Origin: Desulfobaccales bacterium
GTDB taxonomy: Bacteria > Desulfobacterota > Desulfobaccia > Desulfobaccales > 0-14-0-80-60-11
NCBI GenBank assembly: GCA_049580385.1
Contig: JBAUPV010000006.1
Coordinates: forward strand, 64,529-128,528
Reading direction: 5' to 3'
Length of the DNA stretch: 64,000 nucleotides
Shown: positions 1 to 64,000 of the stretch, piece after piece
How the letters are laid out: each line of letters begins with the position of its first letter
How positions within the stretch are numbered: the first letter of the stretch is position 1
Program-made: the position numbers and the translations under genes
The notes under the pieces: model-generated
Told to the model about the DNA's origin: nothing
Databases searched by the model: none
Seen by the model: only the letters and a program-made list of their open reading frames with translations

Positions 1-257
1 CAAACGCTGGAGAGCAGAGCCCTCCCCTGCCGTCTTTTCCGGTGCAGTTCGGAGTCCAAAACCTCGGCAATGTTGGTCTTGGCCTCAACAAAGCTCCCCC
101 ACGGCGATTTTGGATGATGAGAGTATTTCCGCATGAAGACGGCATAGCAGTACCGGCACCCGTGCTCGCAGCCCAAATAAGGGTTGATCACATAGTCCAC
201 GCCGGGGATCCTCGACCGGACCAGGGCGCTTTTGATCCCTATCTCCAGGACATCCAT
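1..257 (-). CDS. radical SAM protein, SPL/COG1533-like (5' part only; gene runs off the window start)
   Basis: Minus-strand translation from the ATG at 257 reads MDVLEIGIKSALVRSRIPGVDYVINPYLGCEHGCRYCYAVFMRKYSHHPKSPWGSFVEAKTNIAEVL... It carries the CxxxCxxC motif CEHGCRYC. There is no stop before position 1, so it is absent from the ORF track. Confidence 0.6.
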   Translation of the reverse strand, partial: MDVLEIGIKSALVRSRIPGVDYVINPYLGCEHGCRYCYAVFMRKYSHHPKSPWGSFVEAKTNIAEVLDSELHRKRRQGRALLSSV

Positions 258-483
258 GACATCATGGGGAAAAGAGGAAAAAAGGGGGAATCTGCCGTTT
301 CCTTAGCCCGGTTGCCTCGATTGGTGGCGCCCTCTTCTCAAGATAAGCCCTGATTTTTCAGGCGCTGCCAAATCCCCGGCGGGGAACCTGAGGCGAGACC
401 GGGTAAATCATGCCTTGCCAAAAGGCCAGAAACCCAGGGCAACCTCAAATCCACCCCTTATCCTGCCAGCAAAGGCTGCAAAT

Positions 484-990
484 CTAATTGTTGGGCCCGC
501 CGGATGGCAAGGAAGGTACTTGTGCTTCCACAAGCCTGGCCTGATTATAAGCCCGGATGACCTCACGCTCGTAGGATGGGGTGCAGGTGGCATTATAGAC
601 ATGCAGGACTTTCCTGATATCTCCATGGTATTTCTGCATCAGATGGGCTATGACCGCCGCCCCGCCCATGATATTTTCCTTGGGGTTGTGGGCGTCCACC
701 CCATACACTCTGGCGGTGCCCCGATCCAATTGCATCAGGCCAAAACATCTTCCTCTTCCCGATGTCGCGTCCGGGTCAAATCTCGATTCGATGGCGCATA
801 CCGCCTGGATGAGATAAGGCGAAATTTGGTAGCGCAGGGCTGCTTCCTTCATGTAATTCCAGTACTCCTGCTTCAGGTACAGGTTCCCTATTCTGGGCGC
901 GGTCTGGGGCCAAAAGGGTTGGGATTGCGCCCAGGATGGGGTGGCTGAGCACAGAAATGTTAAGCATAGTCCTATAGAGAGAGTTTTCAT
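484..990 (-). CDS. lytic transglycosylase (SLT domain), exported
   Basis: N-terminal signal peptide MKTLSIGLCLTFLCSATPSWA. SLT signature AIESRFDP...GLMQL. Confidence 0.75.
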   Translation of the reverse strand: MKTLSIGLCLTFLCSATPSWAQSQPFWPQTAPRIGNLYLKQEYWNYMKEAALRYQISPYLIQAVCAIESRFDPDATSGRGRCFGLMQLDRGTARVYGVDAHNPKENIMGGAAVIAHLMQKYHGDIRKVLHVYNATCTPSYEREVIRAYNQARLVEAQVPSLPSGGPNN

Positions 991-1573
991 GGATAGAGTA
1001 CCTCCTTGGAACTTATTGGCGATTTCGTTGATTCAGTCAGGTTCGAGTTGGAAAAGGTGATTCGGTAGCGCTTAGAAGGACGACTCGACAGGTTCCCTCG
1101 GTTCAGGCCGAGATTGTGAGTGAGTGTACATGCAAACTTCCAGAATTGCAAATAAAATCGACAATTAATAGTCATTCCAGATAGATGCGAATGCGGATGG
1201 ACCTCTCGTCAGGCGCCTTTGCGTCCCAAGAGGCGGAGCCCGGAAAAACTTTTAGGCAGGGGACTTGCGTTCATGAAAACAATTATTAACAAATAATAAA
1301 TGTTATCTGAATTATTTGGGGCCGATCCCGGACCATCTCCAGGGATGCGGCTGTGAACAGCTTTCGCCGCAATGTCTAGGCAAAAAGAGGCCAAAGATGG
1401 CTTAATCCTCTTTCGAACCGGAATTCTTTCCGGAGCGTATGAGTCTATCGAGGGGGACGCAGTCCTTGACCGTCCCCTCTCTCAAATCCCTAAAATTGAT
1501 ATCTGGCTCAATCTTCCCCAGCCAGTGAAATGAACCTGGAAGGTGGGGAATGGTTAAGGAGGATGAGGATGTG

Positions 1574-1795
1574 ATGTCAAAACCGGAGGAGATGTGGCAG
1601 TGCCAGGTTACCAACTGTGGCTATATTTATGACCCGGCCCGCGGGGATAAGAAGGGCAAGATCCCTCCGGGAACCCGTTTTGAGGACCTCCCTGAAGACT
1701 GGAAGTGCCCATGCTGCGGGTCGACCAAGAAAATGTTCCGACCCCTGGCAGGGCCCGGTTCGGTGGCCGAGCAGCCGAGCCATTGCGACACCTGA
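1574..1795 (+). CDS. rub: rubredoxin with a short C-terminal extension
   Basis: [14 protein letters not shown]...[19 protein letters not shown] shows the two CxxC knuckles typical of rubredoxin. AAGGAGG lies upstream. The start could be 1550, 1574 or 1592. Confidence 0.85.
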
Positions 1796-1827
1796 CCCCC
1801 AACCAATCAAATTAGAAGGAGCAAAAC

Positions 1828-2202
1828 ATGACCGAGAAATTGCAGGTTTACAAATGTCAGATCTGTGGAAACATAGTGTCCATGCTGCATTCTGGAGACG
1901 GGGCCCTGGTATGTTGCGGCGAGCCCATGAAACTTATGCTGGAAAACACGGTAGATGCTGCCAAGGAAAAGCATGTGCCGGTTATCGAGAAGACCGCCGG
2001 GGGCTTTAAAATAAAGGTGGGGAGCGTCGCCCATCCCATGGAGCCGAGCCACTACATCGAATGGATCGAGGTCATTGCCGATGGTAAATCCTACCGCCAA
2101 TTCCTGAATCCAGGAGGGGCGCCGGAAGCCACCTTCCCCATCGAGGCTAAGGAAGTGGTGGCGCGGGAATATTGTAATCTGCACGGTCTCTGGAAGGCCT
2201 AA
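1828..2202 (+). CDS. dfx: desulfoferrodoxin (2Fe superoxide reductase)
   Basis: The N-terminus has a desulforedoxin-like CxxC...CC motif ([10 protein letters not shown]...LVCCGEPM). The SOR domain follows (KHVPVIE...[13 protein letters not shown]...CNLHGLW). Confidence 0.9.
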
Positions 2203-2205
2203 CCA

Positions 2206-3126
2206 TTGAAGCAATGGTGGCGCAATCGCGATTTTATCCTGGTCTCGGCGGTGATTAGCGGGCTGGTTGCGGGGCGCGGGGCAAGCTGGACCCAGCCGCT
2301 GGTCCTCCCGGCCCTGGCGGTGGTCATGACCCTCTCGACGATGGGGGTTAGAACAGAGGTGCTGCGGTCCCCCCGGGAGTTGTGGCGTCCGGCGCTGGCC
2401 GGCTTAGTTTTGAATTATCTGATGTTGGGCGGGATTCTCCTGGGGTTGAGCTTCCTGATGATCCGGGAACCCGCCATGAAAGACGGATTCGTCCTGCTGG
2501 TGGCGGTGCCGCCGGCTATCGCGGTTATCCCCTTTACCGACTGCTTGGGAGGCAATACCACTTTTTCTCTCCTGGCCACCGTGGCGTGCTATCTGGCGGC
2601 CCTGATCCTTACTCCGTTAATCGCCATCGGATTTTTGGGCTCAGGCTTCTTTGAAACCCGGTCCCTCGCCATGGTGATCGTGGAGTTGATTGTGGCGCCA
2701 CTGCTCATCTCCCGGGTATTGCTCTCGACCTCTCTGGCCACTCGCCTGGAACCCATCAAGGGGGCCATCACCAATTGGGGCTTTTTTGTCGTCATGTACA
2801 CGATTATCGGGTTGAACCGGGAGTTAATTCTGGGGCAGCCCTTCACCCTGGCGCCGGTGGCCGTCATCGCAGTTTTCAGCACCTTCCTCTTGGGTGCGGC
2901 GATCGACAGATTAGGGAGGTCAATGCGGATTGACCGGGCGACGCTGACCAGCCTGGTGCTTCTGGGAACCCTGAAGAATTATGGCATCGCCGGAGGCCTG
3001 GCCTTAGCTCTCTTCAGTAAAAGGACCGCCGTCCCGGCCACCGTCTCCAGTGTTTTCATGATTGTCTATATTATCTGGCTTAATTTCGAAAAGCGCCGGG
3101 CAACTCATCCTGCCATCAGTTCGTAA
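2206..3126 (+). CDS. bile acid:sodium symporter (BASS/ACR3-like) family membrane transporter
   Basis: About 9-10 hydrophobic helices, length near 300 aa, and a BASS-like pattern LTLSTMGVRTEVLRSPRELWRPALAGLVLNYLMLGG. TTG start. Confidence 0.55.
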   Translation: MKQWWRNRDFILVSAVISGLVAGRGASWTQPLVLPALAVVMTLSTMGVRTEVLRSPRELWRPALAGLVLNYLMLGGILLGLSFLMIREPAMKDGFVLLVAVPPAIAVIPFTDCLGGNTTFSLLATVACYLAALILTPLIAIGFLGSGFFETRSLAMVIVELIVAPLLISRVLLSTSLATRLEPIKGAITNWGFFVVMYTIIGLNRELILGQPFTLAPVAVIAVFSTFLLGAAIDRLGRSMRIDRATLTSLVLLGTLKNYGIAGGLALALFSKRTAVPATVSSVFMIVYIIWLNFEKRRATHPAISS

Positions 3127-3761
3127 AAGGACTCGATGGAGGGAAAGTCCGGGTGGGATTCGGCCTGCTGCCGGGAGCTCGATTTGGCCTTGAAGAGGAG
3201 GTGGCGGATGCCGGAAACCCGGGCCGCGGCCAGGGCCTCGGCATTGTCGTCCACCAACAGGGTGGAGCTGGGGTCAAATAGCAATCGCGCCTGCAGCACT
3301 TTCCAGAAGCGCACCTCCTCCTTGGGGGTTCCCAGGTCGAAGGAGGAGACCACTTCCTCGAAATAGGCGAGCAAGCCGGTCTGGTCCATCTTCAAGGCCA
3401 GGGTCTTGGTGTGGGCATTGGTCACCAGGGCCACCCTCTTCCCCGCTTTTCCCAGGAATTTCAGGAAATCTTCGGTGTCGGGGTGGACCTCGATGAGATG
3501 ACGGATGCCCTCTTTCAGCGCCGGGATATCGAGTTCCAGCTCGCGGGACCAGAAGTCGATGTCGGTCCAGTTGAGGGTGCCCTCCTCCCGCCGGTAGCGG
3601 GCGAAGAGCAGTTGCCGGGCCTCCGGCAAGGGGAGCGCCTGGCGCCGGGCATATTCCTCGGGCACCAGGGTTTCCCAGAAGTAGTCGTCAAAGTGTTTAT
3701 CGAGCAGGGTGCCGTCCATGTCCAGGAGCACCCAGGTAATGGTCTGCCAGGGGAATGCCAT
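3105..3761 (-). CDS. HAD-superfamily hydrolase (YrfG-like nucleotidase type)
   Basis: HAD motif I LLDMDGTLLD, motif II VTNA and a distal DD (LLVDDN). Confidence 0.7.
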   Translation of the reverse strand: MAFPWQTITWVLLDMDGTLLDKHFDDYFWETLVPEEYARRQALPLPEARQLLFARYRREEGTLNWTDIDFWSRELELDIPALKEGIRHLIEVHPDTEDFLKFLGKAGKRVALVTNAHTKTLALKMDQTGLLAYFEEVVSSFDLGTPKEEVRFWKVLQARLLFDPSSTLLVDDNAEALAAARVSGIRHLLFKAKSSSRQQAESHPDFPSIESFYELMAG

Positions 3762-3835
3762 GGGCTGTCCTTCCCAATCTCTTATTTTCCTTTTATTTAT
3801 AGATGATCCCGGGGATTTTTCAAGGGCGGAGGCCC

Positions 3836-3864
3836 TTGACTTCGGGATACGAGATACTTAAAAA
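3836..3864 (+). promoter_or_regulatory. candidate sigma70-type promoter for the hsp20 pair
   Basis: TTGACT (3836-3841), 17 nt, then TAAAAA (3859-3864), about 45 nt upstream of the ATG at 3909. The -10 box is weak. Confidence 0.3.
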
Positions 3865-3908
3865 AAATTGACGAGTATAAATTTTCGATAACGCGGAGGA
3901 GAAGGATT

Positions 3909-4364
3909 ATGCCTATAATTTTTCGGGAACCGGGGCCAACCCAGGATCCCCTCCGAGAGCTGGAGCAACTGCAGCGCCGCATGGACCGGCTCTTTCAGGG
4001 AGGCTTCGGCGTGGAGCGCTCACCCTGGCAGGTGGGAGTCTACCCCTTGGTGAATCTCTCCGAAGACCGGGATCATATCTATGTGCGGGCCGAACTGCCC
4101 GGGGTCAAGGCGGAAGACCTGGAAATCACTATCCAGGACGACAGTCTGATCCTGCGGGGCGAACGCAAGATCGCCTCAGAGGAAAAAGAGGTCAACTACC
4201 AGCGCCGGGAACGGGAATCGGGCTTTTTCCGGCGGGTGCTGGCCCTGCCTTCCCGAGTGCAGCCGGATAAGGTGGAGGCCACCTGCAAGGACGGCATCCT
4301 GACCATCAAGTTGGCCAAACCCGAAGAAGTCAAACCCCGGAAGATCAAGGTAAAGGTTGCCTGA
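3909..4364 (+). CDS. Hsp20/alpha-crystallin small heat-shock protein
   Basis: Alpha-crystallin domain: YPLVNLSEDRDHIYVRAELPGVKAEDLEITIQDDSLILRGER...GILTIKLAK. Confidence 0.9.
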   Translation: MPIIFREPGPTQDPLRELEQLQRRMDRLFQGGFGVERSPWQVGVYPLVNLSEDRDHIYVRAELPGVKAEDLEITIQDDSLILRGERKIASEEKEVNYQRRERESGFFRRVLALPSRVQPDKVEATCKDGILTIKLAKPEEVKPRKIKVKVA

Positions 4365-4373
4365 GGAGGATTC

Positions 4374-4775
4374 ATGGCTGAAAAGGAATTGCGGGCAAAG
4401 GCCAAGGCGGAGGCTCCGGCCAAGGGAGAGCGGGTTCGCCCCGGACGGGTCTTCCTGCCGGCGGTGGATATCTTCGAGACCCCCGAGGCCCTGGTAATGG
4501 TGGCCGACATGCCCGGGGTGGCAGCGGATAAAGTGACCGTGGACTTGCGGGACAATTACCTGGTCATCTCCGGCGAAGTGGGCGCACCGCTCGGCCAGGG
4601 CGAAACCATGGTGGATCAGGAATACCTCACCGGGGACTACATCCGGGAATTCCAACTGGGCAGTCTGATCAATCAGGAAAAGATCGAGGCCACCATGAAA
4701 GACGGGGTGCTGCGTTTGGTGCTGGCCAAGGTGGAGCAGGCTAAACCCCGGAAGATCGCAGTGAAGGCCGCCTGA
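4374..4775 (+). CDS. Hsp20/alpha-crystallin small heat-shock protein (second copy)
   Basis: PAVDIFETPEALVMVADMPGVAADKVTVDLRDNYLVISGE...GVLRLVLAK. It starts 10 nt after the first hsp20. Confidence 0.85.
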   Translation: MAEKELRAKAKAEAPAKGERVRPGRVFLPAVDIFETPEALVMVADMPGVAADKVTVDLRDNYLVISGEVGAPLGQGETMVDQEYLTGDYIREFQLGSLINQEKIEATMKDGVLRLVLAKVEQAKPRKIAVKAA

Positions 4776-4844
4776 TCGAGGCGAAAATAACCCACCGGCT
4801 GCGGGGAAGCGGCAGTCCCGGACCGGCTTGGCAAGGAGAGTACC

Positions 4845-5813
4845 TTGAAGGCCATTCGCGTCCACTCATTTGGCGAGCCCGAGGTCATGCGCCTCGAAGA
4901 GGTGCCTGAACTTAAGGCTGGTCCCGGCCAGGTCCTGGTCAAGGTCCAGGCGGCCGGGGTCAATCCGGTGGATACCTACATCCGGGCCGGGGCCTATGCC
5001 GCCGCCCCGCCCCTGCCTTACACCCCGGGCACGGATGCCGCCGGGGAGGTTGAGGCCGTGGGGCCGGGGGTCAGAACGGTGGCCCCCGGCGACCGGGTCT
5101 ACACCTCCAACACCGTGAGCGGCGCCTACGCTGAAAAAACCCTGTGCCTGGAATCCCAGGTCCACCCTTTGCCGCCCCAGGTCACCTTTGCCCAGGGGGC
5201 CGGGGTGAACGTGCCCTATGCCGCGGCCTACCGGGCCCTGTTCCAGCGCGCCAGGGCGGTGCCCGGGGAGGTGGTGCTGGTCCACGGGGCCAGCGGCGGC
5301 GTGGGGGTGGCGGCCACGCAACTGGCCCGGGCCGCAGGACTGACTGTCATCGGCACTGCGGGCACCGACGCCGGGCGGCGCCTGGCCTCAGAGCAAGGGG
5401 CGCACTATGTACTGGACCATGGCGCCGAGGGCTATCTTCAGGAAGTCATGCGGCTGACGGATAATCGCGGCGCGGATGTCATCCTGGAGATGCTGGCCAA
5501 CGTCAATCTGGGCCGTGACCTGGAGGTCCTCGCTGCTGGGGGACGGGTGGTAGTCATCGGCAGCCGGGGTACGGTGGCCATTGACCCCCGCCAGGCCATG
5601 GTCCGGGAGGCCTGCATCCTGGGGATGGCTATCTTTGCCACCACGGAAAAGGAGACAATGAGCCTGCACGCAGCCCTGGGCGCCGGGCTGGCCAACGGCA
5701 CCCTGCACCCGGTGGTGGGCCGGGAGCTCCCCCTGGCTGAGGCCGCCCGGGCGCATCACGACATCATGGAAACCAGGGCCTACGGTAAGATAGTCTTAAT
5801 TCCCAGAGGCTAA
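4845..5813 (+). CDS. qor: NADPH:quinone oxidoreductase (zeta-crystallin/MDR family)
   Basis: MKAIRVHSFGEPEVMRLEEVP...GVNPVDTYIRAG... and the Rossmann motif VLVHGASGGVG. TTG start. Confidence 0.8.
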   Translation: MKAIRVHSFGEPEVMRLEEVPELKAGPGQVLVKVQAAGVNPVDTYIRAGAYAAAPPLPYTPGTDAAGEVEAVGPGVRTVAPGDRVYTSNTVSGAYAEKTLCLESQVHPLPPQVTFAQGAGVNVPYAAAYRALFQRARAVPGEVVLVHGASGGVGVAATQLARAAGLTVIGTAGTDAGRRLASEQGAHYVLDHGAEGYLQEVMRLTDNRGADVILEMLANVNLGRDLEVLAAGGRVVVIGSRGTVAIDPRQAMVREACILGMAIFATTEKETMSLHAALGAGLANGTLHPVVGRELPLAEAARAHHDIMETRAYGKIVLIPRG

Positions 5814-5869
5814 AGTGCAACCGCCTGAGCTGTCAAAACTCGGGCGCCCACGGCGGGAGGCGCGGCTCC

Positions 5870-5893
5870 GGGAGCTGCGGCTCCCCTTTTTTT
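5870..5893 (+). terminator. intrinsic terminator after qor
   Basis: GGGAGC-TGCG-GCTCCC stem-loop (5870-5885), then C and T7 (5887-5893). Confidence 0.65.
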
Positions 5894-6018
5894 GAGGAAA
5901 AGCCGGGCGCCTGCGGGTTCCCCCGTTTGGCGCCTGGCTATATTCTAAATAGGTGCTTACCATCAAGGCGAATTCGTTAAGAGAATACATTTGGGCTATT
6001 TAATCTAAGGAGATCAAG

Positions 6019-7386
6019 ATGATAGCCTTTGAGAACGAGCAGTATCTTCCCTGCGATTTGGCCACTATCGTCAGTACCAGGGAAAGGAAAATATTGCCTT
6101 CTTATGAAGCCCAGCTCTATCACCAACTAGAAATGGTTGTATATCCCATGCACCAGGGATTTTATATCGGGAGCGGCGGCGGCTCTTTTTATGTAGATTC
6201 ATTAAATTTACTTAGGGCCTTGAAGGGGAAGAGCGCGCGCGAGGTCTGTCAGAATGAAGGGGATTTCCAGGAAATAGAACAATACTATCATCATGGTCTT
6301 ATCGGTTTCGAGGAAAATGAGCACGGCCAGCTCGTGGAAATGCCGGTGGCCAAGAAATATCTCGACTTGTATGAGGACCTGGAAACCACCTGGTTCTGCC
6401 ACATTCCCCACAAGATAGAAATTGATATTACGCAAAAATGCAACTTGACGTGTATCCATTGCTCCCGAAATGCTTCTCCGGCCCAGCCGGAAGACAAAAT
6501 TTCCCTGCAGAATTTGATCGATTTCCTGGATCAGGCCGGAAAACTAGGGGTTCCATCAGTGGCCTTCATGGGAGGGGAACCCACCAGCCATCCCGAATTT
6601 ATCGAGTTGGCCGTGATCGCCAAGTATGCCGGCATAAAAGACCTGTCCACCAGTACCAATGGCTATTTGATTGAAGAAGAGTTAGCCGAGAAAATGGCCG
6701 CTCTGTTCGGCGCCGTCCAGGTGAGCATCCATGGTGCGACTAGCGAGACCCATGAGAGGATCACCCGCAGGCCCGGGTCATTCGTCCGGGCCTGTAATGC
6801 CGTTAAGTTATTACGCAAACATAACGTTCATGGTTTGAATATTTCTTTTACGGTAATGGAGGATAATTTTCTGGAAATGCCGCAGATGGTGCAACTTGCC
6901 AAAGAGCTGAATGCTGATTTTGTTCGCTTCCTGGTGCTCTTTTCCCAGGGTCGGGCTAAAGGGCTGCACCAATGGTCTGAAACGGAAAAGAATGAAATAG
7001 GACAGGCCATTACCTCTCTGCGCCAAAAAAACCTCGGTTATGTGAGGGTTGAGGCGGGGGGCTTCCCTCCCTATTATGAACTCCCCAAGGATGCCGCGTT
7101 TTACGGCTGCCCGGCCGGCAGGACCTTGCTGGCGGTCAATGCGGACGGCCAGATGGGGCCATGCAGTAACCTTGATCTTACCTCAGGCAATATCCAGGAC
7201 CATGGCATCATGGAGGTTTGGCACAGTTCTTCTATGCGGGAACTGCGAAAGAGGCCAACCTGCAACTGCTCTTACACCCCGGTGTGCTCCGGTGGTTGCC
7301 TGGCCAATCCTAATTGGCAGAACATGTTCTTCCCCAAAAATGGAGGGGTAAATCATGGATCAAGAGCACCTAAAGCGTGTGGTTGA
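6019..7386 (+). CDS. radical SAM/SPASM-domain enzyme, candidate peptide maturase
   Basis: CNLTCIHC (aa 141-148, nt 6439-6462) is a CxxxCxxC motif. The C-terminus reads CPAGRTLLAVNADGQMGPC...CNCSYTPVCSGGC, which is SPASM-like (Cx12Gx4C ... CxCx5Cx3C). An N-terminal extension of about 135 aa could be a peptide-recognition domain. SD AAGGAG is present. Sampled lines are about 42-45% GC. Confidence 0.85.
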   Translation: MIAFENEQYLPCDLATIVSTRERKILPSYEAQLYHQLEMVVYPMHQGFYIGSGGGSFYVDSLNLLRALKGKSAREVCQNEGDFQEIEQYYHHGLIGFEENEHGQLVEMPVAKKYLDLYEDLETTWFCHIPHKIEIDITQKCNLTCIHCSRNASPAQPEDKISLQNLIDFLDQAGKLGVPSVAFMGGEPTSHPEFIELAVIAKYAGIKDLSTSTNGYLIEEELAEKMAALFGAVQVSIHGATSETHERITRRPGSFVRACNAVKLLRKHNVHGLNISFTVMEDNFLEMPQMVQLAKELNADFVRFLVLFSQGRAKGLHQWSETEKNEIGQAITSLRQKNLGYVRVEAGGFPPYYELPKDAAFYGCPAGRTLLAVNADGQMGPCSNLDLTSGNIQDHGIMEVWHSSSMRELRKRPTCNCSYTPVCSGGCLANPNWQNMFFPKNGGVNHGSRAPKACG

Positions 7387-7654
7387 GCAAACTATTACAG
7401 AGGAACTCACCAGATTCAAACAGGATTTTCTCCTGGACCTGGGCCGCTTGGTGGGACAGTTGGCGGGCTGTGATTCGCAAGAGGGTTGTTGTCAACAACA
7501 GGGCTGCTGCAAACAGGAAGGGTGCTGTTCCAGGACACACGACCTGCCCAACTTAGTCGGAGAACGAATGGATATACTGGAAGAATTTATCCTCAGCCAC
7601 AAGGAACCCATAGTCAAATTTTTCAAAGCTCGCGGCGTGGAGCTGGGATTCTGA
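7355..7654 (+). CDS. Cys-rich (GCCxxx)n repeat small protein, paralog 1 (candidate rSAM substrate)
   Basis: 99 aa. The core is GCDSQE-GCCQQQ-GCCKQE-GCC (aa 38-58, nt 7466-7528). SD GGAGGGG lies 6 nt upstream. The start overlaps the rSAM gene by 32 nt. The C-terminal tail ILSHKEPIVKFFKARGVELGF is shared with paralogs 2 and 3. Confidence 0.7.
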   Translation: MDQEHLKRVVEQTITEELTRFKQDFLLDLGRLVGQLAGCDSQEGCCQQQGCCKQEGCCSRTHDLPNLVGERMDILEEFILSHKEPIVKFFKARGVELGF

Positions 7655-7667
7655 GGAGGTATCTCTC

Positions 7668-7985
7668 ATGAGTAAAGAAGAGCAATCCATCAAAAGCATT
7701 GTGGAACAGGTAATCAAAGAGGAAGTGCCCAGAATCATCCAGCAGGTAGCCTCCGGGATCAGACATCCTTATTTTTACTTGGGAGCTTTAGATCAGGGCT
7801 GCTGCGCCGACCAGGGATGTTGCAGAAATTACGGCTGTTGCAGAGATCAAGGCTGTTGCGTCAAACAGAAGGGGGTTATGGAATTAATCGCGGACCGCCC
7901 TGCTGACATGGAGGCTTATATCATCTCTCACAAAGAGGAGGTCAGGCAATTTTTCAAAGAAAGAGGCGCTGAGCTTAAGCTTTAA
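7668..7985 (+). CDS. Cys-rich (GCCxxx)n repeat small protein, paralog 2
   Basis: 105 aa. The core is GCCADQ-GCCRNY-GCCRDQ-GCC (aa 44-64, nt 7797-7859). SD GAGGAGG is present. It starts 13 nt after paralog 1. Confidence 0.75.
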   Translation: MSKEEQSIKSIVEQVIKEEVPRIIQQVASGIRHPYFYLGALDQGCCADQGCCRNYGCCRDQGCCVKQKGVMELIADRPADMEAYIISHKEEVRQFFKERGAELKL

Positions 7986-8011
7986 TCGCCGTAAAGGTCA
8001 AAAGAACATCA

Positions 8012-8071
8012 TTAGCCACCCGGAACCTCTGGTCATATTTACAAGGCCACGGCGTGGAGCCTGGCTTCTGA
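8012..8071 (+). pseudogene. decayed 3' fragment of a paralog-1-like Cys-repeat gene
   Basis: 8012-8083 aligns with the last 60-70 nt of paralog 1 plus its junction to paralog 2. Compare tagccacccggaacctctggtcatatttacaaggccacggcgtggagcctggcttctgaggag with cagccacaaggaacccatagtcaaatttttcaaagctcgcggcgtggagctgggattctgaggag. Indels are present and no 5' part remains. Confidence 0.45.
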
Positions 8072-8083
8072 GGAGTCATCTTT

Positions 8084-8395
8084 ATGAGTAAAGAAGAGCA
8101 TTCCATCAAAAGCGTGGTGGAGCAGGTAATAAAGGAAGAAGTGCCCAGATTTATTCAGCAATTAGCCACGGGGGTCAGATATCCCTACCTGGGAGCTTTA
8201 GCCCAGGGCTGCTGCGCCGATAAGGGCTGTTGCAGAGTTCAGGGGTGTTGTGGCGATCAAGGCTGTTGCTCAAAACAAAGGGGCGTTATGGAGTTAATCG
8301 CGGACCACCCTGCCCGTCTGGAAGCTTACATCATGTCCCACAAAGACGAGGTTATGAAATTTTTCAAACAAAGAGGGGTTGAACTTAATCTTTAA
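8084..8395 (+). CDS. Cys-rich (GCCxxx)n repeat small protein, paralog 3
   Basis: 103 aa. The core is GCCADK-GCCRVQ-GCCGDQ-GCC (aa 42-62, nt 8207-8269). It is clearly alignable to paralog 2 along its whole length. SD GAGGAG is present. Confidence 0.75.
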   Translation: MSKEEHSIKSVVEQVIKEEVPRFIQQLATGVRYPYLGALAQGCCADKGCCRVQGCCGDQGCCSKQRGVMELIADHPARLEAYIMSHKDEVMKFFKQRGVELNL

Positions 8396-8584
8396 ATACT
8401 TAAGGTGTCGTCATTCCTTCAAGATAATAAAACGACTTCAAGTATTATCTTTATATATAAAAATCCTAACCCGTCTGATAGATTATCCGACTGACCGACC
8501 ATAGATATAGGGCGCAACTCTCATCAGCCCTGAGACATTTGGCTCGCAGAATCGATTGAGACCGGCATGGCGATATGAGCAGAA

Positions 8585-8977
8585 ATGGTATATTATGCCC
8601 TGGCAAATCTCGTCATAGTAGTCCACCTGGCGTTTGTTATTTTCGCAGCTTTAGGTGGATTCCTGGCGCTCAAGTGGAGGCGCCTGGCCTGGCTTCAGGT
8701 ACCGGCCTTCTTGTGGGGGGCGCTCGTTGAACTCGCCGGTTGGGTGTGTCCGCTCACCCCTCTGGAGAATTGGCTGCGGGAGAGAGGCGGGGGGCTGGTT
8801 TACCGTACCGGCTTTATCGAGCACTATCTCCTCCCCCTCCTCTACCCTTATAACCTCACCCGCGGCATCCAGGTCTTCCTGGGCCTCCTGGTGCTGAGCG
8901 TTAATCTGGGCCTCTATGGGTGGCTCTTATGGCGAAGGCGCCAAAGCCGGGCCCAACTCGGAGGTAAGAATCCTTAA
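8585..8977 (+). CDS. DUF2784-family small membrane protein
   Basis: Four predicted TM helices. The motif GWVCPLTPLENWLR...GFIEHYLLPLLYP matches my memory of DUF2784. Confidence 0.6.
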   Translation: MVYYALANLVIVVHLAFVIFAALGGFLALKWRRLAWLQVPAFLWGALVELAGWVCPLTPLENWLRERGGGLVYRTGFIEHYLLPLLYPYNLTRGIQVFLGLLVLSVNLGLYGWLLWRRRQSRAQLGGKNP

Positions 8978-8995
8978 TGGGAACTTATTAAGACT

Positions 8996-9571
8996 ATGGA
9001 AACTTCCCCTATTCAGGCCAGCAACGATTGGGTGAGAACCCTTCTGCTGCTGGGGGTCTTGACGGTCTGGGTTGCGCTCCCCGGCGTGGCGGCGGCCTAT
9101 TTAAGCGTAGGTGAGCCGGCCCCGTTTTTTAGCGTGGAATCCGGAGATGATGAAAATCTCACGCTGGATATGCTCAGAGGCAAAGTAATAATCCTCTTCT
9201 ATGAAACCCGGGAGGTGGTAAGGAAGAACCGGGAGTTCAAGGATTATCTAAAGAGCCTGTACAATGGCCTGCCGGAGGCTGTTCAGGAAAATGTCTTCAG
9301 ATTGGTGGTGATCAATTGTTTGGATGCGTCCTTCGCGACCAGGCCCATTTGGAGAATGAAGTTAAGGGAAGCCTCCGAGAGACAGGGGATGACCATTTAC
9401 GGAGATTGGACCGGCGACATGCTTAGAGATTACCAGATGCAGGACGACGAAAGTAATTTCCTGGTTATCGACAAGAACGGCATCATAAGATATATGGCCA
9501 CCGGGTTAATAGAAAGAAGCCAGTTTGAAAAGCTTAAGGAGATGCTGCTAAACCTGGCTAATAATAAGTGA
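8996..9571 (+). CDS. exported thioredoxin-fold (redoxin/YtfJ-like) protein lacking a CxxC
   Basis: Signal/anchor LLLLGVLTVWVALPGVAAA. A redoxin-like beta-strand pattern follows (VGEPAPFFSVES...LRGKVIILFYETREVV), with no Cys where CxxC normally sits. The GC content is lower than the flanks. Confidence 0.4.
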   Translation: METSPIQASNDWVRTLLLLGVLTVWVALPGVAAAYLSVGEPAPFFSVESGDDENLTLDMLRGKVIILFYETREVVRKNREFKDYLKSLYNGLPEAVQENVFRLVVINCLDASFATRPIWRMKLREASERQGMTIYGDWTGDMLRDYQMQDDESNFLVIDKNGIIRYMATGLIERSQFEKLKEMLLNLANNK

Positions 9572-9885
9572 TAAACCGCCGGCAATGCTGCCACTTCCGA
9601 GGGTTATTCTTAAGAGTCACCTGCTGGAAAGATGAAAGGAGATTGACCGATAACTTGGGAGAAAATAATGGACAGTATCATTAAATTCATGTCGGATACC
9701 ACCTTGTATTGGCGGCACACAGGGACCGAGTGCGATGTTTGATTTTGGATCAATAATTTTAATGGGGGTTACAATACTAATCTTAATTATTGGTTTTCTT
9801 ATTAATTTATTTACTTATATATAAATAATAGATCCAGAGAATAGAGTCCAGAACCTTTGGGCCACATCATAACGGAGGTGAGCAT

Positions 9886-10464
9886 ATGACCGCACCTGAT
9901 ACCTTCATCCACCCGTTTTTATCGAGCATTCAGGGGTTGCAGAAGAACTGGGGCTGGCTCCTGGCACTGGGGATCATCTCGATTATCCTGGGCATCCTGG
10001 CTCTGGGTTCGTCGGCCTTTTTTACCATGGCCTCCATGATCTTTTTTGGGTGGATCTTGCTGATAATGGGGGTCTTGGAACTGGTCTACTCATTCTGGCA
10101 GCGGCATTGGGGCGGTTTTTTCCTGCATCTTTTAAACGGCATTCTTGCGGGCGTAGCCGGGGTGATATTGATCGGCAACCCGGCGGCCAGCGCCCTCATC
10201 CTGACGCTCATGCTGGCCATGTTCTTCATGGCGGCGGGCTTGTTCCGGATCATCACCTCTCTGGCCATGCGCTTTCCCAGTTGGGGGTGGCGACTGTTCA
10301 ATGGCATCATCACCCTGTTGCTGGGCATATTGCTGTGGGCCCAATGGCCGCTGTCGGGACTGTGGGCGATCGGGATGTTTATCGGGGTCGACCTCATCTT
10401 CAGCGGTTGGGCCAGCGTGATGTTGGCCCTGGCGGCGCGCAGCCTGCCGTCCCGGACTGTCTGA
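9886..10464 (+). CDS. hdeD: HdeD-family (DUF308 repeat) membrane protein
   Basis: Six TM helices with repeated DUF308-like segments (GILALGSSAFFTMASMIFFGWILLIMGVLELV...). Confidence 0.75.
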   Translation: MTAPDTFIHPFLSSIQGLQKNWGWLLALGIISIILGILALGSSAFFTMASMIFFGWILLIMGVLELVYSFWQRHWGGFFLHLLNGILAGVAGVILIGNPAASALILTLMLAMFFMAAGLFRIITSLAMRFPSWGWRLFNGIITLLLGILLWAQWPLSGLWAIGMFIGVDLIFSGWASVMLALAARSLPSRTV

Positions 10465-10538
10465 GGAGCGGATGCGGTATTTATCGAGATAATTTTGACC
10501 GGGGGGGCTAGAAGTTCCGATCCCCGGCGCCAGGCGGA

Positions 10539-11744
10539 CTAGAGATGATCGTAGGTTTGGCCCTGGTGGTTCAGGTAGGCGACGGCCCGCTTGATGCCTG
10601 CCAGGGTGAGGTCTTCCATGGGGAAGATCTTACCGATCTGCCGGACTGTCAGACTCTCATGGGGCCAGTATTCCTTCCTGATGGGGTTGAGCCAGACGCT
10701 TACCGGATATGACGCCCGCAGCTCTTCGAGCCACTCCTGGCCGGCCTTGCGGGCGCTGGTATGGATATCGATGGAGCCGCTGGCGGCCATCAGTTCGGAA
10801 GGCGCCATGTTGGCGTCGCCGATGAGCACCAGCCTGGTGCTCTTGGTTTCACCCAGGAACCTTTCCCAGGGCACCGGCTGCCGCCGCTTAAGATCTTTGT
10901 ATACGGTGCCGTAGATGCAATTATGGAAGTAATAGAAGCGGATATCCTTGAAAAGATCCCCCAGCTTATTGAAGATCATTCTTACCAAAGGGACATAGGC
11001 GTCCATGGAATAGCCGCCGTTGTCGAGTAAGACGATCAACTTCAGGCGGTTGCGCAACTCCCGTTCGAAGACCAGCTCAATTTCGCCCCCGTTTTTGGCG
11101 GTCCGGGCGATGGTGGCGTCGATGTCCAGTTCGGTTTCCGGCCCGGTCGGCCTCAGACAGCGGAGACAGGCGAGGGCTTGCCGCAGGTTTTCGTTGGAGA
11201 GGGTCGATCTTTCACTGTAATCGAGGTAGCGCCGGGAATCGATGACCTTCTGAGCCGAACGATGCAGGCTCCTGCCGTAAACCCGGATGCCGCCGGCATT
11301 GAGGCCGCTATGGCCATAGGGAGACCTGCCCCGGGTGCCCACCCAGGTGCTGCCGCCGTGGTGCTGCGCCTGTTGGGCCAGAACGGTCTCCCAGAACCTG
11401 GCCAGCAGCTCTTCATTGCCGAAGGCGCGGATCTCATCCGGGGAGATGCGGCCGGCGTCGATTTGCTCTTGGAGCCATTCCCGGAAAGGTTTGCCGGACA
11501 TTACCTCCTCCCAGTCCCTCATCTTCTGCCAGAGGCCGGACTTGAGGAAGTAGGAGGAGAACACCTGCTCGAAAATATCGTAGTGCTCGACCCGCTTCAC
11601 AAAGATGAGCCGGGCCAGCAGGAAGAGCTGGTCAAGATTCGAGGCGATGCCGCGCTGGAGCGCCCGGTAGAACTCCAGGATATACTGGACGCTTACCGGG
11701 ACCCCGGCCTCCCGCAATTCATAAACGAAGCCAACCATGGTCAC
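10539..11744 (-). CDS. VWA-domain protein, CoxE-like
   Basis: C-terminal VWA domain (LKLIVLLDNGGYSMDAYV...LVLIGDANMA). It is paired with the upstream MoxR/CoxD-like ATPase. Confidence 0.75.
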   Translation of the reverse strand: MTMVGFVYELREAGVPVSVQYILEFYRALQRGIASNLDQLFLLARLIFVKRVEHYDIFEQVFSSYFLKSGLWQKMRDWEEVMSGKPFREWLQEQIDAGRISPDEIRAFGNEELLARFWETVLAQQAQHHGGSTWVGTRGRSPYGHSGLNAGGIRVYGRSLHRSAQKVIDSRRYLDYSERSTLSNENLRQALACLRCLRPTGPETELDIDATIARTAKNGGEIELVFERELRNRLKLIVLLDNGGYSMDAYVPLVRMIFNKLGDLFKDIRFYYFHNCIYGTVYKDLKRRQPVPWERFLGETKSTRLVLIGDANMAPSELMAASGSIDIHTSARKAGQEWLEELRASYPVSVWLNPIRKEYWPHESLTVRQIGKIFPMEDLTLAGIKRAVAYLNHQGQTYDHL

Positions 11745-11771
11745 TTTAGCCGCAGGCTTTGAGCAAGTTTG

Positions 11772-12599
11772 CTAAAACCGCCCCGGTTTGGTAATCCCTT
11801 TAAATTTCAACAGGTCTTCGGTACGTTTGAGCAGGGTGCCGATGTGGGCCAGGTTCCGGTCGGCGCCGGGGGCCTTCACGCCGGCGGCCTGCAGGGAGCC
11901 TAGCCAGTCCAGGAGTTCCGCCGTGGCCGGCGGCTTCTCGAAACCTTGCTCCCGCAAATGGTAGAAGTTGGTCAGAGAGTCCTCCAGAAATGGCTCCGGC
12001 AGGTTGGGGTGATGAAGATTGACGATATTGATCATCTCCTCGCGGCCCGGAAACGGAATGTAGTGGCAGAAACAACGGCGCAGAAAGGGATCCGACAGCT
12101 CCCGCTTGGCGTTGCTGGTGATAATGATGATGGGCCGCAGGCGCGCGGTCACCTTGTGATTGATCTCCCGGATCACAAAAGACCCGTCCTCCAGGACGTC
12201 CAGGAGGTTGTCCTGGGTGTCCGAATCGGTCTTGTCAATTTCATCCAGCAGGAGGAGGCGCCGGTCTTCGGCCAGGAAGGCCCGGCCGATGGGGCCAAAA
12301 CGGAGATAATCCCAAATGTTGTTGACGTCCCGTCCGGTATCGCCGCTGCCGAACCGGGAGTCGTTCAGCCTAAGCACCGTGTCATATACGTAGCAGAGCT
12401 CTTCGCCCTTGAAGGTGGACTTGCAGCGGGCCTCTTCCATGTTCAGGCCCAGGGCCCGGGCAATTTCAAAGGCCAGTTGGGTCTTACCGGTGCCGGCCTC
12501 CCCGGTAAGCAGCAGGGGCTTTTCCATGGCAATGGCGATATTGACGATTTCCCGCAGTTCGGGCGAGAGATAATAGCGGTCGGTTCCGGCAAACTGCAT
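11772..12599 (-). CDS. MoxR/CoxD-like AAA+ ATPase
   Basis: Walker A GEAGTGKT, Walker B LLLLDEIDK, and a sensor region IIIITSN. Confidence 0.85.
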   Translation of the reverse strand: MQFAGTDRYYLSPELREIVNIAIAMEKPLLLTGEAGTGKTQLAFEIARALGLNMEEARCKSTFKGEELCYVYDTVLRLNDSRFGSGDTGRDVNNIWDYLRFGPIGRAFLAEDRRLLLLDEIDKTDSDTQDNLLDVLEDGSFVIREINHKVTARLRPIIIITSNAKRELSDPFLRRCFCHYIPFPGREEMINIVNLHHPNLPEPFLEDSLTNFYHLREQGFEKPPATAELLDWLGSLQAAGVKAPGADRNLAHIGTLLKRTEDLLKFKGITKPGRF

Positions 12600-12771
12600 C
12601 CTGGCAACTCCCTTCCCAATCGAGTTATGCAGGCGGGCCCGGATAAAGGGCGCCCCTGACCTTAATCATAAATAATACCAAATCCGCCTGCCGGCAGCAA
12701 CCCGTCGCCTGGGGCCGGAAATTCAGGTTAGGCTGCCCAGGCAACTTCCGGCCAAACGGTTTGAGGCTCGA

Positions 12772-13635
12772 TCATCCCCTATCCTGCCTCTGCGGAGTCA
12801 CCCAACTCCCTACCTTGGTGTATCTTAACGCAACCGTCTTGAGGTCTGGGCGGCGCTTTAAGAACTCCTCCTTCATTTCCCGGAGCCAGTCGGCGTGCCG
12901 TCTTGCCTCTTCAGGGCCAAGGAAGAAGCAGTGGTTGCCCGGCTGCGTCTCCATTTGCAGCCGGCCTTCCTTCCAAACATAGGCGCCGGAACTGCTGCAC
13001 AACATGCAGCGCACCTGGCCTGCGGGGAGAAAACGAAAGGTGTCTCCTCCGCAAATCGGGCAAACGGGCGCCAGGGGAGGCACCCTTTCCTTGCCAGCGT
13101 ACAGCGCCGCCGCCAGCCGTCTGGCCGTCTCCTTTCCTTCCTTCCGCAAAAATATCTCCCCTGGCAGGGCGCCATAGACTACGGCAGAGCCTCTCAATTC
13201 TCCCATGGTCAATCTAATGAAACTCTCAACATTCAATTTGGTGCAGCCTTCCATGCCGTCGATTCCGGCGATGGCCACGCCCACCGCCGGTTTTCCCCAA
13301 AGCCGGTCGATGTGGGCGTAAAAACTGAGTCCTCTATCTAAAAACCGCTTCAGGCTGGCATTAGCCCCCAGCAGATACGTGGGGGCCGCGACCACATAGG
13401 CGTCAGATTGGCTCAAGGTCTCCAGCACCAGGGCAAAATCGTCGTCCTGGGGGCATTTCTCCTCGCCGAACAGGCACTGGTAGCACGCCTTGCAGGGGCG
13501 GAGATCCATGTCCGGCAGCCTGATGAGTTGCAGCTCCCAATCTCCCGGGAGTTGCAGGAAGAGTTCCTTGATAAAGAGCTCCGAATTGCCAAACTTTCTA
13601 GGGGATGCCACCAGGCCGAGTAAGGTTTTCGCCAT
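12772..13635 (-). CDS. iron-sulfur flavoprotein (Isf/NADPH-dependent FMN reductase family) with a C-terminal Cys4 extension
   Basis: MAKTLLGLVASPRKFGNSE is a flavodoxin-like N-terminus. The compact cluster motif is CKACYQCLFGEEKC (Cx2Cx2Cx6C). The C-terminus has CPICGG...CMLC. I chose the start at 13635 because GGAGGGGGG lies upstream of it; the ORF track starts at 13683. Confidence 0.65.
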   Translation of the reverse strand: MAKTLLGLVASPRKFGNSELFIKELFLQLPGDWELQLIRLPDMDLRPCKACYQCLFGEEKCPQDDDFALVLETLSQSDAYVVAAPTYLLGANASLKRFLDRGLSFYAHIDRLWGKPAVGVAIAGIDGMEGCTKLNVESFIRLTMGELRGSAVVYGALPGEIFLRKEGKETARRLAAALYAGKERVPPLAPVCPICGGDTFRFLPAGQVRCMLCSSSGAYVWKEGRLQMETQPGNHCFFLGPEEARRHADWLREMKEEFLKRRPDLKTVALRYTKVGSWVTPQRQDRG

Positions 13636-13810
13636 TTTCCCCCCCTCCTTTTTTCCATATTGCCTACGGCACCATTGGTTCATGAAAATATGACTTGTCA
13701 GGGTGCCTTGATCCCAACGACGCTAGCCATGTTACCACCGATAGGTGAAATAATCCTGGAGAACCATGGTATCGGCCCCCATAAATTTATTTACCCGGCC
13801 AGCCCCAAAT

Positions 13811-14821
13811 CTAGCGTCGAACCGGAAAAGGCTGGACACATCGCACTTCTTTATGGGGGTTGCGTCTCGCCACCTCTTCGGCCCGGCTGCCGGTTGCCAC
13901 GTAGACGGGCTCGGGTCTCTCTTTGAGGGGTTTCACTATCTGCCGATAATAGGTCTTTTTATCGGATAGATAATCGACTTGGACGTCTTCCCCCGCCGGG
14001 CAGACCGCCATGCAGTATCCACAGCGGTCGATGCGAAACATGAGGGATTGCCACAAGGCGGCCGTCTCCCGGTCCTGGAAGCGGGCGCGATAGGCTCCCA
14101 TATCGGCAGATGAGATGACGGCATCGATCCAATCCTGAAAACCCATCATGTTATAATGGTAACTGTGGGTGCTGCAGGCCTTGAAGTCAAAGGTTCCATC
14201 TTTGCTGATGGCGCCTACCGGGCAGACGTCCACGCACAGGCCACACTTGAGGCAAGGGTTGTCTGCCAGGGGCTCATCATATTGATCGACTTCGGCATTG
14301 ATCAATATAGAGTTTAATTGGAGATAGTTCCCATGTTGCGGGTGCATGACCAGGCGATTGACTCCCATGTGCCCCAGGCCCGCGGCTACGGCTACAGTCT
14401 TGTGGCTGACATCCCAGATCTTCCCTGGCCAACGGCTCATATCCATGGGAAAGGACTTCGGCAACACCACTCCCCGGATACCCCGCTCGTTCAGGCGCCG
14501 CAAAATGTCCCGGCAGATTCGGGAGAACTCATCACCGACACAATGGGATTCATCGTTGGCCGGGTAGCGCGCTGGACTTTGCAGGTTTTCCCGGTTCAGC
14601 ACCCGCATCAGGGCAATGATACTCCGGGTAGCCGGATATACCCGGAGGATGCCTTCCCGTTCACTAGACAGGCCTTCCCGGGCGATATCTACGAAGCCGG
14701 CAGCATCGGCCCCGGCGTCCAGGCAAAGTCGCCTTAACCGGTCCCGGGAGAATTTTAGTTGCTTATTCCCCGCAGCCAGTAAGATTTTGGCGCTTATCGG
14801 TTTTGCTTCCTGCGGATTCAT
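13811..14821 (-). CDS. 4Fe-4S double-cluster protein, QueG/reductive-dehalogenase-like fold
   Basis: Two ferredoxin-type motifs: CLKCGLCVDVCP and CGYCMAVCP. The N-terminal region resembles the DUF1730/QueG arrangement. Confidence 0.5.
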   Translation of the reverse strand: MNPQEAKPISAKILLAAGNKQLKFSRDRLRRLCLDAGADAAGFVDIAREGLSSEREGILRVYPATRSIIALMRVLNRENLQSPARYPANDESHCVGDEFSRICRDILRRLNERGIRGVVLPKSFPMDMSRWPGKIWDVSHKTVAVAAGLGHMGVNRLVMHPQHGNYLQLNSILINAEVDQYDEPLADNPCLKCGLCVDVCPVGAISKDGTFDFKACSTHSYHYNMMGFQDWIDAVISSADMGAYRARFQDRETAALWQSLMFRIDRCGYCMAVCPAGEDVQVDYLSDKKTYYRQIVKPLKERPEPVYVATGSRAEEVARRNPHKEVRCVQPFPVRR

Positions 14822-14882
14822 GTGAACCTCCTCCTTTAAGGGATTGACCCTTTCCGGAATTAACAGATTGCCCCCATGCTGG

Positions 14883-15659
14883 TTAACCCTTCCGGCGCTT
14901 TTCCAGGAACGCCTCCAAACCCTGGATGACCTCCGGGCTCGAGCAGCAAATAGCGTAGCATTTAGCCTCCAAATCCAAGCCCTGTTCCAGTGTCAGGTAC
15001 CCTGCCTGCCGGACGCAGTCTAGAATGCTGCTAACAGCCAATCGAGGCTTGGCAGCCAACCCTCTCGCAACCTCTCTAACCCGTTCCATTAGGTTCGAGG
15101 CTGGGACCACCTCGTTGATTATCCCCAGCCGCAAGGCCTCAGCCGCATCGAGCATCTCCCCCAGCAAGAGGATCTCCAGGGCCTTTTTCCGGCCCACCAG
15201 CAAAGGCAACTGCTGGGTTGCTCCTGCCAGGGGGTTGAAGCCCAGATTGACCTCCGGTTGGGCGAATCTGGCCCCTTCTGCGGCAACTGCGAGGGTGCAG
15301 GCATACAAGACCTCCATCCCTCCCCCCAGGCAATAGCCATTGACCGCGGCAATGACCGGTTTGCCGAGGTTCAGAAAGGGCTCTATGAGTGCGCTTCGGT
15401 AGGTCACGGGTCTCGATGAGGAAGAACCGGTTTTAACTCTAGCGAGCATCTCTTTTACGTCTGCCCCGCCGATGAACGCCTTGTCCCCGGCTCCGGTCAG
15501 GATAACCACCCGCACCTTAGGGTCGTCTCCGGTCTGCTTAAGAGCACTGGCTAGATCCGCGATAGTGGCCCCGTTAAGTGAGTTTAAGACTTGAGGGCGA
15601 TTTATGGTAATGGTGGCGACCCCTCCCCCAGTTTCATAGAGCAGATTTTCAGATCCCAT
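14883..15659 (-). CDS. enoyl-CoA hydratase/isomerase (crotonase family)
   Basis: VATITINRPQVLNSLN...VVILTGAGDKAFIGGADVKEM...AAVNGYCLGGGMEV. Confidence 0.85.
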   Translation of the reverse strand: MGSENLLYETGGGVATITINRPQVLNSLNGATIADLASALKQTGDDPKVRVVILTGAGDKAFIGGADVKEMLARVKTGSSSSRPVTYRSALIEPFLNLGKPVIAAVNGYCLGGGMEVLYACTLAVAAEGARFAQPEVNLGFNPLAGATQQLPLLVGRKKALEILLLGEMLDAAEALRLGIINEVVPASNLMERVREVARGLAAKPRLAVSSILDCVRQAGYLTLEQGLDLEAKCYAICCSSPEVIQGLEAFLEKRRKG

Positions 15660-15701
15660 GGCAGCCTCCTTTGTGCATATACACGTATCTGGTCAAAAAA
15701 A

Positions 15702-16169
15702 TTAGATCTTACGAGTCAAGGTAATGGTTTCCCCCAAGTCGCAAAGCAAGTTTTCCAGCCGCTCCCTCCCCAACCCCTCCAGAAGGTGGGCCTGGGCCTG
15801 GGCCCATAAGGATGCCGCCTGTTCCAGGACCTCATATCCAGGCGGCGTCAGCGAAACTTCCCGTTCCCGCCGGTCCTCTCCCGATTGAATCGTGATAAAT
15901 CCTCTTTTTTCCAATACGACCAGATTGCGGGTAAGGGTGGTCCGATCCATAACCGTGATCTTCGCCAGTCGGGTCAAGGTTACCGGGCCGTTTATTCTGG
16001 TGGCCATCAGCAAAGCAAACTGAGTAGACCGGAGGCCGGCGGGCCGTAAAAACCTATCATAAAGATGGGTGATGGCCCTGGCGGCTTTCCTGATATTGAA
16101 GCAAACACAGGCGCGCCCCATCTCCAGACATCTGGCTTGATCCAGGGAATTTGGCGGCTTAATGGTCAT
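15702..16169 (-). CDS. MarR-family transcriptional regulator
   Basis: Winged-helix region LRSTQFALLMAT...VTLTRLAKITVMDRTTLTRNLVVLEKRGFI. Confidence 0.8.
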   Translation of the reverse strand: MTIKPPNSLDQARCLEMGRACVCFNIRKAARAITHLYDRFLRPAGLRSTQFALLMATRINGPVTLTRLAKITVMDRTTLTRNLVVLEKRGFITIQSGEDRREREVSLTPPGYEVLEQAASLWAQAQAHLLEGLGRERLENLLCDLGETITLTRKI

Positions 16170-16230
16170 CGGTTTCCTAGTAAGAGTATATACACCTATT
16201 TCTGGCTGTCAACCCTTTTTTAATTTTCTT

Positions 16231-16351
16231 GAGGGCCGCGACCCTAATCCCGGGGCGGCCTAAGCCCGCCAATATTAGGCGGGCAGAGCCCGCCCTATAA
16301 TCTCAGGGTAGGTAGCCGCAGGCTTTAGCCTGCGCAGGCTAAAGCCTGCGA
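16231..16351. repeat. mosaic cluster of GC-rich hairpin repeats (BIME-like)
   Basis: ggggcggcctaagcccgcc / ggcgggcagagcccgccctata / gtagccgcaggctttagcctgcgcaggctaaagcctgcgac. Related units recur at 17.9, 19.7, 47.4, 53.2, 57.3 and 61.1 kb. Confidence 0.8.
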
Positions 16352-16371
16352 CTTCCTGGTCCCGGGTTGGT

Positions 16372-17766
16372 TCAGGTTGGTTTGCGGCCGCGGTTTGCGG
16401 TGGGCGTCTTCCGGGGCAGCAGATTGACTAGCAAGTTCAGGGCCGCGACCAGGAGGGCCACGGCAAAGGCCCATTGGTAGGGCCCCAGCCCCGGGTAGGC
16501 TTCCTGCCCCAGGCGGGGCGGCTGGTGCAGTTCCAACCAGCCAAAGACCGTCACCATCAGGGTGATCCCGATCAGGGACCCGAGGTTCTTTAACACCGCA
16601 TTGGTGCTGGCCGCCAGACCCACCAGGGAAGGCCGCAGCCCCCGCAGAATCTCGTTGAGATTCGGGGCCTGGAACAGACCCAGGCCCAGCCCCAGGATGA
16701 CGAACCTGACCGCCAAGCTCAAGGCGGTGTCGCCGGCCCCGGCGAACATCAGGGAGGCCAGGCCGCCCACCATCAGCAGGCAGCCGCTCCTCAGCACCGG
16801 CAGATTTCCCCAGCGGTCCGCCAGGTACCCTCCCACCCCGGCCACTGCGGCGTTGGTCAGGGCTAAAACGCCCAGCAGCAGGCCCGCTTGACCGGGAGAG
16901 TAGTGGAAAACCTGCTCCAAAAAGAAGGGCAGCAGAAAAAAAGTCCCCATTACTGAGGCGAAGGTCAGAACCACCGCCAGCGATCCGGCCACGAAGGGCC
17001 AACTTCTCCACAACTCGCCGTGGAGCAGGGGGAAGGGCTGGCGGCGCTCCAGGAGGATCAGGATCAGGAACAGCCCCAGCCCCAGGGCCAGGAGACCCTC
17101 CGTCCGGCCGTCACCCCAACCCGTTTCCCGCAGCCGGGTCAGGGCCAGGACCAATGATCCCAAGGCTAGTGGCAAGAGCAGAGAGCCCCAGAGATCCAAG
17201 GCCCGCCGGTTCCAGGCCATCTGGGAGCGGAGCCTTCCCAGGGAGATCCCGCCCACCAGCAATGTCAGGGCGCAGATGGGAATATTGAGGAAAAAGATAT
17301 AGGGCCAGCCCAGCCAGGAGGTGATGAGTCCGCCCACCGGGGCGCCCACGCTGATGCCCGCGGCAAAGGCGGTGGAAAACAGGCCTAGGGGCAGCCCCCG
17401 CTCCCCTTCGCCAAAGGTCATGGCGATGAGCTTGGGGGCCAGGCCCAGCATCAGGGCGGCCCCCAGCGCCTGGCAGCAGCGGGCCGCCACCAGGCGGGTA
17501 AGGTCGGGGGCCAGGCCGCAGAGAGCCGACGATCCGGTAAAAACCAGCAGCCCCAGAAGAAAGAGGCGCCCCGGGGCCAACAGGTCGCCCAAACGGCCGC
17601 TGATCAGGAGCAGGGAGACCTGGACCAGGAGATAGGCCACCATGACCCAGGAGATTTGCGAAAGCGAGCTGCCGAAGCTCCGGGCTATCTGAGGTAGGGC
17701 GATGTTGACGATGCTGGTGTCCAGGGTGGCCATGAAGGCCCCCAGGCAGGCGGTGCCGAGGATCAA
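16372..17766 (-). CDS. MFS transporter, DHA2 (EmrB/QacA-like, 14-TM) family
   Basis: LDTSIVNIALPQIA is the DHA2 N-terminal signature. About 14 hydrophobic segments. Confidence 0.85.
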   Translation of the reverse strand: MILGTACLGAFMATLDTSIVNIALPQIARSFGSSLSQISWVMVAYLLVQVSLLLISGRLGDLLAPGRLFLLGLLVFTGSSALCGLAPDLTRLVAARCCQALGAALMLGLAPKLIAMTFGEGERGLPLGLFSTAFAAGISVGAPVGGLITSWLGWPYIFFLNIPICALTLLVGGISLGRLRSQMAWNRRALDLWGSLLLPLALGSLVLALTRLRETGWGDGRTEGLLALGLGLFLILILLERRQPFPLLHGELWRSWPFVAGSLAVVLTFASVMGTFFLLPFFLEQVFHYSPGQAGLLLGVLALTNAAVAGVGGYLADRWGNLPVLRSGCLLMVGGLASLMFAGAGDTALSLAVRFVILGLGLGLFQAPNLNEILRGLRPSLVGLAASTNAVLKNLGSLIGITLMVTVFGWLELHQPPRLGQEAYPGLGPYQWAFAVALLVAALNLLVNLLPRKTPTANRGRKPT

Positions 17767-17886
17767 ACGCCGCCGGGGAGGCGGGTCAGCGGGATTGGCC
17801 GCCGTTGACGGCTTGCCAGATCGCCGGTTTATAGGTCACCACCCCGAAAATCCAGGTTCAGATAGTTGGGCATAGCCCCGATAATT

Positions 17887-18000
17887 GGCGGCCACAGGCC
17901 GCCCTAACAAACTGGTTATATGGATATAGGCGCGTCTTAGGCGCCATTAATGGTGCGTGAGACGCACCCTACGGGGCGGCGGCCATGGGCCGCCAGGGTG
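17887..18000. repeat. mosaic GC-rich hairpin repeat cluster
   Basis: ggcggccacaggccgccct; ggcgcgtcttaggcgcc; ggtgcgtgagacgcacc; ggcggccatgggccgcc. Confidence 0.75.
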
Positions 18001-18030
18001 GTGAGCGCAACACCTGGATGCTCAAATTTG

Positions 18031-18058
18031 CTTTTTTACTTTTTACTTTTTACTTTTG
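18031..18058. repeat. heptamer tandem array TTTTTAC x about 4
   Basis: cttttttactttttactttttactttt, immediately 3' of the dnaB stop. Confidence 0.85.
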
Positions 18059-18064
18059 CCTTTC

Positions 18065-19468
18065 TCAATACCCCGCCGGGGCCTCTTCCCGCTCAAAGGC
18101 GCCGAAGGTGGTGTATTTGGCCCGAAAGTTGAGCTTGATCTTGCCGGTGGGGCCGTTCCGCTGCTTGCCGATAATAACCTCCGCGGTGCCCTGGTCCGGG
18201 GAGTCTTCCCGGTAGACTTCGTCCCGGTAGATGAAGAGGACCACGTCGGCATCCTGCTCGATGGCCCCGGATTCACGCAAGTCCGCCAGTTGCGGCCGCT
18301 TGTTGGGCCGATCCTCCACCTTGCGGTTAAGCTGGGAGAGCACGATGACCGGCACCTTCAGCTCCTTGGCCAGGGCCTTCAACGACCGGGAAATCTCCGA
18401 GATCTCCTGCTCCCGGCTGTGCACGTCGGCCCGGCCGCGCATGAGCTGCAGGTAGTCGATGATCAGCATATGCAGTTTGCCGTCCGCCTTGAGCCTACGG
18501 GCCTTGGCCCGGATGTCGAGAACGGTGGCCGCCGGGGTGTCGTCGATGTAGATGGGGCAATCGAGGAGATTACCCGCAGCGGTCTGTAGGTTGGCCCATT
18601 CCATGGTGCTCAGGAAGGCCCGGCGCAGGTTGGAGGCGTCCACCTCGCCGACGCTGGAGAGCAGCCGCCGCACCAACTGCTCCCTGGACATCTCCAGGGA
18701 GAAGAAGGCCACATGCTTCTGAGGCTTGTAGGCGGCGTTGTAGGCGATGTTCAGGGCCAGGGCGGTCTTGCCCATGCTGGGGCGGGCGGCGATGATAATC
18801 AGGTCGCTGTCCTGGAAGCCCGCGGTGAGGTGGTCCAGGTCTTTGAAGCCACTTTCCACCCCGGTGATCCGGCTAATATCCCGGTGCCAGATGGCCTCCA
18901 GATTGGAGATCTCCTTTTCCACCAGGGCTGACAAGGGCTGGAAGCCCAGGCGCACCTTGGACTCGGCCACCTCGAAGATCTTCTGCTCGGCGGCGTCCAG
19001 AAACTCGGCGACATCCTCCACCGGTCCAAAACAGGCGCCGGCGATCTCCTGGGTGGTGTCCAGCAGGCGGCGCAACACCGCCTTGTCGTGCACCAGGCCG
19101 GCATAATAGTCGGCGTTGGTGGCGAATCCCACCTGCTCGCTCAGACCCGCCAGGAAGACCGGCCCCCCCACTCCTTCCAACTGCCCCCGTTCAGCCAGGA
19201 GGGCGCTGACGGTCACCAGGTCCACCGGATCACCCCGGCCGTAGAGATCCAGCATGGCCTGAAAGATTCTGCCGTGGGCCTCCCGGTAAAAGTCGCCGGC
19301 CCCGATCAGATCGGCCACCCGGTCCAGCACCTCCGGCCGCACCAGGATGGCCCCCAGGACCGATTGCTCCGCCTCGGCACTGGCCGGAGGGGTAAAGCCG
19401 CCGGGGTGGGCGGCTGCCGCCGGGGCCGCGGCCATTCGTTGGGCGTTGCGCCGAAGGCTTCCAGGCAT
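18065..19468 (-). CDS. dnaB: replicative DNA helicase DnaB
   Basis: PPASAEAEQSVLGAIL..., Walker A ARPSMGKT, and IIDYLQLM...SRSLKALAKELKVPVIVLSQLNR. Confidence 0.95.
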   Translation of the reverse strand: MPGSLRRNAQRMAAAPAAAAHPGGFTPPASAEAEQSVLGAILVRPEVLDRVADLIGAGDFYREAHGRIFQAMLDLYGRGDPVDLVTVSALLAERGQLEGVGGPVFLAGLSEQVGFATNADYYAGLVHDKAVLRRLLDTTQEIAGACFGPVEDVAEFLDAAEQKIFEVAESKVRLGFQPLSALVEKEISNLEAIWHRDISRITGVESGFKDLDHLTAGFQDSDLIIIAARPSMGKTALALNIAYNAAYKPQKHVAFFSLEMSREQLVRRLLSSVGEVDASNLRRAFLSTMEWANLQTAAGNLLDCPIYIDDTPAATVLDIRAKARRLKADGKLHMLIIDYLQLMRGRADVHSREQEISEISRSLKALAKELKVPVIVLSQLNRKVEDRPNKRPQLADLRESGAIEQDADVVLFIYRDEVYREDSPDQGTAEVIIGKQRNGPTGKIKLNFRAKYTTFGAFEREEAPAGY

Positions 19469-19690
19469 GGTGGCTCTCCAGGGTGCAAGAAGGGTTCTCT
19501 GCTGATAACTATCTGAATTACAAAGATAATTAATCGGTCAGTTACAGGGGTGCTCTGTTGGCATCATACCGAAAACCCGGCTGGATTGCAAATGGGGGAT
19601 GGCGTTACCTTGAAGTTTTTTGTTAGAGGAAGGAAGGTTAAAGGTTTGGAATCAGGTTAACGTTCTACAAAAAATTGAGTGATCTTCCCA

Positions 19691-19800
19691 GGGCGCACAG
19701 GCGAGACGCCTGGGCCACCAGGGGGAAATTAACTGTAGCCGCAGGCTTGAGCCTGCGCAAGCTAAACTTGCGGCTACCAAAGGCTAAAGCCTGCGGCTAC
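19691..19800. repeat. mosaic GC-rich hairpin repeat cluster
   Basis: gggcgcacaggcgagacgcctgggccacc, then gtagccgcaggcttgagcctgcgcaagctaaacttgcggctaccaaaggctaaagcctgcggctac. Confidence 0.8.
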
Positions 19801-19838
19801 CTTGGAAAGGCAATCTAGTTAAGGTCCTGATTAAAAAG

Positions 19839-20288
19839 CTATTCTGCCTCGGCCACCACGGCCACGGTGATTTCGGTCTTGACTTCCGGGGCCAGGCGGA
19901 CGGGGACCTGGTAGCTGCCCAGCTTTTTAATAGGCTCCGGCAGGTCCAATTGCCTGCGGTCGATATTGAAGCCTTGGGCCTCCAGCGCCGTGATGATCAT
20001 GGCCGCGGTCACCGACCCGTAAAGGCGCTCTCCCTCTCCCACCCGCTGGGCAATGGTGACGCTCACCCCTTCCAGTTGGGCGAGATTGGCCAAAGCGGAT
20101 TCCTGCTCCTTGGCCCGGAGTTCGGCATAGCGGGCTTTAACCTGTTCCACCTGGGCCAGGTTGCCCCGGGTGGCTTCCAGGGCCAGACCCTGGGGAATCA
20201 GGTAATTTCTGGCATAGCCCCGGGCCACCTCCACCACGGAGCCAATTTCACCCAGGGCGACAACGTCTTTCGTCAGAATGACTTTCAA
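19839..20288 (-). CDS. rplI: 50S ribosomal protein L9
   Basis: (M)KVILTKDVVALGEIGSVVEVARGYARNYLIPQGLA. TTG start at 20288 with GGAGGAGG 8 nt upstream. The longer track ORF (to 20483) has a non-L9 N-terminus. Confidence 0.85.
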   Translation of the reverse strand: MKVILTKDVVALGEIGSVVEVARGYARNYLIPQGLALEATRGNLAQVEQVKARYAELRAKEQESALANLAQLEGVSVTIAQRVGEGERLYGSVTAAMIITALEAQGFNIDRRQLDLPEPIKKLGSYQVPVRLAPEVKTEITVAVVAEAE

Positions 20289-21250
20289 CTCTCGATACCT
20301 CCTCCGGCATCCCCGGGTTGCCGGTGCAAGCGGCGAAAATCGAACCAGAGGTCCAGCACTCCCAGGATGATAATCAAAAAAAAGAGCGGGTTTAAAAACA
20401 GCAGGCCGTAGCCGACGATCCGCAGGACCAAGGGCAGCCTCAGACGGTGAAACCAGCCGGCCATCACCCCCAAACCCTGGCAAAAATAGAGGACCGACGT
20501 GACCAGCAACAGGTTGAGGCTAAGTGTTCGCAGCGCCGCCACGGGAACCAACAGCAAAAAGCCGGCGCCCAGGGCCACGAAGATGAGCCATTCGGGCAAG
20601 GCCCAATAATAAAGGGGCGGCGCCGGCTTCTGGCCACCCCACATCCAGGCCAATTGCCGGGCCAACACCACGTTGAGCCAGGCCACGAGGCCGGTATTGG
20701 TGACCACCAGGGCCGGCAGCAGCCGTTTTAGGAAGGCTTCCAGCTCACCCGGGGAAATCCCCCCCGTTAGCGCCCCCCCGGAGGCGGCACCGCCTCCCCC
20801 CAGCACCTCATGCACCGACTTCATGATATCGGCGCCCCGCTGGGCCAGGAGAACCTGGGGGCTCACCCCCTGATAAGCGGCCTGTCCCAGCAATAAGAGC
20901 AGGGCCAGGCAGCTCAGGATCAGCACCGTGAGCAGGATGGCCCCGGGGGCGGACACGCCCCGGTGTTGCAGGGCGCTCAACAAGAAGCCCATGAGCAGCA
21001 GGCTCAAGAAGCTGAGATTCGTCCAGAGGGTTGCCAACCCGGGATTCAAGGCCAGGACAGCGACGACGCCGCCCAGGACCAGCAGCAAGGCTTCCCGGTC
21101 CGCCAGGCGCCAGCCTGCCAGCAGCACCGGCAGGGGCGCCAGGAGGCCCGCCAGCAGATAGCCCATGGGGTGCAGGTGCGCCCCGATTAAGAGCAGCAGC
21201 AGGAAGCTTAAACAGGCGAACCAAATGGAGAGGCGGCCTCCGGGTAACAA
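20285..21250 (-). CDS. DUF2232-like polytopic membrane protein (rpsR-rplI linked)
   Basis: Multi-TM protein in the conserved slot between S18 and L9. Its stop overlaps the rplI TTG start (TTGA). Confidence 0.55.
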   Translation of the reverse strand: MLPGGRLSIWFACLSFLLLLLIGAHLHPMGYLLAGLLAPLPVLLAGWRLADREALLLVLGGVVAVLALNPGLATLWTNLSFLSLLLMGFLLSALQHRGVSAPGAILLTVLILSCLALLLLLGQAAYQGVSPQVLLAQRGADIMKSVHEVLGGGGAASGGALTGGISPGELEAFLKRLLPALVVTNTGLVAWLNVVLARQLAWMWGGQKPAPPLYYWALPEWLIFVALGAGFLLLVPVAALRTLSLNLLLVTSVLYFCQGLGVMAGWFHRLRLPLVLRIVGYGLLFLNPLFFLIIILGVLDLWFDFRRLHRQPGDAGGGIES

Positions 21251-21266
21251 GGCTCTGCTCCAGCCA

Positions 21267-21524
21267 TCATGCTGGCGGCGCTATGGGAACGTACGGAATC
21301 AGGGCCAGCAGCCGGGCTTGCTTGATGGCCCTGGTGAGCCGGCGCTGGTGGCGGGCGCAATTTCCCGAAATCCGCCGGGGAATGATCTTGCCCCTCTCCG
21401 TGACAAATTGCCTCATGGTGTTGAAATCTTTATAGTCGATGGGCAGGTTGGCGTCCACGCAAAAGCGGCAAACCTTGCGCCTGACATAAAACTGTTTCCG
21501 TTTGCGGCGAGGCATTACCGGCAT
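21267..21524 (-). CDS. rpsR: 30S ribosomal protein S18
   Basis: [57 protein letters not shown]. Confidence 0.95.
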
Positions 21525-21527
21525 GGC

Positions 21528-21995
21528 TTAGTCCTCCTGTCCCTGGGGGGCGGCTTCGGCTTCCACCTCGGAAACGGGCGCCGCCACAGCCTCAACTTCA
21601 GCTGCGGCCTCCGGGGCCCGCTCCTCGGGTTCAGTCTGCGGGACCGGGGCCGCCGCCACCGCCTTGACTGCGGCGGCGATTTCCTCCTGCAGGGCCTCCA
21701 GGTTCACTTTTTCAGATTTCTTGGCGGTGTGAGAGCGGATGAGGCGGTCGTCGATGCGGTAGTTACGCTCCAGTTCCTTAACGGTGGCCGGCGTGCCGGC
21801 GTAGTCCACCACAACGTAGTAACCCCGGGTAACCCCCTGGATCCGGTAGGACAGCTTCTTGCGGCCCCATTCCTCCAGGCGCACCAGGGTGCCTCCCTGG
21901 GTGGAGATGATCCGGCTGAACTTGTCGATGGTACCCTTAATCTCTTCGTCCGGGAGGTCGCCGTTCACCACCCAGACCGACTCATAGCGGCGCAT
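21528..21995 (-). CDS. rpsF: 30S ribosomal protein S6 (with an acidic/Ala-rich C-terminal tail)
   Basis: MRRYESVWVVNGDLPDEEIKGTIDKFSRIISTQGGTLVRLEEWGRKKLSYRIQ. Confidence 0.95.
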   Translation of the reverse strand: MRRYESVWVVNGDLPDEEIKGTIDKFSRIISTQGGTLVRLEEWGRKKLSYRIQGVTRGYYVVVDYAGTPATVKELERNYRIDDRLIRSHTAKKSEKVNLEALQEEIAAAVKAVAAAPVPQTEPEERAPEAAAEVEAVAAPVSEVEAEAAPQGQED

Positions 21996-22058
21996 TCTTC
22001 CTCCTTATGGCCTAGTGGCCCTGGCGCCTTCGGCCCAGGGCAAGGAGAGTAAAGTTGA

Positions 22059-22087
22059 AATGTAACAAAAGGCTGAGGTATTGTCAA
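22059..22087 (-). promoter_or_regulatory. candidate sigma70 promoter of the rpsF operon
   Basis: On the minus strand: TTGACA (22087-22082), 17 nt, TACATT (22064-22059). It sits about 65 nt upstream of the rpsF ATG. Confidence 0.5.
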
Positions 22088-22211
22088 CCGGCAGGAAACG
22101 CCAAAATCACTTAAACGACGCACCACCGGGGCGCGCCCCGGAAACCGGCGGGAATCAGGCGGCCGGTGTTGGTTCTCACCAGCCGCCCACTAATGTGGCT
22201 TTCCCAGGATC

Positions 22212-22850
22212 TTACTGGACGGTGAAATAGGCATCCTGCTGGTCGCTGCCGTAGCTGGTGATCACCCGGCTGGTGACGGTATACTGTCCAGCGGCCGCAT
22301 CCTTGGGCAGGACATAGTTCACGGAATCGGTGAAAGTGCCATTGTTATTGCTTACCTTATACTGGTACGGCTGACCCAGCATCTGGCCGCCGAAGTGGAT
22401 TTCCCGCACCAAGGTGACCGAGGTTGGCGTATTGTCAGGGGTCAGGATGGTGTAATTCTCCTGCAGGTTTACCTGCCCGCCAGGCGCTATTACCGAAGGG
22501 TCGACCGATACCCGGTCGATTTTCACCAAGTTGCCCTGAGACGGGTTGTAATTTTGGTTCTGGGCCGCGGCCTGACTGGAGAGCATCTCACTATTACGGT
22601 GTTCGGCATAGAGATAACCTCCCACTCCTCCCACGAGAGCGCCGGTGGCAGCGCCAACCCAGGCGCCGGTGGCGGGATTGCCGGTGGCCGCACCGATGAT
22701 GGAGCCGAGGGCCGCCCCGGTGGCCGCGCCTCCCAGGGTTCCGGCGGCCGCGGACTGTGACGGCGAATAGAACCCGGTTTCATTCATGCAACCCGCCAGC
22801 GCCAGGGGAAAAACGATTATCATTACCAAGGCCAGGATTCTCCGGAACAT
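22212..22850 (-). CDS. lipoprotein with a glycine-zipper domain
   Basis: Lipobox LALAGC. Gly-zipper GGAATGAALGSIIGAATGNPATGAWVGAATGALVGGVGG. The C-terminal domain is beta-rich. Confidence 0.6.
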   Translation of the reverse strand: MFRRILALVMIIVFPLALAGCMNETGFYSPSQSAAAGTLGGAATGAALGSIIGAATGNPATGAWVGAATGALVGGVGGYLYAEHRNSEMLSSQAAAQNQNYNPSQGNLVKIDRVSVDPSVIAPGGQVNLQENYTILTPDNTPTSVTLVREIHFGGQMLGQPYQYKVSNNNGTFTDSVNYVLPKDAAAGQYTVTSRVITSYGSDQQDAYFTVQ

Positions 22851-23003
22851 CTCAACTTCCTCCTTCTACATTACCGGTGGAACCGGTTCAGATTCCTTTC
22901 TAGATACTAAACATGGTAAGTCTTGTTTTCCGGCATGCAAGGTTGCCAGCCAAGACCAAAGGCGGGGATCAATAGGGCCGGACCCATTATTCGCGTCAAT
23001 GTC

Positions 23004-23048
23004 CCCTCACTGCTCACTGCTCACCGCTCACTGCTCACAGCTCACTGC
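23004..23048. repeat. heptamer tandem array TGCTCAC x6
   Basis: cctcac tgctcac tgctcac cgctcac tgctcac agctcac. It overlaps the last codons and the stop of nusB. Confidence 0.85.
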
Positions 23049-23465
23049 CGACTTTTCCCGGTCGCCCATTATCTGGTCCAGGATGCCGTTGACAAAGGCC
23101 CCCGAGTCCTCGGTCCCATAACGTTTGGCCAGCTCGATGGCTTCGTTGATCACCACTTTGGGGGGAATTCTGCGCTCGTAGAGGAGTTCATAGGCTGCCA
23201 GGCGCAAGAGATTGCGGTCCACCGTGGCCATGCGCTCTAAGCGCCAGTGCTCGGAAAAGCGGCGGATGAGGGCGTCCAATTCTTCCCGATGGGAGGCCAC
23301 CCCGGCCGTCAATACCCGCAGATAGGCTGGCACGCCAGGGCCTTCCGGATGAAAATGGCGCCAGAAAAGCTCTAAATCCTCCGGGCGGCCGCTCCGGGCG
23401 AATTCATCGTGATAGAGAAAGTGCAGGGCCCATTCCCGGCAGCGGCTGCGGGAAAAAGCCGGCAA
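23028..23465 (-). CDS. nusB: transcription antitermination factor NusB
   Basis: REWALHFLYHDEF...RMATVDRNLLRLAAYELLY...PPKVVINEAIELAKRYG. It is the last gene of the rib cluster, as in many bacteria. Confidence 0.9.
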   Translation of the reverse strand: MPAFSRSRCREWALHFLYHDEFARSGRPEDLELFWRHFHPEGPGVPAYLRVLTAGVASHREELDALIRRFSEHWRLERMATVDRNLLRLAAYELLYERRIPPKVVINEAIELAKRYGTEDSGAFVNGILDQIMGDREKSAVSCEQ

Positions 23466-23469
23466 GAAA

Positions 23470-23937
23470 TCAGGCCCCCAAGGCCTTCAGCAGATTGGCC
23501 ATCTCGATGGCGGCTGCCGCCGCGGCGAACCCTTTGTTCCCCGCCTTGCTGCCGGCCCGTTCGATGGCCTGCTCCAGGTTGTCGGTGGTGAGAATGCCAA
23601 AGGAGATGGGCACCCCGCTATCCAGGGCCACCTGGGCGATCCCCTTGCTAACTTCCCCGGCCACGTAATCGAAGTGGGGAGTGGAGCCCCGGATCACCGC
23701 GGCCAGGCAAACCACTGCGTCGTGGGCCTTGGCGGCTGCCAGCCGTTTGGCCGTCAGCGGGATTTCCCAGGCCCCCGGTACCCGCACCACCAATAAATCG
23801 GCTTCCGCCACCCCCTGGCGCTGCAGGCAATCCAGGGCCCCTTCCAGCAGGCGCTCGGTAATAAAGGAATTGAAGCGGCTGACCACCAGGGCAAATTTCA
23901 GCCCGGCGCCAATGAGCTTGCCTTCTACCGTACGCAT
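23470..23937 (-). CDS. ribH: 6,7-dimethyl-8-ribityllumazine synthase
   Basis: [21 protein letters not shown]...[10 protein letters not shown]...[22 protein letters not shown]. Confidence 0.95.
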
Positions 23938-24047
23938 CCTTCCCCCTTCTGAGTTCCTCAGTTTGAGTTTTTGCCGTTTTTCCGGTTCCGAAGCCCCCTC
24001 TCAGGAGAGAGGCAGCGTCTGCTGCCGGCTAATCTTGAAACCTGGCC

Positions 24048-25256
24048 CTAATTTTCCACCAGTTTCAACAGGTGGCCCATCTTCTGGCACTTGGTCTTGA
24101 GATAGTTGCGATTCATCCGGTTGGGAGGAATCTCCAGCGGCACCCGCTCCACCATCTTGAGGCCGTAGCCCTCCAGACCGATGATCTTCTTGGGATTGTT
24201 AGTCATCAGGCGCATCTGGCGGACTCCCAGGTCCCGCAAGATCTGGGCCCCGATGCCGTAATCCCGCAGGTCCGCCTTAAAACCCAGGGCTTCGTTGGCT
24301 TCCACCGTATCGGCGCCCTGGTCCTGCAATTCGTAAGCCCGCAGCTTGTTGACCAAGCCGATGCCCCTGCCCTCCTGATGCATGTACAGGATGACGCCTT
24401 TGCCTTCGCACTCCACCATTTGCATGGCGGCTTCCAGTTGGTCGCCACAGTCACAGCGCAGGGAATGGAAGACGTCGCCGGTGACGCATTCGGAATGGAC
24501 CCGCACCAGCACCGGCTGGTCCGGAACGATCTCCCCCTTCACCAGGGCCACGTGCTGGTTGTCATCCACGTCGTTGTCATAGGCAATGGCGGTGAATTCC
24601 CCATAATAGGTGGGAAGTTTGACGCTGGCCCGGCGGTGTACAAAGGATTCGTGCCGCAGCCGGTATGCCACCAAGTCGGCAATGGTGGCGATCTTCAGAC
24701 GATGCTCCTGGGCAAACTTCTCCAGATCCGGCATCCGGGCCATGGTGCCGTCATCTTTCATAACCTCGCAGATCACCGCGGCGCCCTTCAGCCCCGAGAG
24801 GCGGGTCAGGTCCACGGAGCCCTCGGTCTGGCCCGTGCGCACCAGGACCCCGCCCCTCCGGGCCCGGATGGGAAAAACGTGCCCGGGGCTTACCAGGTCT
24901 TCGGGACGGGTGTGGTCCGCCACCGCAGTGAGGACGGTGGTGGCCCGATCCGCCGCCGAGATGCCCGTGGTCACCCCGCGCCGGGCCTCGATGGAGACGC
25001 AGAAGGCCGTCTTGAAGCCCGACTGGTTGTCCCGCACCATTTGGGGCAATTTCAGGCGCTCCACCAGGTCAGCCTCCAGGGCCAGGCAAACGAGCCCCCG
25101 TCCGAAGCGGGCCATGAAATTGATGGCCTCCGGAGTCACCAGCTCCGCGGCCATGGTGAGGTCGCCCTCGTTTTCCCGGTCTTCGTCATCCACCAGGATG
25201 ATCATCTTGCCCTGGCGGAGGTCTTGCATGACTTCTTCAATGGGTGTTAACGCCAT
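24048..25256 (-). CDS. ribBA: bifunctional 3,4-dihydroxy-2-butanone-4-phosphate synthase / GTP cyclohydrolase II
   Basis: VDDEDRENEGDL (RibB) and VRVHSECVTGDVFHSLRCDCGDQL (RibA). Confidence 0.95.
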   Translation of the reverse strand: MALTPIEEVMQDLRQGKMIILVDDEDRENEGDLTMAAELVTPEAINFMARFGRGLVCLALEADLVERLKLPQMVRDNQSGFKTAFCVSIEARRGVTTGISAADRATTVLTAVADHTRPEDLVSPGHVFPIRARRGGVLVRTGQTEGSVDLTRLSGLKGAAVICEVMKDDGTMARMPDLEKFAQEHRLKIATIADLVAYRLRHESFVHRRASVKLPTYYGEFTAIAYDNDVDDNQHVALVKGEIVPDQPVLVRVHSECVTGDVFHSLRCDCGDQLEAAMQMVECEGKGVILYMHQEGRGIGLVNKLRAYELQDQGADTVEANEALGFKADLRDYGIGAQILRDLGVRQMRLMTNNPKKIIGLEGYGLKMVERVPLEIPPNRMNRNYLKTKCQKMGHLLKLVEN

Positions 25257-25279
25257 TACTTTAGGGTCCTGTTTTTTTT

Positions 25280-25346
25280 AGTAGTCAGTAGTCAGTAGTC
25301 AGTAAAAGCCATTGTTGTCTTAACTGGCTACTGGCTACTGGCTACT
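25280..25346. repeat. inverted pair of heptamer arrays (GTAGTCA x3 / GGCTACT x3)
   Basis: agtagtcagtagtcagtagtcagta ... actggctactggctactggctact. The arms are complementary except for one T/G position per unit. Confidence 0.85.
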
Positions 25347-25364
25347 TTCTTTAAGCTCACTGTA

Positions 25365-26009
25365 TTAAAGAAACCCGTGGCGGGCCAGCACCTCCAGGGT
25401 GACTCCCTGGCCGGTCCCGGAGTCCTTCCCCAATAGCCGGGCCACGTATTTTCCTATAAGGTCCGCCTCCAGGTTTACCCGGTCCCCCACCCGCAAAGCC
25501 CCCAGGGTGGTGTTCCGGGCGGTGAAGGGGATGATGTTGACGCTGAAGGCGGCTCCCCTGATCGAGTTCACGGTCAGAGAAACCCCGTCCACCGCAATGG
25601 AGCCCTTCTCGATGACCAGGGCGCCCAGAGGCCCGGGTAGCTCTATCTGTAACTGCAAGTGAGCCGGGCCGGTCCTGAGCTGCCCCACCGCGCCGGCGGC
25701 GTCCACGTGGCCGGTGACCAGGTGTCCCCCCAGGCGGTCGCCAAGTCGCAGGGATCTTTCTAAGTTTACCCGGTCACCCACCTTTTTCAAGGGGAAAGTG
25801 GTGCGGGCCAGGGTCTCGGGCGAGACCTCGAAGCTGGCCGCCGGCGGCGCGATGGCCACCACCGTCAGGCAGGCCCCGGCCACCGCCACCGACTCTCCCA
25901 GGCTCAGTTCGGAGGCCGGGAACGGGGTCTTGACCGTCACCTTCAGTCCTTCCGCCAGGGGCGTGAGCCCGACGATCTCCCCCACCCCTTCCACTAATCC
26001 GGTAAACAT
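25365..26009 (-). CDS. ribE: riboflavin synthase (alpha chain)
   Basis: MFTGLVEGVGEIV...SLGESVAVAGACLTV...GGHLVTGHVD...GSIAVDGVSLTV. Confidence 0.9.
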   Translation of the reverse strand: MFTGLVEGVGEIVGLTPLAEGLKVTVKTPFPASELSLGESVAVAGACLTVVAIAPPAASFEVSPETLARTTFPLKKVGDRVNLERSLRLGDRLGGHLVTGHVDAAGAVGQLRTGPAHLQLQIELPGPLGALVIEKGSIAVDGVSLTVNSIRGAAFSVNIIPFTARNTTLGALRVGDRVNLEADLIGKYVARLLGKDSGTGQGVTLEVLARHGFL

Positions 26010-26100
26010 GAAGCAATATCCCCATTGGTGATTTCCTATAAGATCTTACCATTTATTGGCAGCCGGGGAAACCTTGCCCAAGGAGGCCCCGCCGGGACGC

Positions 26101-27168
26101 TCAAGCCACCGTCACCTCGGGGCTGAGGAAGACGTCCTGGATGGCATTGAAGAGTTCCACCCCTTCCTTCATGGGACGCTGGAAGGTCTTGCGCCCGGAG
26201 ATCAGCCCCATGCCTCCGGCCCGCTTGTTGATCACCGCGGTGCGGACCGCCTCGGCCAGGTCGTTCTTCCCGGAGCCGCCGCCGGAATTGATGAGCCCGG
26301 CCCGCCCCATGAAGCAGTTGGCCACCTGATAGCGGCACATATCGATGGGGTGGGTCCCCGCCAGCTTGGTGTAGACCAGCTCATTGGTCTTGCCGAATTT
26401 GGGCAGGGCCTTGTAGCCGCCGTTGATCGTCGGCAATTTCTGCTTGATGATGTCCGCCTCGATGGTCACTCCCAGATAGTTGGCCTGGCCGGTAAGGTCG
26501 GCGGAGGCGTGCATATCCCCCTGCTCCGTCTTGAAGGCGGGATTGCGCAGATAACACCAGAGGATGCAAGCCATCCCCAGTTCGTGGGCCAGTTTGAAGG
26601 CCTCGCTGATCTCCTGGATCTGGCGCCGGGACTCGACGGAGCCGAAATAGATGGTGGCCCCCACCGCCGCCGCACCCATATCAAAGGCCTGTTCCACGCT
26701 GGCGAAAAGGGTCTGGTCATAAAAATTGGGATAGCTGAGCATCTCGTTGTGATTTAGCTTGACGATGAAGGGAATCTTGTGGGCGTATTTCCGAGCCACC
26801 GCGCCCAAGATCCCCAGGGTGGAGGCCACCGCGTTGCACCCTCCCTCTATCGCCAGCTTGACGATATTTTCAGGATCGAAATAGATGGGATTGGGGGCAA
26901 AGGAGGCTGCGGCGGAATGCTCCACCCCCTGGTCCACCGGCAGGATGGAGAGATAGCCGCGGCCGGCCAGGCGGCCATGGCCGAAGAGGGCCGCCAGGGA
27001 GGCCAGCACCCTGGGCGAGCGGTCACTCCCCACCAGGACCCGGTCGATGAAGTCCGGCCCCGGCAGGTGCAGGCTCTCTTTGGGAATTCCCTGGCATTTA
27101 TGGTTCAAAAGCTCATCAGCCTCGGGGCCCAGCAAAGATTGAATTTTTTTAATCATGGCCATCTTCAC
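26101..27168 (-). CDS. fbaB: class I fructose-bisphosphate aldolase (FbaB/DhnA type)
   Basis: Alignable to my recollection of E. coli FbaB along its whole length: [39 protein letters not shown]...VKLNHNE...[15 protein letters not shown]. Confidence 0.9.
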
Positions 27169-27182
27169 CTCCTGAAAGGCAG

Positions 27183-27201
27183 TTTTCGGTTTTCGGTTTT
27201 C
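27183..27201. repeat. heptamer array TTTTCGG x about 2.5
   Basis: ttttcggttttcggttttc. Confidence 0.6.
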
Positions 27202-27338
27202 TGAAGGCAGTCTTCCTACTCACGCTAAGGGTTTCGATTTCTTCGATTTTTGTGGGGAAACCGGCAAAATGCCGCAAAAAGATCTCTTTTTAATCAAGAT
27301 AAGATCACACTAGGGATAGGCAATGGCAAATATTTTTT

Positions 27339-28532
27339 CTATTTGTTCCCCTCGGCCATCAACTCCAAGGCCACCCGGGCCGCCCCTCGCGAGGCGTCGA
27401 GGCCCGTAAGGCTTGCGACGATCCGGGCCAGCCCCGGCCCCAGCGCCGCCAGCCGCTGCCGATCCTTAATCCAGCCCAGGGCCTCCCCGGCCAGGCGTTC
27501 CGGGGTAAAGTCTTCCTGGATCAGCTCCGGGAAGAGCCGTTCCCCGGCCAGAAGGTTGGCCATGCCCACGTGCGGCACCCGCACCAGCCATCGGGCCACC
27601 CGGAAAGTCAGGGGCGACACCCGATATACTATCACCATGGGCGTCCCCGCCAGCGCCGCCTCCAGGGTGGCGGTGCCCGAAGCGACCAGCGCCAGGTGGG
27701 CCGCGGACAGGACCTGAAAGGATTGGCCTTGAATGATCTTGAGAATCAGGCCTGTCTGGCCTTGGGCCCGCAAGCCGTTTTCAAAATCCCCCACCAGCTT
27801 TTGCACCAACTCCCACGGAGCGGTGGAAGCGACCGGCAGCAGGAATTGGCTCGCGGGGACGGCGCCCCGGATCAGAGCTGCGGCCTCGAGCATCCCGGGC
27901 AGGTGGCCTTCGATTTCGCCTGTGCGGCTGCCCGGGAGCAGGGCGACGGTGAGGCGTCCCGGGGCCAGGCCGGCGCCGGCCAGCCAGGAACCCCGGGCCT
28001 CAGGCCGCGCCAGGGTCTCCAGCAGCGGGTGCCCCACATAGGTCACCGGCACCCCTCGCTCCCGGTAAAAATCGGCCTCAAAAGGGAAGATCACCGCCAG
28101 GCGGTCCACCAGGCGGGCCAGCGTGCGCACCCGGTAGCTGCGCCAGGCCCACACCTGGGGACTGATGTAATACATCACCGGGACCCGGTAATACCTGGCC
28201 AGCCGGGCCACCCAGAAGTTGAAATCCGGAAAATCGACTAATATGGCCAGGGCGGGCTTCTCGCTCTTCAAGGCCCGGCCCACGTCCCGCAAGGCCCGCA
28301 GCACCGCCCCCAGGCGGCCCGCCACCTCCGAGAGGCCCACCACCGCCAGCTCTGAGGCGGGGCAGAGGAGGCGCACCCCCTGGGCGGCCAGGGCCTCCCC
28401 CCCGATGCCGAAAAACTCCAGCCCCGGCGCCCGCTCCTTGATGGCCGCCACCAACCGGGCCGCATGCTCGTCCCCGGAAGCCTCCCCGGCAACCACCAGG
28501 ATTCCCCCAGGTTTTTTATCAGTCTTGGCCAT
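27339..28532 (-). CDS. lpxB: lipid-A-disaccharide synthase
   Basis: ILVVAGEASGDEHAARLVAAIKE...FFGIGGEAL...VDFPDFNF...YISPQVWAWR. Confidence 0.9.
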   Translation of the reverse strand: MAKTDKKPGGILVVAGEASGDEHAARLVAAIKERAPGLEFFGIGGEALAAQGVRLLCPASELAVVGLSEVAGRLGAVLRALRDVGRALKSEKPALAILVDFPDFNFWVARLARYYRVPVMYYISPQVWAWRSYRVRTLARLVDRLAVIFPFEADFYRERGVPVTYVGHPLLETLARPEARGSWLAGAGLAPGRLTVALLPGSRTGEIEGHLPGMLEAAALIRGAVPASQFLLPVASTAPWELVQKLVGDFENGLRAQGQTGLILKIIQGQSFQVLSAAHLALVASGTATLEAALAGTPMVIVYRVSPLTFRVARWLVRVPHVGMANLLAGERLFPELIQEDFTPERLAGEALGWIKDRQRLAALGPGLARIVASLTGLDASRGAARVALELMAEGNK

Positions 28533-28564
28533 TTCCTTGATGAGAAATCTTAGCGGCGCCTACC

Positions 28565-28633
28565 TTGTTTGTTTTTTCCTTTTTCTTTTTACTTTTTTTT
28601 TTTACTTTTTACTTTTTACTTTTTACTTTTTTC
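28565..28633. repeat. T-rich tract with TTTTTAC heptamer array
   Basis: ttgtttgttttttcctttttctttttactttttttttttactttttactttttactttttactttttt, between lpxB and the upstream oxidoreductase gene. Confidence 0.8.
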
Positions 28634-29578
28634 CTAGCCTTTGGCTATCTTCATGGCGGCATTAATCCTCAAGGCCAGGTCCAGAGCTGCCCGGCCGGCC
28701 TCGCCGCTGATGGGCGGCTCCTGCTTAGTCAAAACCGCCTTCACAAAGGCGCTGATCTCTTTGAGCAGGACGTCTTCCTGGGGAAAGCGGCGGCTTTCCA
28801 AGGCTACCCCGGGAATGGGGCCCAGGGCGCCCTCCTTCTTGAAGGCCACGGTCAGTTCCCGGTCCTCAAAATCTACGGCCAGGTAGGCGTCCGTTTGGAA
28901 GAGGCGGAACTTGCGCATGCTCTTGAAGGACATCCGGGAGGCGGTGAGGTTGGCGATGCAGCCGTCGCCGAACTCCAGGCGGGCGTTGGCCAGATCGATG
29001 CGGTCGGTGAGCACCGAGATGCCCGCCGCCCTGATCTCCTGCACGGGGGCCCGGACCAGGGAGAGGACATGGTCCAGGTCATGGATCATCAGGTCCAGGA
29101 CCACGTCCACATCGGTGCCCCGCTCCTTGAAAAACGCCAGCCGGTGGCTTTCGATGAAGCGGGGTCCGTGCACCCGGCTTTTGAGTTCCTCCATGGCGGC
29201 ATTGAAGCGCTCCAGGTGCCCCACCATGAGGATACGCCCGCGCTCCCGGGCCAGGCGCACCAGGGAGTCGGCCTCCGCCACCGTGACGCTGATGGGCTTT
29301 TCCACCAGCACCTGGCAGCCGGCCTCCAGGGCCTCCCGCACCACCTCAAAATGGAGGGAGGTGGGCACCGCGATGCTCACCGCGCTGACTTCCGGCAGCA
29401 GATCCCGGTAATCAGCGTAGGCTTCGGCGCCCAGGGCCCCGGCCACCTCCTGGGCCCGGGCCTCGTTGAGGTCGGCCACCCCCACCAGTTGCGTCTCCTG
29501 GAGATGGGCGTATTTCTCGGCGTGGAAGCGGCCCAGATAGCCGACGCCGATAACCCCGACTCTTAAGGGTGCAACCAT
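28634..29578 (-). CDS. Gfo/Idh/MocA-family NAD-dependent oxidoreductase (lpx-linked)
   Basis: LRVGVIGVGYLGRFHAEKY Rossmann N-terminus, plus EKP and the catalytic region LMVGHLERFN. Confidence 0.8.
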   Translation of the reverse strand: MVAPLRVGVIGVGYLGRFHAEKYAHLQETQLVGVADLNEARAQEVAGALGAEAYADYRDLLPEVSAVSIAVPTSLHFEVVREALEAGCQVLVEKPISVTVAEADSLVRLARERGRILMVGHLERFNAAMEELKSRVHGPRFIESHRLAFFKERGTDVDVVLDLMIHDLDHVLSLVRAPVQEIRAAGISVLTDRIDLANARLEFGDGCIANLTASRMSFKSMRKFRLFQTDAYLAVDFEDRELTVAFKKEGALGPIPGVALESRRFPQEDVLLKEISAFVKAVLTKQEPPISGEAGRAALDLALRINAAMKIAKG

Positions 29579-29794
29579 GATGAACCGATTCCTCCGGAGG
29601 AGATAACGTGTCGGCAGTAAGATTAGGGCCGCGTCTCCGTGGGGACGGGTTTAAAACCCGCCCCTACACTGCCCACGCAGGCTCATCATACCGGAAAAGG
29701 AGGCCCGGAGGCAATGAAATCCGGGAGGAAACCGTTTGACAAGCGCTCCTTTAAACGATAAAAATTTCCAGATGCTCTCAGGGAGGACGGATGG

Positions 29795-30712
29795 ATGGTG
29801 GAAAAGGCTAAATATATCTGGCTGGACGGCAAACTCATTCCCTGGGCTGAGGCCCAGGTGCACATCATGACCCATGCCTTGCATTACGGTCTGGGAGTCT
29901 TCGAGGGTATCCGGGCTTACCACTGCCAGGACGGCCGCACCGCCATTTTTCGCCTGAAGGAGCATATCGGCCGGCTGTTCGACTCCGCCCACGTTATGCA
30001 GATCGACATCCCCTATAGCCGTTCCGAGATCGAGGAGGTCTGCTGCGACCTGCTGCGGCGGAACGGCCAGGAATCCGCCTACCTGCGCCCCCTGGTGTTC
30101 GTGGGCGAGGGGGTCATGGGTCTCCATCCCCAGGATAACCCCATCCGGGTGGCCATCATCAGTTGGGTTTGGGGCGCCTATCTGGGAGAGGAAGGCCTGA
30201 AGAAGGGTATCCGGGCCAAAATCTCCTCGTTCACCCGGCACCACGTCAACGTCATGATGACCAAGTCCAAGACCACGGCCAACTATGTCAACTCCATCCT
30301 GGCCAAGCGGGAAGCCACCTTCCTGGGTTTTGACGAGGCCCTGATGTTGGATACCGACGGCTATGTGGCCGAGGCCTCCGGGGAGAACATCTTCATCATC
30401 TCGGACGGGGTGCTGCGCACGCCGCCGCTCACCTCGGTGCTCCCCGGGATCACCCGCGCCAGTATCCTCACCCTGGCCCAGGACCTGGGCGTGCAGGTTC
30501 GGGAAGACCTCTTTTCCCGGGATGACCTCTACCTGGCCGATGAGGCCTTCCTCACCGGCACCGCCGCCGAAGTCACCCCCATCCGGGAAGTGGACGGCCG
30601 GGTCATCGGCCCCGGGAAACCTGGCCCCATCACGTTGAAACTACAGGCCGCCTTCTTTGACGTGGTCTTGGGCCGGGACCCGCGCTATCGGGACTGGCTC
30701 ACCTATATTTAA
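29795..30712 (+). CDS. ilvE: branched-chain amino acid aminotransferase
   Basis: [35 protein letters not shown]...[19 protein letters not shown]...[11 protein letters not shown]. Confidence 0.9.
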
Positions 30713-30716
30713 AGCA

Positions 30717-30832
30717 GTTTCCGGTTTCCAGTTTTCGGTTTTCGGTAAAAAGAAAAAAGGGGCTGGGGAGACACTCTCCCGAGCCCTTTTCGTTATTCCA
30801 GTTATAATCTTTTACCGAAAACCGGAAACCGC
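30717..30832. repeat. inverted heptamer arrays (TTTCCGG/TTTTCGG vs CCGAAAA) enclosing a terminator hairpin
   Basis: tttccggtttccagttttcggttttcggtaaaa ... ttttaccgaaaaccggaaaccg. Confidence 0.85.
30751..30795. terminator. bidirectional intrinsic terminator between convergent ilvE and the CBS gene
   Basis: An A-run, then GGGGCTGGGGAGA-cac-TCTCCCGAGCCC (30759-30786, one mismatch), then TTTT. Confidence 0.7.
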
Positions 30833-30840
30833 CGGCCCGA

Positions 30841-31257
30841 TTATTCGCCGACGCAGGTCTTCAGATACTCGAGCATAATATCGGTTTCGGTAATCAGGCC
30901 CACCAGGCGGTCCTGGTCCACCACCGGCAGGCAGCCGATCTTCTTGTCCACCATCATCTTGACGGCCTTGCACAGGTCCAGTTCCGGCGAGATGGTGACA
31001 ATCTCCCGCACCATGATGTCCTTGATGCGCACGCATTTCATCACCTCGCGAGGGGTCTGGCCGCCGTAACCCAGGGCCTGGGCCAGGGAACTGCGAAACA
31101 GGTCCCGCTCCGAAACGATCCCCACCAGCCTGGCGCCATCTACCACCGGCAGATGCCGGATCCGCCCCAAGCGCATGATGTCGTTGGCCAGACTCAGTTC
31201 GTCATTGACATCCAGGGTAGCCACTTCCTTGATCATCACTTCCTTGACCTTCATCAC
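30841..31257 (-). CDS. CBS-domain pair protein
   Basis: Two CBS repeats (VKEVMIKEVATL...HLPVVDGARLVGIVSERDL; IKDIMVREIVTI...CLPVVDQDRLVGLITETDI). Confidence 0.8.
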   Translation of the reverse strand: MMKVKEVMIKEVATLDVNDELSLANDIMRLGRIRHLPVVDGARLVGIVSERDLFRSSLAQALGYGGQTPREVMKCVRIKDIMVREIVTISPELDLCKAVKMMVDKKIGCLPVVDQDRLVGLITETDIMLEYLKTCVGE

Positions 31258-31337
31258 CGTCTCCTGGGAGTGGATTAGCGTGATTGCTTAAGATGATGGG
31301 TGACGCCGCACCCAGCACCCCTGGATCAGGCCCCGCC

Positions 31338-32408
31338 TCACATCGATGCCAGCCACTCCTGGCCCCGGACGCTCAGGTCCCCCAGAACCTTCAAGGCCCG
31401 CCGGGCCTCGTCCGGGCTGAGAAAACCCATGCCGCAAGCCGGGGTGAGAATGGCCCGGGACAGAATCTCCCTGGGGGTGGCCTTAAGCTCCTCGGCCAGC
31501 CGGGCCACCTGATCGGTGAACCGCAGCCACAGGCCCTCGCCGGTTTCCTGCCGGAAATCCTCGCCGGTGGGCACCAAGCCCCAGGCCAGCCAGCCGCCCC
31601 GTTCAAAAAATTTCACCAGCGCCTGCCCATATAGTTGCAGGCTTTCGAAGTAACCATAGGAATCGAAGCTGAGAATATCGATGGGGGCCGAAAGCAGCAG
31701 ACCCCAGTCAGTGTTGCCGCAGCAATGGAGGCCCACGCCGAGAGGTCCGTCCACGGCCTGGCGCAGTTCTTCGATGGTCTGGCCCAGGATCTCCAGGACT
31801 TCCTCCCGAGAGATGGGTAGATATGCGGACCCGAAACCGGTGAGATAGGGCTCGTCCAAAAAGATGACCGGGGCCTTCCCCAATTCCCGGAACCGGCTGG
31901 CCTGCCAGGCGGCCTTGCGGGCCAGGCCCAGGCAGACCGCCTGGGTCAGTTCCCGGTCGAACAGGATGGGCTTACCCTCCTGGTCCTTGACCATCCCGGC
32001 AAAGGTCACCGGTCCCGCCAGTTGACCTTTCAGGGCCTGACAGGGATGGCCAGCAGCGGCGGCCCGGAGCAGGGCAAAAAAGCCGCGGGCCTCCTGCTCC
32101 TCCATGGCAAATGGAGTTAGCTCGCCGGCCAGGACCGCCTCATAAAATTCCGCCAGGGCCTGGTCCCTGGGAAGATCCGGGTCCACCTGCACGGTGCGGG
32201 CCACCTCGTCGATCTTCAAGGCCGCCAGGCCCCGGGCGGCCTGGGCAGTCATCTCCTCCCCAAACCCCAGGCGCACCATTTGAGGCCAATAGGGCATCCG
32301 GGGCATGGTCTCCAGAATCAGGGCCACCGTTTCCTCCGGATCGGTAAAAGGCACCGATCCGATGCCGGTGGCGGCCATGGGAGTCAAGGGCAACTCTGCC
32401 TGCGTCAC
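31338..32408 (-). CDS. MetE-like (cobalamin-independent methionine synthase catalytic-domain family) protein
   Basis: TGIGSVPF N-terminus. Putative Zn ligands in GLHCCGN and TPACGMG. Length about 355 aa. Confidence 0.5.
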   Translation of the reverse strand: MTQAELPLTPMAATGIGSVPFTDPEETVALILETMPRMPYWPQMVRLGFGEEMTAQAARGLAALKIDEVARTVQVDPDLPRDQALAEFYEAVLAGELTPFAMEEQEARGFFALLRAAAAGHPCQALKGQLAGPVTFAGMVKDQEGKPILFDRELTQAVCLGLARKAAWQASRFRELGKAPVIFLDEPYLTGFGSAYLPISREEVLEILGQTIEELRQAVDGPLGVGLHCCGNTDWGLLLSAPIDILSFDSYGYFESLQLYGQALVKFFERGGWLAWGLVPTGEDFRQETGEGLWLRFTDQVARLAEELKATPREILSRAILTPACGMGFLSPDEARRALKVLGDLSVRGQEWLASM

Positions 32409-32700
32409 TCCGTTTTCCTCACCTTAGGGTTGGAAACCGTAATTTCAGGGATTTCCAAGGTATCAAAAACCTATGATTTTTACCCGGACTTGTCAATAGA
32501 AGCAATAGATAACTCCTCATCTCCGGGGCTGGCGGGGTCCCTGCCCTTTCCATAAAAATCGAAAAATTCCTTGCCGGGACCGCGACTTAGTTAAAAAATA
32601 TCAGTTATCTTGACCTCACCCCCACCAAACCCTCATTTTTGCTTGCATATGAGAAAATCTTGTGGCAATATTCATTTCAGAAGTCTGGTTGGGGGGAAAC

Positions 32701-33174
32701 ATGACTTCGCCTGCTGCTCCAATCGAGGCCGCCGGCTTCAAAGGCAGCCATAAACTGCTGACCGGGCTGGTCGTCATCCTGGGGGGGATGATCCTGGTCA
32801 TGGTCTTTTTCAGCCACCGGAGCCTCTACCAGATCTACCGCTCTCACCAGGAACAGTTGCGTCTGGATCAGGAGAACGCCCGCCTGACCGAGGAGAACTC
32901 CCGCCTGGCCCGCACCATCGACCGCTTGCAGAACGACCCGGTAATGATCCAGGACCTCATTCACCACGAGTTGAATTTCGTTAAGAAAAACGAGATAATC
33001 TTTCAGTTGCCCCCGGGCCTTGGTCAGCACTCCGCATCGCCCTCGCCGCCCCTGGGCGGCCTTCTGGCTGAGTCCCCAGCCGCGTCCGGAGCCCCGCCGG
33101 AAGCCGGCAAGCACCCCTGGCCCTGGAATTGGCTGCAGTGGTCTCCCAAACCCAGCCTCAGGAATAGCCGCTGA
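32701..33174 (+). CDS. ftsB: cell division protein FtsB/DivIC family (septum formation initiator)
   Basis: A single TM segment, then a coiled coil: LYQIYRSHQEQLRLDQENARLTEENSRLARTIDRLQNDPVMIQDLIHHELNFVKKNEIIFQL. I chose the ATG at 32701 after GGGGGGAA. Confidence 0.7.
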   Translation: MTSPAAPIEAAGFKGSHKLLTGLVVILGGMILVMVFFSHRSLYQIYRSHQEQLRLDQENARLTEENSRLARTIDRLQNDPVMIQDLIHHELNFVKKNEIIFQLPPGLGQHSASPSPPLGGLLAESPAASGAPPEAGKHPWPWNWLQWSPKPSLRNSR

Positions 33175-33301
33175 ATCGAGGCGGGTTGGCCGTTTAACTC
33201 CCCGCGGCTGCGGTTTGCCCCGGTAAAGCCGGATAGTCTGAGTCCGGTCCCCAATCTCGTAGAGCTTGGAATTTAACGACACGGAAGGAAAAAGGTGGCC
33301 C

Positions 33302-33862
33302 ATGTACTCCACGGCCGAATTTAAAAAAGGCTTGAAGATAGAGTTGGACGGCACTCCCTACGTCATGGTCGATTTCCAACACGTCAAACCCGGCAAAGGC
33401 GGCGCCTTTGTGCGCACCAAGCTGAAAAACCTCCTAAGCGGGCGGGTGATTGATCAGACCTTCCGCTCGGGGGAACGGGTCAAGAAGCCGGACCTCGTAG
33501 AACGGGAGATGCAGTATCTCTACCGGGAGGGAGACCGCTACTGCATGATGGACAACGACAGCTACGAGCAGATCATGCTCACCGAGGCGCAGGTGGGTGA
33601 GGGGCGCCTCTATCTCATCGAAAATCTGGACCTCAAGGTCCTCTTCTTCAATAAAGAGCCGGTGGGTGTGGAGTTGCCCAACTTTGTGGAGCTTCTGGTG
33701 GCTCAGAGCGAACCCGGAGTCAAAGGCGACACCGCCGCTGGAGGGACCAAGCCCGCGGTCCTGGAGTCCGGCGCCACCGTCCAGGTGCCCTTGTTCATCA
33801 ATGAAGGGGACCGGGTCAAGGTTGACAGCCGCACCGGCGGCTATATTGAAAGGGTAAAGTGA
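33302..33862 (+). CDS. efp: translation elongation factor P
   Basis: MYSTAEFKKGLKIELDGTPYVMVDFQHVKPGKGGAFVRTKLKNLLSGRV... Confidence 0.95.
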   Translation: MYSTAEFKKGLKIELDGTPYVMVDFQHVKPGKGGAFVRTKLKNLLSGRVIDQTFRSGERVKKPDLVEREMQYLYREGDRYCMMDNDSYEQIMLTEAQVGEGRLYLIENLDLKVLFFNKEPVGVELPNFVELLVAQSEPGVKGDTAAGGTKPAVLESGATVQVPLFINEGDRVKVDSRTGGYIERVK

Positions 33863-33871
33863 GGACGGGGC

Positions 33872-34249
33872 CTAAGACAGCTTCACCAGGATTATGTAAC
33901 GCCGCACCCCGAAATTCATGGCTTTTTCCCTACACGCCATGTAGATGTCCACTTTCTTGTGCATCCGAGAGGCCATGCGGTCTTTGAACTCATAGACCCC
34001 CAGCCCGGTCAGCAAGAGCCGGTCGCCGAACCCCAGGTTCAGTGCCTCTTCCACATCCCGGCTGACCGCCAGGAAGCCTTCCCGCACCCGCTCGCCCGAG
34101 GCGGTGATACCCTTGGAGGAGCCGGGGCAATAAGCCGACGGATAACAATAAGCGGTTGCTGTGACAATGGTCATGGTGACACACATGGTAGGTCGGGGGG
34201 CGCAAATTATGCCGACCCCCAGGAGACCTACGATCGCCATCGTTTTCAT
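33872..34249 (-). CDS. 3D-domain (MltA/RlpA-like double-psi beta-barrel) exported protein
   Basis: Signal peptide MKTMAIVGLLGVGIICA. GITASGERVREGFLAVSRDV...LGFGDRLLLTGLGVYEFKDRM...VDIYM. SD AGGGAGGGAA. Confidence 0.65.
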   Translation of the reverse strand: MKTMAIVGLLGVGIICAPRPTMCVTMTIVTATAYCYPSAYCPGSSKGITASGERVREGFLAVSRDVEEALNLGFGDRLLLTGLGVYEFKDRMASRMHKKVDIYMACREKAMNFGVRRYIILVKLS

Positions 34250-34320
34250 TTTCCCTCCCTTTAGAGGCAGTTCAGGATTGCTTCTGATGGCTGGGGAACA
34301 ATTGGATTAGGAACCTACAG

Positions 34321-34343
34321 GAAAAATTTGGGGCCGCGGCCCC
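34321..34343 (-). terminator. terminator-like hairpin inside the 5' leader of the 3D-domain gene (possible attenuator)
   Basis: The minus strand reads GGGGCCGCGGCCCC followed by AAATTTTTC, about 75 nt upstream of the ATG at 34249. Confidence 0.4.
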
Positions 34344-34884
34344 TGGATTTGCTGCAAGTGATTTTGTCGCCTTCGGCCTTGGGTCGCTTCGGAAACAGCC
34401 CGGCTCTTAACGGCCACCCGGTCTCAGGTTCCCATCCCCATCAATCCATTGGTGAAATTCACTTGGCGCACGACCAAAAGGACTGCTATGACTCGATTGT
34501 TCCATATATCACAATATTTTTAAAGCTGTCAAGAAAATAATCAAATTTATACATATCTTAGTGTAATTACGCATTAATTAGCTGCGCAAACCTGTTTTGT
34601 CTCGGGTTTCAGAGATTTCCGATCCTGTTTCGGCTAATTTTTTTCGAAAATGGAGAGAATTTCTAAAATTTGCCCTATTTTGAGGGTCGAGGTGGAAGAT
34701 TTTTCAGGGTGGGAACACTGATTTTTAAAATTTGTTGATATTTAAGAATATTGTAAATAATTTCTTTATCTTGGACGCCTTAAAATTAATTTGCCTTTTC
34801 CCGTTACCCGGAACCCGCCCCCTTGAGCACTTGGCGCTTTCCGGTCCGGGTAATAGGCGGGGGCGACGAAACCGCGCCGGAAAC

Positions 34885-35862
34885 TTAGCGGAACTTAAAC
34901 TCTCCCCGCCCCAAGAGATCGTGAAGGTGGACGATCCCCAGGACCCGGCGGTCCTGGTCCACCACTGGCAACGCCGTGATGGCGTGGTCCTCCATCATTT
35001 CCAGGGCCTGGGAGGCCAGGGCCTCGGGACCGATGGTCCGGGGTTGCGGGGTCATCACCTCCGTCACCCCCCGGCCCTGGAGATTCCCCCACTTTTTCAA
35101 AGCCCGGCGCAGATCGCCGTCGGTGATGATCCCCTGTAAGATGCCCTGGCGGTTCACCACCAGGGTAACCCCCAGCCTCTTGGCATCCATCTCGCCGATG
35201 GCCTGGCCCAGGGTATGGGATAGCAGCGTGCGGGGCACCGGCTTCCCGGAGAGCATTACCTCGGAGATGGCGAGCGACAGGTGCTCTCCCAGGCGGCCCC
35301 CGGGATGGAAGCGGCGGAAGTCGGCGGCCTGAAACCCTCGACTGGTGAGAAGGCCCACTGCCAGGGCGTCACCCATGGCCAGCATGGCGGTGGTGCTGGC
35401 GGTGGGAGCCAGTCCCAGGGGGCAGGCCTCCCGGGGCACCCCGGTGTCGATGGCCACCTGGCTGAGCCGGCCCAGGGTGGACTTGGGCCGCCCGGTCATG
35501 ACGATCAGGGGTGCGCCCAGGCGCTCCAGGCTGGGAATGAGAATAGTGAGCTCCCGGGTTTCACCGCTGTTGGAAAGAGCCAGAACCACGTCGGCCGCAG
35601 ACACCATGCCCAGGTCGCCGTGCATGGCCTCCACCGGGTGCAGGAAAAGGGCGGGGGTCCCGGTGGAGTTGAAGGTGGCCACTATCTTCCGGGCCACTAT
35701 CCCGGACTTGCCCACCCCGGTGACAATGACCCTGCCCTTGGCCCGGTATAGCAAATCCACCGCCTTGACGAAGCTATCGTCCAGTTTTTGGATCAGGGCG
35801 GTAAGGCCCTCGGCCTCGATGGTCAGAACTTCCCGGGCCAGGTCCAGGAGCTTGGTGGACAC
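34885..35862 (-). CDS. kdsD: arabinose-5-phosphate isomerase (KpsF/GutQ/KdsD family)
   Basis: SIS domain (RVIVTGVGKSGIVARKIVATFNSTGTPA...ALSNSGET) plus two C-terminal CBS repeats. Confidence 0.85.
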   Translation of the reverse strand: MSTKLLDLAREVLTIEAEGLTALIQKLDDSFVKAVDLLYRAKGRVIVTGVGKSGIVARKIVATFNSTGTPALFLHPVEAMHGDLGMVSAADVVLALSNSGETRELTILIPSLERLGAPLIVMTGRPKSTLGRLSQVAIDTGVPREACPLGLAPTASTTAMLAMGDALAVGLLTSRGFQAADFRRFHPGGRLGEHLSLAISEVMLSGKPVPRTLLSHTLGQAIGEMDAKRLGVTLVVNRQGILQGIITDGDLRRALKKWGNLQGRGVTEVMTPQPRTIGPEALASQALEMMEDHAITALPVVDQDRRVLGIVHLHDLLGRGEFKFR

Positions 35863-35999
35863 TTAAATTCCTTAGGTTTCCGGTTTTAGGTTTTGGGTGT
35901 AGGCAATAATCGCCAGGCCCGCAAACATCAGTCTCACTCCACGCTCACCAGGGCTGGCAAGGCCATCCCGCCGCTGAGCCAATGGTGCGCCGGGCGCAG

Positions 36000-37124
36000 T
36001 TAGCTATCTGCCACCGGCGTCAGGGCCCGTCCCAGCATGATGCGATCTTTGCCCCGGCCCTTGCTGGAAAACATGGCCCGGTCCGCTATGGCGAGCAATT
36101 CCTCCCGGTCCCGGGCATCTCCGGGCAGGGTGGCGATACCGTAGCTGGCGGTGACCCGGACATCCAGTCCTTCATCTTTCAGGAAGCTGGTGTGGTTGAG
36201 CGCCTGCCGGAGACGCTGGGTCATCCCCAGGGCCTGGGATTGGGAACGATGCGGCAGCAGAAGGACGAATTCGTCGCCGCCGTAGCGCACCAGGCTGTCA
36301 TCAGGCCCCAGCAGCGAATGGAGGGTACGGGCGACCTCTCCTAAAACCTTGCTGCCCCGGAGATGCCCATGGGCGTCCACCACCGCTTTGAAATTGTCCA
36401 AATCGAGAAAGACCACGGAAAATTCCCCGCCCTGCTCGATTATCCGGGGAATGAGCCGGTCCATGCTGAAAAAGAGATAGCGGCTGTTATAAAAGCCGGT
36501 GACCTCATCAATGAAGGTGCGGGCCTGGAGTCTCTGGAGATTGCGTATGTTGTCCACCGCAATGGCCACGTAATCCACCAGGATATTCAAATGGGGGAGA
36601 GACTGCTCCCGGAAGAGATTCTCATCCTCCACGTTGATCACTTCAAAGACCCCGATAACCTCACCCCGTAACACCAGGGGCAGGGCAATGATGGAGCGGG
36701 TTTCGAAGCCAGTGAGGGCGTCCACCCGGGCGGAAAACCGGGGATCCTGGTTCACGTCGGGAATGAAGATGGGTTGCCCCGTTTGGGCAACGGTTCCGGC
36801 GATCCCTTCCCCCGGCGCCAGGCGGATGCCTTTGACGTGCTCCTGGGCCAATCCCACCGTCACCGCGAAGGAAAGCTCCCGGGTTTGGGGGTCCATCAAG
36901 AACAACGACCAGTTGGCGGCCGGATTCAGGGCCTGGATGCGCTCCAGGACCGCGGTGAGCAGGGTTTCCATGTCCCCAGCGCTCACCAGGACCTTGGAGA
37001 ACTCAATGTCGGCCAGCAGACGTTCCACCGACCCGGTTCCGTACGGCTGATAGGACGGCTCTTCTCTCTTTTCCAAAGACCCTGGCTCCGAAAAGATTCT
37101 ATGGTTAACCGGCCGCCATTGCAA
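36000..37124 (-). CDS. GAF-domain diguanylate cyclase (GGDEF)
   Basis: GAF region (FLMDPQTRELSFAVTVG...IAGTVAQTGQPIFIPDV) and a GGDEF domain with RYGGDEFVLLLP. Confidence 0.85.
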   Translation of the reverse strand: MQWRPVNHRIFSEPGSLEKREEPSYQPYGTGSVERLLADIEFSKVLVSAGDMETLLTAVLERIQALNPAANWSLFLMDPQTRELSFAVTVGLAQEHVKGIRLAPGEGIAGTVAQTGQPIFIPDVNQDPRFSARVDALTGFETRSIIALPLVLRGEVIGVFEVINVEDENLFREQSLPHLNILVDYVAIAVDNIRNLQRLQARTFIDEVTGFYNSRYLFFSMDRLIPRIIEQGGEFSVVFLDLDNFKAVVDAHGHLRGSKVLGEVARTLHSLLGPDDSLVRYGGDEFVLLLPHRSQSQALGMTQRLRQALNHTSFLKDEGLDVRVTASYGIATLPGDARDREELLAIADRAMFSSKGRGKDRIMLGRALTPVADS

Positions 37125-37219
37125 GGAGTTTGTCGGCCCCGCCCCCGAAGTCGTTGACTCCGGGGCTGGGAATGATTAACTTAGCGCTCACCAATTTCCG
37201 CTGAGAAAGGAGGCTGCTG

Positions 37220-37699
37220 ATGCCCAAGTTGCTGATCGCGCTGGATAGTTCCAAAGGGGCCTGGCGCGCCGTAGAATATGTGGCCACGACCTTCGGGAAA
37301 ACCCCGGGGGTGCAGGTCACCTTGCTTCAAATTTTATCGGGCCTGCCCCCGGCCTTGTGGGATGACGGCCACATCCTGGAGGAAAAGGAACGGGAAATCC
37401 GGCAGCGCCTGGTGGCCGCCTGGCAGCAGGACCAGGAAAAGCAGTGGCGGGACCTGGTCCGCAAGGCCAACCAGCATCTCGAGGCCGCAGGTCTGGCTCC
37501 CAAGGCGATGCACCACCAGTTCAAACCCAAGTACTTCGACGTGGCGGATGATATCCTCGACGAAGCCAAAGAGGGTGCTTACGACACCGTGGTCATAGGC
37601 CGCCGCGGGATGGGAAAGGGCAAATCCCTGCTCTTGGGCAGCGTCACCCGGAAGGTGGTGGATAGTGCCCAGGACTGCACCGTTACCGTGGTGGCCTAA
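37220..37699 (+). CDS. universal stress protein (UspA family)
   Basis: MPKLLIALDSSKGAWRAVEY...DTVVIGRRGMGKGKSLLLGSVTRKVVDSAQDCTVTVV. Confidence 0.85.
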   Translation: MPKLLIALDSSKGAWRAVEYVATTFGKTPGVQVTLLQILSGLPPALWDDGHILEEKEREIRQRLVAAWQQDQEKQWRDLVRKANQHLEAAGLAPKAMHHQFKPKYFDVADDILDEAKEGAYDTVVIGRRGMGKGKSLLLGSVTRKVVDSAQDCTVTVVA

Positions 37700-37812
37700 A
37701 TACCTCACCCCTGGGGAAAGGGCGGGGGGAACCCCGCCCTGAGCCATCTTTCCAGCGAAAAGCCGCATAACGGCCCCGTTAGCACTGCTCCGGCCCCAAA
37801 ACGCCCGGCCGC

Positions 37813-38679
37813 TTAACGCCTAAACTGTATTTCAATAAAATTATCATTGAGGATGCGGGCCAGGTCAAAACCCCCGGAAACCTCCTCTTTGCTGATCCGG
37901 ATGCCTTTGTCCGCCAATTCCTTGACGGTCAATTCCGGGGCGTGGCCCGCAAACAAACGCCGCAAGACGTTGTGCATGGTGGCCGAAGAGACATTGCCCC
38001 GGGATGGCACCCCCCGCGGCACGTCATTGTGGATTCTCTGAAAGAAGAAATCGACATGATAGTCTTCCGCCAGGCTTTGGAAGTGCACCACCTGCTCCCC
38101 TTCGCTCCCTTCGTTCAAAAGCTCCTGGGGCACATAATGGTGCAGCACCTGTTGGGTGCGGTTCTGCTGGGCCAGATAGAGGATGGAAACCACGTCGTAG
38201 TGGTCCAGCGGCCGTTGCTCGTCTTGCTCGATCCGGCTGGTCCCGAACTTGCGGAAGCGGTACTCGGGGCCGTTGGGGTAGCGGTTCACCACCATATCTA
38301 CTCCGATGGTGCCCACTGAACAGGAAAGGTTAAACTGGCTCTCATCTTCAATGGGCACTCCGTAGCTCTTCAGCTTTTCCATGATGAGGCCGTGCCCATG
38401 GCAGCAAATGAGGCGGCGAATCAGGGCTTGCATCAAGTTGGGGGAGGCCTGGTACTTGGGAGACAAGGCCAGGGAAGCGAGCATCTCCACGGTCATCTCC
38501 ACGTAGTAGCATGGGGTGCTCAGCATCAGGTTGATCTTCCCGGCCGGCGCCCCTTCTGACCCATAGCGCCGCCAGATTTCCTTCCAGTCGTATTCCTTCA
38601 AGAGACCCAGGACCTTAATCATGTCATAGGAATCGAGCTCGCGCCCTTCCACCTCCGCCACCCGGCATTTGCCGCTCAT
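37813..38679 (-). CDS. hypothetical protein with an internal two-fold repeat
   Basis: 288 aa. The halves align: ELDSYDMIKVLGLL / PLDHYDVVSILYLA, YYVEMTVE / YHVDFFFQ, and NLMQALIRRLICCHGHGLIMEKLKSYGVPIEDE / TMHNVLRRLFAGHAPELTVKELADKGIRISKEE. I did not recognise a family. Confidence 0.5.
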   Translation of the reverse strand: MSGKCRVAEVEGRELDSYDMIKVLGLLKEYDWKEIWRRYGSEGAPAGKINLMLSTPCYYVEMTVEMLASLALSPKYQASPNLMQALIRRLICCHGHGLIMEKLKSYGVPIEDESQFNLSCSVGTIGVDMVVNRYPNGPEYRFRKFGTSRIEQDEQRPLDHYDVVSILYLAQQNRTQQVLHHYVPQELLNEGSEGEQVVHFQSLAEDYHVDFFFQRIHNDVPRGVPSRGNVSSATMHNVLRRLFAGHAPELTVKELADKGIRISKEEVSGGFDLARILNDNFIEIQFRR

Positions 38680-38969
38680 AATGGAGCCTCCCCTGGATTT
38701 TGCGCATTAAGATAAGAATGAAACGAGGCCGCCGCAACGGGGGCCATTTTTCAGGCGCAGGGCCGTCCGGTTTAAGGGACGGTTGATAACCCCGGGCTAA
38801 CCGCTCCTTGCTTTTTGCCCGTTAATGATTATTTTTTATTTAAGTAAGATCACTTTTGGGCCGGAGACGGCCCAGATCATTTCCAGCCTGGGCGCTTAAT
38901 CCCGGGGCGTCCCCGGGAGGGCGTTCGGACGCCCCAAGGGCGGAGCGGCCTTGGTAAAAGGAGGCACGG

Positions 38970-39545
38970 ATGGCATTGGAAATCTGCTGGTTGGACGATT
39001 TGGCCAAGGGCCAGGAAACCGCACGCAAGGTCAATAAGCCCATTTACCTCGATTTTTTTAACCCTAAGTGACTCGGCTGCAAACAGATGGGTGCGGTCAC
39101 GTACCCTAACGAGAGAGTGGCCAAGTTTATTTCCTTGAACTTTGTCCCGGTAAAGATCGAAACGACCAACACCGCCATGATGCAAAGGTTTTCGGTGAGT
39201 TGGACCCCCACCGCGCTGGTGCTGGACGCGGAGGGGCGGGAACACTACCGGGGCGTGGGGTTTTTCTCCCCGGAAGACCTGATCCCCACCTTGATGACGG
39301 CCAAAGGCAGATGGGCCCTGGATACTGACCAGTATGCCGAGGCCCGCGCCCTCTTCGAGGAGGTCATCTCCTGTCACCCAGATAGGGATACGGCCGCGGA
39401 GGCCCTGTTTTTCCTGGGGGTGTCCAAATTCAAGATGAGCCACGACCCCAAACTTTTGCGGGAAATCTACGACGAGCTCACCGCTAAATTTCCCACCAGC
39501 AGCTGGACCAAACAGGCGGACCATTACCGCTTGATCAGCAAATAG
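38970..39545 (+). CDS. thioredoxin-fold (DUF255/thioredoxin_7-like) protein with in-frame TGA: candidate selenoprotein (UxxC)
   Basis: ATG at 38970 follows AAAGGAGG. The product reads MALEICWLDDLAKGQETARKVNKPIYLDFFNPK-TGA(39069-39071)-LGCKQMGAVTYPNERVAKFISLNFVPVKIE... The TGA is in frame with track ORF 39087..39545 and falls where CxxC sits in KPI(F/Y)L...CxxC..M family members. Confidence 0.6.
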
Positions 39546-39690
39546 CCGGACGACTTGCGGGGGTTTTCTATTTTTGCAACGGGCGTCCGCCCCCCCTGTG
39601 GGGTTCCGAGGGCGGGTCCGGCAACGGGCGGGGTGAGGCCCCGCCCCATGTAGCCCCCGGGACCAGCCGCGGCCGGAACTAGAGGCTCCC

Positions 39691-40245
39691 ATGGAAGTGA
39701 AAATCGGCGGGGCGCGCCTGGAGTTGCTGGAGGGGGATATCACCCGGCAGGATACCGAGGCCATTGTCAACGCCGCCAATTCCTCGCTGTTGGGCGGCGG
39801 CGGGGTGGATGGAGCCATTCACCGGGCCGGCGGTCCCGTTATCCTGGAAGAGTGCCGCCGCTTGGGGGGCTGCCCCACGGGTGAGGCCCGCCTCACCCCT
39901 GCCGGCAACCTCAAGGCCCGCTACGTCATCCATACGGTGGGTCCGGTCTATAAGGGCGGGGGGGCTCGGGAGGCCGAAATGCTCGCTTCCTGCTACCGGG
40001 AGAGCCTGAAGCTGGCCTCCGGCCAGGGCATCACCACTGTCGCCTTCCCTGCCATTGCCACCGGCGCCTACGGCTATCCCCCGGCCGCGGCCGCCCGCAT
40101 CGCCCTGCAAACGGTGCTGGCTTATCTGGACCAACATCCGGAGATCAAGCTGGTCCGCTTCGTCCTGTTTAGCCACCCCGCCTATGAAGTTTATGAAAAG
40201 ACCTTGAGGGAATTATTGCCGAGCCTCGATTCCGGGAGGCGCTAA
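39691..40245 (+). CDS. macro-domain protein (O-acetyl-ADP-ribose deacetylase, YmdB-like)
   Basis: LLEGDITRQDTEAIVNAANSSLLGGGGVDGAIHRAGG...VIHTVGPVY...VAFPAIATGAYGYP. Confidence 0.85.
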   Translation: MEVKIGGARLELLEGDITRQDTEAIVNAANSSLLGGGGVDGAIHRAGGPVILEECRRLGGCPTGEARLTPAGNLKARYVIHTVGPVYKGGGAREAEMLASCYRESLKLASGQGITTVAFPAIATGAYGYPPAAAARIALQTVLAYLDQHPEIKLVRFVLFSHPAYEVYEKTLRELLPSLDSGRR

Positions 40246-40340
40246 GCAATCATGGCTGCCCCCCTGGCCGAAAGACTCAAAGACAAAATAGGCCCCAGCC
40301 GTCCACGGGTGGGGCCTAAATAAAGTCAAGATTTAGAGGA

Positions 40341-40763
40341 CTAACGGGCTTCGTCGGTTTCCGGCCGGCCTTCCAATTCGCCGATATAATTCTCCAGGAA
40401 TTCCTCAATGAGATAGACCCGCCCCAGCTTATGATCCATGCGGGGAAAAACCTCCAACGGAGCCCGGTCGCCTTTCTTGGCATAGCAGCAAAGGGCCGGG
40501 ATGGTCTTGCCGAAGTATTCCTTATAATCCGAGCCCCGCACCTCACCAAAGATGGGGCGATACTCGGAGGCCGGGCCACTGGATGCCTTATGGTATTGCC
40601 GGAAGGGATCGGGATTGTCGGCCAGGTCAATGGCCGCGGTTTCGACCCCTTTGGACTCCATACTCTTCAGCAGGTTCAGCACATTGGTGTTGTCGCACTT
40701 ATATTTATCGACCGGTGTGTGTTTCGTGCTGTAGTAAAATTCAATGTAACCGAGTCTTGGCAT
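40341..40763 (-). CDS. hypothetical protein
   Basis: 140-aa ORF in a lower-GC stretch. I did not recognise a motif. Confidence 0.45.
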   Translation of the reverse strand: MPRLGYIEFYYSTKHTPVDKYKCDNTNVLNLLKSMESKGVETAAIDLADNPDPFRQYHKASSGPASEYRPIFGEVRGSDYKEYFGKTIPALCCYAKKGDRAPLEVFPRMDHKLGRVYLIEEFLENYIGELEGRPETDEAR

Positions 40764-40963
40764 CGGTAGGCTCCTCCCCTATTCGGCTTAATTATTTGTG
40801 CGCTTTTTCACTTTTCCTCAGCCATAGATACCATCCGTCTGCCAAATATGTCAAGGCTTTTTCTGGACCAAAACGGACCCCCACCAAAAAAAAGGACCGA
40901 TACGAGGGCAGTTATGTTAGAAAAAACTAAACCCCAAGGGACCGGGACAGTCAGGAGGACCCC

Positions 40964-41383
40964 TTGAACCAAAATTTCCAGAAATGGCGGCACTTGCCGG
41001 CGCAACTCCCCCTGCCCCCCGGCCGCGCCCTGCCCGCAGTCATCCAGGAGGCCGATACGGGCGCGGTGCTGATGCTGGTGGCATTGAACACGGAGGCCCT
41101 GGAGCTGGTGGCCGCCACCGGCCGTCTCCATTATTACCACCCCCGGAAGCGCAAGGTGGTGGCCAAGGGGGAGGCCTCGGGGCACTTCCAGGAGGTCTTG
41201 GAGATTCGCCTCAACTGTCAGGGCGACCAACTGCTCCTCCGGGTGCGCCCCGCCGGAGGCGCCTGCGAGCTGGGCTACCAGTCCTGCTTCCACCGCCGCC
41301 TGGGCCAGCAAGGTTGGGAAATCGCCGACCCCAAAGTCTTCAACCCGGAGGAGGTCTACCCGGAGATCGCCTTCTCGCACTAG
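40964..41383 (+). CDS. hisI: phosphoribosyl-AMP cyclohydrolase
   Basis: LPAVIQEADTGAVLMLVALNTEALELVAATGRLHYYH...AKGEASGHFQEVLEIRLNCQGDQLLLRVRPAGGACELGYQSCFH. The TTG start is uncertain. Confidence 0.8.
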   Translation: MNQNFQKWRHLPAQLPLPPGRALPAVIQEADTGAVLMLVALNTEALELVAATGRLHYYHPRKRKVVAKGEASGHFQEVLEIRLNCQGDQLLLRVRPAGGACELGYQSCFHRRLGQQGWEIADPKVFNPEEVYPEIAFSH

Positions 41384-41423
41384 AGAAGGTGATGGTGGGA
41401 ACGCCGGCGCCACCAAAAATCGA

Positions 41424-41457
41424 GGGGCGACCCAGCGGGTCGCCCCTACGTTTTCTT
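41424..41457 (+). terminator. candidate terminator after hisI
   Basis: GGGGCGACCC-agc-GGGTCGCCCC hairpin (41424-41446), followed by tacgTTTTcTT. Confidence 0.5.
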
Positions 41458-41510
41458 CCCCCCTATGGGGGTTGGGGGAGGTGGGCAGGGCCATGACCAG
41501 GAAACGCTAT

Positions 41511-41556
41511 CTGCTACTGCTCCCTGCTCACTGCTTACTGCTCACCGCTCACTGCC
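41511..41556. repeat. heptamer tandem array TGCTCAC x6 (degenerate)
   Basis: ctgctac tgctccc tgctcac tgcttac tgctcac cgctcac, between convergent hisI and folD. Confidence 0.8.
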
Positions 41557-41560
41557 CTTC

Positions 41561-42463
41561 CTAAATCTTCACCAGGCCCGCGGCCATTTTGGCGGCCATG
41601 ACGGTATTCTTCATGAGCATGGTGATGGTCATGGGGCCGACCCCGCCCGGCACCGGAGTGATGTAGGCGGCCTTCTGGGAGACCGAATCGAAGTCCACGT
41701 CGCCGGCCAGGATGGCCTTGCCGGTCTTTTCGCTGACGCCGACGCGATTGACGCCCACGTCGATGACGCAGGCCCCTTCCTTAACCCAGTCCCCCTGGAC
41801 GTACCTGGGCACCCCGGCGGCCACGATGAGGATATCGGCCCGGCGGCAGTGCTCGATGATCTTGTCCTTGGGGGTGCCGGTGTGGACGCAGGTCACGGTG
41901 GCGTTGGCCCCGGCGCGCTTCTGGATCATAATGGCCACCATGGGTTTGCCCACGATATTGGAGCGGCCCAGCACCACCACTTCCTTGCCCTTGGGGTCGC
42001 CGTAGGCGCGGTTGATCAGCTCCTGGCAGCCCGCCGGGGTGCAGGGCAGAAAGGCATAGGTGCCGATCAGGATCCGGCCCACGTTCACCGGATGGAAGGC
42101 GTCCACGTCCTTGTTGGGATCGATGGCGTAGAGCACTTTGTTGGAATCGATGTGCTTGGGCAGGGGCAACTGGATCAGGATGCCGTGAATGTTGGGGTCC
42201 TTGTTGTATTTCTCGATCAGGGCCAGGAGGGCCGCCTCGGTGATGTCGGCCGCCTGATTGTCCTGAATGGAATGAAAGCCCAATTCATGGGAGGTCTTCT
42301 GCTTGGCGGTGACATAGCTGACGGAGGCGGGATTTTCCCCCACCAGGATGGTGACCAGGCCGGGGGTGACGTGGTGTTTGGCCTTCAGTTCCTCCACTTC
42401 CTTCTTTAATTCCTCGCGGATCTGAGCGGCCACCTCCGCTCCTTTGATCAATTTAGCAGCCAT
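41561..42463 (-). CDS. folD: bifunctional methylenetetrahydrofolate dehydrogenase/cyclohydrolase
   Basis: PGLVTILVGENPASVSYV..K...IHGILIQLPLP...VVVLGRSNIVGKP...TPVPGGVGPMTI. Confidence 0.95.
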   Translation of the reverse strand: MAAKLIKGAEVAAQIREELKKEVEELKAKHHVTPGLVTILVGENPASVSYVTAKQKTSHELGFHSIQDNQAADITEAALLALIEKYNKDPNIHGILIQLPLPKHIDSNKVLYAIDPNKDVDAFHPVNVGRILIGTYAFLPCTPAGCQELINRAYGDPKGKEVVVLGRSNIVGKPMVAIMIQKRAGANATVTCVHTGTPKDKIIEHCRRADILIVAAGVPRYVQGDWVKEGACVIDVGVNRVGVSEKTGKAILAGDVDFDSVSQKAAYITPVPGGVGPMTITMLMKNTVMAAKMAAGLVKI

Positions 42464-42659
42464 TATGGCCTCCTTCTTGTGATTTTTTTCATTAGTATCA
42501 TCTATTTTTCCTTAGCGTCAACGGAAAAATTCACCGGTATCTTGATCCGCCGGTGGATATGAGACCCAAGAAACAGGCGGGCTGGTCGGCCAGAGGGGCG
42601 CTTTCCTTTTTTCCAGGATTGGATATAATAAATTAATTGATAATTCAGGAGCTTCGGCA

Positions 42660-43889
42660 GTGTCTTTGATCGTCCAAAAATATGGCGGCACTTCGGTGGC
42701 CAACCTGGATCGCATCGCCAACGTGGCCAACCGGGTGATCAAAGGCTGGCGAGACGGCAACAAAATGGTGGTGGTGTTGAGCGCCATGGCTGGCGAAACC
42801 GACCGCCTCATCAAGTTGGGCCAGGGGCTGGCGGAAGACCCCGACCCCCGGGAATTGGACGTCCTGTTGGCCACCGGCGAGCAGGTTACCGTCTCTCTGT
42901 TCAGCATTTTCCTGCACTCCCAGGGAGTGCCGGCCACCTCGCTCTTAAGCCACCAGGCCCGCATCTACACCGACCGGGCTTACGGCCGGGCTCGTATCCT
43001 GGGGATCGACACGGCCCGCATCAGAGAGGAGTTGAAGAAGAACCGGGTGGTAACCGTGGCCGGTTTCCAGGGGGTGGATGAAGTGGGCAACATCACCACC
43101 CTGGGCAGGGGCGGCTCCGACACCACCGCGGTGGCCATGGCCGCGGCCCTGAAGGCCGACTGCTGCGAAATTTATACGGATGTGGACGGGGTTTACACCG
43201 CCGATCCCCGCATCTGCCCCAAGGCCCGGAAGCTGGACCGGATCACTTACGACGAAATGCTGGAGATGGCTTCCCTGGGCGCCAAGGTCCTGGAGATCCG
43301 CTCCGTCGGGTTTGCCAGGCGGTACAGCGTACCCCTGGTGGTGCGCAGCAGCTTCACCGAGACGCCGGGCACTATGGTGACCGTGGAGGATGAAGAAATG
43401 GAAATTGTGCCGGTATCCGGCGTGGCTTTGAGTAGAAACGACGCCCGGGTCACCATCACCCGGGTCCCCGACCGCCCCGGCATCGCGGTGCGCCTCTTCC
43501 GGCCGGTAGCCGACGCCAACATCGTGGTGGATATGATCATCCAGAACACCAGCATAGAGGGCTTCACTGATCTGACCTTCACCGTGCCCGAAGGCGACTT
43601 GAAGAAGACCATGGAGCTGATCCGGCCGGTGGCCACCGAGGTCGGCGCCCAGCAGGTGGTGGGCAACAAAAATATCGCCAAGATCTCCATCGTGGGGGTG
43701 GGCATGAAGAACAACGCCGGGGTGGCGGCCCGGATGTTCGAGGCCCTGTCCGGGGAAAACATCAATATCCTGATGATCAGCACCTCGGAAATCAAGATTT
43801 CCTGCGTCATCGAGGACAAGTACGGCGAACTGGCGGTGCGGGTCCTCCACGACGCCTTCGATCTGGGGCAGCCGCCGCCGGAACGTTAG
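42660..43889 (+). CDS. lysC: aspartate kinase
   Basis: (M)SLIVQKYGGTSVANLDRI...VVVLSAMAGETDRL...TLGRGGSDTTAVA, plus two C-terminal ACT domains. GTG start. Confidence 0.95.
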   Translation: MSLIVQKYGGTSVANLDRIANVANRVIKGWRDGNKMVVVLSAMAGETDRLIKLGQGLAEDPDPRELDVLLATGEQVTVSLFSIFLHSQGVPATSLLSHQARIYTDRAYGRARILGIDTARIREELKKNRVVTVAGFQGVDEVGNITTLGRGGSDTTAVAMAAALKADCCEIYTDVDGVYTADPRICPKARKLDRITYDEMLEMASLGAKVLEIRSVGFARRYSVPLVVRSSFTETPGTMVTVEDEEMEIVPVSGVALSRNDARVTITRVPDRPGIAVRLFRPVADANIVVDMIIQNTSIEGFTDLTFTVPEGDLKKTMELIRPVATEVGAQQVVGNKNIAKISIVGVGMKNNAGVAARMFEALSGENINILMISTSEIKISCVIEDKYGELAVRVLHDAFDLGQPPPER

Positions 43890-44090
43890 TTCAAGGTTCA
43901 AAGTTCAAAGTTTGTTTCTTGGGGACCTGAACTCATCCTTTAACCTTGAACCTTTAACTTGAGAACTCTGCAAAGGCTCCTTTTTTTGTCATTCTGAGGG
44001 AGCGAAGCGACCGCAGAATCTCAAAAACACTGACAAGGTTGGTTTTCGCAGAAGTCTTAGCCTTGAACTTTGAACTTTGAACTGAGGAAC
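43888..44090. repeat. inverted heptamer arrays (GTTCAAA vs TTTGAAC) enclosing further hairpins
   Basis: agttcaa ggttcaa agttcaa (43888-43908) ... cttgaac tttgaac tttgaac (44062-44082). The interior contains the hairpin attctgagggagcgaagcgaccgcagaat. Confidence 0.85.
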
Positions 44091-44094
44091 TCCT

Positions 44095-45744
44095 ATGCGC
44101 CAGGTAAAGATCTACGACACCACCCTGAGGGACGGCACCCAGGCGGAATACTTCTCCCTGTCCCTGGCCGACAAGATCCGCATCGCCAGAAAACTGGCGC
44201 AGTTCGGGGTCCATTATATCGAGGGCGGCTGGCCGGGCTCCAATCCCAAGGACCGCGATTTTTTTGAGGAAATTCGCCAATACGGCGAGATCAACGGCAG
44301 CCGCATCGCCGCCTTTGGCAGCACCCATCATAAGGACCGGCCTCCGGAGTCGGACCCGGTCTTCCAGGAACTGTTGCTCAGCCGGGCCCAAGTGGTCACC
44401 ATCTTCGGGAAATCCTCCATGTTCCAGGTGAAGGAGATCCTGCAGACCACCCCGGAGCGCAACCTGGAACTCATCCGCCATTCCCTGGGCTATATCAAGC
44501 CCCGGGTGGCGGAGCTCTTTTATGACGCCGAACACTTTTTCGACGGCTTCAAAGACGACCCGGAGTATGCCGTGGAGACTCTTGTAGCCGCAGTGGGCGG
44601 CGGCGCCCAGTGCCTGGTGCTGTGCGACACCAACGGCGGCACCCTGACCTCCGAATTGGCGGGCATCATCAAGGCGGTCCAAAAGGCGTTCCCCCGGGTT
44701 CCCCTGGGCATCCACGCCCACAACGACTCGGAGCTGGCGGTGGCCAACACCCTGGCCGCGGTCGAGCTGGGCTGTCAGCAGGTGCAGGGAACCATCAACG
44801 GCTTCGGGGAACGCTGCGGCAACGCCAATCTCTGCTCCATCATCCCGGCATTGCAACTGAAGATGGGGATCGATTGCATTAGCGAGGCAAACCTGAAGCG
44901 CCTGACGGAGGTCTCCCGCTTCGTTTACGAGATAGCCAATGTCCATCCCAATCGTTACCAGCCTTACGTGGGCATCAGCGCCTTTGCCCACAAGGGCGGG
45001 GTGCACGCCGCCGCGGTGAAGCGCAACCCTCGGGCCTATGAGCACCTGCCGCCCGAGCAGGTCGGCAACGTGCGGCAATTTCCGGTCTCTGACCTCTCCG
45101 GCAAGAGCAGCGTCTTCCTCAAGGCCCAGGAACTGGGATTGGAACCCGCGGCCCATGACCGGGACGTGCAACTCGCCCTGGAGAAGATCGGGGATATGGA
45201 CCTGAAGCTGCCGCCCAAGAGCGCCGAAGCCCTGCAAACCATCCTGGAGCGGGTCAAGGACCTGGAAGCCGAAGGCTACCAGTTCGAAAGCGCCGAGGCC
45301 TCACTGGAGATGCTGCTCAGGGCCGCCCTGGGCCAATATCGGGAATACTTTCGCCTTCTGACCTACCGGGTGGTGGATCAGAAGGTGGGTGAAGAGGAGC
45401 AGCCGCTGCCGGAAGCCACCCTCCGGGTGCGGGTCGGCCCCCACGAGGTCCACACCGCGGCCATGGGCAACGGCCCGGTGAACGCCCTGTTCAAGGCCCT
45501 GCTCAAGGCCTTGGTCCGCTTCTACCCGAGGCTGGCCGAGATGCGCCTGGAGGATTTCAAGGTGCGGGTCCTTCCGGGCACCGGCAGCACCGACGCCAAG
45601 GTGCGGGTCCTCATCGAGTCCCGGGACGCCAACGACCGCTGGGGCACCGTTGGGGTTTCCCATGACATCATCGAGGCCTCCTGGGCCGCCCTGGTGGACG
45701 GCATCAATTACAAGCTCTTCAAAGACGATGCCCAGGCCCGCTAA
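44095..45744 (+). CDS. cimA: (R)-citramalate synthase (LeuA-family, CimA type)
   Basis: KIYDTTLRDGTQAE...HYIEGGWPGSNPKD...GIHAHNDSELAVANTLAAV...GERCGNANL. The C-terminal regulatory domain closely resembles my recollection of Geobacter CimA. Confidence 0.8.
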   Translation: MRQVKIYDTTLRDGTQAEYFSLSLADKIRIARKLAQFGVHYIEGGWPGSNPKDRDFFEEIRQYGEINGSRIAAFGSTHHKDRPPESDPVFQELLLSRAQVVTIFGKSSMFQVKEILQTTPERNLELIRHSLGYIKPRVAELFYDAEHFFDGFKDDPEYAVETLVAAVGGGAQCLVLCDTNGGTLTSELAGIIKAVQKAFPRVPLGIHAHNDSELAVANTLAAVELGCQQVQGTINGFGERCGNANLCSIIPALQLKMGIDCISEANLKRLTEVSRFVYEIANVHPNRYQPYVGISAFAHKGGVHAAAVKRNPRAYEHLPPEQVGNVRQFPVSDLSGKSSVFLKAQELGLEPAAHDRDVQLALEKIGDMDLKLPPKSAEALQTILERVKDLEAEGYQFESAEASLEMLLRAALGQYREYFRLLTYRVVDQKVGEEEQPLPEATLRVRVGPHEVHTAAMGNGPVNALFKALLKALVRFYPRLAEMRLEDFKVRVLPGTGSTDAKVRVLIESRDANDRWGTVGVSHDIIEASWAALVDGINYKLFKDDAQAR

Positions 45745-45765
45745 CCGCCTGATTGTCCTGACCTT

Positions 45766-46371
45766 ATGAAAAAGCTCCCCTGCTTCAGCCGCTCGCAACT
45801 GGGAGTCATCCTGCTGCTGGGGGCGGCCCTTTTACTATTATGGGCCTGGCGGGCCAATTTCGGATTGGGTCCCTCCCCTGCCCCGCCCCCGGGACCAGAT
45901 GCCAACGCGGTGTTTGTGGAAGTGCGCGGCCCCCTGTCCGCGCCCGGGGTCTATTCCTTCGACCACCTGCCGACTCTAACCGAGGTCTGGCGCCAGGCCG
46001 GCGGCCCGGGGGTGGCCCCGCCCGCCTCCGATTCCAACCAGCCTGACCAGACGGGCAAGCTCACCTCGGGCAGCCTAATTACCATCACCCCGGACCGGCA
46101 TTACCAACTGGGGCGCATGGCCGGCGCCCATCTCCTCACCCTGGGCCTGCCCCTGGAGCTGAACACCGCCAGTGCCGACGATCTCGCGGCCATCCCCGGA
46201 GTCGGCCCGGCCCTGGCCCAGGCCATCGTCAGCTATCGCACCACCTATGGCCCCTTCAGGACGATTGACGACCTGCTGAAAGTTTCCGGCGTCGGCCCGA
46301 AAAAACTGGAGAACCTCAGACCTCATCTGGTCATCCCAGAAAGCTCGGATCGGGTGGCGGCGCGCCACTGA
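45766..46371 (+). CDS. comEA: ComEA-family helix-hairpin-helix DNA-binding protein
   Basis: N-terminal TM segment. The C-terminus reads LNTASADDLAAIPGVGPALAQAIVSYR...FRTIDDLLKVSGVGPKKLENL. Confidence 0.75.
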   Translation: MKKLPCFSRSQLGVILLLGAALLLLWAWRANFGLGPSPAPPPGPDANAVFVEVRGPLSAPGVYSFDHLPTLTEVWRQAGGPGVAPPASDSNQPDQTGKLTSGSLITITPDRHYQLGRMAGAHLLTLGLPLELNTASADDLAAIPGVGPALAQAIVSYRTTYGPFRTIDDLLKVSGVGPKKLENLRPHLVIPESSDRVAARH

Positions 46372-46376
46372 AAATA

Positions 46377-47384
46377 ATGCTGATCTTGGGGATAGAGACT
46401 TCCTGTGATGAGACCGCGGCCGCAGTAGTGGCGGACGGCCGGCGCATCCTCTCCTCGGTGGTGGCCACCCAGTTCGAGTTGCACGCCGCCTACGGCGGGG
46501 TGGTGCCGGAGCTGGCGGCCCGGCGGCACCTGGAGAACATCCTGCCGGTGATCCAGGCGGCCCTGGACCAGGCCGGAGTGACCCTTAAAGACCTGGACGG
46601 CCTGGCCGTGACCCAGGGGCCCGGGCTCATCGGCGCCCTGGTGATCGGCATGGCCGTGGCCAAGACCCTGGCCTTCCGGCAGCGCTTGCCCCTGGCCGGG
46701 GTCCACCACCTCCGGGCCCATATCCTGGCCGCCTTTCTGGATGGGAAACCGCCGTCCTTCCCCCTGGTGGCCCTGGTGGTCTCCGGCGGCCACACCAACC
46801 TCTACCGGGTGGACGGCTTTCTGGAAATGGAACTCCTGGGCCGGAGCCGGGATGACGCCGCCGGGGAGGCCTTTGACAAGGTGGCCAGGCTGTTGCGCCT
46901 GGGCTATCCCGGCGGCCCGCTGATCGAAAAATTGGCGGCGGCGGGCCGCGCCGCCACCTTCCCCCTGCCCCGGCCCCGCATCCTGAAGGAGCCTCTGACC
47001 TTCAGCTTCAGCGGCCTAAAGACCGCGGTGGCCCTCACCCTCAAAAGACACCCGGAGATTCTTGCCGATCCCCAGGCCCGGGCCGACCTGGCCGCCGGCT
47101 TCCAGGAGGCGGTGGTGGAGGCCCTGGTGAGCCGGGCCTGGCTGGCGCTGGCCGAAAAATCGCGAACCGGCGGCGGCCGCCTGCTGGTCTGTGGCGGCGT
47201 GGCGGCCAATGGACGCCTGCGCCAAGTTCTGGAGGAGCGGGCCGCCGCCAGCGGCGCCGGGCTGTTCCTGCCGCCCCTGCACCTGTGCGGCGACAATGCC
47301 GCCATGGTGGCGGCCCTGGGTTACCATCAGCTGGCGGCCGGGGCCCGCCTCGACCTGGAAGCGGACGTCTTTTCCCGGGGTTAG
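46377..47384 (+). CDS. tsaD: tRNA N6-adenosine threonylcarbamoyltransferase
   Basis: MLILGIETSCDETAAAVV...GGVVPELAARRH...VVSGGHT...GGVAAN. Confidence 0.95.
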   Translation: MLILGIETSCDETAAAVVADGRRILSSVVATQFELHAAYGGVVPELAARRHLENILPVIQAALDQAGVTLKDLDGLAVTQGPGLIGALVIGMAVAKTLAFRQRLPLAGVHHLRAHILAAFLDGKPPSFPLVALVVSGGHTNLYRVDGFLEMELLGRSRDDAAGEAFDKVARLLRLGYPGGPLIEKLAAAGRAATFPLPRPRILKEPLTFSFSGLKTAVALTLKRHPEILADPQARADLAAGFQEAVVEALVSRAWLALAEKSRTGGGRLLVCGGVAANGRLRQVLEERAAASGAGLFLPPLHLCGDNAAMVAALGYHQLAAGARLDLEADVFSRG

Positions 47385-47414
47385 ACCCGTCAGCCGATTA
47401 TCAGGTTGGGTAGC

Positions 47415-47440
47415 CGCAGGCTTCAGCCTGCGTTTTTTTT
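47415..47440 (+). terminator. intrinsic terminator after tsaD (built from a GCAGGCT hairpin-repeat unit)
   Basis: CGCAGGC-ttca-GCCTGCG (47415-47432) followed by T8 (47433-47440). Confidence 0.7.
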
Positions 47441-47558
47441 CGATTCTCTAACCACTAGAGTCAGGCAGAGACATTACCTAAGGGCTGCAGAATGAAATTG
47501 AAAAACGAGCCGCAAAGCTTGAACCAGGATAGATGGGGGCAGCACGAAACCGCCAAAA

Positions 47559-47660
47559 CCCCCTCTCCCCCGTGAGGGGAGATGGTCGGGGTGAGGGGTG
47601 GCTTCGATGACTGATTATTTCCCCCTCACCCTGCCCTCTCCCCCATTGGGGGAGAGGGGA
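47559..47660. repeat. composite C-run/G-run hairpin element
   Basis: TCTCCCC-cgtga-GGGGAGA (47564-47582). GGGTGAGGGG (47589-47598) pairs with CCCCTCACCC (47622-47631). Perfect hairpin CCCTCTCCCCC-att-GGGGGAGAGGG (47634-47658). Confidence 0.75.
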
Positions 47661-47835
47661 AAAGGCAAGAGACCTCCAAAAGTTAATCAAAGATGGGGTC
47701 TTGGCTGCCTATATTACCTCAGCACATTAGCAAAAACCTTGCCGGGCAATAAGCATGTCTAATTGGACTGTGGCAACGGGCGCTGGGGCGCGGTCATCCC
47801 GGCGGATGACGGGTTTGCGGGTTGCGGTTTTGCTT

Positions 47836-47877
47836 TAGCTGACTGCTGATAGCTGATAGCTGATAGCTGATAGCTGA
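47836..47877. repeat. heptamer tandem array TAGCTGA x6
   Basis: tagctga ctgctga tagctga tagctga tagctga tagctga, ending 3 nt from the trxB stop. Confidence 0.9.
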
Positions 47878-47880
47878 CCG

Positions 47881-48840
47881 CTATTTTTGTTGATTATGGG
47901 CCTGGCTGCTCTTTTTTATTTCCACGCCGAGGGCCGCGGCCAGGGCCGCGGTGCAGCCGTCCGAGGCGGCCGCGACGATCTGCCTGGCGTACTTTTGCCT
48001 GAGATCCCCAATGACGAAGATTCCCGGGATGTTGGTTTCGCACTTCTCATCGGTCATCACGTAGCCGTCATGATCCATGCGGATGCCCTCGGGCACCAGC
48101 TGGTTATTGGGAAGGAAGCCGATAAAGATGAAGACGCCGTCCACCGGCAGCTCACTTGCAACCCCGGTCTGCTTGTTCTGCAAGATGACGGCCCGCACCC
48201 CCTGGTCATCGGCCAGGACTTCCGTGACGATGGTGTTCCAGAGGATTTCGATATGGGGCTCCGCCATGACCCGCTGCTGCAGGATGCGGCTGCCGCGCAA
48301 GGCGTCCCGGCGGTGTACCAGGTACACGTGTTGGGTTATCTTGGCCAGGTAAACGGCTTCCTCCAGGGCGGTATCGCCGCCGCCCACCACTACCACATTC
48401 TTGCCCCGGAAGAAAAAGCCGTCGCAAGTGGCGCAATAAGAGACCCCATGCCCGTAGTATTCCGATTCCCCCGGGATCTTCAGCATGCGGGCCCTGCCGC
48501 CGGTGGCCAGGATCAGCGCGTGGCTGTTGAGAAGGTCGCCGTTGGCCAGCCGCACCGTATGGAACTCCAGCCCCGGTTCCACCGCCGCCACTTCCTGCTG
48601 CCTGATCTCCAGGCCGTAGCTCTGGGCATGCTGCAAAAACTTCTGGGACAGGTCGAAGCCGCTGACTTGGTCAAAACCGGGGTAATTTTCCACCGATTCG
48701 GTGAGGTTAATCTGGCCGCCTGGAAGCCCCTTTTCGATGAGAACCGTCTTCAGGGCCGCCCGCATGGCATAGATCCCGGCGCTGAGCCCCCCGGGGCCTC
48801 CTCCCACGATAATCAGATCGTAGAGATCACATTGGCTCAT
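47881..48840 (-). CDS. trxB: thioredoxin-disulfide reductase
   Basis: DLIIVGGGPGGLSAGIYA...redox-active CATCDG...VVVVGGGDTALEEA...GIFVIGD. Confidence 0.95.
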   Translation of the reverse strand: MSQCDLYDLIIVGGGPGGLSAGIYAMRAALKTVLIEKGLPGGQINLTESVENYPGFDQVSGFDLSQKFLQHAQSYGLEIRQQEVAAVEPGLEFHTVRLANGDLLNSHALILATGGRARMLKIPGESEYYGHGVSYCATCDGFFFRGKNVVVVGGGDTALEEAVYLAKITQHVYLVHRRDALRGSRILQQRVMAEPHIEILWNTIVTEVLADDQGVRAVILQNKQTGVASELPVDGVFIFIGFLPNNQLVPEGIRMDHDGYVMTDEKCETNIPGIFVIGDLRQKYARQIVAAASDGCTAALAAALGVEIKKSSQAHNQQK

Positions 48841-49010
48841 AGGTAAACCTCATGAATAAGATAAATTATATTAATTATCTTTTTAACCAGGCTCATTTCA
48901 AGGGAAAACCGCAAGGTAAGCACTTTTAGACATATCTTCCTTTAGTTATAATAAACTGTTTATTTTGAGGGAGGAGTGGGGGCGGATCGGTTTTCGCCCG
49001 GAGGAGCGGC

Positions 49011-50375
49011 ATGGAGCAGTCCCTGGAAGAGCCACCGGCCCTGTTGACTGATCTCTACCAGTTGACCATGGCGGCCTGCTATTTCGACCAGGGCATGGCG
49101 GAAGAGGCCACTTTCAGCCTGTTCATCCGCAAGTATCCCCCTGGCCGCGGCTACCTGGTCGCCGCCGGTCTGGCCGAGGCCCTCCATTACCTGGAAACCC
49201 TGAGGTTTACCAAAGAAGACCTGGCATATCTGGCGAGCACCGGCCTCTTTAAGACCTCCTACCTCGATTACCTGGGGCAGGTTCGCTTCACCGGCAAGGT
49301 TTTCGCCCTTCCCGAGGGGAGCCTCTTTTTCAAAGACGAGCCTATCCTGGAGGTGAGCGCCCCCATCCTGGAGGCGCAGTTGGCGGAGACCTTTATCATT
49401 AATGCCATCAGCCTGCAGACCCTGATCGCCACCAAGGCGTCCCGGTCCCTGTATGCCGCGCAGGGACGGCCCCTCGTCGATTTTTCCCTGCGGCGCACCC
49501 AGGGGACGGACGCCGGCCTGAAGGCGGCCCGGGCCTCGTATCTGGCCGGGTTTGCCGGGACCAGCAACGTGCTGGCGGGAAAAATTTACGGCCTTCCCAT
49601 CTTCGGCACCATGGCCCACTCTTACGTCAGCGCCTTTCCCCGGGAGATCGAGGCCTTCCGGGTCTTCTCCCGGCTCTTTCCGAAGGCCACCACCCTGCTC
49701 ATCGACACCTACGACAACCTGGCCGGCGCCAGGAATGGACTCCAGGTGGCCAAAGAGATGGAGGCCCGGGGTGAGCGTCTGCAATCCGTCCGCCTGGACA
49801 GCGGCGACCTGGCCGCCAGCAGCCGGGAGGTGCGCCGCCTCCTGGACGACGGCGGCGCCCCTGAGGTCCGCATCCTGGCCAGCGGCGGCTTCGACGAATA
49901 CAAGATCGCCCAGGTGCTGGCCGCGGGCGCCCCGATCGACAGTTTCGCAGTGGGCACCAAGATGGGGGTATCCGCTGACGCCCCCTACTTCGACATTGCC
50001 TATAAACTGGTTAGATATGATGGCCGGCCGGTAATGAAACTCTCTGCCGGCAAGGCTACCTTGGTGGACAAAAAGCAGGTTTACCGCCATTATGACGGCC
50101 GGGGCCAGATGTGCCGGGATGTCATAGCGCTGCGGCAGGAAGAAGTGACCGGCGCGGCCCCCTTGCTGCGCCCGGTGATGGACCGGGGCCGGATCATCGA
50201 GCCTGAGCCGTCCCTGAACGACAGCCGGGAATATTTTCTGGGCCAGTTTGCCTTGCTGCCCTATAAAGCCCTGCGGGACCCATCCCTTTATCCGGTGGCG
50301 CTGAGCCCCGGTCTCCGGGAACTACAGTCACGGGTGGAGTGGCGACTAATACATGGCGAATTAGGAGAAAGTTGA
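49011..50375 (+). CDS. pncB: nicotinate phosphoribosyltransferase
   Basis: LLTDLYQLTMAACYF...GTSNVLAGKIYGLPIFGTMAHSYV...LIDTYD...VRLDSGDL. Confidence 0.85.
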   Translation: MEQSLEEPPALLTDLYQLTMAACYFDQGMAEEATFSLFIRKYPPGRGYLVAAGLAEALHYLETLRFTKEDLAYLASTGLFKTSYLDYLGQVRFTGKVFALPEGSLFFKDEPILEVSAPILEAQLAETFIINAISLQTLIATKASRSLYAAQGRPLVDFSLRRTQGTDAGLKAARASYLAGFAGTSNVLAGKIYGLPIFGTMAHSYVSAFPREIEAFRVFSRLFPKATTLLIDTYDNLAGARNGLQVAKEMEARGERLQSVRLDSGDLAASSREVRRLLDDGGAPEVRILASGGFDEYKIAQVLAAGAPIDSFAVGTKMGVSADAPYFDIAYKLVRYDGRPVMKLSAGKATLVDKKQVYRHYDGRGQMCRDVIALRQEEVTGAAPLLRPVMDRGRIIEPEPSLNDSREYFLGQFALLPYKALRDPSLYPVALSPGLRELQSRVEWRLIHGELGES

Positions 50376-50381
50376 CGCCGC

Positions 50382-51002
50382 ATGGGAATTACCGAATCTC
50401 TCTGTTACGTTAACACTCTATTTATCAGCCAGTGCAGCTACCCGGGCATCTTCGTGCTGATGGCCCTGGGGAGCATGATCGTCCCGGTTCCCAACGAGCT
50501 GGTCATGCCCTTTGCCGGCTTCCTGATCTTCAGCGGCCAATTGGATTTATTGGCGGTGCTGTCGGTCAGCACCGTCGGGTCCATTTGCGGCTCGCTGTTA
50601 TCCTACGGCATGGGAACGCTGGGGGAGCCGGTGGTTCTCCGCTATGGCCGTTACCTGTTGCTCAATCCGCACCACCTCGATCTGACCAACGGGTTTTTCC
50701 GGCGCCACGGGGGCAAGACGATTTTCCTGTCCCGCTTCCTGCCGGTGGTGCGCCACTTAATTTCCATCCCGGCGGGGCTGGCCCGTATGTCCTTGGCGCC
50801 TTTTATCCTCTATACGGCGCTGGGAGCCGCTTTGTATAACGGTTTCCTGATCTACCTGGGGGTGCGCCTCAAGGAAAACTGGGTTGTCATCCAGCAATAT
50901 ACCCACATCCTCGATTATCTGGTGCTGGCCGGAATCCTGGGGCTGGTTGCCTATTTTCTGTGGAAAATTAAAGTATCCGGACCGCCGCCGGAAACCGGCT
51001 GA
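50382..51002 (+). CDS. dedA: DedA-family membrane protein
   Basis: P.PNELVMPFAGFLI...FFRRHGGKTIFLSRFLPVVRHLISIPAGLARM. Confidence 0.8.
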   Translation: MGITESLCYVNTLFISQCSYPGIFVLMALGSMIVPVPNELVMPFAGFLIFSGQLDLLAVLSVSTVGSICGSLLSYGMGTLGEPVVLRYGRYLLLNPHHLDLTNGFFRRHGGKTIFLSRFLPVVRHLISIPAGLARMSLAPFILYTALGAALYNGFLIYLGVRLKENWVVIQQYTHILDYLVLAGILGLVAYFLWKIKVSGPPPETG

Positions 51003-51017
51003 CCTCTCCTTACTCGC

Positions 51018-52088
51018 ATGACTACTAATCACCCGGGCCCCGGTTCCATCCTGGCCCTAGATATTGGGGGCGGCACCCAGGACCTGTTTATCTGGGAGCC
51101 GGGCCAGGCGGTGGAGAACGCGGTGAAGCTGGTGCTGCCGGCCCCCACCCAAATCCTGGCCCGCCGCATCGCCAAACTAAGCGATGAGGGACGGCCCATC
51201 TTTTTGCGAGGCCGGCTGATGGGCGGCGGCGCCATCAGCCAGGCGGTGCGGCGCCATCTGGCCCGGGGGCTACCGGTCTCTGCCACCCCCCAGGCCGCTC
51301 TCACCCTGAGCGACCGCCTGGAGCAAGTGGCCTCCTGGGGAGTGGCTCTTACCGAAACCCCGCCGCCTGCGGCCACCCCCCTCACCCTGGGCGATGTGGA
51401 CCCGGAAGGTTGGGGCCGGCTGCTGGCGGCCTTTGAGGTCCCTTTCCCCAGCCACTTTGCGGTGGCGGTGCAGGACCACGGTTTTTATCCCCAGGGGAGC
51501 AATCGCCGTTTCCGCTTCCGCTATTGGGAAGAGATGCTCTCCCGGGGCGCAGTATTGGGCGACCTGGCCAGCCGCCAGCCTCCCGCCTTCTTCACCCGGA
51601 TGCAGGCCGTGGCCGAAACCCTGCCAGGGGTGCTGCTCATGGACACCTGTACTGCCGGACTGCGGGGAGCGCTGCTGGACCCCCAGGCCCGGCAACACCT
51701 GTGCTCCGGCCTGACGGTGGTCAACCTGGGCAATGCCCACACCTTTGCCGCCCTGGTCCGGGAAGACCGCCTCTGGGGCATCTATGAGCACCACACCGGT
51801 CTCTTAGATCAGAGCAAACTGTTCACCCAGTTGGGCCGCTTTCAGTCCGGGGAGCTAACCAACGACGAGGTTTTCGCCGACCAGGGACACGGCTGCGCCT
51901 ACGCCCCCGGTTATCCGCCGGCGGCTCCCTTTACCTTTACCATCATCACTGGCCCCCGGCGGCGCCTGGCCCGGGGCTGGCCCGGGGTTTTCGCGGCTCC
52001 CCTGGGAGATATGATGCTCACCGGCTGCTTTGGCCTGGTGGCCGCCTTTCTGGAAATGGAGCGGCTTCCCGTTTCCCTGGGGGAATAA
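51018..52088 (+). CDS. DUF1786-like ASKHA-fold protein
   Basis: ILALDIGGGTQDLFIW phosphate-1-like motif and a second VVNLGNAHTFAALV motif. The family assignment is from memory. Confidence 0.45.
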   Translation: MTTNHPGPGSILALDIGGGTQDLFIWEPGQAVENAVKLVLPAPTQILARRIAKLSDEGRPIFLRGRLMGGGAISQAVRRHLARGLPVSATPQAALTLSDRLEQVASWGVALTETPPPAATPLTLGDVDPEGWGRLLAAFEVPFPSHFAVAVQDHGFYPQGSNRRFRFRYWEEMLSRGAVLGDLASRQPPAFFTRMQAVAETLPGVLLMDTCTAGLRGALLDPQARQHLCSGLTVVNLGNAHTFAALVREDRLWGIYEHHTGLLDQSKLFTQLGRFQSGELTNDEVFADQGHGCAYAPGYPPAAPFTFTIITGPRRRLARGWPGVFAAPLGDMMLTGCFGLVAAFLEMERLPVSLGE

Positions 52089-52238
52089 CCGGCCTAACAC
52101 TAGGCTCCCGGAGATGAAAAAATTTCATCATTAAGTTGACCTGAACGGCGCCATGGTCTTTAATGTCTGGAAGGCCAACGTCCCTAGCGACCGGATCAAA
52201 TATCGGGTGCGCCATAAGTCCTGAGAGGAGCTGAGGCG

Positions 52239-53081
52239 ATGGAGATCAAGTTTTGGGGGACCCGGGGCTCAATTCCCGCCCCCGGCGCTGATACCCTGCA
52301 GTTCGGGGGCAACACCACCTGTGTGGAAGTCTTGCTGAATAGCGGCAGACGCCTCGTCATCGACGGCGGCACCGGCCTGCGCCTTCTGGGGAGACATTTG
52401 CTGGAGGCCGGCGCTCCCGTCAAAATCCACTTGCTCCTCACTCATGGCCATTGGGACCACCTTCTGGGCATCCCCTTCTTTCTTCCCATTTACCAGGAAA
52501 CCACCGAGATCCTGGTGGACGGTTGGCCGCCGGCCTTTCAGGCCATGACCCGGGTCTTCGACAGCAACCTGGGGGACGGCTTTTTCCCGGTGGCCTTCGA
52601 AAACCTTAAGGCCCGCATCGACTTTCTCAACCGCCTGGCGCATGGGACCCTGGACGTGGACGGGGTCCGCATTGACGCCATTCACACCAACCATCCCCAG
52701 GGGGGCTTCGGTTTCCGCTTCCGGGAGGGAGACCGTTCCCTGGTCTTTATCACCGACAACGAGCTGGGGACCGACGGGGGCCGGAGGCTTCCGGAATTTG
52801 CAGAATTCGCCCGGGACTGCGACCTGCTGATCCATGACGCCCAATTCCTGCCTTCCGATATGTCTGAGCACCAGGGTTGGGGCCACTCCACCTACGAGCA
52901 GGCAGTGAATCTGGCCCAAATGGCGGGGGCCCGCAGCCTGATCCTGACCCACCACGATCCCAGCCGCACCGACGCCGGGGAGGAAGAGATCATCGCCAAG
53001 GCTCGGAAACTGGCCTCCGTTGGTACAAAACTTCTCTATATCGACGCTGCCCGGGAAGGGGCCATATTCCGCCTGCCTTGA
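52239..53081 (+). CDS. MBL-fold metallo-hydrolase
   Basis: MEIKFWGTRGSIP...IDGGTG...LLLTHGHWDHLLG...ILTHHDP. Confidence 0.75.
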   Translation: MEIKFWGTRGSIPAPGADTLQFGGNTTCVEVLLNSGRRLVIDGGTGLRLLGRHLLEAGAPVKIHLLLTHGHWDHLLGIPFFLPIYQETTEILVDGWPPAFQAMTRVFDSNLGDGFFPVAFENLKARIDFLNRLAHGTLDVDGVRIDAIHTNHPQGGFGFRFREGDRSLVFITDNELGTDGGRRLPEFAEFARDCDLLIHDAQFLPSDMSEHQGWGHSTYEQAVNLAQMAGARSLILTHHDPSRTDAGEEEIIAKARKLASVGTKLLYIDAAREGAIFRLP

Positions 53082-53084
53082 AGA

Positions 53085-53300
53085 CGCGTTTCCAGATTTA
53101 GAATTTCGGTAAGAGGGCCTTTAGTGGCAAAGACTTCCAGCCTGTGTCCGGACATCTGGGGCGGGCTGTGCCCCCGGCTTTTGGCGGCCACAGGCCGCAT
53201 TATTTCAAGGATTTCGGTTTTCGGTAGGAGCCTCTGGGGCCGTTGGCAAGCAGATGAGGATTCCTGGCGGGCACAGGCGTCTAACCTGTGCGGTGCTGGC
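53085..53300. repeat. mosaic cluster: degenerate TTTTCGG heptamers plus GC hairpin units
   Basis: gggcctttagtggcaaagacttccagcctgtgtccg (53115-53150) is 34/36 identical to the reverse complement of 61123-61158. Also present: ggcggccacaggccgc, atttcggttttcggtagg and ggcgggcacaggcgtctaacctgtgcgg. Confidence 0.8.
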
Positions 53301-53487
53301 TCAAGCTATTAGCCTACCGCTGCCAGCTTTGAGCTATAGCCCCGGTAATTCTCCTTCTATTTTCTTTTGGGTAGGTTTTTGGTAAACTTAGTCCAACCGA
53401 TTGCCAATATTAGGATTTTGGCGCTCTTGGCGATGCTTTCTACCTGCTTTGACATCCCGATTTTCCAGGAGCGGACCCGGGTGTTCA

Positions 53488-54057
53488 ATGGATAATGCCA
53501 GCAGTCAGCGCTCGGACCGCAACCTGGTCCTCATCGGTTACCGGGCCACTGGGAAGACCTCGGTGGGCGCCAAGCTGGCGCGGCTCCTAAAGCGTCCCTT
53601 CGTGGACCTCGACCGGGTGCTGGTTGGAGAAGCCGGCCAGTCGGTGGCCGAAATCGTGGCCCGGGGCGGTTGGGACGAATTCCGGCGGCGGGAGAAGGAG
53701 CTGGTGGCTCGCTACCACCGGCGCCGGGGCCAGGTGCTGGCAACCGGCGGCGGCGTGATTCTGGATCTGGAAAACGTGGGGAAATTAAAAGAAAATGGGG
53801 TCCTAATCTGGCTTAAGGCCGATCCCAAGACCATCCGGGAGCGCCTGGCGCAGGACCAAGCACAGGTGTCTAATCGTCCCAGTCTCACCCCGGATGACTA
53901 TCTGACTGAGGTGGAACGAGTGCTCGCGGAACGGCAATCTCTCTACCGGAAGGCCGCGGACCTGGAAATCGACACCGCCGGCCTCGGCATCTCCCAGGTC
54001 GCCGATCTGATCCTGGCGGCCACCCGGCCTCTCGGAGTCGCAGCCCATGGCGGGTAA
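53488..54057 (+). CDS. aroK: shikimate kinase
   Basis: [31 protein letters not shown]...ATGGGVIL. I chose the ATG at 53488. Confidence 0.9.
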
Positions 54058-55099
54058 CACCTTTGGCCAGACATTTCGGGTCACCACCTGGGGCGAGTCC
54101 CACGGGCCGGCCCTGGGCGCGGTCATTGACGGCTGTCCCCCCCGGCTGCCTTTGAGCGCCGGAGATATCCAACTGGAGTTGGAGAGGCGCCGTCCGGGGG
54201 TCCAGGACCACGCGACACCGCGGCAAGAGCCCGATCAAGTGGAAATCCTCTCCGGCGTCTTTGAGGGCCGCACCACCGGCACCCCCATCAGCCTCATCGT
54301 TTACAACCGGGACGTCAGGAGCCAGGACTACGACGCCCTGCGGGAGGTCTTCCGCCCCGGCCACGGCGACTTCACCTTTCAGGCCAAATACGGCATCCGG
54401 GACCACCGGGGCGGGGGCCGGGCCTCAGCCCGGGAAACCGTAGCCCGGGTGGCTGCGGGAACCGTGGCCCAGAAGGTTCTGGATCGGGACCAGATCCGGG
54501 TGCTGGCCTATACCCTGGAACTGGGCGGCATCCGGGCCGAAAGGATAGACGAGGCCGGCATCTGGGATAACCCCTTCTTTTGCCCGGACCCGGAGGTGGT
54601 GCCGGCCATGGCCGCCCGGGTGCAGGAAGTCAAGGCCCGGGGAGACTCCCTGGGCGGCCTGGTGCAGGTGCGGGTCCAGGGTTGCCCCCCTGGCCTGGGC
54701 GAGCCGGTCTTTGACAAGCTGGACGCCATCCTGGCCCAGGCGGTGATGTCCGTGGGTGCGGTGAAAGGGGTGGAGATCGGCGCCGGTTTCGAGGCGGCCC
54801 GCCTGCTGGGTTCGGAACACAACGATCCCCTGATCCCCGGAGGCTTCGCCTCCAACCGGGCCGGCGGCATCCTGGCGGGCATCAGCACCGGTGACGACCT
54901 GGTGGTCACCGCCGCGGTCAAACCCATTTCCTCCATCGCCCGGAAGCAGCAGACCGTTGACCTGGAGGGCCGGCCCCGCACCATCTCCGTGGGCGGCCGC
55001 CACGACATCAGCGCTATTCCCCGCATCGTCCCGGTGATCCTGGCCATGGTGCGCCTTACCCTGGCGGATTTCCTGCTGCGCCAGAGGGCCATCTCATGA
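54047..55099 (+). CDS. aroC: chorismate synthase
   Basis: [32 protein letters not shown]...RPGHGDFT...[10 protein letters not shown]...GGRHD. Confidence 0.95.
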
Positions 55100-55857
55100 C
55101 CGTAAAGATCGGCCTGATCGGGGGCCGCGGCCAGATGGGCCGCTGGTTCCAGCACTTCTTCGCCTCCCAGGGCCTGGAAGTGCTGGTGGCGGACCTGGAT
55201 ACGGAGCAGACTTCCCAGGAAGTGGCCAGTCTCTCCGACGTGGTGATGCTGGCCGTGCCCATTCCCGAGGTAGCCAAGACCGCCCGGGCCCTGGCCCCTC
55301 ATCTCCAGCCCCAGGCCGCCTTGATGGACCTGACTTCGGTTAAACAGGCCCCCATGGACGCCATGATGGCCCACTTCCCGGGGGAAGTGGTGGGAACCCA
55401 CCCCCTTTTCGGTCCCCTCGCCACAGACATCGCCGGCCAAACCGTGGTCCTCTGCCCTGGCCGGGGGGAGCGCTGGTTCAACTGGCTGAGCGATCTCCTT
55501 ACCAACGCCGGGGCCCGGGTGAAGATCACCACCGCCAAAGAACACGACCGCCTCATGTCCGTGGTCCAGGGCCTGGCTCATTTCAGCCTCATCGCTCTGG
55601 AGATGGCTATCCGGGAACTGGGGATGGCTCCCCAGGACCTGGAGGATTTTGCCACCCCCACGTTTTCTACCATGCACCACCTGGCCCGGCGCCTCTTCAC
55701 CCAGGACGCCAAGCTCTATGCCTGCATCCAACTGCAGAACCCCGCCAACCGGGCGGCGCTGCGGGCCCTGGAAGACGCGGTGGCCGATATCCTCTATTTT
55801 ATCCAGCGCCAAAACGCCGACGGCCTGGTTAAACTCATCGAGAGCATCAGTAAGTAA
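55096..55857 (+). CDS. tyrA: prephenate dehydrogenase
   Basis: [15 protein letters not shown]...LTSVK...VGTHPLFGP...[15 protein letters not shown]. It overlaps the aroC stop (ATGA). Confidence 0.85.
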
Positions 55858-55969
55858 AGGCAAAAGTAAAAAGTAAAAAGGCAAAATAAAAGCAAAAAAC
55901 TACCAAAAGCAAAAAAAAACCAGATTTTTTTTCTTTTTACTTTTTACTTTTTACTTTTTCCTTTTTTTT
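55854..55969. repeat. inverted heptamer arrays GTAAAAA / TTTTTAC (A-rich arm, T-rich arm)
   Basis: gtaaaggcaaaagtaaaaagtaaaaaggcaaaataaaagcaaaaaa... / ...ttttttttctttttactttttactttttactttttcc, between tyrA and serS. Confidence 0.85.
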
Positions 55970-55978
55970 GGGGGAATT

Positions 55979-57262
55979 ATGCTCGACCTGAAATTTGTCC
56001 GGGGCCATCTACCGGAAGTGGAACAGGCCATGAAAAACCGGGGGCTGAAGGTCTCCCTGGCTGACTTTCTCCACCACGAAGGCGAACGCCGCCGTCTGCT
56101 GACCCGGGAAGAGGAACTGCGGCGCCAGCGCAATAGCCTGTCTCAGGAAATCGGGGTCCTCATCAAGAAGGGAGCAGAGGAAGAGGCCAAGGTCCTTAGA
56201 GTCAGGGTGGCGGTGATCAATGAGGATATCCGTGACCTGGAGGCCGGGGCGGAGCAACACGACGCCTGGGTGCGGGATTTTCTCCTGACCTTGCCCAACC
56301 TGCCGCACGCCTCTGTGCCCCTGGGCGCCTCAAGCGATGACAACCCGGTGGTCAAAACCTGGGGCAAGCCCCCCGCCTTCGCTTTCCCCGCCCGGCCCCA
56401 TTGGGAGATCGGGGAAGCCCTGGGAATTCTCGATTTCGAGCGGGCCGCCAAGATCACCGGCGCTCGCTTCGCCCTGCTCTGGGGCGCCGGCGCGGCCCTG
56501 GAGCGGGCCCTCATCAACTTCATGCTGGACCTGCACACCCGCCGGCACGGCTATCTGGAGACGCTGCCCCCCTTCATGACCAACGCCGATTCCATGCGGG
56601 CAACCGGCCAACTCCCCAAGTTCCGGGATGACCTCTTCAAGCTGGAGGGCTGGGACTATTTCCTGGTACCCACCGCCGAGGTGCCGGTGACCAACATTCA
56701 CCGGGACGAAATCCTCCCGGCCGAAAACCTGCCGCTGCGTTACACTGCCTATACTCCCTGCTTCCGCTCCGAGGCCGGCTCCCATGGCAAGGACGTCCGG
56801 GGCCTGATCCGCCAGCACCAGTTTGACAAGGTGGAGTTGGTGAAATTCACCACTCCCGAAACTTCCTACGAGGAGCTGGAGGGCCTGCGTGGGGATGCGG
56901 AAATGGTCCTCCAGGAATTGGGGCTCCCTTACCGGGTGGTGGAATTGTGCACCGGAGACCTGGGCTTCGCCGCGGCCAAGACCTACGACCTCGAGGTCTG
57001 GCTGCCGGGCCAGGGGCTCTACCGGGAGATCTCCTCCTGCAGCAACTTTGAGGACTACCAGGCCCGGCGCGCCGCCATCCGCCTGCGCCGCCCCGGGGCC
57101 AAAGGCACCGAGCTGGTCCACACCCTGAATGGCTCCGGCCTGGCCGTGGGCCGCACCCTGGTGGCCATCCTGGAAAACTATCAGCGTGAGGACGGCACCG
57201 TCCTGATTCCTGAAAAGCTGCGACCTTACCTACACGGGATGGAGAAAATCGGTAAGCAGTGA
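55979..57262 (+). CDS. serS: seryl-tRNA synthetase
   Basis: MLDLKFVR N-terminal coiled coil and class II motifs ([43 protein letters not shown]). Confidence 0.95.
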
Positions 57263-57546
57263 GCGGTGAGCAGTGAGCGGTAATTCACGAGCCTTTGGCT
57301 CACCCGAAACGATGAAAAATCTGCACCTTTCGGAACAGGTAGCCATAGGGCGGCCCGTGGCCGCCAATCAGAAGCCGGATGGGCTTCATTCATCCCGGCG
57401 GCCACGGGCCGCCCTATAAAAGGTGAACAGGCGAGACGCCTGCGCCACTGATGCCTAAGTATTTTTTGAGACAGGTTTGATTATCGATAAGTTTTTCTGC
57501 TCACTGCTCACCGCTCACTGCTCACTGGCTACTGTTTACTGCTCAC
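57252..57546. repeat. composite element: GTGAGCA x4 array, three GC hairpin units, then TGCTCAC x7 array in inverted orientation
   Basis: 57252-57281 gtaagca gtgagcg gtgagca gtgagcg. Interior units: agggcggcccgtggccgcc, ggcggccacgggccgccctata, acaggcgagacgcctgcgccac. 57498-57546 holds seven TGCTCAC-type units. Confidence 0.85.
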
Positions 57547-58766
57547 TTCGTCGCCCGCACCCGGTCGTTGGCATTGAAGGGGCCGCCGTTCAGCGCGGTA
57601 GCCTCCGCCCCGGTATTCCCTATCAGGTCCGTCACCTTTACTTCCCCCTGGGTCACGTCGGAGGTGTATCCCAGGACGGCGCCGGTGGTGGGGTTAACCA
57701 CCTCTTTGCCCGGGACCACCACCTTCAGGACGTCTCCCACCTTGAGGCCGGTGTTCTGCCCCATGTTGAGATAAACCTTGCCGTTTTTGACAAAATCGAC
57801 CCGGCCAAACCAGCTGATGTTCATCAGATCGCCGCCCACCCGCAGGGAGTTGTCCTTGGCGAACTTGTCCGCCGCCTCGGCGTTCACGGCGCCGGTAACG
57901 GAGCTGGCTAAGGATTCCTCCTTGACCCCGGTAAACGTGTCGTAAACCTGCAGGGCCATGGCCGCCGGCTGGCCTTGCGAAGGCGGCACGATGCCGGTCA
58001 GCACTATGCCCTGCACCCCCAGGATGTCACCCAGGGCCTTGATGTTGGGCGCCTGGCTCACCTTCCCAATGAGCGCCGCCTTGCCCAGGGCCTCCTTGAC
58101 CGCGCTCGCGTCCGCCACGCGGATGTCCTTGCCCCGCCCCAGGGATTCCCCGAGCGTCACGGCCAGGGTGCGGTTGACGCCGTCATAACTGGAGGGCGTA
58201 TCCAGGTCGGGGATAACCGCCACGGAGCGCCCCGGATACGGGCCCTTGGCTCCTCCCGCCTGGGACATATAGCCGCTCACCCCCTGTTCCCGGAGGATGC
58301 GGTCCACCTCGGCCTTCACCAGTTCCTGCAGCTGATCAGGAGGAAGACTCTTGCCCTGGGCCTGCGCTTGTTGCTTAGTAACAGCCTTGGCCAGGGATTG
58401 GACCAGGTAATCCTGCATGGTGTGGAATTCCTTGCCCTTCTCCACGTAGACATATTCCGGCTGATTCGGGTAGGTAAGCCAGTAGGGATTCTTGCTGCGG
58501 ACATAAGGCTTGCCGTCGATCATCACCGTCTCTTGCTGGGATTCAGGGGGGACGGTCTCAACCGCCGCCTCTTCTTTTTCTTCACTGGGATATCCCGCCC
58601 AAGTCTTCATCTTCTCCCAACTGGTGCTGCAGCCCATAAAGACGGGGGCCGAAAAAGCCAGAAACAGGAGTGCCGATAGCAGGCCGCCAATTGACTTCCT
58701 GAAAAGCGGGTTTCCGGTTTTCGGTTTTCGGTTTTCGGTAAAATCCAAGAGGTTCTTTAACATCAT
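57543..58766 (-). CDS. lipoprotein of unknown function
   Basis: Signal peptide plus lipobox LLSALLFLAFSAPVFMGC. The N-terminus (DFTENRKPKTGNP) is encoded by a CCGAAAA heptamer array, so the start is uncertain. The stop lies inside the GTGAGCA array. Confidence 0.5.
   Translation of the reverse strand: MMLKNLLDFTENRKPKTGNPLFRKSIGGLLSALLFLAFSAPVFMGCSTSWEKMKTWAGYPSEEKEEAAVETVPPESQQETVMIDGKPYVRSKNPYWLTYPNQPEYVYVEKGKEFHTMQDYLVQSLAKAVTKQQAQAQGKSLPPDQLQELVKAEVDRILREQGVSGYMSQAGGAKGPYPGRSVAVIPDLDTPSSYDGVNRTLAVTLGESLGRGKDIRVADASAVKEALGKAALIGKVSQAPNIKALGDILGVQGIVLTGIVPPSQGQPAAMALQVYDTFTGVKEESLASSVTGAVNAEAADKFAKDNSLRVGGDLMNISWFGRVDFVKNGKVYLNMGQNTGLKVGDVLKVVVPGKEVVNPTTGAVLGYTSDVTQGEVKVTDLIGNTGAEATALNGGPFNANDRVRATK
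58709..58742. repeat. heptamer array TTTCCGG/TTTTCGG x about 5
   Basis: gtttccggttttcggttttcggttttcggtaaaa. Confidence 0.85.
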
Positions 58767-58898
58767 ATTATCCCTTTATTATTCTTTGATTTAAGATTTC
58801 GATTTTCGATAAAAAAGAATAAAGAATTCCTTGAAGACATGATCACCGCGGCAACGCTCTAAACTTCCCAAACGGCAAGGTTTCCAGCAAGACCCTAA

Positions 58899-58922
58899 CC
58901 GCAAACCGGAAACCGAAAACCA
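58899..58922. repeat. heptamer array CCGAAAA-type x about 3
   Basis: ccgcaaaccggaaaccgaaaacc. Confidence 0.8.
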
Positions 58923-58925
58923 TCT

Positions 58926-59291
58926 TTACGATATCCCTTTCGCTAGTCCCTTGATCATCTTCCTGGTCCTGTCGAGAGTGGCCAGAAACGGATTTAAATC
59001 CTCCTGGGTCAGGTAATCTATTTCTTTGGCAATTATCAGTTGGGTTTCTAACTCAGCTATCGAGCCCAAACTGATAGCTAGAAATTGCTTGAATTCTTTG
59101 GCCGAATTCCGGCCCTGGCCTTCAGCAATATTGGAAGGAATAGATACTGCGGCTCTTCTCATCTGATTGGTCAAACCGAAATTCTCTGAAGGCGGAAACT
59201 TACTGGTCAGTTTATAAAGCTTCCCGGCAAGGTCTATGGATAACTTCCATACTTCCAAATCTTGAAACGATCTCGATTTCGTTTTGGTCAT
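58926..59291 (-). CDS. four-helix-bundle protein (23S rRNA intervening-sequence protein / bAvd-like family)
   Basis: FQDLEVWKLSIDLAGKLYKLTSKFP..E.FGLTNQMRRAAVSIPSNIAEGQGR.S.KEFKQFLAISLGSIAELETQL. A sampled line is about 40% GC. Confidence 0.8.
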   Translation of the reverse strand: MTKTKSRSFQDLEVWKLSIDLAGKLYKLTSKFPPSENFGLTNQMRRAAVSIPSNIAEGQGRNSAKEFKQFLAISLGSIAELETQLIIAKEIDYLTQEDLNPFLATLDRTRKMIKGLAKGIS

Positions 59292-59320
59292 TTGCCCCTG
59301 AACCGAAATACAATCTCAGG

Positions 59321-59356
59321 TTTTACCGAAAACCGAAAACCGGAAACCGAAAACCG
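59321..59356. repeat. heptamer array CCGAAAA x about 4.5
   Basis: ttttaccgaaaaccgaaaaccggaaaccgaaaaccg. Confidence 0.85.
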
Positions 59357-59424
59357 TCTTTAACAACAAAAAAGCCCACAGGGATATTACCCCGTGGGCT
59401 TTTGGAAGTCAACTAGCTTTTGGG

Positions 59425-60837
59425 TTAGAAGTAGAAATACCCGACGAACTCTACGCGGTGTTCGTCCCCCATCTTAGATGGCGATCCTGAGTTTCCTGAT
59501 GCTGACGCGATTGGATTCTGTGACTCCACGCCTGCTTGAGTGAAATAGGCGTTGGTCAGGTAGTCGGTGTGCACATAGGAATACTGCAGACCGAACTTGA
59601 GGGCCGCGATGGGCCGCCACCACAGGGTGGCGTCCACTTCCTGCTGGTCCTTCGTCTGAGCGTAGGGAGAGGTGTAAAAATACTCCCACCCCGTATTGGT
59701 CTCATACTTGGTGAAGCCGTAGGCGGCGTTCGCGTACCACTGGTTGGTGAAGTAGTACTGCAGTTCGCCGTAGGCGCCATACTGCCTCAGACATTCCTCG
59801 TTAACGGCGTGGCCGCGGTTGCTAAAATTGGCATCATACTTGAAGACGTTGGTGCCGTCGCCGGAAAGCCCGAAGGCATAGAGGTCTTGGCCGATAAACG
59901 GCACCGCGATGAAGTGCATGGTCCCGGCCAGGTTGTCGGTGTGGGTCGGGATGATCGGGATGAACAGAGAGCCCTGGATCTCCCAGGGTTGGAGATAGGT
60001 GTTGGCCCACGTTGCAGTGGAGGAGAACCCTTGGTAGTTCGTTAAAGAGTCGTTATAAGTAGTCCGCGAGACATTGCGCTGCCAGCCGCCGGTGACTTCC
60101 GCGGTGAAGCCCATGGGATGGCCGTAATAGGCGGCCTTGCCCCACAAGTCGGCCTGGTACTTGACTTGCCCATTGAGCTGGGGCGTTGCCGAGGCGTTGC
60201 CGCTGGTGTAACCAGTATTATAAGGATCCGCTGACGTCCCCTCGATAAACTGGGGATCGGCAATCGCACCGGCCAAACTCCAATGTCCACCCGCACCATC
60301 CATGAACCCCTGGGTAAAGCGGATCTGCGGGAGACGGTACCCGGAGGGGTCGCCGACGGCCAGGAAGGGGCCGTCTTGAGCAACTTCCGGGGTCCAATCG
60401 GCGAATAAGCTCCAGTACTGGCCGAACATCAGTTCGGTGTCCCCGGGCCAGTTCAAACGGAACATGGCGTGCCGCAAACGCGGGGTGTACGGGTTGCTGG
60501 TGCTGAAGGTTCCGGCACCAGTCGATACTCCAGTTTCAGAAGCGTTATTCTCGAAGTCCATTTCGAGGAAGCCGGTGAGCTTGGCTCCCAGGACGTCGGG
60601 CCCCTTGATGGTGAAGTTGAACCGGGAACCCATGGCCGTCATGCGGAAGTTGCCATGTTGGCCGTTGGGGTCGTTGTTGCGCGGGACGGGGCTATTCATG
60701 TAGGCGCCGTTCTGGGTGGAATCCCAGTAGGAATCCAACTTGATATAGCCGCCCAGGGTGAATTCGGTGGCGGCAAAGGCAGCCGCGGGCACCAGCAGGG
60801 ACAAGACTACTGCGAAGATCAAGATTTTTTTCATCAT
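59425..60837 (-). CDS. outer-membrane porin (beta-barrel)
   Basis: Signal peptide MMKKILIFAVVLSLLVPAAAFA. Alternating aromatic/Gly-rich beta-strand pattern. The C-terminus ends ...VEFVGYFYF. Confidence 0.65.
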   Translation of the reverse strand: MMKKILIFAVVLSLLVPAAAFAATEFTLGGYIKLDSYWDSTQNGAYMNSPVPRNNDPNGQHGNFRMTAMGSRFNFTIKGPDVLGAKLTGFLEMDFENNASETGVSTGAGTFSTSNPYTPRLRHAMFRLNWPGDTELMFGQYWSLFADWTPEVAQDGPFLAVGDPSGYRLPQIRFTQGFMDGAGGHWSLAGAIADPQFIEGTSADPYNTGYTSGNASATPQLNGQVKYQADLWGKAAYYGHPMGFTAEVTGGWQRNVSRTTYNDSLTNYQGFSSTATWANTYLQPWEIQGSLFIPIIPTHTDNLAGTMHFIAVPFIGQDLYAFGLSGDGTNVFKYDANFSNRGHAVNEECLRQYGAYGELQYYFTNQWYANAAYGFTKYETNTGWEYFYTSPYAQTKDQQEVDATLWWRPIAALKFGLQYSYVHTDYLTNAYFTQAGVESQNPIASASGNSGSPSKMGDEHRVEFVGYFYF

Positions 60838-61026
60838 TCCCCCCTTGTAATTTGGAAAGTAGGTTACCAGTTTCTCCTTTCCGTAAATGCCTAAATAGCT
60901 CTTTTAACTGACTTTATCCCACCTCCTTTCTCTCTCTCGGTTTTATCCAGCGCCATATTAGACTGGCCTACAATTTTTGTCAATAAAAAATTGCAAAAAA
61001 ATTGCACTCCCCTAAAGAGATGGTTA

Positions 61027-61447
61027 TGGTTCCGGTTTCCGGTTTCCGGTGGGGGGTCCCAGAAAAAATTAGGGCGGCCTGGGGCCGCCTAAAATCGGCG
61101 GACACAGCCCGCCCTATAACTGCGGACACAGGCTGGAAGCCTGTGCCACTAAAGGCCCTTTTTTTCCTCGTTCCCAGGATGGGAAAAAATGGTTTCCAGT
61201 TTTCGGTTTTCGGTTTTCGGTAAGGGGTCACGGCACCGGTTGGCGGGTGGCTGAACCTGCTTCCGGTGGCACAGGCGTCTCGCCTGGGCAGCGCCGATTA
61301 AAGCTTATAGAAGACTGGTTTGGTTTTCTGTCTCTGGTAGGGAGCTTTGTCCTTGATTTTGCCTTTGACTTCACCGAAAACCGAAAACCGGAAACCGAAA
61401 ACGGTCTTCTGACGGTCTTCTATTGGAAAAGCGAAAACCAGAAACTG
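61027..61447. repeat. large mosaic repeat region (heptamer arrays in both orientations plus GC hairpin units)
   Basis: ggttccggtttccggtttccgg; agggcggcctggggccgcct; ggcggacacagcccgccctata; cggacacaggctggaagcctgtgccactaaaggccc; tttccagttttcggttttcggttttcgg; ggtggcacaggcgtctcgcctggg; caccgaaaaccgaaaaccggaaaccgaaaac. Confidence 0.85.
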
Positions 61448-63189
61448 GCGACCGTATTATAAGGATCCCAGGTGAAGGCCAAAATCCCGGCCAGGATCAT
61501 GTTGCCCTCCACCAGGGACTCCAGCATCAGGCCGGCCTCCATGAGGCCGCAACGGTAAAGGGTGAGATAGCCCAGGGCGTAAAGGCCCGAGAGACTGAGG
61601 AGGTAACCCAGGGAGGGAATGATCCCGGCCCCGGCGGCCAGCAGCAGCATGGCCACAAAGGCCAGGCAGCAGCCGGACAACAGGTTCAGAGTGCGCTCCC
61701 GGCCCAGGGCGATGGCCAGGGTCTCTTTGCCCACCACCCGGTCGCCTTCCATGGCCATGATTTCGAAGAGGCCGGAGCGGATGAAGATCATCCCCGCCAC
61801 GTAAAAGAAGGCGATGGCGGTGGCCCCGGAGGCCATCGGTTTGGTGCCGGAGCAGACCACCGGAATCAGGGCCGCCAGGACTCCCCAGGCCACCGCGGTG
61901 AACACCGCCCTGGAGCCGGGAATCTCCTTGAGGGTGGTGATCAGGGTGACCCGGGCCAGCGAGTCCGGGATGATCTTGAAATTGTAAAGGAGGCCGATGC
62001 CGCTCATGACGACGATGAAGACAAAGGGCAGCCAGCCCAGATAAGCGCCCAGGGCCAGGGCCAGGCCGGCGGAGATGGCCCCGGTGGTCACGAGAAAAGT
62101 CCGGTGGCGCCCGTAAAACATAGTCTGCACCGGATCGTTGAGCTTGGAGGCCTTGTCGGTGAAGTGGTGCAGCAGGTGCATGGCATAAACATAGAAAAAG
62201 GCCACGAAGAAATATTTGAACTGGGGTTCCACCTGCTGCAGCAGCGATGACACGTAGCTGAGGCAGCCGGCGCCGATAGCCACGTAGAGGTTGGACTTGA
62301 GGCAGAAGCGCCAGGCCCGGAAGAGGTAGTTGGTCCAGGAGCCGGCGCGGAAAGCCCAGGCGTGCTTCAGGGTGCTGACCACATTGCCGATGAGCCAGTG
62401 GGGGGTGGAGGCCCCGGCGGTCACCCCCACCGTATGGTAGCGGCTCATCTCCTTCAGGTCCAGTTCCTGCTCGGTCTCCACGTGGTAGGTGGGGATGCCG
62501 GTGGCCCGGGAGATCTCCACCAGGCGCTGGGTATTGCCGCTGTTGCGCCCCCCCACCACCACCAGGGCCTCGGCGCGGCTGGCCAATTCCTGAACCTCCG
62601 CCTGGCGGAAGGCGGTGGCGTCGCAGATGGTGTTGAAGATGCGGGCCTCGGGGAAGCGGGCCTGGATTTCCCCCACCCGCTCCTCGAAAAAGGCCTCGCT
62701 CTGGGTAGTCTGGGCAACCACGATGGGGGCGCCCAACTCCGGCAAGGCGGCCACCTCCCCGCGGCTTGCCACCACGTGGCCCAGGCCTCCGGTGTAGCCC
62801 AGCAGGCCCTCTACCTCCGGGTGGTCGGCGTCGCCGACGATGATGGTGGCGTGGCCCTTGGCGGCCCAGCGCTGGATAATGGCCTGGACCTTGGCCACCC
62901 GGGGGCAGGTGGCGTCAATGATGCGGGAGGCGCCGCTCTCCAACTGCCCCCGCTCCCGGGGGGGGATGCCGTGGGCCCGGATCACCACCAGCCCATCCGG
63001 GACCGGTTCGCCGGGCTTGAGCACCGTGATCCCCCGCTCCCGCAGCAGCTCCAGCACCTGGGGATTGTGGATCAGGGGACCATAGGTGTAGATCTGGGTC
63101 GGGGTTTCGTTGATGGCCTTGAGCACCATCTCCAGGGCCCGCTTGACGCCGATGCAAAAGCCGGCGGTGCGGGCCAGCACCACTTTCAT
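61420..63189 (-). CDS. ispH: 4-hydroxy-3-methylbut-2-enyl diphosphate reductase (IspH/LytB) fused to a C-terminal UbiA-like polytopic membrane domain
   Basis: The N-terminal 280 aa or so read MKVVLARTAGFCIGVKRAL...IHNP...ATCP..KVQ...ICDAT...SGNT. The C-terminal 300 aa or so have about 8 TM helices and a UbiA-type second Asp motif, AMEGDRVVGKETLAIALG. Confidence 0.8.
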   Translation of the reverse strand: MKVVLARTAGFCIGVKRALEMVLKAINETPTQIYTYGPLIHNPQVLELLRERGITVLKPGEPVPDGLVVIRAHGIPPRERGQLESGASRIIDATCPRVAKVQAIIQRWAAKGHATIIVGDADHPEVEGLLGYTGGLGHVVASRGEVAALPELGAPIVVAQTTQSEAFFEERVGEIQARFPEARIFNTICDATAFRQAEVQELASRAEALVVVGGRNSGNTQRLVEISRATGIPTYHVETEQELDLKEMSRYHTVGVTAGASTPHWLIGNVVSTLKHAWAFRAGSWTNYLFRAWRFCLKSNLYVAIGAGCLSYVSSLLQQVEPQFKYFFVAFFYVYAMHLLHHFTDKASKLNDPVQTMFYGRHRTFLVTTGAISAGLALALGAYLGWLPFVFIVVMSGIGLLYNFKIIPDSLARVTLITTLKEIPGSRAVFTAVAWGVLAALIPVVCSGTKPMASGATAIAFFYVAGMIFIRSGLFEIMAMEGDRVVGKETLAIALGRERTLNLLSGCCLAFVAMLLLAAGAGIIPSLGYLLSLSGLYALGYLTLYRCGLMEAGLMLESLVEGNMILAGILAFTWDPYNTVASFWFSLFQ

Positions 63190-63203
63190 CTAGCTAACCT
63201 TTC

Positions 63204-64000
63204 TCAGGAATGAGGGCCTCGATCCGCTGTGGATGTCAGAATTACCTCTGAGCCTCGCTTCTTTGGCGGCATCCCCGCCAGGGGCTGGCCCGGGGCCTCT
63301 CCCGCCAGGAGACGCTCCTTCAAGACCTCCTCCATGCGGCTGGCCACGATTTCCCGGCCCGGGCCTATAAGGTGGATGCCATCCGGCTGATAAAGAGGCT
63401 TGTCCCGGTTGCACAGAATATTTCGAAAATCGATAAAATAAGGCTTGCCCTGCAGCCGGGCCTCAAGGGCCTGATAGCACACCATAAAATTATCGCGCAA
63501 GGCCAACTTTTTTTCCAGGACCACGTCTTCGTGGGCCCGGACACTGGGGGCCACCGGCTTGGTTTCCGCCCACCAACAGGGCTGATAGATCAGCACGAAT
63601 TTGGCGCCGAAGGCGGCGGCCACCTTGTCGAGGTAATCGTACCGCTGGGCGCAACTGTCCGCAAATTGCGCCAGCTTCGGGGACCCGGGGTGGATGGCAA
63701 AGACGCCCTGCCTCATTTTGTCATAAATTTCATGGGTGAAGGAGGACCACATGGCCGCATTCAGGGGCTTCAGCAACCCGAAAAGGCTGCGGTGGTAGTC
63801 CTCGATCATGCCCCGCACCCGCTCGTAGCCCTGGTGGCCGTAAGGGGTGCGGTCCTGGGCGAAATACGCCGAGTCGTTGCCGCCGTCGTAAAAGACGATC
63901 AGGTTCGGGCGGGGACGGTTTTCGATGAGGAGCTTCTGCAGGTACTTGGTCTCCATCAGCGAATTGAAACCGTCTTGCCCAAAGTTATCCAGGGTGGCGG
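63204..64000 (-). CDS. SGNH/GDSL-like hydrolase-fold protein (5' end probably beyond the window)
   Basis: LIVFYDGGNDSAYF is a GxND block. The frame stays open upstream of the M at 63956 to the window edge (...ATLDNFGQDGFNSLMETKY). Confidence 0.4.
   Translation of the reverse strand, partial: ATLDNFGQDGFNSLMETKYLQKLLIENRPRPNLIVFYDGGNDSAYFAQDRTPYGHQGYERVRGMIEDYHRSLFGLLKPLNAAMWSSFTHEIYDKMRQGVFAIHPGSPKLAQFADSCAQRYDYLDKVAAAFGAKFVLIYQPCWWAETKPVAPSVRAHEDVVLEKKLALRDNFMVCYQALEARLQGKPYFIDFRNILCNRDKPLYQPDGIHLIGPGREIVASRMEEVLKERLLAGEAPGQPLAGMPPKKRGSEVILTSTADRGPHS

What the first reader, a model, noticed from the sequence alone, without database searches (positions are those of the whole stretch)
6019..8395. 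Radical SAM/SPASM enzyme with three tandem (GCCxxx)n small-protein genes: candidate uncharacterised RiPP or modified-protein system
Seen in the sequence:
- A 455-aa ORF carries CNLTCIHC (CxxxCxxC) at aa 141-148.
- It has an N-terminal extension of about 135 aa.
- It has a Cys-rich C-terminus: CPAGRTLLAVNADGQMGPC ... CNCSYTPVCSGGC.
- Its 3' end overlaps by 32 nt the first of three same-strand ORFs (99, 105 and 103 aa).
- Each small ORF has a Shine-Dalgarno sequence (GGAGGGG, GAGGAGG, GAGGAG).
- All three share one architecture: a charged, helix-like N-segment, a central block of 3-4 GCC triplets on a 6-residue period, and a conserved C-segment (..ELIAD.PA..EAYI.SHK.EV..FFK.RG.EL..).
- A terminator after qor (5870-5893) isolates the unit.
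- GC content drops to about 42-45% in sampled lines.

Established knowledge: SPASM-type radical SAM enzymes encoded next to short Cys-rich ORFs are typically peptide maturases that make thioether or C-C crosslinks. Examples are sactipeptides, ranthipeptides/SCIFF and QhpD acting on QhpC.

Inference: the three paralogs are substrates of the rSAM enzyme. I recall catalogued rSAM systems with other Cys periodicities (CXXX-repeat, Cys-every-fifth) but cannot verify them here. I do not recognise the vicinal-CC hexad with a long C-terminal follower. No protease, exporter or immunity gene is adjacent. The product may therefore stay in the cell as a crosslinked or metal-binding small protein rather than a secreted peptide.
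Basis: partly seen in the sequence, partly recalled or inferred. Interest (0 to 1): 0.9.

Follow-up and report, generated by a model that had tools for sequence, protein, structure and literature searches.

The report
Radical SAM enzyme with Cys-Cys-repeat substrates
A self-contained gene cassette encodes a radical SAM peptide-modifying enzyme and three small proteins carrying Gly-Cys-Cys-x-Asp-x repeats; the same enzyme/small-protein pair recurs in sulfate reducers, other anaerobic bacteria and methanogenic archaea, matched no model in the Pfam or NCBIfam copies searched, and is probably an uncharacterised family of enzymatically cross-linked peptides or small proteins.

Summary
There is a 455-aa radical SAM/SPASM ORF at 6019-7386. 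It overlaps by 32 nt the first of three same-strand small ORFs (99, 105 and 103 aa), each with a Shine-Dalgarno sequence and 3-4 GCC hexads.

The substrate inference is strongly supported by comparison, though not by experiment.
- The enzyme belongs to a distinct clade with a conserved N-terminal domain whose predicted fold is RRE-like (three strands, three helices).
- Every close clade member with enough flanking DNA has an adjacent same-strand homolog of the small protein. These include Methanosarcina acetivorans, Methanomassiliicoccales, Ca. Sulfotelmatobacter, Thermodesulfobacteriota and Magnetovibrio.
- 70 unrelated rSAM loci have no such homolog.

The small-protein family is rare: 36 representatives among 1.84 billion proteins. 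It matches nothing in Pfam, NCBIfam or PDB. Its repeat unit is G-C-C-x-[D/E/N/Q]-x. Some homologs are short and end right after the repeats (leader plus core), and two unrelated C-terminal follower domains exist.

Best model: leader-guided, radical-mediated Cys-to-Asp (or Glu/Asn/Gln) thioether cross-linking, like PapB or QhpD. One thiol per repeat would stay free. No conserved protease or exporter is present. The chemistry is inferred, not shown.

Novelty: new variant of a known kind. Interest: about 0.6.

The parts
5870..5893 (+). Intrinsic-terminator-like hairpin plus T-run after the upstream quinone-oxidoreductase gene. It marks the upstream boundary of the cassette.
   Evidence: 6-bp stem with 5 GC pairs, then CTTTTTTT; sequence.
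6007..6012 (+). Shine-Dalgarno sequence (AAGGAG) of the rSAM gene.
   Evidence: Read directly; it ends 6 nt before the ATG at 6019.
6019..7386 (+). Radical SAM/SPASM enzyme, 455 aa; the predicted peptide maturase.
   Evidence: Pfam PF04055 and PF13186. None of the 25 best NCBIfam matches reaches its curated cut-off. About 65 full-length homologs at 32-97% identity. AF2 model pLDDT 89.9. Foldseek best matches are SkfB, SuiB, CteB, TigE and PqqE.
6019..6393 (+). N-terminal domain (aa 1-125). It has an invariant E7/P11/C12 'EQxLPC' motif followed by an RRE-like three-strand, three-helix fold (strands aa 38-59, helices aa 63-91).
   Evidence: Alignments A1 and A5; DSSP of the AF2 model. No Pfam PqqD hit by sequence, so the RRE assignment is structural only.
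6439..6462 (+). CxxxCxxC motif (C141, C145, C148) that binds the radical SAM [4Fe-4S] cluster.
   Evidence: Invariant in 23 family members.
7108..7299 (+). SPASM auxiliary-cluster region: C364-x12-G-x4-C382 ... C415-x-C417-x5-C423-x3-C427. It has six conserved Cys. The usual seventh, downstream Cys is absent.
7355..7654 (+). Precursor paralog 1 (99 aa). It overlaps the rSAM stop by 32 nt, and its Shine-Dalgarno is GGAGGGG. The leader carries EELTRF. The core hexads GCDSQE-GCCQQQ-GCCKQE-GCCSRT are aa 38-61 (nt 7466-7537). The C-terminal follower is a helical domain.
   Evidence: The ortholog in L115 has the same 32-nt overlap.
7668..7985 (+). Precursor paralog 2 (105 aa). The leader carries EEVPRI. 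The core is four GCCxxx hexads, aa 44-67 (nt 7797-7868), followed by the follower domain.
   Evidence: pN/pS.
7986..8083 (+). Spacer holding a decayed relic of the 3' end of a paralog-1-type gene plus its downstream Shine-Dalgarno. It is a footprint of duplication of a [type-1][type-2] pair.
   Evidence: Alignment A4. L115 carries only the type-1 plus type-2 pair.
8084..8395 (+). Precursor paralog 3 (103 aa, 77% identical to paralog 2). The core is four GCCxxx hexads, aa 42-65 (nt 8207-8278), followed by the follower domain.
   Evidence: In the AF2 model the leader is a helix (aa 3-30), the core is disordered, and the C-terminus has three short helices (aa 68-96, pLDDT 70-83).
8395..8446 (+). 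Weak hairpin followed by a U-rich tract; a possible end of the transcription unit.
   Evidence: -8.3 kcal/mol, z-score -1.8. It was not picked up by the consensus scan, so confidence is low.

Best explanation
This is a compact, horizontally mobile enzyme/substrate cassette of the RiPP type.

Proposed mechanism, with each step marked shown or inferred:
- The three small proteins are precursors. Each has an N-terminal leader with a shared 'acidic-hydrophobic-x-Arg-hydrophobic' motif (EEVPRFIQQ, EELTRFKQD). (The motif is shown; its role is inferred.)
- The leader is bound by the RRE-like N-terminal domain of the radical SAM/SPASM enzyme. (Inferred.)
- This delivers the disordered core, 3-4 repeats of G-C-C-x-[D/E/N/Q]-x, to the active site. 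(Inferred.)
- The 5'-deoxyadenosyl radical abstracts a hydrogen from a side-chain or backbone carbon. The most likely site is the conserved Asp/Glu/Asn/Gln at hexad position 5, three residues from the invariant Cys on either side. A Cys thiol then closes a thioether ring. (Inferred.)
- The auxiliary SPASM clusters take up the electron. (Inferred from established knowledge of SPASM enzymes.)
- Each hexad has two Cys but only one acceptor. The product would therefore be a chain of small thioether rings that still shows about one free thiol per repeat. (Inferred.)
- That product stays fused to a small helical C-terminal domain, so it could be a rigid thiol-rich small protein that binds metal or is redox-active. 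(Speculative.)
- No dedicated protease or exporter belongs to the cassette, so the product probably stays in the cell. (Absence is shown; the fate is inferred.)

What is shown: the gene architecture, the conserved enzyme/small-protein linkage across Bacteria and Archaea, the domain predictions and the repeat consensus. What is inferred: the enzyme-substrate relation, which rests on strong comparative evidence. What is hypothesis: the thioether chemistry, the acceptor residue and the biological role.
For: Linkage between the two genes:
- An HMM of the small proteins hits an adjacent same-strand ORF in every close-clade rSAM locus. These are Methanosarcina (L001-L006, L011, L012, L052, L053), Ca. 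Sulfotelmatobacter (L013), Methanomassiliicoccales (L014), Thermodesulfobacteriota (L015), Magnetovibrio (L016), and L048, L049, L054, L115 and L116.
- It hits none of 70 generic-rSAM control loci.

Precursor-like behaviour:
- Copy number varies from 1 to 3 per enzyme. A three-gene tandem array also occurs in L048 with a different follower.
- Repeat number varies from 2 to 5 hexads.
- Short homologs of 59-90 aa end right after the repeats, which is a classic leader-plus-core layout.
- Precursor subtype tracks the rSAM clade.
- In the window and in L115, L015 and L049 the first precursor overlaps or abuts the end of the rSAM gene, which suggests translational coupling.

Enzyme features:
- The AF2 model has pLDDT 89.9 and a three-strand, three-helix N-terminal domain.
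- The best full-length structural matches are the RRE-containing RiPP maturases SkfB (E 3e-22), SuiB, CteB and TigE. The best PDB sequence match is SkfB.

Core consensus over 198 hexads: G 100%, C 100%, C 77%, x, D/E/N/Q 92% (D 60%), K/Q.

Precedent (established knowledge): PapB links Cys sulfur to Asp C-beta in six repeated CX3D motifs, accepts Glu, and accepts spacings CX0-6D (PMC9413430).

The genes are real: pN/pS is 0.16-0.40.
Against: - There is no experimental evidence of any modification.
- The RRE call is structural only. No PqqD/RRE sequence model matches.
- The rSAM's highest NCBIfam scores are to the tetrapyrrole enzymes AhbD and NirJ2, not to thioether synthases. All are far below cut-off (133 bits against 500), so sequence does not discriminate the chemistry.
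- Paralog 1 and its orthologs carry Gln, not Asp, at hexad position 5.
- A distant sub-clade has cores without an acidic residue (…SAVCCPSFSLS). A Cys-Asp link therefore cannot be universal across the wider family.
- The feature shared most widely is the vicinal CC pair itself, which no known thioether system requires.
- A Cys-rich, Gly/Asp/Lys-rich disordered segment also resembles metallothioneins.
Confidence: 0.6

Rival explanations
1. The enzyme-substrate pairing is the same, but the chemistry is not Cys-Asp thioether formation. The rSAM might modify the vicinal Cys pair itself. Options include Cys-Cys-derived heterocycle or ene-thiol formation, C-alpha sactionine links to the invariant Gly, epimerisation, Cys-to-formylglycine-type oxidation, or formation of a new protein-derived cofactor.
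For: The feature shared across all precursor subtypes, including distant ones (CVGDYSCCGxVP, SAVCCPSFSLS), is the CC pair rather than Asp. Gly before CC is 100% conserved. The SPASM domain lacks the usual seventh Cys, and the family has an invariant N-terminal Cys12, which suggests an atypical auxiliary-cluster site. Structural neighbours include non-thioether enzymes: SuiB (C-C), PqqE, TigE and anSME.
Against: Position 5 of the hexad is D/E/N/Q in 92% of 198 hexads. That conservation is hard to explain unless the residue takes part. Most characterised rSAM/SPASM enzymes paired with Cys-rich precursors make thioethers (established knowledge: sactipeptides, ranthipeptides, QhpD).
Confidence: 0.25
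2. The small proteins are not substrates. They are metallothionein-like or Fe-S/metal-binding partners of the rSAM enzyme (cluster donor, electron carrier, metal chaperone or scaffold), and the enzyme acts on another molecule.
For: The core is Cys-, Gly- and charge-rich and disordered, like metallothioneins. The long forms have a folded C-terminal domain. No protease or exporter is conserved. Several flanks hold redox or stress genes: rubredoxin, desulfoferrodoxin, Hsp20 x2 and an AhpC-like gene in the window; Fur plus rubrerythrin in L049; MsrB and DegP in L048.
Against: The enzyme has an RRE-like peptide-binding domain. Its closest structural relatives are peptide maturases. A conserved leader-like motif lies N-terminal to the repeats. 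Short leader-plus-core forms exist with no folded domain. Having several divergent paralogs per enzyme is typical of precursors. The flanking genes are not conserved between lineages.
Confidence: 0.1
3. It is a conventional secreted RiPP (bacteriocin or signal). The leader and follower are cleaved by housekeeping proteases, and export uses transporters encoded elsewhere.
For: The short leader-plus-core homologs look like ordinary RiPP precursors. One locus (L048) has a DegP/HtrA-type protease four genes downstream. Some cassettes sit on mobile elements (transposases in L044, T4SS genes in L050).
Against: No protease, ABC transporter or immunity gene recurs in the 20 or more loci examined. The follower is conserved as a foldable domain under purifying selection, which argues that it is part of the final product. 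This rival concerns the fate of the product and is compatible with the main mechanism.
Confidence: 0.1
4. The adjacency is fortuitous, or the small ORFs are not genes.
For: None beyond the small size and low-complexity core.
Against: The pairing is conserved across phyla and domains. The ORFs are under purifying selection, have Shine-Dalgarno sequences and an overlap with the rSAM stop, and their start and length are conserved in orthologs.
Confidence: 0.02

Closest known systems
PapB/PapA (freyrasin) and other ranthipeptide systems (CteB/SCIFF, Tte1186)
   Same: Both have an RRE-rSAM-SPASM enzyme next to a Cys-rich precursor. In both, the core is built from a short repeated motif that pairs Cys with an acidic residue a few positions away (CX3D x6 in PapA; C-x-x-D-x-x-C on a 6-residue period here). 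CteB is among the best structural matches.
   Different: The NCBIfam PapB model scores 65.7 bits against a cut-off of 340. The precursors share no detectable homology with PapA or SCIFF models. The units here are vicinal CC pairs preceded by an invariant Gly. Many members carry a roughly 40-aa folded C-terminal follower. The family occurs in archaea. The chemistry is untested.
QhpD/QhpC (quinohemoprotein amine dehydrogenase gamma-subunit maturation)
   Same: A SPASM rSAM enzyme makes several Cys-to-Asp/Glu thioethers in a roughly 100-aa protein that remains a functional protein rather than a released peptide.
   Different: No qhpA, qhpB, qhpE or qhpF genes are nearby. There is no sequence similarity between the small proteins and any solved or modelled family. 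Here the cassette has several paralogous substrates and stands alone.
Sactipeptide synthases (SkfB, AlbA, ThnB-type)
   Same: SkfB is the best sequence and structure match in the PDB. The domain order is the same: N-terminal peptide-binding domain, rSAM core, auxiliary-cluster domain.
   Different: Identity is only about 20%. The NCBIfam SkfB model scores 66.8 bits against 300, and StsB scores 96 against 625. Sactipeptide precursors are short, have N-terminal Cys donors and C-terminal acceptors forming hairpins, and are not hexad repeats.
NxxcB/NxxcA (beta-thioether Asn-x-x-Cys)
   Same: The spacing is the same: the acceptor lies three residues upstream of the Cys (D-x-G-C here, N-x-x-C there). 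This comparison is from my own recollection of the NxxC system.
   Different: That system has a single motif per short streptococcal peptide. Homology was not tested here, because no NxxcB model appeared among the NCBIfam hits.
Metallothioneins and copper-binding RiPPs (bufferins, methanobactins)
   Same: Both are Cys-dense, Gly- and charge-rich small polypeptides. A metal-binding role for the free thiols is possible.
   Different: There is no homology. Metallothioneins need no maturase. Bufferins and methanobactins use MNIO/MbnBC enzymes, not rSAM/SPASM.

Membership tests
Radical SAM superfamily, SPASM subgroup | A CxxxCxxC motif in a Radical_SAM domain, plus a C-terminal SPASM Cys motif for auxiliary [4Fe-4S] clusters. 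| tested here: met
   PF04055 E 7e-24 and PF13186 E 3e-10. C141, C145 and C148 are invariant, as are C364, C382, C415, C417 and C427; C423 is conserved in at least 90%. The seventh SPASM Cys is absent.
RRE-dependent RiPP maturases | An N-terminal RiPP recognition element: a PqqD-like winged helix with three strands followed by three helices. | tested here: inconclusive
   The AF2 model shows strands at aa 38-44, 48-52 and 55-59, then helices at 63-67, 73-76 and 80-91, at pLDDT above 90. Full-length Foldseek alignments go to the RRE-bearing SuiB, CteB, SkfB and TigE. No Pfam PqqD hit appears in 23 members, and no RRE hit appears in a PDB profile search. RRE-Finder was not available.
RiPP precursor/maturase pair (general) | A small precursor gene genomically coupled to the maturase across lineages, with a leader-plus-core organisation. 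| tested here: met
   The two genes are adjacent in all close-clade loci and in none of 70 control loci. Short forms end after the repeats. A conserved leader motif is present.
RiPP precursor/maturase pair (general) | Demonstrated post-translational modification of the precursor. | not testable with these tools
   This needs co-expression and mass spectrometry.
Ranthipeptides, PapB type (NF047865) | The maturase reaches the curated PapB model cut-off, and the precursor has repeated CX3D motifs. | tested here: not met
   65.7 bits against a cut-off of 340. The motif here is GCCxDx (C-x2-D / D-x2-C), not CX3D. The system may work like PapB but is not a member.
SCIFF/CteB ranthipeptides (TIGR03973/TIGR03974) | A six-Cys-in-45 precursor and its dedicated maturase model. 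| tested here: not met
   Neither model is among the hits for the enzyme or for any of 13 small proteins at E<=1.
Heme b synthase AhbD / NirJ (best NCBIfam scores) | Equivalog cut-off (500 bits), and no peptide-binding N-terminal domain. | tested here: not met
   133 and 112 bits against 500. The match covers only the rSAM core, aa 135-355. The family has an extra N-terminal domain and a precursor partner.
Mycofactocin MftC / PQQ PqqE | Equivalog cut-offs, and partner genes mftA/mftB or pqqA/pqqD. | tested here: not met
   104 bits against 265, and 86 against 381. No such partners are in the window neighbourhood.
Prokaryotic viperins (defence) | The pVip model matches over its full length, and there is no SPASM or RRE domain. 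| tested here: not met
   Only core similarity, 63 bits over aa 133-301. The domain architecture is different.
Metallothionein | Homology to a metallothionein family, and independence from a modifying enzyme. | tested here: not met
   No Pfam or NCBIfam hit. The small proteins are strictly coupled to the rSAM gene. Metal binding itself was not tested.

The most novel reading that the evidence does not exclude
The cassette makes a previously unknown kind of protein-derived structure from vicinal cysteines. One possibility is a ladder of Cys-Asp thioether rings that holds a row of free thiols in place as a metal- or cluster-binding site. Another is a new Cys-Cys-derived cofactor. The structure would be carried on a small intracellular protein and shared by horizontal transfer between methanogenic archaea and anaerobic bacteria. 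On this reading it is a new RiPP or protein-cofactor class with a physiological role (metal or redox) rather than an antibiotic one.
Probability: 0.2. Interest if true: 0.85.

Novelty: new variant of a known kind. Interest (0 to 1): 0.6.

Why it matters
Radical SAM/SPASM maturases are a main source of new peptide chemistry. Each new precursor motif characterised so far has tended to reveal a new cross-link.

Several features make this family worth attention.
- Its core (G-C-C-x-Asp-x hexads) matched no model in the Pfam, NCBIfam or PADLOC copies searched.
- It occurs in both Bacteria and Archaea.
- It lacks export and protease genes.
- It often keeps a folded C-terminal domain. The product may therefore be a modified small protein with a cellular job, such as metal or redox handling in strict anaerobes, rather than a secreted antibiotic.

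The pair is present in Methanosarcina acetivorans (AAM04721/AAM04722). From my own knowledge that organism is genetically tractable, so both the chemistry and the physiology could be tested there directly.

If the product is only another thioether peptide, it would be a useful but incremental addition to the ranthipeptide and sactipeptide catalogue.

Tried and rejected
- **Family assignment of the rSAM by NCBIfam.** 79 families match at E<=1, and none of the 25 best reaches its cut-off. The top names (AhbD, NirJ2, ScmE, MftC) reflect the shared core only, so they were rejected as functional calls.
- **Family assignment of the small proteins.** Pfam, NCBIfam (13 proteins including short forms), PADLOC, a PDB profile search and Foldseek on the AF2 model all returned nothing significant. 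The weak SiaP and spider-toxin hits (E of 1.8 or more) were dismissed.
- **Sequence-level proof of an RRE.** Pfam PqqD was not hit in any of 23 members. A profile of the N-terminal domain against the PDB gave only marginal hits to two uncharacterised Bacillus proteins (E 4e-4), which were not interpretable.
- **Rfam scan of 5600-8800.** It found no riboswitch or leader RNA, only a chance lncRNA hit.
- **Defence-system reading.** Only generic viperin-core similarity appeared, so this was rejected.
- **Literature.** Six full-text searches, including the M. acetivorans accessions, found no description of this family. The library holds open-access papers only, so a publication elsewhere cannot be excluded.
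- **Matching contig lengths between the small-protein and rSAM hit lists.** This was considered as co-occurrence evidence but was not relied on. Only loci actually fetched were counted.
- **Conserved neighbours.** Stress and redox genes flank the cassette in three lineages, but none recurs. The link to stress was therefore kept as a weak lead only.

Full report
**1. Observation.**

The window holds a 455-aa ORF at 6019-7386 (+) with CNLTCIHC at aa 141-148 and a Cys-rich C-terminus. Three same-strand small ORFs follow at 7355-7654 (99 aa), 7668-7985 (105 aa) and 8084-8395 (103 aa). Each has a Shine-Dalgarno sequence. The first overlaps the large ORF by 32 nt.

- Pfam assigns Radical_SAM and SPASM to the large ORF.
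- The small ORFs contain 3-4 GCC units on a strict 6-residue period.
- A terminator-like hairpin with a T-run follows the upstream quinone-oxidoreductase gene at 5870-5885.
- GC is 46-50% across 6000-8600, against 56-71% just upstream.
- Near-identical contigs are labelled Desulfobaccales bacterium (Thermodesulfobacteriota).
- Against those strain-level relatives, pN/pS is 0.23-0.25 for the enzyme and 0.16-0.40 for the small ORFs.
- Paralogs 2 and 3 have diverged to pS 0.45 with pN/pS 0.26. All four are therefore real coding genes.

**2. The enzyme.**

None of the 25 best NCBIfam matches reaches its curated cut-off. The best is AhbD at 133 bits against 500, followed by NirJ2, ScmE, MftC, StsB, WgkB, PqqE, SkfB and PapB, all far below cut-off.

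A search of 5.8 billion proteins found about 65 full-length homologs at 32-97% identity. All share the 130-aa N-terminal extension. In a 23-member alignment the following are invariant or nearly invariant:
- E7, P11 and C12 (an 'EQxLPC' motif);
- the CxxxCxxC triad;
- six SPASM cysteines: C364-x12-G-x4-C382, then C415-x-C417-x5-C423-x3-C427.

The usual seventh, downstream SPASM Cys is absent.

The AlphaFold2 model is confident (pLDDT 89.9, pTM 0.87). It places three strands (aa 38-59) followed by three helices (aa 63-91) in the N-terminal domain, which is the topology of a RiPP recognition element.

Foldseek aligns the whole model best with RiPP maturases that carry such a domain: SkfB (E 3e-22), SuiB, CteB and TigE. 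PqqE and anSME follow. A PDB profile search also ranks SkfB first.

Sequence models of PqqD/RRE do not match. The RRE assignment is therefore structural and provisional.

**3. The small proteins.**

They match nothing in Pfam, NCBIfam, PADLOC or the PDB. A single-sequence search found only strain-level copies.

The decisive lead came from the enzyme's ortholog in Methanosarcina acetivorans (55% identity). Its upstream gene encodes a 114-aa protein with DQGCCQDKGCCREGKC and the same C-terminal segment...ELIKEYIVENKKSVVKYFKEKGVNLEQ.

A profile of the family then recovered 32 clusters in the 5.8-billion set. It recovered only 36 representatives in an exhaustive scan of 1.84 billion representative proteins. 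All that carry a name are named 'hypothetical'.

Across 62 proteins and 198 hexads the repeat unit is as follows:
- position 1: G, 100%;
- position 2: C, 100%;
- position 3: C, 77%;
- position 4: variable;
- position 5: D/E/N/Q, 92% (D alone 60%);
- position 6: K or Q most often.

Proteins carry 2-5 units each. N-terminal to the repeats is a shared motif: EEVPRFIQQ, EELTRFKQD, EEFIRLRKE or KVFIRLSRV in bacterial types, and STKVKARKQ in the archaeal type.

The AF2 model of paralog 3 has low overall confidence (pLDDT 59.7). It shows an N-terminal helix, a disordered core, and three short C-terminal helices at pLDDT 70-83. It has no structural neighbours.

**4. Linkage.**

Scans of one genome per species and of metagenome contigs returned 94 loci.

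- Every locus whose rSAM covers the N-terminal domain at 39% identity or more, and that has enough flank, carries an adjacent same-strand small-protein homolog.
- These are Methanosarcina spp., Methanomassiliicoccales, Ca. Sulfotelmatobacter, Thermodesulfobacteriota, Magnetovibrio and several unbinned contigs.
- The 70 loci with unrelated rSAM genes (405 kb) gave no hit better than E 1.8.
- In the other direction, short family members found by profile (P0158, P0162) lie directly beside clade rSAM genes.

Precursor subtype follows enzyme clade:
- **77% identity (L115):** the same type-1 plus type-2 pair with the same 32-nt overlap, but in a different genomic neighbourhood.
- **50-56% identity:** the archaeal type, encoded upstream of the enzyme.
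- **48% identity (L015, L049):** the bacterial type with the same follower as in the window.
- **39-41% identity (L016, L048):** a second, unrelated follower (...RLGIPVEDLVARIRALDPKLLGA). In L048 this type forms an array of three tandem paralogs.
- **32-36% identity:** several layouts.
  - Short leader-plus-core peptides (L044, three per enzyme, flanked by transposases).
  - Single-unit cores (...CVGDYSCCGxVP) accompanied by a B12-binding rSAM.
  - ...SAVCCPSFSLS cores.

No protease, transporter or immunity gene recurs. Flanks differ in every lineage and often look mobile: transposases, T4SS genes, toxin-antitoxin-like genes, and low GC in the window. The functional unit is therefore the enzyme plus one to three precursors, and it moves horizontally, including between domains.

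**5. Mechanism.**

An RRE-like domain, a conserved leader motif, a disordered repetitive core, variable repeat and gene copy number, and strict co-occurrence are the hallmarks of a RiPP-type maturase/precursor pair. I hold that part with about 0.85 confidence.

The chemistry is inferred.
- The invariant Cys (position 2) and the conserved acidic or amide residue (position 5) alternate every three residues. This recalls the Cys-Asp/Glu thioethers made by PapB in six repeated CX3D motifs. PapB also accepts Glu and spacings CX0-6D (PMC9413430).
- From my own knowledge it also recalls QhpD acting on the protein QhpC, and the N-x-x-C beta-thioether of NxxcB.
- I therefore favour thioether rings between Cys and the position-5 residue, at about 0.45.
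- Each hexad has two Cys and one acceptor. The second Cys would stay free, giving a rigid ladder that displays thiols. That suggests metal or redox chemistry, which is speculation.

Three things count against a simple PapB-like picture:
- Gln replaces Asp in paralog 1.
- Distant cores lack an acidic residue.
- The most widely conserved feature is the CC pair with a preceding Gly, which no known thioether system requires.

A different, possibly new, modification of vicinal cysteines is therefore a serious rival (0.25). Weaker rivals are a non-substrate metal or Fe-S partner role (0.1) and a conventional secreted peptide processed by unlinked genes (0.1). The secreted-peptide rival concerns only the fate of the product.

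**6. Comparison and novelty.**

By architecture this belongs to the known kind 'rSAM/SPASM peptide maturase with Cys-rich precursor'. It is not a member of any defined family I could test: PapB, SCIFF/CteB, SkfB, StsB, MftC, PqqE, AhbD/NirJ and pVip all fail their model cut-offs or lack their partner genes.

Features not seen together in the systems I compared:
- the GCCx(D)x hexad core;
- the optional and interchangeable folded followers;
- the absence of processing and export genes;
- the atypical cluster ligand set (six SPASM Cys plus an invariant N-terminal Cys12);
- the distribution across Bacteria and Archaea.

Six full-text searches, including the M. acetivorans accessions, found no description. 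The library is open-access only, so prior publication cannot be ruled out. I rate it a new variant of a known kind, with interest 0.6. It is not paradigm-changing unless the chemistry or role proves new, but it is well defined, rare and directly testable in M. acetivorans.

Noticed in passing
window 7986-8083: The spacer between paralogs 2 and 3 is a decayed copy of the last roughly 70 nt of a paralog-1-type gene plus its downstream Shine-Dalgarno (it aligns with 7585-7667). The array therefore arose by duplicating a [type-1][type-2] pair and then losing most of the second type-1 copy. The 77% ortholog locus L115 has only the single pair.
   Followed up: yes
window 8084-8395 vs L007 8001-8312: Between the window and its strain-level relatives, paralog 3 has about three times the synonymous divergence (pS 0.157) of the rSAM gene and paralogs 1 and 2 (0.04-0.05). 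This suggests recombination or gene conversion confined to the third copy.
   Followed up: partly
window 6019-6054 (aa 1-12) and 7108-7299: The whole rSAM clade has a nearly invariant N-terminal 'EQxLPC' motif (E7, P11, C12) and lacks the usual seventh, downstream SPASM cysteine. Cys12 might supply the missing auxiliary-cluster ligand. Model coordinates could not be inspected to test this.
   Followed up: no
L042 4748-7852, L051 4779-7951, L055-L057, L078: A distant sub-clade (32-36% identity) pairs the rSAM with a single-unit precursor ending ...C-x-G-D-Y-(S/G)-C-C-G-x-V-P. In the two loci with gene calls (L042, L051) a B12-binding radical SAM enzyme lies immediately downstream. This implies an extra, probably methylating, tailoring step.
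   Followed up: partly
L058, L060, L065, L066 (e.g. L065 114-368): Another sub-clade has precursors ending ...SAVCCPSFSL(S/A). These have the same VRF(S/A)N leader motif but no acidic residue near the CC pair. L017, L059 and L061 have a further, unclear precursor type (…EK(A/L)GQHTAA…).
   Followed up: partly
L048 5001-9490: A second lineage independently has three tandem paralogs after the rSAM gene, with a different C-terminal follower (...LDPKLLGA). A small membrane protein and a DegP/HtrA-type protease with two PDZ domains follow.
   Followed up: partly
L116 592-1938 (-): Divergently transcribed from the clade rSAM (56% identity) is a second, unrelated rSAM/SPASM enzyme with a recognisable Pfam PqqD (RRE) domain. 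It may be a second RiPP system or a co-maturase.
   Followed up: no
L008 7586-7902 and L009 5937-7303: In two strain-level contigs paralog 2 (L008) or the rSAM gene (L009) is split by a frameshift. This is either a long-read assembly error or pseudogenisation, and the two were not distinguished.
   Followed up: no
window 1-5800 and 8585-13700: The cassette sits among redox and stress genes. Upstream are rubredoxin, desulfoferrodoxin, two Hsp20 genes and a quinone oxidoreductase. Downstream are DUF2784, an AhpC/TSA-like protein, DUF308 and an FMN reductase. A second low-GC dip (44-46%) lies at 9200-10200. None of these neighbours is conserved in other lineages.
   Followed up: partly
L012 5622-5918: At the contig end downstream of the Methanosarcina sp. 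Z-7115 rSAM gene there is a perfect tandem repeat. It encodes ...EEVCEEA(A/T)P(A/E)... on the minus strand and ...FFTNFF(C/F)WSC... on the plus strand. Its nature is unknown.
   Followed up: no

What the first reader, a model, noticed from the sequence alone, without database searches (positions are those of the whole stretch)
7466..8269. Strict 6-residue periodicity of vicinal Cys-Cys pairs, with variable spacers and synonymous codon drift
Seen: the cores are as follows.
- P1: GC DSQE GCC QQQ GCC KQE GCC
- P2: GCC ADQ GCC RNY GCC RDQ GCC
- P3: GCC ADK GCC RVQ GCC GDQ GCC

Gly-Cys-Cys is invariant, but its codons differ between copies and repeats (ggc/ggt/ggg/gga; tgc/tgt). The three spacer residues vary and are mostly polar (Q, D, K, R). 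That pattern indicates selection at the protein level rather than a DNA repeat artefact.

Inference: there are several possible chemistries.
- Ladder-like thioethers from Cys to spacer Asp/Gln side chains or alpha-carbons, by analogy with repeated Cys-to-Asp links in some ranthipeptides and in QhpC.
- Vicinal disulfides.
- A thiolate-rich metal or cluster site (6-8 Cys in about 21 residues, metallothionein-like).

The core is internal, with about 37 residues following it. This is atypical for leader-core RiPPs.
Basis: partly seen in the sequence, partly recalled or inferred. Interest (0 to 1): 0.75.

Follow-up and report, generated by a model that had tools for sequence, protein, structure and literature searches.

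The report
Radical-SAM-modified Cys-Cys repeat proteins
Three small tandem genes encode proteins with a strictly six-residue Gly-Cys-Cys repeat, and they are almost certainly substrates of the radical-SAM enzyme encoded just upstream; this enzyme-substrate family is undescribed and also occurs in the model archaeon Methanosarcina acetivorans.

Summary
P1 (7355-7654), P2 (7668-7985) and P3 (8084-8395) are real genes under purifying selection (dN/dS 0.06-0.24). Each carries 3-4 Gly-Cys-Cys triplets spaced exactly six residues apart.

They lie directly after, and are translationally coupled to, a 455-aa radical SAM/SPASM enzyme (6019-7386). This enzyme has an N-terminal peptide-recognition (RRE-like) domain. 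The pairing recurs in every related locus recovered.

Exhaustive searches found only about 35-50 relatives. They share a leader motif (E-E-hydrophobic-x-R-hydrophobic) 23-33 residues upstream of the first Cys-Cys, and the repeat itself. Their C-terminal parts differ: the helical tail seen here, a second kind of tail, or no tail (classical leader-core peptides).

The true repeat unit is x-[Asp]-x-Gly-Cys-Cys. Asp/Asn/Glu/Gln fills 93% of internal spacer position 2. An edge test ties this residue to the Cys pair that follows it.

Best reading: a RiPP-like system in which the enzyme installs thioether cross-links from Cys to the upstream Asp-type residue. The orientation matches NxxcB. The product is probably a stapled, thiol-rich intracellular small protein. 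The chemistry is inferred, not shown.

No Pfam, NCBIfam, PDB or literature description was found. I rate it a new variant of a known kind.

The parts
5870..5895 (+). Terminator-like hairpin plus T-run after the upstream Zn-dependent dehydrogenase gene. It suggests that the cassette is its own transcription unit.
   Evidence: Consensus scan; sequence.
6019..7386 (+). Radical SAM/SPASM peptide maturase, 455 aa. Its stop codon lies 32 nt inside P1, which implies translational coupling.
   Evidence: Pfam Radical_SAM 7e-24 and SPASM 3e-10. No NCBIfam model reaches its cut-off. AF2 model pLDDT 91.5. Foldseek top matches are SkfB, SuiB, CteB, PqqE and anSME.
6130..6291 (+). RRE-like leader-binding domain of the maturase (aa 38-91; three strands followed by three helices).
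   Evidence: Secondary structure of the model. Foldseek aligns 434-450 columns with SuiB, an RRE-containing enzyme solved with its precursor peptide. Inference, not a binding test.
6439..6462 (+). CX3CX2C radical-SAM cluster motif (C141-N-L-T-C145-I-H-C148).
   Evidence: Translation. The three Cys are invariant in 30 homologues.
7108..7299 (+). SPASM auxiliary-cluster cysteines: C364, C382 (CX12GX4C), C415, C417, C423 and C427.
   Evidence: Alignments. C364, C382, C415, C417 and C427 are invariant in 30 homologues; C423 is nearly invariant (90% or more).
7355..7654 (+). P1, 99-aa substrate protein. GGAGGGG Shine-Dalgarno sequence upstream. Leader motif EELTRF at nt 7400-7417. Core GC-DSQE-(GCC-xxx)2-GCC at nt 7466-7528. 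Helical tail from nt 7529.
7668..7985 (+). P2, 105-aa substrate protein. Leader motif EEVPRI at nt 7719-7736. Core (GCC-xxx)3-GCC at nt 7797-7859.
7990..8083 (+). Decayed copy of the P1 3' end plus its intergenic ribosome-binding site (frameshifted). It is a scar of the duplication that produced P3.
   Evidence: Alignment A6.
8084..8395 (+). P3, 103-aa substrate protein. Leader motif EEVPRF at nt 8135-8152. Core (GCC-xxx)3-GCC at nt 8207-8269.

Best explanation
P1, P2 and P3 are ribosomally made substrates of the radical SAM/SPASM enzyme encoded immediately upstream, forming a two-component RiPP-like system.

Proposed mechanism, with the status of each step:
1. Shown by comparison: the enzyme and the small proteins form an obligate, translationally coupled pair that moves between unrelated genomic contexts in bacteria and archaea.
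2. Inferred from anatomy: the enzyme's N-terminal RRE-like domain binds the conserved leader element (E-E-hydrophobic-x-R-hydrophobic). This element lies 23-33 residues upstream of the first Cys pair.
3. Inferred by analogy with NxxcB, PapB, QhpD and CteB: a substrate Cys thiolate binds an auxiliary Fe-S cluster. The 5'-deoxyadenosyl radical abstracts a hydrogen from the carbon next to the side-chain carbonyl of the Asp/Asn/Glu/Gln three residues upstream. A thioether forms, once per x-D-x-G-C-C unit, giving a ladder of small rings.
4. Open: the second Cys of each pair either stays free as a thiolate or is linked elsewhere, for example to the invariant Gly alpha-carbon.
5. Inferred: no protease or exporter travels with the cassette, and the 38-residue helical tail is more conserved than the leader. 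The product in this subfamily is therefore probably an intracellular, cross-linked, thiol-rich small protein rather than a secreted antibiotic. A redox or metal-handling role is a weak lead only.
For: Pairing:
- An rSAM/SPASM gene abuts or overlaps 1-4 GCC-hexad ORFs in the window and in L001, L003, L005, L006, L013, L099, L118-120 and L173. L014 holds a C-terminal fragment of such an enzyme, cut by the contig end, followed by three tandem copies.
- In L096 (M. acetivorans), L102 and L103 the peptide gene lies 260-360 nt upstream of the enzyme gene.
- The flanking genes are otherwise unrelated.
- 80 loci with more distant rSAMs contain no such ORF.

Enzyme type:
- CX3CX2C motif and SPASM domain.
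- Model pLDDT 91.5 with an N-terminal strand-strand-strand-helix-helix-helix domain.
- Best structural matches are the RiPP maturases SkfB, SuiB (full length) and CteB.

One enzyme family serves several substrate layouts. The L013 rSAM is 35% identical over its full length, and the L014 fragment is 46% identical. What the substrates share is the leader motif and the Cys-Cys units.

Acceptor-like residue:
- Spacer position 2 is D in 61, Q in 11, N in 8 and E in 5 of 91 spacers.
- The residue at -3 of the first Cys pair is D/N/E/Q in 88% of arrays (D 69%).
- The residue at +2 after the last Cys pair is D/N/E/Q in 58% (D 21%).
- The same D-x-x-C-C spacing appears in the single-unit relatives 'GDYSCC' and 'GDYGCC'.

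Precedents:
- NxxcB makes a beta-thioether from Cys to an upstream Asn in N-x-x-C and tolerates Asp and Gln (PMC9389541).
- PapB makes six Cys-Asp thioethers in repeated CXXXD motifs (PMC12373016).

Real genes: dN/dS 0.06-0.24.

Predicted shape: helix, then a disordered Cys-rich core, then a small helical tail.
Against: - No chemistry has been observed. The thioether assignment rests on analogy.
- The enzyme scores far below the cut-offs of the PapB, StsB, SkfB and all other curated NCBIfam models. Its highest partial scores are to AhbD/NirJ-type enzymes, which do not modify peptides.
- Window P1 and its close orthologues use Gln, Glu or Lys rather than Asp at spacer position 2 (QQQ, KQE, EKQ). 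P3 has a Val there (RVQ).
- A third substrate class of the same enzyme clade (…AVCCPSFSL) has a Cys pair but no Asp-type residue nearby. The element common to all classes is therefore Cys-Cys, not Asp.
- There are two Cys per unit but only one acceptor-like side chain.
- RRE-leader binding is inferred from fold and motif conservation, not tested.
Confidence: 0.55

Rival explanations
1. Sactipeptide-type chemistry. The Cys sulfurs are linked to alpha-carbons, most plausibly of the invariant Gly, as in the Cys-Gly sactionines made by StsB. This could occur alone or together with Asp links, giving two donors and two acceptors per hexad.
For: Gly before each Cys pair is invariant. StsB installs three Cys-Gly sactionines (PMC10288494). 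The StsB model is among the better partial NCBIfam matches for this enzyme clade, at 96-120 bits. SkfB is the top PDB match.
Against: The StsB cut-off is 625 bits, so it is not met. Known sactipeptides place donors and acceptors in separate halves of a hairpin, whereas here they interleave every six residues. This model does not explain the strong Asp preference or its edge behaviour. Gly may be kept for conformational reasons alone.
Confidence: 0.15
2. A reaction specific to the vicinal Cys-Cys pair itself that has no described precedent. Examples would be an intra-pair S-C link or heterocycle, or conversion of one Cys. Asp would then serve only in positioning or solubility.
For: Cys-Cys is the only core element common to all three substrate classes of the enzyme clade: GCC hexads, CVGDYSCCG and AVCCPSFSL. 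No curated rSAM family matches.
Against: Nothing points directly to a particular reaction. The Asp-type residue is conserved as strongly as many catalytic determinants in classes A and B.
Confidence: 0.12
3. A metallothionein-like or Fe-S/Cu-thiolate-binding small protein whose function is metal or redox buffering through free thiolates. The neighbouring rSAM would not cross-link the Cys, or would act only as a chaperone or cluster donor.
For: There are 7-8 Cys in 21 residues, with Asp/Lys/Gln between them. No exporter or protease is present. Peroxide- and metal-stress genes lie nearby in the window (desulfoferrodoxin, rubredoxin, HSP20s, an AhpC-like gene), in L001 (Fur plus rubrerythrin) and in L004 (AhpC plus OsmC).
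Against: This does not explain the obligate, translationally coupled rSAM with an RRE-like domain and the conserved leader motif. There is no hit to any metallothionein family. The stress-gene neighbourhood is absent in L006, L013, L096, L100 and L173.
Confidence: 0.1
4. A precursor of a peptide-derived small-molecule cofactor (PQQ- or mycofactocin-like), in which the protein is a sacrificial scaffold.
For: PqqE and MftC are among the partial matches.
Against: No accessory genes for excision or tailoring (peptidase, oxidoreductase, glycosyltransferase) travel with the cassette. The core is repeated 3-4 times, there are multiple paralogues, and the tail is conserved and foldable. These features argue for a protein product.
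Confidence: 0.05
5. Non-coding or artefactual repeat: an 18-nt DNA tandem repeat or an RNA element.
For: Weak 18-nt periodicity is detected.
Against: dN/dS is 0.06-0.24. Each ORF has a strong Shine-Dalgarno site. Protein-level conservation extends across bacteria and archaea with synonymous drift. There is no Rfam hit.
Confidence: 0.01

Closest known systems
NxxcB/NxxcA (streptococcal RaS-RiPP; beta-thioether in an N-x-x-C motif)
   Same: Both have an rSAM/SPASM enzyme and an adjacent leader-containing peptide. In both, the acceptor (Asn, with Asp and Gln tolerated) lies three residues N-terminal to the donor Cys. That spacing and orientation match the D-x-G-C(-C) unit found here (PMC9389541).
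   Different: No sequence-family membership could be shown for the enzyme. Here the unit is repeated 3-5 times at a strict six-residue period. The donor is a vicinal Cys pair. The substrate can carry a conserved folded C-terminal domain. The hosts are anaerobic Desulfobaccales and Methanosarcina rather than streptococci.
PapB/PapA (freyrasin; ranthipeptide)
   Same: A repeated short Cys/Asp motif is modified several times by one rSAM/SPASM enzyme. PapA has six CXXXD units, giving a ladder of small thioether rings (PMC12373016).
   Different: The orientation is opposite: Cys precedes Asp in PapA, whereas here Asp goes with the following Cys pair. PapA has a single Cys per unit. The PapB NCBIfam model scores 65.7 bits against a cut-off of 340.
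StsB/StsA and other sactisynthases (SkfB, CteB)
   Same: RRE plus rSAM plus SPASM architecture. SkfB and CteB are among the closest structural matches. Cys-Gly links are known for StsA, and Gly is invariant here.
   Different: The StsB, SkfB and AlbA models all score far below cut-off. The core does not have a hairpin arrangement of donors and acceptors.
QhpD/QhpC (Cys-to-Asp/Glu thioethers in a subunit of quinohemoprotein amine dehydrogenase)
   Same: This is a precedent for an rSAM/SPASM enzyme cross-linking Cys to Asp/Glu in a small protein that stays a functional protein rather than becoming a secreted peptide. This point rests on general knowledge; QhpD is mentioned.
   Different: No qhpA/qhpB-type dehydrogenase genes lie nearby. 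QhpC has no repeat periodicity. No sequence relation was detected.
Metallothioneins and other Cys-rich metal-binding peptides
   Same: High Cys density with CC and CxC motifs, polar spacers, and a predicted disordered core in the apo form.
   Different: No family match. Metallothioneins do not have a dedicated rSAM maturase, a leader motif or a strict hexad.

Membership tests
RRE-dependent radical SAM/SPASM RiPP systems (generic class) | CX3CX2C radical-SAM cluster motif in the enzyme | tested here: met
   The motif is C141-NLT-C145-IH-C148. The Cys are invariant in 30 homologues. Pfam Radical_SAM 7e-24.
RRE-dependent radical SAM/SPASM RiPP systems (generic class) | C-terminal SPASM domain with auxiliary-cluster cysteines | tested here: met
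   Pfam SPASM 3e-10, above the gathering score. CX12GX4C and CxCx5Cx3C motifs are conserved. Only six Cys are conserved in the SPASM region.
RRE-dependent radical SAM/SPASM RiPP systems (generic class) | Peptide-recognition (RRE/PqqD-like) domain | tested here: inconclusive
   The AF2 model has a three-strand, three-helix unit at aa 38-91, with pLDDT above 90. It aligns over its full length with the RRE-containing SuiB. No PqqD Pfam hit appears at E<1, and binding was not tested.
RRE-dependent radical SAM/SPASM RiPP systems (generic class) | Adjacent small precursor gene(s) with a conserved leader and a variable core | tested here: met
   1-4 adjacent peptides occur in every locus of the family. 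A leader motif lies 23-33 aa before the first CC in most members of classes A, B and C.
RRE-dependent radical SAM/SPASM RiPP systems (generic class) | Leader protease and/or exporter in the cluster (typical, not universal) | tested here: not met
   No protease or transporter family recurs next to the cassette. Isolated cases only: tricorn protease in L003, a DegP-type protease in L099, and an uncharacterised 428-aa ORF with a hydrophobic N-terminus after the enzyme gene in L105.
Ranthipeptides (PapB / NxxcB / CteB / QhpD type) | Non-alpha (beta or gamma) thioether between Cys and an acceptor side chain | not testable with these tools
   This needs MS/MS and NMR of the modified product.
Ranthipeptides (PapB / NxxcB / CteB / QhpD type) | Cys donor and Asp/Asn/Glu/Gln acceptor at a fixed short spacing in the core | tested here: met
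   D/N/E/Q fills spacer position 2 in 85 of 91 spacers. The edge test ties it to the downstream Cys pair.
Ranthipeptides (PapB / NxxcB / CteB / QhpD type) | Enzyme passes a curated ranthisynthase model (NCBIfam NF047865, PapB family) | tested here: not met
   65.7 bits against a cut-off of 340. Clade relatives score 59-71 bits.
Sactipeptides | Enzyme passes a curated sactisynthase model (StsB NF045574, SkfB TIGR04403, AlbA NF012164) | tested here: not met
   For the window enzyme, StsB scores 96.4 against 625 and SkfB 66.8 against 300. For clade relatives, AlbA scores 69.5-78.5 against 850.
Sactipeptides | Cys-to-alpha-carbon thioethers, usually in a hairpin with donors and acceptors in separate halves | tested here: not met
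   The layout part was tested: Cys residues are interleaved every six residues with no separate acceptor half. The bond type itself is not testable here.
Named Cys-rich rSAM peptide families in NCBIfam (SCIFF, ACGX-repeat, SynChlorMet, GeoRSP and others) | Precursor or enzyme reaches the family's curated score | tested here: not met
   The precursors have no NCBIfam or Pfam hit. The window enzyme scores 68.9 against 400 for ACGX, 108.5 against 400 for ScmE and 96.8 against 400 for GeoRSP.
Metallothioneins | Match to a metallothionein family; metal-thiolate cluster formation | tested here: not met
   No Pfam family matches at E<1. Metal binding is not testable here.
Peptide-derived cofactor pathways (PQQ, mycofactocin) | Companion genes (pqqB/C/D/F or mftB/D/E/F) and the characteristic precursor C-terminus | tested here: not met
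   None of these genes lies in the neighbourhoods. PqqE scores 86 against 381 and MftC 104 against 265.

The most novel reading that the evidence does not exclude
The cassette makes a new kind of product: an intracellular small protein whose (x-D-x-G-C-C)n loop is converted by a single radical SAM enzyme into a ladder of fused small rings, using both Cys of each pair (for example one to Asp C-beta and one to Gly C-alpha), or into a previously unseen Cys-Cys-derived structure. This product would serve anaerobes (sulfate reducers, methanogens) as a covalently stapled thiolate, metal or redox buffer. It would be, in effect, a post-translationally cross-linked metallothionein with a folded docking domain, shared between bacteria and archaea.
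Probability: 0.15. Interest if true: 0.85.

Novelty: new variant of a known kind. Interest (0 to 1): 0.62.

Why it matters
The logic of the system is familiar: a leader-guided radical SAM/SPASM maturase with an adjacent substrate. The substrate family is not.

- It has a strict six-residue x-D-x-G-C-C repeat with vicinal cysteines.
- It has an optional conserved folded tail.
- No exporter or protease accompanies it.
- It matches no curated family. It is very rare, with about 35-50 distinct sequences among billions.
- It nevertheless spans Desulfobaccales, Methanosarcina and other lineages.

If the chemistry is NxxC-like, this would be the first repeated, ladder-forming version of it, and a compact enzyme for multi-stapling Cys-rich peptides. 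If the Cys pair itself is the target, the enzymology would be new.

An orthologous pair exists in the genetically tractable M. acetivorans C2A (AAM04721.1 and AAM04722.1). Both the chemistry and the physiological role are therefore directly testable.

Tried and rejected
- Family scans: Pfam and NCBIfam scans of the three peptides and of ten relatives found nothing.
- Peptide structure: the AF2 model (pLDDT 60.6) gave no Foldseek match in the PDB.
- RNA: Rfam found nothing in the region or in the whole window. The RNA-only reading is rejected.
- Literature: eight searches used motif words, sequence strings, M. acetivorans accession numbers and topic terms. None found a description of the family. 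The supplements of the rSAM compendium paper are not held, and Hudson et al. 2019 is not held.
- GTDB genome scan with the enzyme profile: it returned mostly AhbD/NirJ-like rSAMs at 33% identity or less, with no GCC peptides. It was useful only as a negative control.
- Oxidative-stress link: I considered a functional link to the oxidative-stress genes near the cassette in the window, L001 and L004. The link is absent in L006, L013, L096, L100 and L173. I keep it only as a weak lead.
- P0037: this 1907-aa hit to the tail motif is a low-complexity artefact.
- Sigma-54 promoter upstream of the enzyme gene: I inspected the sequence by eye and found no convincing match.
Full report
**1. What is there**

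Window 7355-8395 (+ strand) holds three tandem small ORFs:
- P1, 99 aa, 7355-7654
- P2, 105 aa, 7668-7985
- P3, 103 aa, 8084-8395

Each is preceded by a strong GGAGG-type ribosome-binding site. P1 is GC-DSQE-GCC-QQQ-GCC-KQE-GCC. P2 is GCC-ADQ-GCC-RNY-GCC-RDQ-GCC. P3 is GCC-ADK-GCC-RVQ-GCC-GDQ-GCC. Gly and Cys codons vary between units.

All eight 'GCCxxxGCC' matches in the six-frame translation of the 64-kb window fall in these three ORFs. One hundred Markov simulations gave none. At the DNA level the 18-nt periodicity is weak, at 68-87% matches. No Rfam family matches.

Nei-Gojobori dN/dS is 0.18 for P2/P3, 0.23 for P1 against its L006 orthologue, and 0.06-0.24 for other pairs.

**2.

A 455-aa ORF at 6019-7386 lies directly upstream and overlaps P1 by 32 nt. 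It has a Radical_SAM domain (7e-24) and a SPASM domain (3e-10). It carries the CX3CX2C motif C141-x3-C145-x2-C148 and conserved SPASM cysteines.

No curated NCBIfam model reaches its cut-off. The best partial scores are:
- AhbD 133 against a cut-off of 500
- ScmE 108 against 400
- MftC 104 against 265
- StsB 96 against 625
- PapB 66 against 340

With a 30-sequence alignment, AlphaFold2 gives a confident model (pLDDT 91.5). Its N-terminal unit at residues 38-91 has three strands followed by three helices, the layout of a RiPP recognition element. Foldseek ranks the RiPP maturases first:
- SkfB, 4.6e-21
- SuiB, about 1e-18, aligned over 434-450 columns, that is, including its RRE
- CteB, followed by PqqE and anSME

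A terminator-like hairpin at 5870-5895 separates the cassette from the upstream dehydrogenase gene. The cassette has 46-50% G+C against 58-71% in the flanks, which suggests acquisition as a unit.

**3. Relatives**

A word-indexed search of 5.8 billion protein clusters with the three-sequence profile found only 11 proteins. An exhaustive HMMER search of 1.84 billion representatives found 34. The family is therefore very rare. The window's own proteins are labelled 'Desulfobaccales bacterium' MAG in public data.

In every locus with enough sequence, the peptide genes abut an orthologous rSAM/SPASM gene:
- L001: 1 copy
- L003: 4 copies
- L005: 1 copy
- L006: 2 copies
- L099: 3 copies
- L014: 3 copies after an enzyme fragment cut by the contig end
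- L013: 1 copy
- L118-120: 3 copies around the enzyme gene
- L173: 1 copy

The surrounding genes differ from locus to locus.

As a negative control, 80 loci from GTDB genomes with more distant rSAMs (33% identity or less) contain no GCC-hexad ORF in any frame.

A 55%-identical enzyme occurs in Methanosarcina acetivorans C2A (AAM04721.1) and in M. siciliae. A 114-aa 'hypothetical protein' (AAM04722.1, UniProt Q8TR78) lies about 290 nt upstream of it. This protein carries CGC-VKDQ-GCC-QDK-GCC… and the same type of C-terminal tail.

**4. Anatomy of the substrates**

Three features can be separated.

(a) A leader. All classes share an element of the form (E)-E-hydrophobic-x-R-hydrophobic. Examples are EELTRF, EEVPRI, EEFTRL, VVFTRI and TVVRFS. 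It lies 23-33 residues before the first Cys pair.

(b) The core. Over 47 distinct peptides and 91 internal spacers:
- position 1 is variable;
- position 2 is Asp 61, Gln 11, Asn 8 and Glu 5, which is 93% D/N/E/Q;
- position 3 is Lys 41 and Gln 25.

An edge test shows which Cys pair the Asp belongs to. The residue three before the first Cys pair of an array is D/N/E/Q in 88% of arrays (Asp 69%). The residue two after the last pair is D/N/E/Q in only 58% (Asp 21%). The repeat is therefore best written x-D-x-G-C-C.

(c) The C-terminal part. This differs between subfamilies:
- The window's subfamily has a 38-residue tail (…ILEEFILSHKEPIVKFFKxRGVEL). It is more conserved than the leader and is predicted to form three short helices with pLDDT 74-81. 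The core is predicted disordered, with pLDDT below 50.
- A second subfamily has an unrelated tail (…ALDPKLL).
- A third has no tail and is a classical 59-69-aa leader-core peptide.

The enzymes next to these variants are 35-46% identical to the window enzyme over their full length, including the N-terminal domain. The leader and the Cys-Cys units are thus what the enzyme family has in common. The tail is an optional functional module.

**5. Wider clade**

Enzymes 32-36% identical to the window enzyme sit next to single-unit cores. One type is …C-V-G-D-Y-S-C-C-G-x-V-P, often with a B12-binding rSAM downstream. Another is …A-V-C-C-P-S-F-S-L. P0025/L105 (…G-D-Y-G-C-C… plus the SNKEP-type tail) bridges the hexad class and the 'GDYSCC' class.

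The D-x-x-C-C spacing is the same as in the hexads. The AVCCPSFSL class lacks an Asp-type residue, which leaves Cys-Cys as the only universal element.

**6. Mechanism**

Shown: an obligate enzyme-substrate gene pair, a maturase-type fold, a conserved leader and a conserved x-D-x-G-C-C unit.

Inferred: the RRE-like domain binds the leader. A substrate Cys binds an auxiliary cluster. The 5'-deoxyadenosyl radical abstracts a hydrogen next to the Asp/Asn/Glu/Gln side-chain carbonyl. A thioether closes a small ring in each unit.

The orientation and spacing match NxxcB. That enzyme links Cys to the beta-carbon of an Asn three residues upstream and tolerates Asp and Gln (PMC9389541). Repetition of a short Cys/Asp unit recalls PapB, which has six CXXXD motifs (PMC12373016), but in PapA the Cys comes first.

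The role of the second Cys and of the invariant Gly is open. Cys-Gly sactionines are known from StsB (PMC10288494). A two-donor, two-acceptor scheme per hexad is therefore possible.

I put about 0.8 on 'substrate of the adjacent rSAM, modified in the core', about 0.55 on 'thioether cross-links', and less on the exact NxxC-like regiochemistry.

**7. Biological role**

No protease or exporter travels with the cassette, the proteins have no signal peptide, and the tail is conserved. This points to an intracellular modified small protein, with QhpC as a conceptual precedent.

Redox-stress genes surround the cassette in the window: rubredoxin, desulfoferrodoxin at 1828-2202, two HSP20 genes, a Zn-dependent dehydrogenase at 4845-5813 and an AhpC/TSA-like gene at 8996-9571. 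L001 has Fur plus rubrerythrin, and L004 has AhpC plus OsmC. L006, L013, L096, L100 and L173 have none. A redox or metal role is therefore only a weak lead.

**8. Comparison and novelty**

The system works like a leader-guided rSAM/SPASM thioether synthase system. It fails every curated membership test for named families: PapB, StsB, SkfB, AlbA, ACGX, SCM, GeoRSP, MftC and PqqE. The precursors match nothing in Pfam, NCBIfam or the PDB. Eight full-text searches, including sequence strings and the M. acetivorans accessions, found no description.

I classify it as a new variant of a known kind, with an untested possibility of new Cys-Cys chemistry. Interest is 0.62. It is a solid, experimentally tractable lead, helped by the M. 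acetivorans orthologue, rather than a demonstrated surprise.

Noticed in passing
window 7990-8083: The P2-P3 spacer is a decayed, frameshifted copy of the P1 3' end plus the P1-P2 intergenic ribosome-binding site. P3 therefore arose by duplication of a segment running from inside P1 through P2.
   Followed up: yes
window 6001-8500 versus flanks: The cassette has 46-50% G+C, against 58-71% in the flanking genes. Related cassettes sit in unrelated contexts. Together this is consistent with horizontal acquisition of a two-part module.
   Followed up: partly
window about 1574-5813 and 8996-9571 (gene calls taken from L007, offset 2646): The cassette sits in a run of stress genes: rubredoxin, desulfoferrodoxin (1828-2202), two HSP20 genes (3909-4775), a Zn-dependent dehydrogenase (4845-5813), DUF2784, and an AhpC/TSA-like protein with an N-terminal hydrophobic segment (8996-9571). 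Similar neighbours occur in L001 and L004 but not in five other loci.
   Followed up: partly
L096:5368-5712 and L096:6001-7341 (Methanosarcina acetivorans C2A, AE010299.1, about 1.561-1.563 Mb): An orthologous pair exists in a genetically tractable archaeon: rSAM AAM04721.1 (55% identical) and a 114-aa 'hypothetical protein' AAM04722.1/Q8TR78. The latter has the CGC-VKDQ-GCC-QDK-GCC core plus an extra 'GKCPAEM…GCAGD' segment. Here the precursor gene is upstream of the enzyme gene.
   Followed up: partly
L100:7748-7978, L106, L108, L109, L110, L117, L123: More distant members of the enzyme clade pair with 55-76-aa peptides ending in C-[VK]-[GA]-D-Y-[SN]-C-C-[GS]-x-[VIL]-P. In L100, L101, L108 and L123 a B12-binding radical SAM gene follows immediately. 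This looks like a separate undescribed RiPP class.
   Followed up: partly
L113:2193-2315, L115, L121, L015:5422-5592 (minus strand; Saccharibacteria MAG): A third peptide class in the same enzyme clade ends in A-V-C-C-P-[SA]-F-S-L-x. It has a Cys pair but no Asp-type residue. This shows that Cys-Cys is the element common to all classes.
   Followed up: no
window 6037-6054 (enzyme aa 7-12): The N-terminal 'E-Q-[YF]-L-P-C' element of the enzyme has E7, P11 and C12 invariant in 30 homologues. Only six Cys are conserved in the SPASM region. Cys12 might therefore be an extra auxiliary-cluster ligand.
   Followed up: no
L006:4298-4591 and P0017: Some P2/P3-type relatives carry an extra C-P-x-C motif in the tail (ADCPACMEAY, AGCPECMEGY). 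The window proteins have ADRPADMEAY and ADHPARLEAY at that place.
   Followed up: no
P0005 (ENA contig of 6232 nt) versus window 8084-8395: P0005 is a P3-type allele, identical to P0001 over its first 72 residues. Its C-terminus switches to the +1 frame, matching window ORF 8230-8382. This is a frameshifted copy or an assembly error in another metagenome.
   Followed up: no

Follow-up and report, generated by a model that had tools for sequence, protein, structure and literature searches.

Why do tandem repeats of unrelated sequence share a 7-nt unit and lie between genes? The question is raised by a 64,000-nt stretch of DNA (the window) from a 3.52-Mb Desulfobaccales MAG (94.6% complete; G+C content 59%; sulfate-reducer-type), for which a preliminary description had listed several such families.

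Heptamer arrays in the window and across the genome

Using Tandem Repeats Finder (TRF) followed by sequence view, we located the arrays in the window (Table 1). The heptamer arrays listed in the preliminary description are real, and nearly all were recovered by TRF; two of the listed sites, 53211 (~2 units) and 30811 (~2.7 units), are weak. Period-7 arrays have copy numbers of 2.9 to 8.7 and start at the first coordinate of each array, hairpin, and module in Table 1 as well as at 25323, 35872 (degenerate, with 75% matches), 43937, 44063, 55927, 57497, 61191, and 61373. Several extend into the 3' end of a gene, covering its final codons or its stop codon; serS is an example, with its stop codon inside the left arm of the 57250 module. 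Within the module at 43888..44083 lie a CCTTGAA x3.9 array and GTCATTCTGAGGGAGCGAAGCGACC, a dispersed element, and this design of array plus element recurs in at least 10 other places in the genome. At 61030..61402, the GGTTTTC and ACCGAAA arrays form an inverted pair 151 nt apart.

Table 1. Heptamer arrays and associated features in the window
Feature	Position	Strand	Context	Source
TTTTTAC x3.6 array	18033..18057		abuts 3' end of dnaB (18065-19468, minus)	TRF, sequence view
CTCACTG x6.1 array	23006..23048		at a gene end	TRF, sequence view
Hairpin, AGTAGTC x3.6 and ACTGGCT x3.4, 18-nt loop	25280..25346		separates two minus-strand genes	TRF
GTTTTCG x2.9 solo array	27182..27201		adjoins start codon	TRF, sequence view
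TTTTTAC x8.7 array	28573..28631		occupies gap downstream of lpxB	TRF, sequence view
GTTTCCG/GTTTTCG x4.3 and partner CCGAAAACCGGAAACCG	30717..30830		around terminator-like GC hairpin, convergent genes	TRF
CTGCTCA x6.6 array	41511..41555		at a gene end	TRF, sequence view
Module AGTTCAA x3.6 ... TTGAACT x3.0	43888..44083		immediately upstream of leuA-like gene at 44095	TRF
TAGCTGA x6.0 array	47836..47877		abuts gene end	TRF, sequence view
Hairpin AAAAGTA x4.4 ... TTTTTAC x5.7, 35-nt loop	55862..55966		occupies gap before serS ribosome-binding site	TRF
Gene-less module, arms GGTGAGC/AGTGAGC x4.6 and CTGCTCA x7.3	57250..57547		REP-like hairpins inside	
Outer arm GGTTTTC x4.4	58709..58739		pairs with 59325-59356 in fold	TRF, RNA fold
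Inner array AACCGAA x3.6	58897..58921		adjoins stop codon of four-helix-bundle gene	TRF
Four-helix-bundle protein gene, 121 aa, TIGR02436/NF008911	58926..59291	minus		NCBIfam, PDB
Other outer arm ACCGAAA x4.6	59325..59356			TRF, RNA fold
Three arrays TTCCGGT x3.0, GGTTTTC x4.4, ACCGAAA x4.3	61030..61402		interleaved with REP-like hairpins	TRF

In the whole genome, counting arrays with at least 3 copies, there are 592 arrays of period 7 as compared to 12, 136, 26, and 52 of periods 5, 6, 8, and 9, respectively. These period-7 arrays belong to 94 unit families. Based on crude gene calls made for this analysis, in which 80% of the sequence is coding, 483 (82%) of the 592 are mostly intergenic and 67 mostly "coding," and periods 3, 6, 9, and 12 map mostly to coding DNA. 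The arrays are heptamer arrays resembling STRRs (short tandemly repeated repetitive sequences), as had been proposed; period 7 is specifically enriched genome-wide, and the arrays are excluded from coding DNA. The preliminary description had named a lack of period-7 enrichment, or an equal spread over coding DNA, as speaking against it; the genome-wide check found an excess of period 7 and an unequal coding spread, and this objection therefore falls away. Arrays lie close to genes, with median distances of 7 nt to stop codons and 20 nt to start codons, and 162 of 279 arrays are located at most 10 nt from a stop codon. Array density is 0.85/kb in tandem, 0.72/kb in convergent, and 0.34/kb in divergent intergenic regions, and the neighboring genes are of all kinds.

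An alternative explanation is that the arrays are ordinary long microsatellites for which slippage works best with 7-nt units, that frameshifting units are purged from coding DNA, and that the gene cassettes described below land in, or recombine with, existing arrays. A polymerase-footprint idea, credited to Mrázek et al. 2007, reportedly makes slippage most efficient for 7-nt units. The mostly coding location of periods that are multiples of 3 fits this explanation, as does the period-7 excess reported for many unrelated bacteria (PMC4679880, PMC4692102). Moreover, copy numbers at orthologous arrays differ between this genome and G025, a genome of the same genus, in which the array at 18033 is shorter, the site at 23006 has ~4 copies, and the array at 28573 is degenerate. 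The differences extend beyond copy number: in G025, the 41511 site holds a short hairpin (CAGTGAG...CTGCTCA), the modules at 61030..61402 are rearranged, and the content of the intergenic region at 25280 is replaced by different arrays (GTTTTCT and ACTGCTT types). Neither the placement of arrays directly against stop codons and ribosome-binding sites nor their depletion in divergent regions is predicted by slippage, and we regard it as unlikely that microsatellite behavior accounts for the arrays, also in light of the pairing and gene association reported below.

Positions ~20 nt or less from start codons, or on stop codons, would suit sites for a host nucleic-acid-binding protein that sets translation or stability of the neighboring genes, the cassettes being incidental. 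At the DNA level, a global regulator would be a candidate; at the RNA level, cold-shock, S1, or CsrA-type proteins would be. Each CspB protein reportedly binds a single heptamer (PMC4679880), arrays of 4-5 heptamers in Geobacter metallireducens are annotated as predicted global-regulator sites (PMC2700814), and the typical length is narrow, with a median of 4.6 units for arrays beside four-helix-bundle genes. However, 94 unit families in one genome would call for many specificities or none, and genes of all kinds would have to be served. Also, the unit at one intergenic site differs between close relatives, with one case of whole replacement at 93% genome identity, which is poor conservation for a regulatory site. 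This explanation is, in our view, unlikely.

Inverted pairing and arm order

The preliminary description had stated that arrays often form inverted pairs. In agreement with this, 212 of 562 arrays (38%) have a reverse-complement partner (at least 17/21 matches) within 800 nt, compared to 23 and 27 (4-5%) in the reversed and complemented controls, and the possible stems are 25-35 bp. For ~60% of the arrays, no partner is detectable by this test. Within a family, the order of the two arms is constant in ~90% of cases (e.g., 28:2 for AAAGTTC and 27:4 for ACTGCTC), and it agrees with the order seen in this genome's six cassettes that carry the gene. Slippage predicts neither inverted partners nor a family-specific arm order. 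Mismatches between sense-strand arms gave no RNA-level signature (71 of the G.U type and 54 of the A.C type), nor do unit variants follow a mirrored order in the two arms.

Paired arrays could also act mainly as transcription terminators or as stabilizers of the 3' end of the upstream mRNA, with a U tract supplied by T-rich units; many arrays lie close to stop codons, and 13 pairs have gaps of <50 nt. A simple terminator role, which the preliminary description had listed among its candidates, fared poorly: a scan of 50000-64000 found terminator-like sites at 17 versus 16 expected, and the canonical terminator at 59370-59403 adjoins the cassette at 58709-59356 from the outside and is not made by it. 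Similarly, arrays enclose an ordinary terminator at 30750-30790, many pairs lie within one operon directly before a ribosome-binding site, and the structure is symmetric on both strands. We therefore consider a terminator or stabilizer function of these pairs very improbable.

Arrays bracket four-helix-bundle genes

The protein encoded at 58926-59291 matches TIGR02436 (E = 4e-38) and NF008911 (E = 4e-42) in NCBIfam and 2gsc (Xanthomonas XCC0516; E = 3e-24) in PDB, and belongs to the 23S rRNA intervening-sequence/S23p family, with a distant likeness to Avd. In the RNA fold of the cassette, a stem of ~34 bp closes around this gene. The gene-less module at 57250/57547 folds similarly, with a closing stem of ~30 bp (−157 kcal/mol; z = −10.2).

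This genome has seven TIGR02436 loci, three of them broken; arrays bracket every one, and the unit differs from locus to locus. By comparison, just 2.3% of the genes in the genome are flanked by arrays on both sides. Arrays also flank 30/30 loci in 30 genomes of Desulfobaccales, 25/27 further loci across the phylum, and 12/12 loci on plasmids of Cyanobacteria, Bacteroidota, Gemmatimonadota, and Alphaproteobacteria, where the sampled loci are the best TIGR02436 matches and not the whole family. Plasmid loci between cas6 and cas4, between cas10 and cmr3, and between ribonucleotide reductase subunits are, like many pairs in this genome, placed inside operons, which speaks against a terminator role. 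Among 63 intact ORFs pooled from Desulfobaccales and these plasmids, an array is located within 160 nt in 63/63 and on both sides in 53/63; of the 116 arrays concerned, 111 are of period 7. In 43 of 51 cassettes the arms complement each other with at most one mismatch, compared to 13% of shuffled pairings.

The unit follows the protein. A unit is shared (with at most one mismatch) by 100% of pairs with at least 80% protein identity and by 2-4% of pairs below 50%, and protein clade tracks unit even between two cassettes of one genome. The arms are of period 8 in some taxa, where this period travels with the gene. The copy on a Pseudanabaena plasmid has an AAAAGCT unit and, with a placement that the tree does not fix, falls beside Desulfobaccales rows of AGCT type; the other cyanobacterial copies group in a separate, well-supported clade of 45 rows. 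Slippage explains neither the near-universal bracketing of the four-helix-bundle gene, shown in four phyla, nor the agreement of protein clade with unit, nor the small shared repertoire of units: 39% of the arrays in this genome have a unit exactly as on cassettes in other Desulfobaccales (null, 6%).

The region of serS, a lipoprotein gene, and p470, which contains the 57250 site, supports the same point. Seven relatives (L015, L017, L023, L026, L033, L037, and L038) carry an array-bracketed four-helix-bundle gene there, whereas the seven relatives without the gene (L027, L028, L031, L032, L034, L039, and L043) have no arrays, unlike what a microsatellite landing site would predict. In L042 and in the window, the arrays are retained and the gene is absent. 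Of the mechanism offered in the preliminary description, slippage plus exclusion from coding DNA, the exclusion holds; the two together leave pairing, polarity, placement, divergent depletion, and TIGR02436 bracketing unexplained.

Probable arms of hairpin inserts and comparison with known systems

These observations argue that the heptamer arrays are probably the arms of IVS-like hairpin insertion modules in transcribed intergenic gaps, some with a gene and most without. In a complete module, an array X and its reverse complement enclose a payload. Full versions carry a gene of ~120 codons as the payload, encoding a TIGR02436 four-helix-bundle protein, a family originally discovered within 23S rRNA IVSs. 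Most copies in this genome are gene-less, with nothing but REP-like hairpins or a short loop inside, and many arrays are lone arms bordering an intergenic region. Both gene-less pairs and solo arrays would be derived from gene-carrying cassettes or maintained by the same process. In the transcript, the two arms may pair to form a duplex of 25-35 bp. By analogy to the IVS of Coxiella burnetii, RNase III, which is encoded in this genome, might cut this duplex; doing so would remove the insert from the mRNA of its host, so that operons could tolerate it. Copy number would subsequently be altered by replication slippage. A 7-nt unit may reflect binding of one unit per subunit of the ring-shaped protein encoded in the full modules.

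Against the insert model, as in favor of microsatellites, arrays far exceed genes (~576 arrays versus 7 four-helix-bundle loci), and array density relates weakly to the number of four-helix-bundle genes among 17 Desulfobaccales genomes: a single gene goes with 14 arrays per 100 kb in G007, and 19 matches go with 5.7 arrays per 100 kb in G006. For the large families AAAACAG (39 arrays) and AAACTCG (32 arrays), this 94.6%-complete assembly contains no copy with the gene, and neither a mobility enzyme nor a target duplication nor a clean empty site was seen. The three broken loci, the ~60% of arrays with no detectable partner, and the absence of an RNA-level signature likewise speak against the model. 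If the insert model holds, the excess of 7-base repeats in bacteria, long unexplained, would have an origin that can be tested.

The closest known system is the 23S rRNA IVS of Coxiella and Leptospira, in which a TIGR02436/PF05635 protein is likewise encoded inside a stem of terminal inverted repeats and the gene likewise decays (PMC4990558). The C. burnetii IVS, of the S23p gene family, has a 28-bp terminal stem with tandem GACAGAT heptamers, is cut by RNase III at the first repeat, and varies in heptamer number between strains (PMC4990558). Unlike these IVSs, the modules described here lie between protein-coding genes rather than in 23S rRNA helices, comprise hundreds of mostly gene-less arms, and have a separate heptamer unit for each cassette. 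MITEs and REP/REPIN elements are also short, non-coding, dispersed, intergenic, and hairpin-forming, with terminal inverted repeats and with copies that far outnumber the putative gene-carrying parent. In contrast to them, the arms here are tandem arrays with a sequence that varies by family, neither an internal transposase nor a target duplication was seen, and the sole associated gene encodes a four-helix-bundle protein without known enzymatic activity.

The heptamer excess itself is already known in print. According to PMC4679880 and PMC4692102, a general heptanucleotide excess among long simple-sequence repeats was described by Mrázek et al. 2007. The preliminary description knew of no such repeats in this kind of organism; for Desulfobaccales we likewise found nothing in the literature, but more broadly comparable arrays have been reported. 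The STRRs of heterocystous cyanobacteria also have 7-nt units in several unrelated families per genome, intergenic location, and variable copy number, and plasmids of Nostoc, Calothrix, and Anabaena carry the four-helix-bundle gene bracketed by heptamer arrays; the arrays described here differ in phylum, in a G+C content of 59%, in having units other than STRR1-3, and in the prominence of inverted pairing and fixed arm order. Arrays are also known from Beggiatoaceae and Bacteroidetes (PMC4679880). The TAACTGA repeats of marine Beggiatoaceae, also present in Cyanobacteria and Bacteroidetes, are 2-6-copy arrays a few nucleotides upstream of start codons; unlike the arrays here, they comprise a single unit, nearly always in direct rather than inverted sets, and were proposed to be translational regulator sites (PMC4679880).

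Within the accessible text of PMC2700814, G. metallireducens, then classed as a deltaproteobacterium, has tandem heptanucleotide/octanucleotide elements of 4-5 units, some in opposite-strand pairs. The GGGAATC repeats of Xanthomonas are intergenic (89-93%), near ORF ends, and form 70-75 convergent inverted pairs, as given in the available sections of PMC4692102. In the same portions of these two papers, one or few families, as opposed to the 94 here, are read as G-quadruplexes or regulator sites, and we found no link to a gene family. Xanthomonas campestris is the source of 2gsc, the PDB relative of the four-helix-bundle protein encoded in the window.

Period-7 arrays in the genome

We scanned the window (C6:64529-128528 of G000, the source genome) and the whole genome (assembly of 3.52 Mb in 31 contigs, ~59% G+C) with Tandem Repeats Finder (TRF); the genome-wide counts cover arrays of at least three copies. 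By relatives of its seryl-tRNA synthetase, the source genome belongs with MAGs of the Desulfobaccales (Thermodesulfobacteriota), and the closest of these relatives, with 96% amino-acid identity, include one on the closed chromosome OY969108.1; close MAGs came from Danish soil and sediment. TRF returned ~25 period-7 arrays with 2.9 to 8.7 copies in the window, confirming the heptamer arrays of the preliminary description; most of the sites listed there were recovered, while two are marginal (Table). At a genome-wide scale, 592 arrays had a period of 7, while 12, 136, 26, and 52 arrays had periods of 5, 6, 8, and 9, respectively. Counting intergenic arrays alone, the numbers were 483 for period 7 vs 23 and 15 for neighboring periods. 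Of the 592 period-7 arrays, 82% thus lie mainly in intergenic DNA and 67 mainly in coding DNA; the majority of arrays with periods 3, 6, 9, and 12 lie in coding DNA. The gene calls behind these assignments come from our own crude codon-usage filter and, because they span 80% of the genome, are somewhat incomplete. The preliminary description had named a lack of period-7 enrichment and an equal spread over coding DNA as the outcomes that would speak against it; neither was observed, and the period-7 observation holds, far beyond chance.

Sorted by unit, the period-7 arrays comprise 94 families, of which the largest are AAAGTTC (54 arrays), ACTGCTC (52), AAAACCG (50), AAAACAG (39), AAACTCG (32), and AAAAAGT (27), bearing out the earlier statement that several unrelated units coexist in one genome. 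An overabundance of tandem heptamers in the intergenic DNA of bacteria was reportedly first described in 1990, as the short tandemly repeated repetitive (STRR) sequences of cyanobacteria. STRR1 to STRR3 of heterocystous cyanobacteria have the units CCCCAGT, TTGGTCA, and CAACAGT. The arrays analyzed here are STRR-like in the broad sense that they consist of at least three head-to-tail 7-nt units. They are not cyanobacterial STRRs in the strict sense, as the host is a Desulfobaccales MAG and none of its common units matches STRR1 to STRR3.

The median distance from an array to a stop codon is 7 nt (≤10 nt in 162 of 279 arrays) and to a start codon 20 nt. The density of arrays is 0.85/kb in co-directional, 0.72/kb in convergent, and 0.34/kb in divergent intergenic regions. 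The proposal that the arrays act as intrinsic terminators, i.e., a GC-rich hairpin with a U tract downstream, was not supported: 17 such sites were found between 50000 and 64000 in the window vs 16.0 expected, and none of them is formed by the arrays.

Inverted arms and the gene that they enclose

We counted an array as having an inverted partner if its reverse complement matched at 17 or more of 21 positions no farther than 800 nt away. By this criterion, 212 of 562 arrays have a partner, compared with 23 and 27 in the reversed and complemented control queries, respectively, which agrees with the earlier observation of inverted pairs. The arrays are not simple microsatellites. Every family has its own constant arm order. 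In the AAAACCG family, the first half of the intergenic gap holds the CGGTTTT form and the second half the AAAACCG form (25:5), and the arm order is likewise kept in the AAAGTTC (28:2), ACTGCTC (27:4), ACTACTG (16:1), AGCTATC (10:0), and AAAGCTG (10:0) families. Because an inverted repeat reads identically on both strands, this order belongs to the module rather than to the direction of transcription.

Paired arms enclose short loops, dispersed hairpin elements (e.g., GTCATTCTGAGGGAGCGAAGCGACC, GGTGGGCAGTGCCCACCCTAC, and GTAGCCGCAGGCTTTAGCCTGCG), or a gene. In every case, GTCATTCTGAGGGAGCGAAGCGACC lies inside AGTTCAA...TTGAACT arms. We note that a dispersed element of ~35 nt, GTCATTCTGAGGGAGCGAAGCGACCGAAGAATCTC, with ~34 copies in the genome, was seen only within heptamer arms of this type, flanked by GAGACC/GGTCTC, and often as an inverted pair giving a long hairpin. 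In addition, several REP-like GC-rich hairpin families share the intergenic regions of the arrays, in the window as well as genome-wide; counted over both strands of the whole genome with a few mismatches allowed, GGCGGCCACAGGCCGCC, GGCACAGGCGTCTCGCCTG, GTAGCCGCAGGCTTTAGCCTGCG, and GGTGGGCAGTGCCCACCCTAC are present in ~68, ~119, ~104, and ~129 copies, respectively. The genome has two matches to Y1-transposases (PF01797), which could be RAYT-type partners. The window has no Rfam match at the gathering threshold.

In the window, the gene found between arms encodes a 121-aa protein; the E value of its match is 4e-38 for TIGR02436 ("four helix bundle protein") and 4e-42 for NF008911. Its closest solved relative is XCC0516 of Xanthomonas (PDB 2gsc; E 3e-24), the structure of which is cited as a toroidal homopentamer by Warrier et al. 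(PMC4990558). The genome contains seven TIGR02436 loci, of which three are interrupted or partial, and all seven are bracketed by heptamer arrays, mostly as inverted pairs and with a distinct unit at each locus (AAAACCG, ACTGGCT, AAAGTTC, AAAAAGT, ACTGCTC, AAAGCTG). Most modules lack the gene. The six cassettes with a gene, i.e., an array, the TIGR02436 gene, and the reverse complement of the array, have the same arm order as the gene-less arrays of the matching families.

We compared these modules with two other kinds of element. MITEs have terminal inverted repeats in common with an autonomous, transposase-encoding element and duplicate their target site. Here, inverted arms are common to gene-less arrays and gene-carrying cassettes; the cassette gene is not a known transposase, and the flanks inspected show no sign of a target duplication. 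In a diversity-generating retroelement, the protein would be the accessory protein Avd, a four-helix bundle encoded beside a reverse transcriptase and template/variable repeats. The Avd model gave 18 bits vs a cut-off of 80, and the lack of any RVT_1 match in the 94.6%-complete genome makes an origin from a reverse transcriptase unlikely.

Features of the window, with positions in the window
Position	Strand	Feature	Remark
6019-8395		Radical SAM/SPASM enzyme gene, then small ORFs	18-nt tandem repeats (TRF 7818, 8204)
17880-17990		REP-like hairpins	
23006-23048		TGA-bearing array	Provides final codons and stop of adjacent gene
25257-25364		AGTAGTC/ACTGGCT arrays	GTTTTCT and ACTGCTT types at the equivalent site of G025; entire content different
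30811		Marginal array	~2.7 units
43975-44040		GTCATTCTGAGGGAGCGAAGCGACCGAAGAATCTC	At least 10 other sites
53120-53290		REP-like hairpins	
53211		Marginal array	~2 units
57240-57560		Predicted stem	−157 kcal/mol, z = −10
57250-57262		TGA-bearing GTGAGCA array	serS terminates within it; provides final codons and stop
57250-57547		Paired arrays kept without the gene	
57340-57450		REP-like hairpins	
57543-58766	minus	Conserved syntenic gene flanking the cassette, 407 aa	No match in Pfam or NCBIfam
58690-59375		Predicted fold of sense strand	Outer arrays close a stem around the ORF
58926-59291	minus	TIGR02436 gene	
59425-60837	minus	Conserved syntenic gene flanking the cassette, 470 aa	No match in Pfam or NCBIfam
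61070-61300		REP-like hairpins	
61420-63189	minus	ORF, 589 aa	LytB/IspH domain and UbiA prenyltransferase-like C-terminal part

Arms and gene in other genomes

TIGR02436 is present in 57 of the 61 Desulfobaccales genomes searched; G006, a closed genome with 19 matches, has a cassette with arrays at 2,422,751. At 30 of 30 loci from 30 of these genomes, period-7 arrays lie directly beside the gene, and TRF gave 81 rows with period 7 at these loci and at most 3 with any other period. Using tblastn, we found that the window protein matched 40 records among 72,556 plasmids, including 16 from Nostoc, 4 from Calothrix, and others from further cyanobacteria, Riemerella, Gemmatirosa, and Azospirillum. 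In all 12 plasmid loci examined, the gene lies between short tandem arrays, of period 7 in nine and period 8 in three. Examples with period 7 are the cassettes of Nostoc edaphicum (AGTAGGG x7.9/TCCCTAC x4.9), Calothrix (AGGGTGT/CTACACC), Riemerella (GGTTTAA/TAAACCT), and Azospirillum (GAGGACG/GTCTTCT). The plasmid genes are often within operons. Cassettes lie inside CRISPR-Cas operons, in cas6/cas4 and cas10/cmr3 gaps, in Anabaena sp. 90 (locus L202), Pseudanabaena galeata (L205), and Picosynechococcus PCC 7003 (L206), and in N. edaphicum (L199) a cassette separates two ribonucleotide reductase subunit genes.

Each of the 63 pooled intact ORFs lies within 160 nt of an array, and 53 of them are flanked on both sides; as a baseline, arrays lie on both sides of 2.3% and on one side of 14% of the genes of the Desulfobaccales genome analyzed here. 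The arrays beside the pooled ORFs have period 7 in 111 of 116 cases, a median of 4.6 copies, and a median distance of 20 nt to the ORF. Allowing at most one mismatch per unit, the two arms of a cassette are complementary in 43 of 51 cases, compared with 13% when arms were paired across cassettes. Sampling of the phylum beyond the order gave arrays beside the gene at 25 of 27 loci (32 arrays of period 7, 7 of period 8, and 1 of period 9). These samples consist of the best-scoring members of the TIGR02436 family rather than the entire family; in them, arrays of this type bracket the gene in five or more phyla.

In the region around the window cassette (serS-lipoprotein-p470), which is syntenic in ~30 Desulfobaccales MAGs, cassettes are present at one or both intergenic sites, with units that vary by genome (GTCTTTG/AAGACCG, GGTTTTT/AAACCAA, TAGTTTT/AACTAAA, GTTTTCG/ACCGAAA, and others). 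Seven relatives without the gene in this region (L027, L028, L031, L032, L034, L039, and L043) are also without arrays there, while paired arrays are kept without it in L042 and at one site of the window (Table). Protein identity predicts the repeat unit: counting units within one mismatch as shared, 100% of pairs share the unit at ≥80% identity, 76% at 65-80%, 29% at 50-65%, and 2-4% below 50%. In the protein tree, AGCT-type, ACTGGCT-type, AAACTCG-type, and AAAACNG-type copies form separate groups. The Pseudanabaena plasmid copy (AAAAGCT unit) lies outside the well-supported clade of the other cyanobacterial copies and beside AGCT-type rows, a placement without resolution in the tree. Joint inheritance in related genomes accounts for much of the correlation between unit and protein. 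The correlation shows that the arms are part of the cassette and is not a demonstration of protein-repeat co-evolution. The units of 39% of the arrays in the source genome occur exactly on cassette arms of other Desulfobaccales vs 6% for letter-shuffled units, or 80% vs 45% if one mismatch is allowed.

In G025, a closed genome of the same genus with ~93% nucleotide identity over collinear genes, arrays occupy the same intergenic sites as in the window. At these sites, the copy number differs (e.g., CTCACTG with 6 copies in the window vs 4 in G025), as does the unit variant, and the payload at the serS site is 215 nt in the window vs ~480 nt in G025. Among 17 Desulfobaccales genomes, with 27-140 kb sampled from each, the density of period-7 arrays varies between 0 and 21 per 100 kb, with 16.8 for the source genome, and has a weak, noisy relation to the number of four-helix-bundle genes.

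Comparison with intervening sequences of 23S rRNA

The intervening sequence (IVS) in the 23S rRNA of Coxiella burnetii carries a decaying ORF of the same gene family, has a 28-bp terminal stem, and contains three tandem GACAGAT heptamers in strain-variable number; RNase III cleaves it in vitro at the first repeat (PMC4990558). Like IVSs with an ORF of the S23p family, the window locus encodes a PF05635/TIGR02436 protein and has terminal inverted repeats that give a long closing stem, ~28 bp in Coxiella and predicted to be ~34 bp around the ORF and ~30 bp at the gene-less module here. However, none of the loci examined is in a 23S rRNA helix; all are in the gaps between protein-coding genes or at the ends of such genes. 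Because of the predicted stems, the features of the Coxiella IVS, and the presence of an RNase III gene in the genome, the arrays are probably the arms of IVS-like modules residing in mRNA spacers instead of rRNA. From this comparison, we infer that transcribed arms would pair to form an RNase III-type duplex, by which the insert would be detached from the host message. Among 63 array pairs on the sense strand, we counted 71 G.T-type vs 54 A.C-type arm mismatches, which is no clear bias and, therefore, no sign that pairing is selected in RNA over DNA. The order of unit variants was not mirrored between arms (19.41 observed vs 19.27 in unit-permuted arms; 0 of 54 pairs notable), a comparison of low power at ~4 units per arm.

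Heptamer arrays have been published for other bacteria and, therefore, the arrays as such are of a known kind. In the passages available from these sources, the excess of heptamers among long simple repeats, together with the idea of polymerase-footprint slippage, is credited to Mrázek et al. 2007 (PMC4679880, PMC4692102); GGGAATC repeats of Xanthomonas are 89-93% intergenic, near ORF ends, and form 70-75 inverted pairs (PMC4692102); in Geobacter metallireducens, there are families with four or five heptanucleotides in tandem, of which some form pairs on opposite strands (PMC2700814); and TAACTGA repeats precede start codons in Beggiatoaceae (PMC4679880). The same passages, including those citing Mrázek et al., contain no link of arrays to a gene family. 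Within the full texts searched, which cover few subscription journals, none connects heptamer arrays genome-wide to the TIGR02436 family, and the only paper found to mention both is that on the Coxiella IVS (PMC4990558). The interpretation of the arrays as arms of IVS-like modules across protein-coding operons, with repertoire and polarity in common with the four-helix-bundle cassettes, was not found in this literature and is new in that sense.

The heptamer excess and ORF-bearing IVSs appear to be the same thing in this genome: the arrays share units, polarity, and placement with the cassette arms, and the gene is bracketed across phyla. To our knowledge, ORF-bearing 23S rRNA IVSs have been termed selfish elements and have no known way of moving, and we know of no accepted cause for them or for the intergenic heptamer excess. 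The question of why the period is 7 thereby becomes experimentally approachable through protein-array binding, cutting by RNase III, and change of the arrays with the presence of the gene. Tentatively, and with considerable doubt, we suggest that the TIGR02436 protein may be a sequence-specific partner of the arrays, with each clade recognizing its own unit and maintaining, spreading, or protecting arrays in trans, the hundreds of gene-less arms among them. In that case, one gene family would lie behind the STRR-type heptamer excess in Cyanobacteria, Xanthomonas, Geobacter, Bacteroidota, and the Desulfobaccales genome analyzed here, and the 7-nt period would be the footprint of one subunit. 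Hundreds of intergenic hairpins within operons are relevant for annotation and could alter mRNA processing and operon stoichiometry in these environmentally common anaerobes. Finally, we note that the 589-aa ORF near the end of the window could represent either a fusion or two separate genes that were called together.
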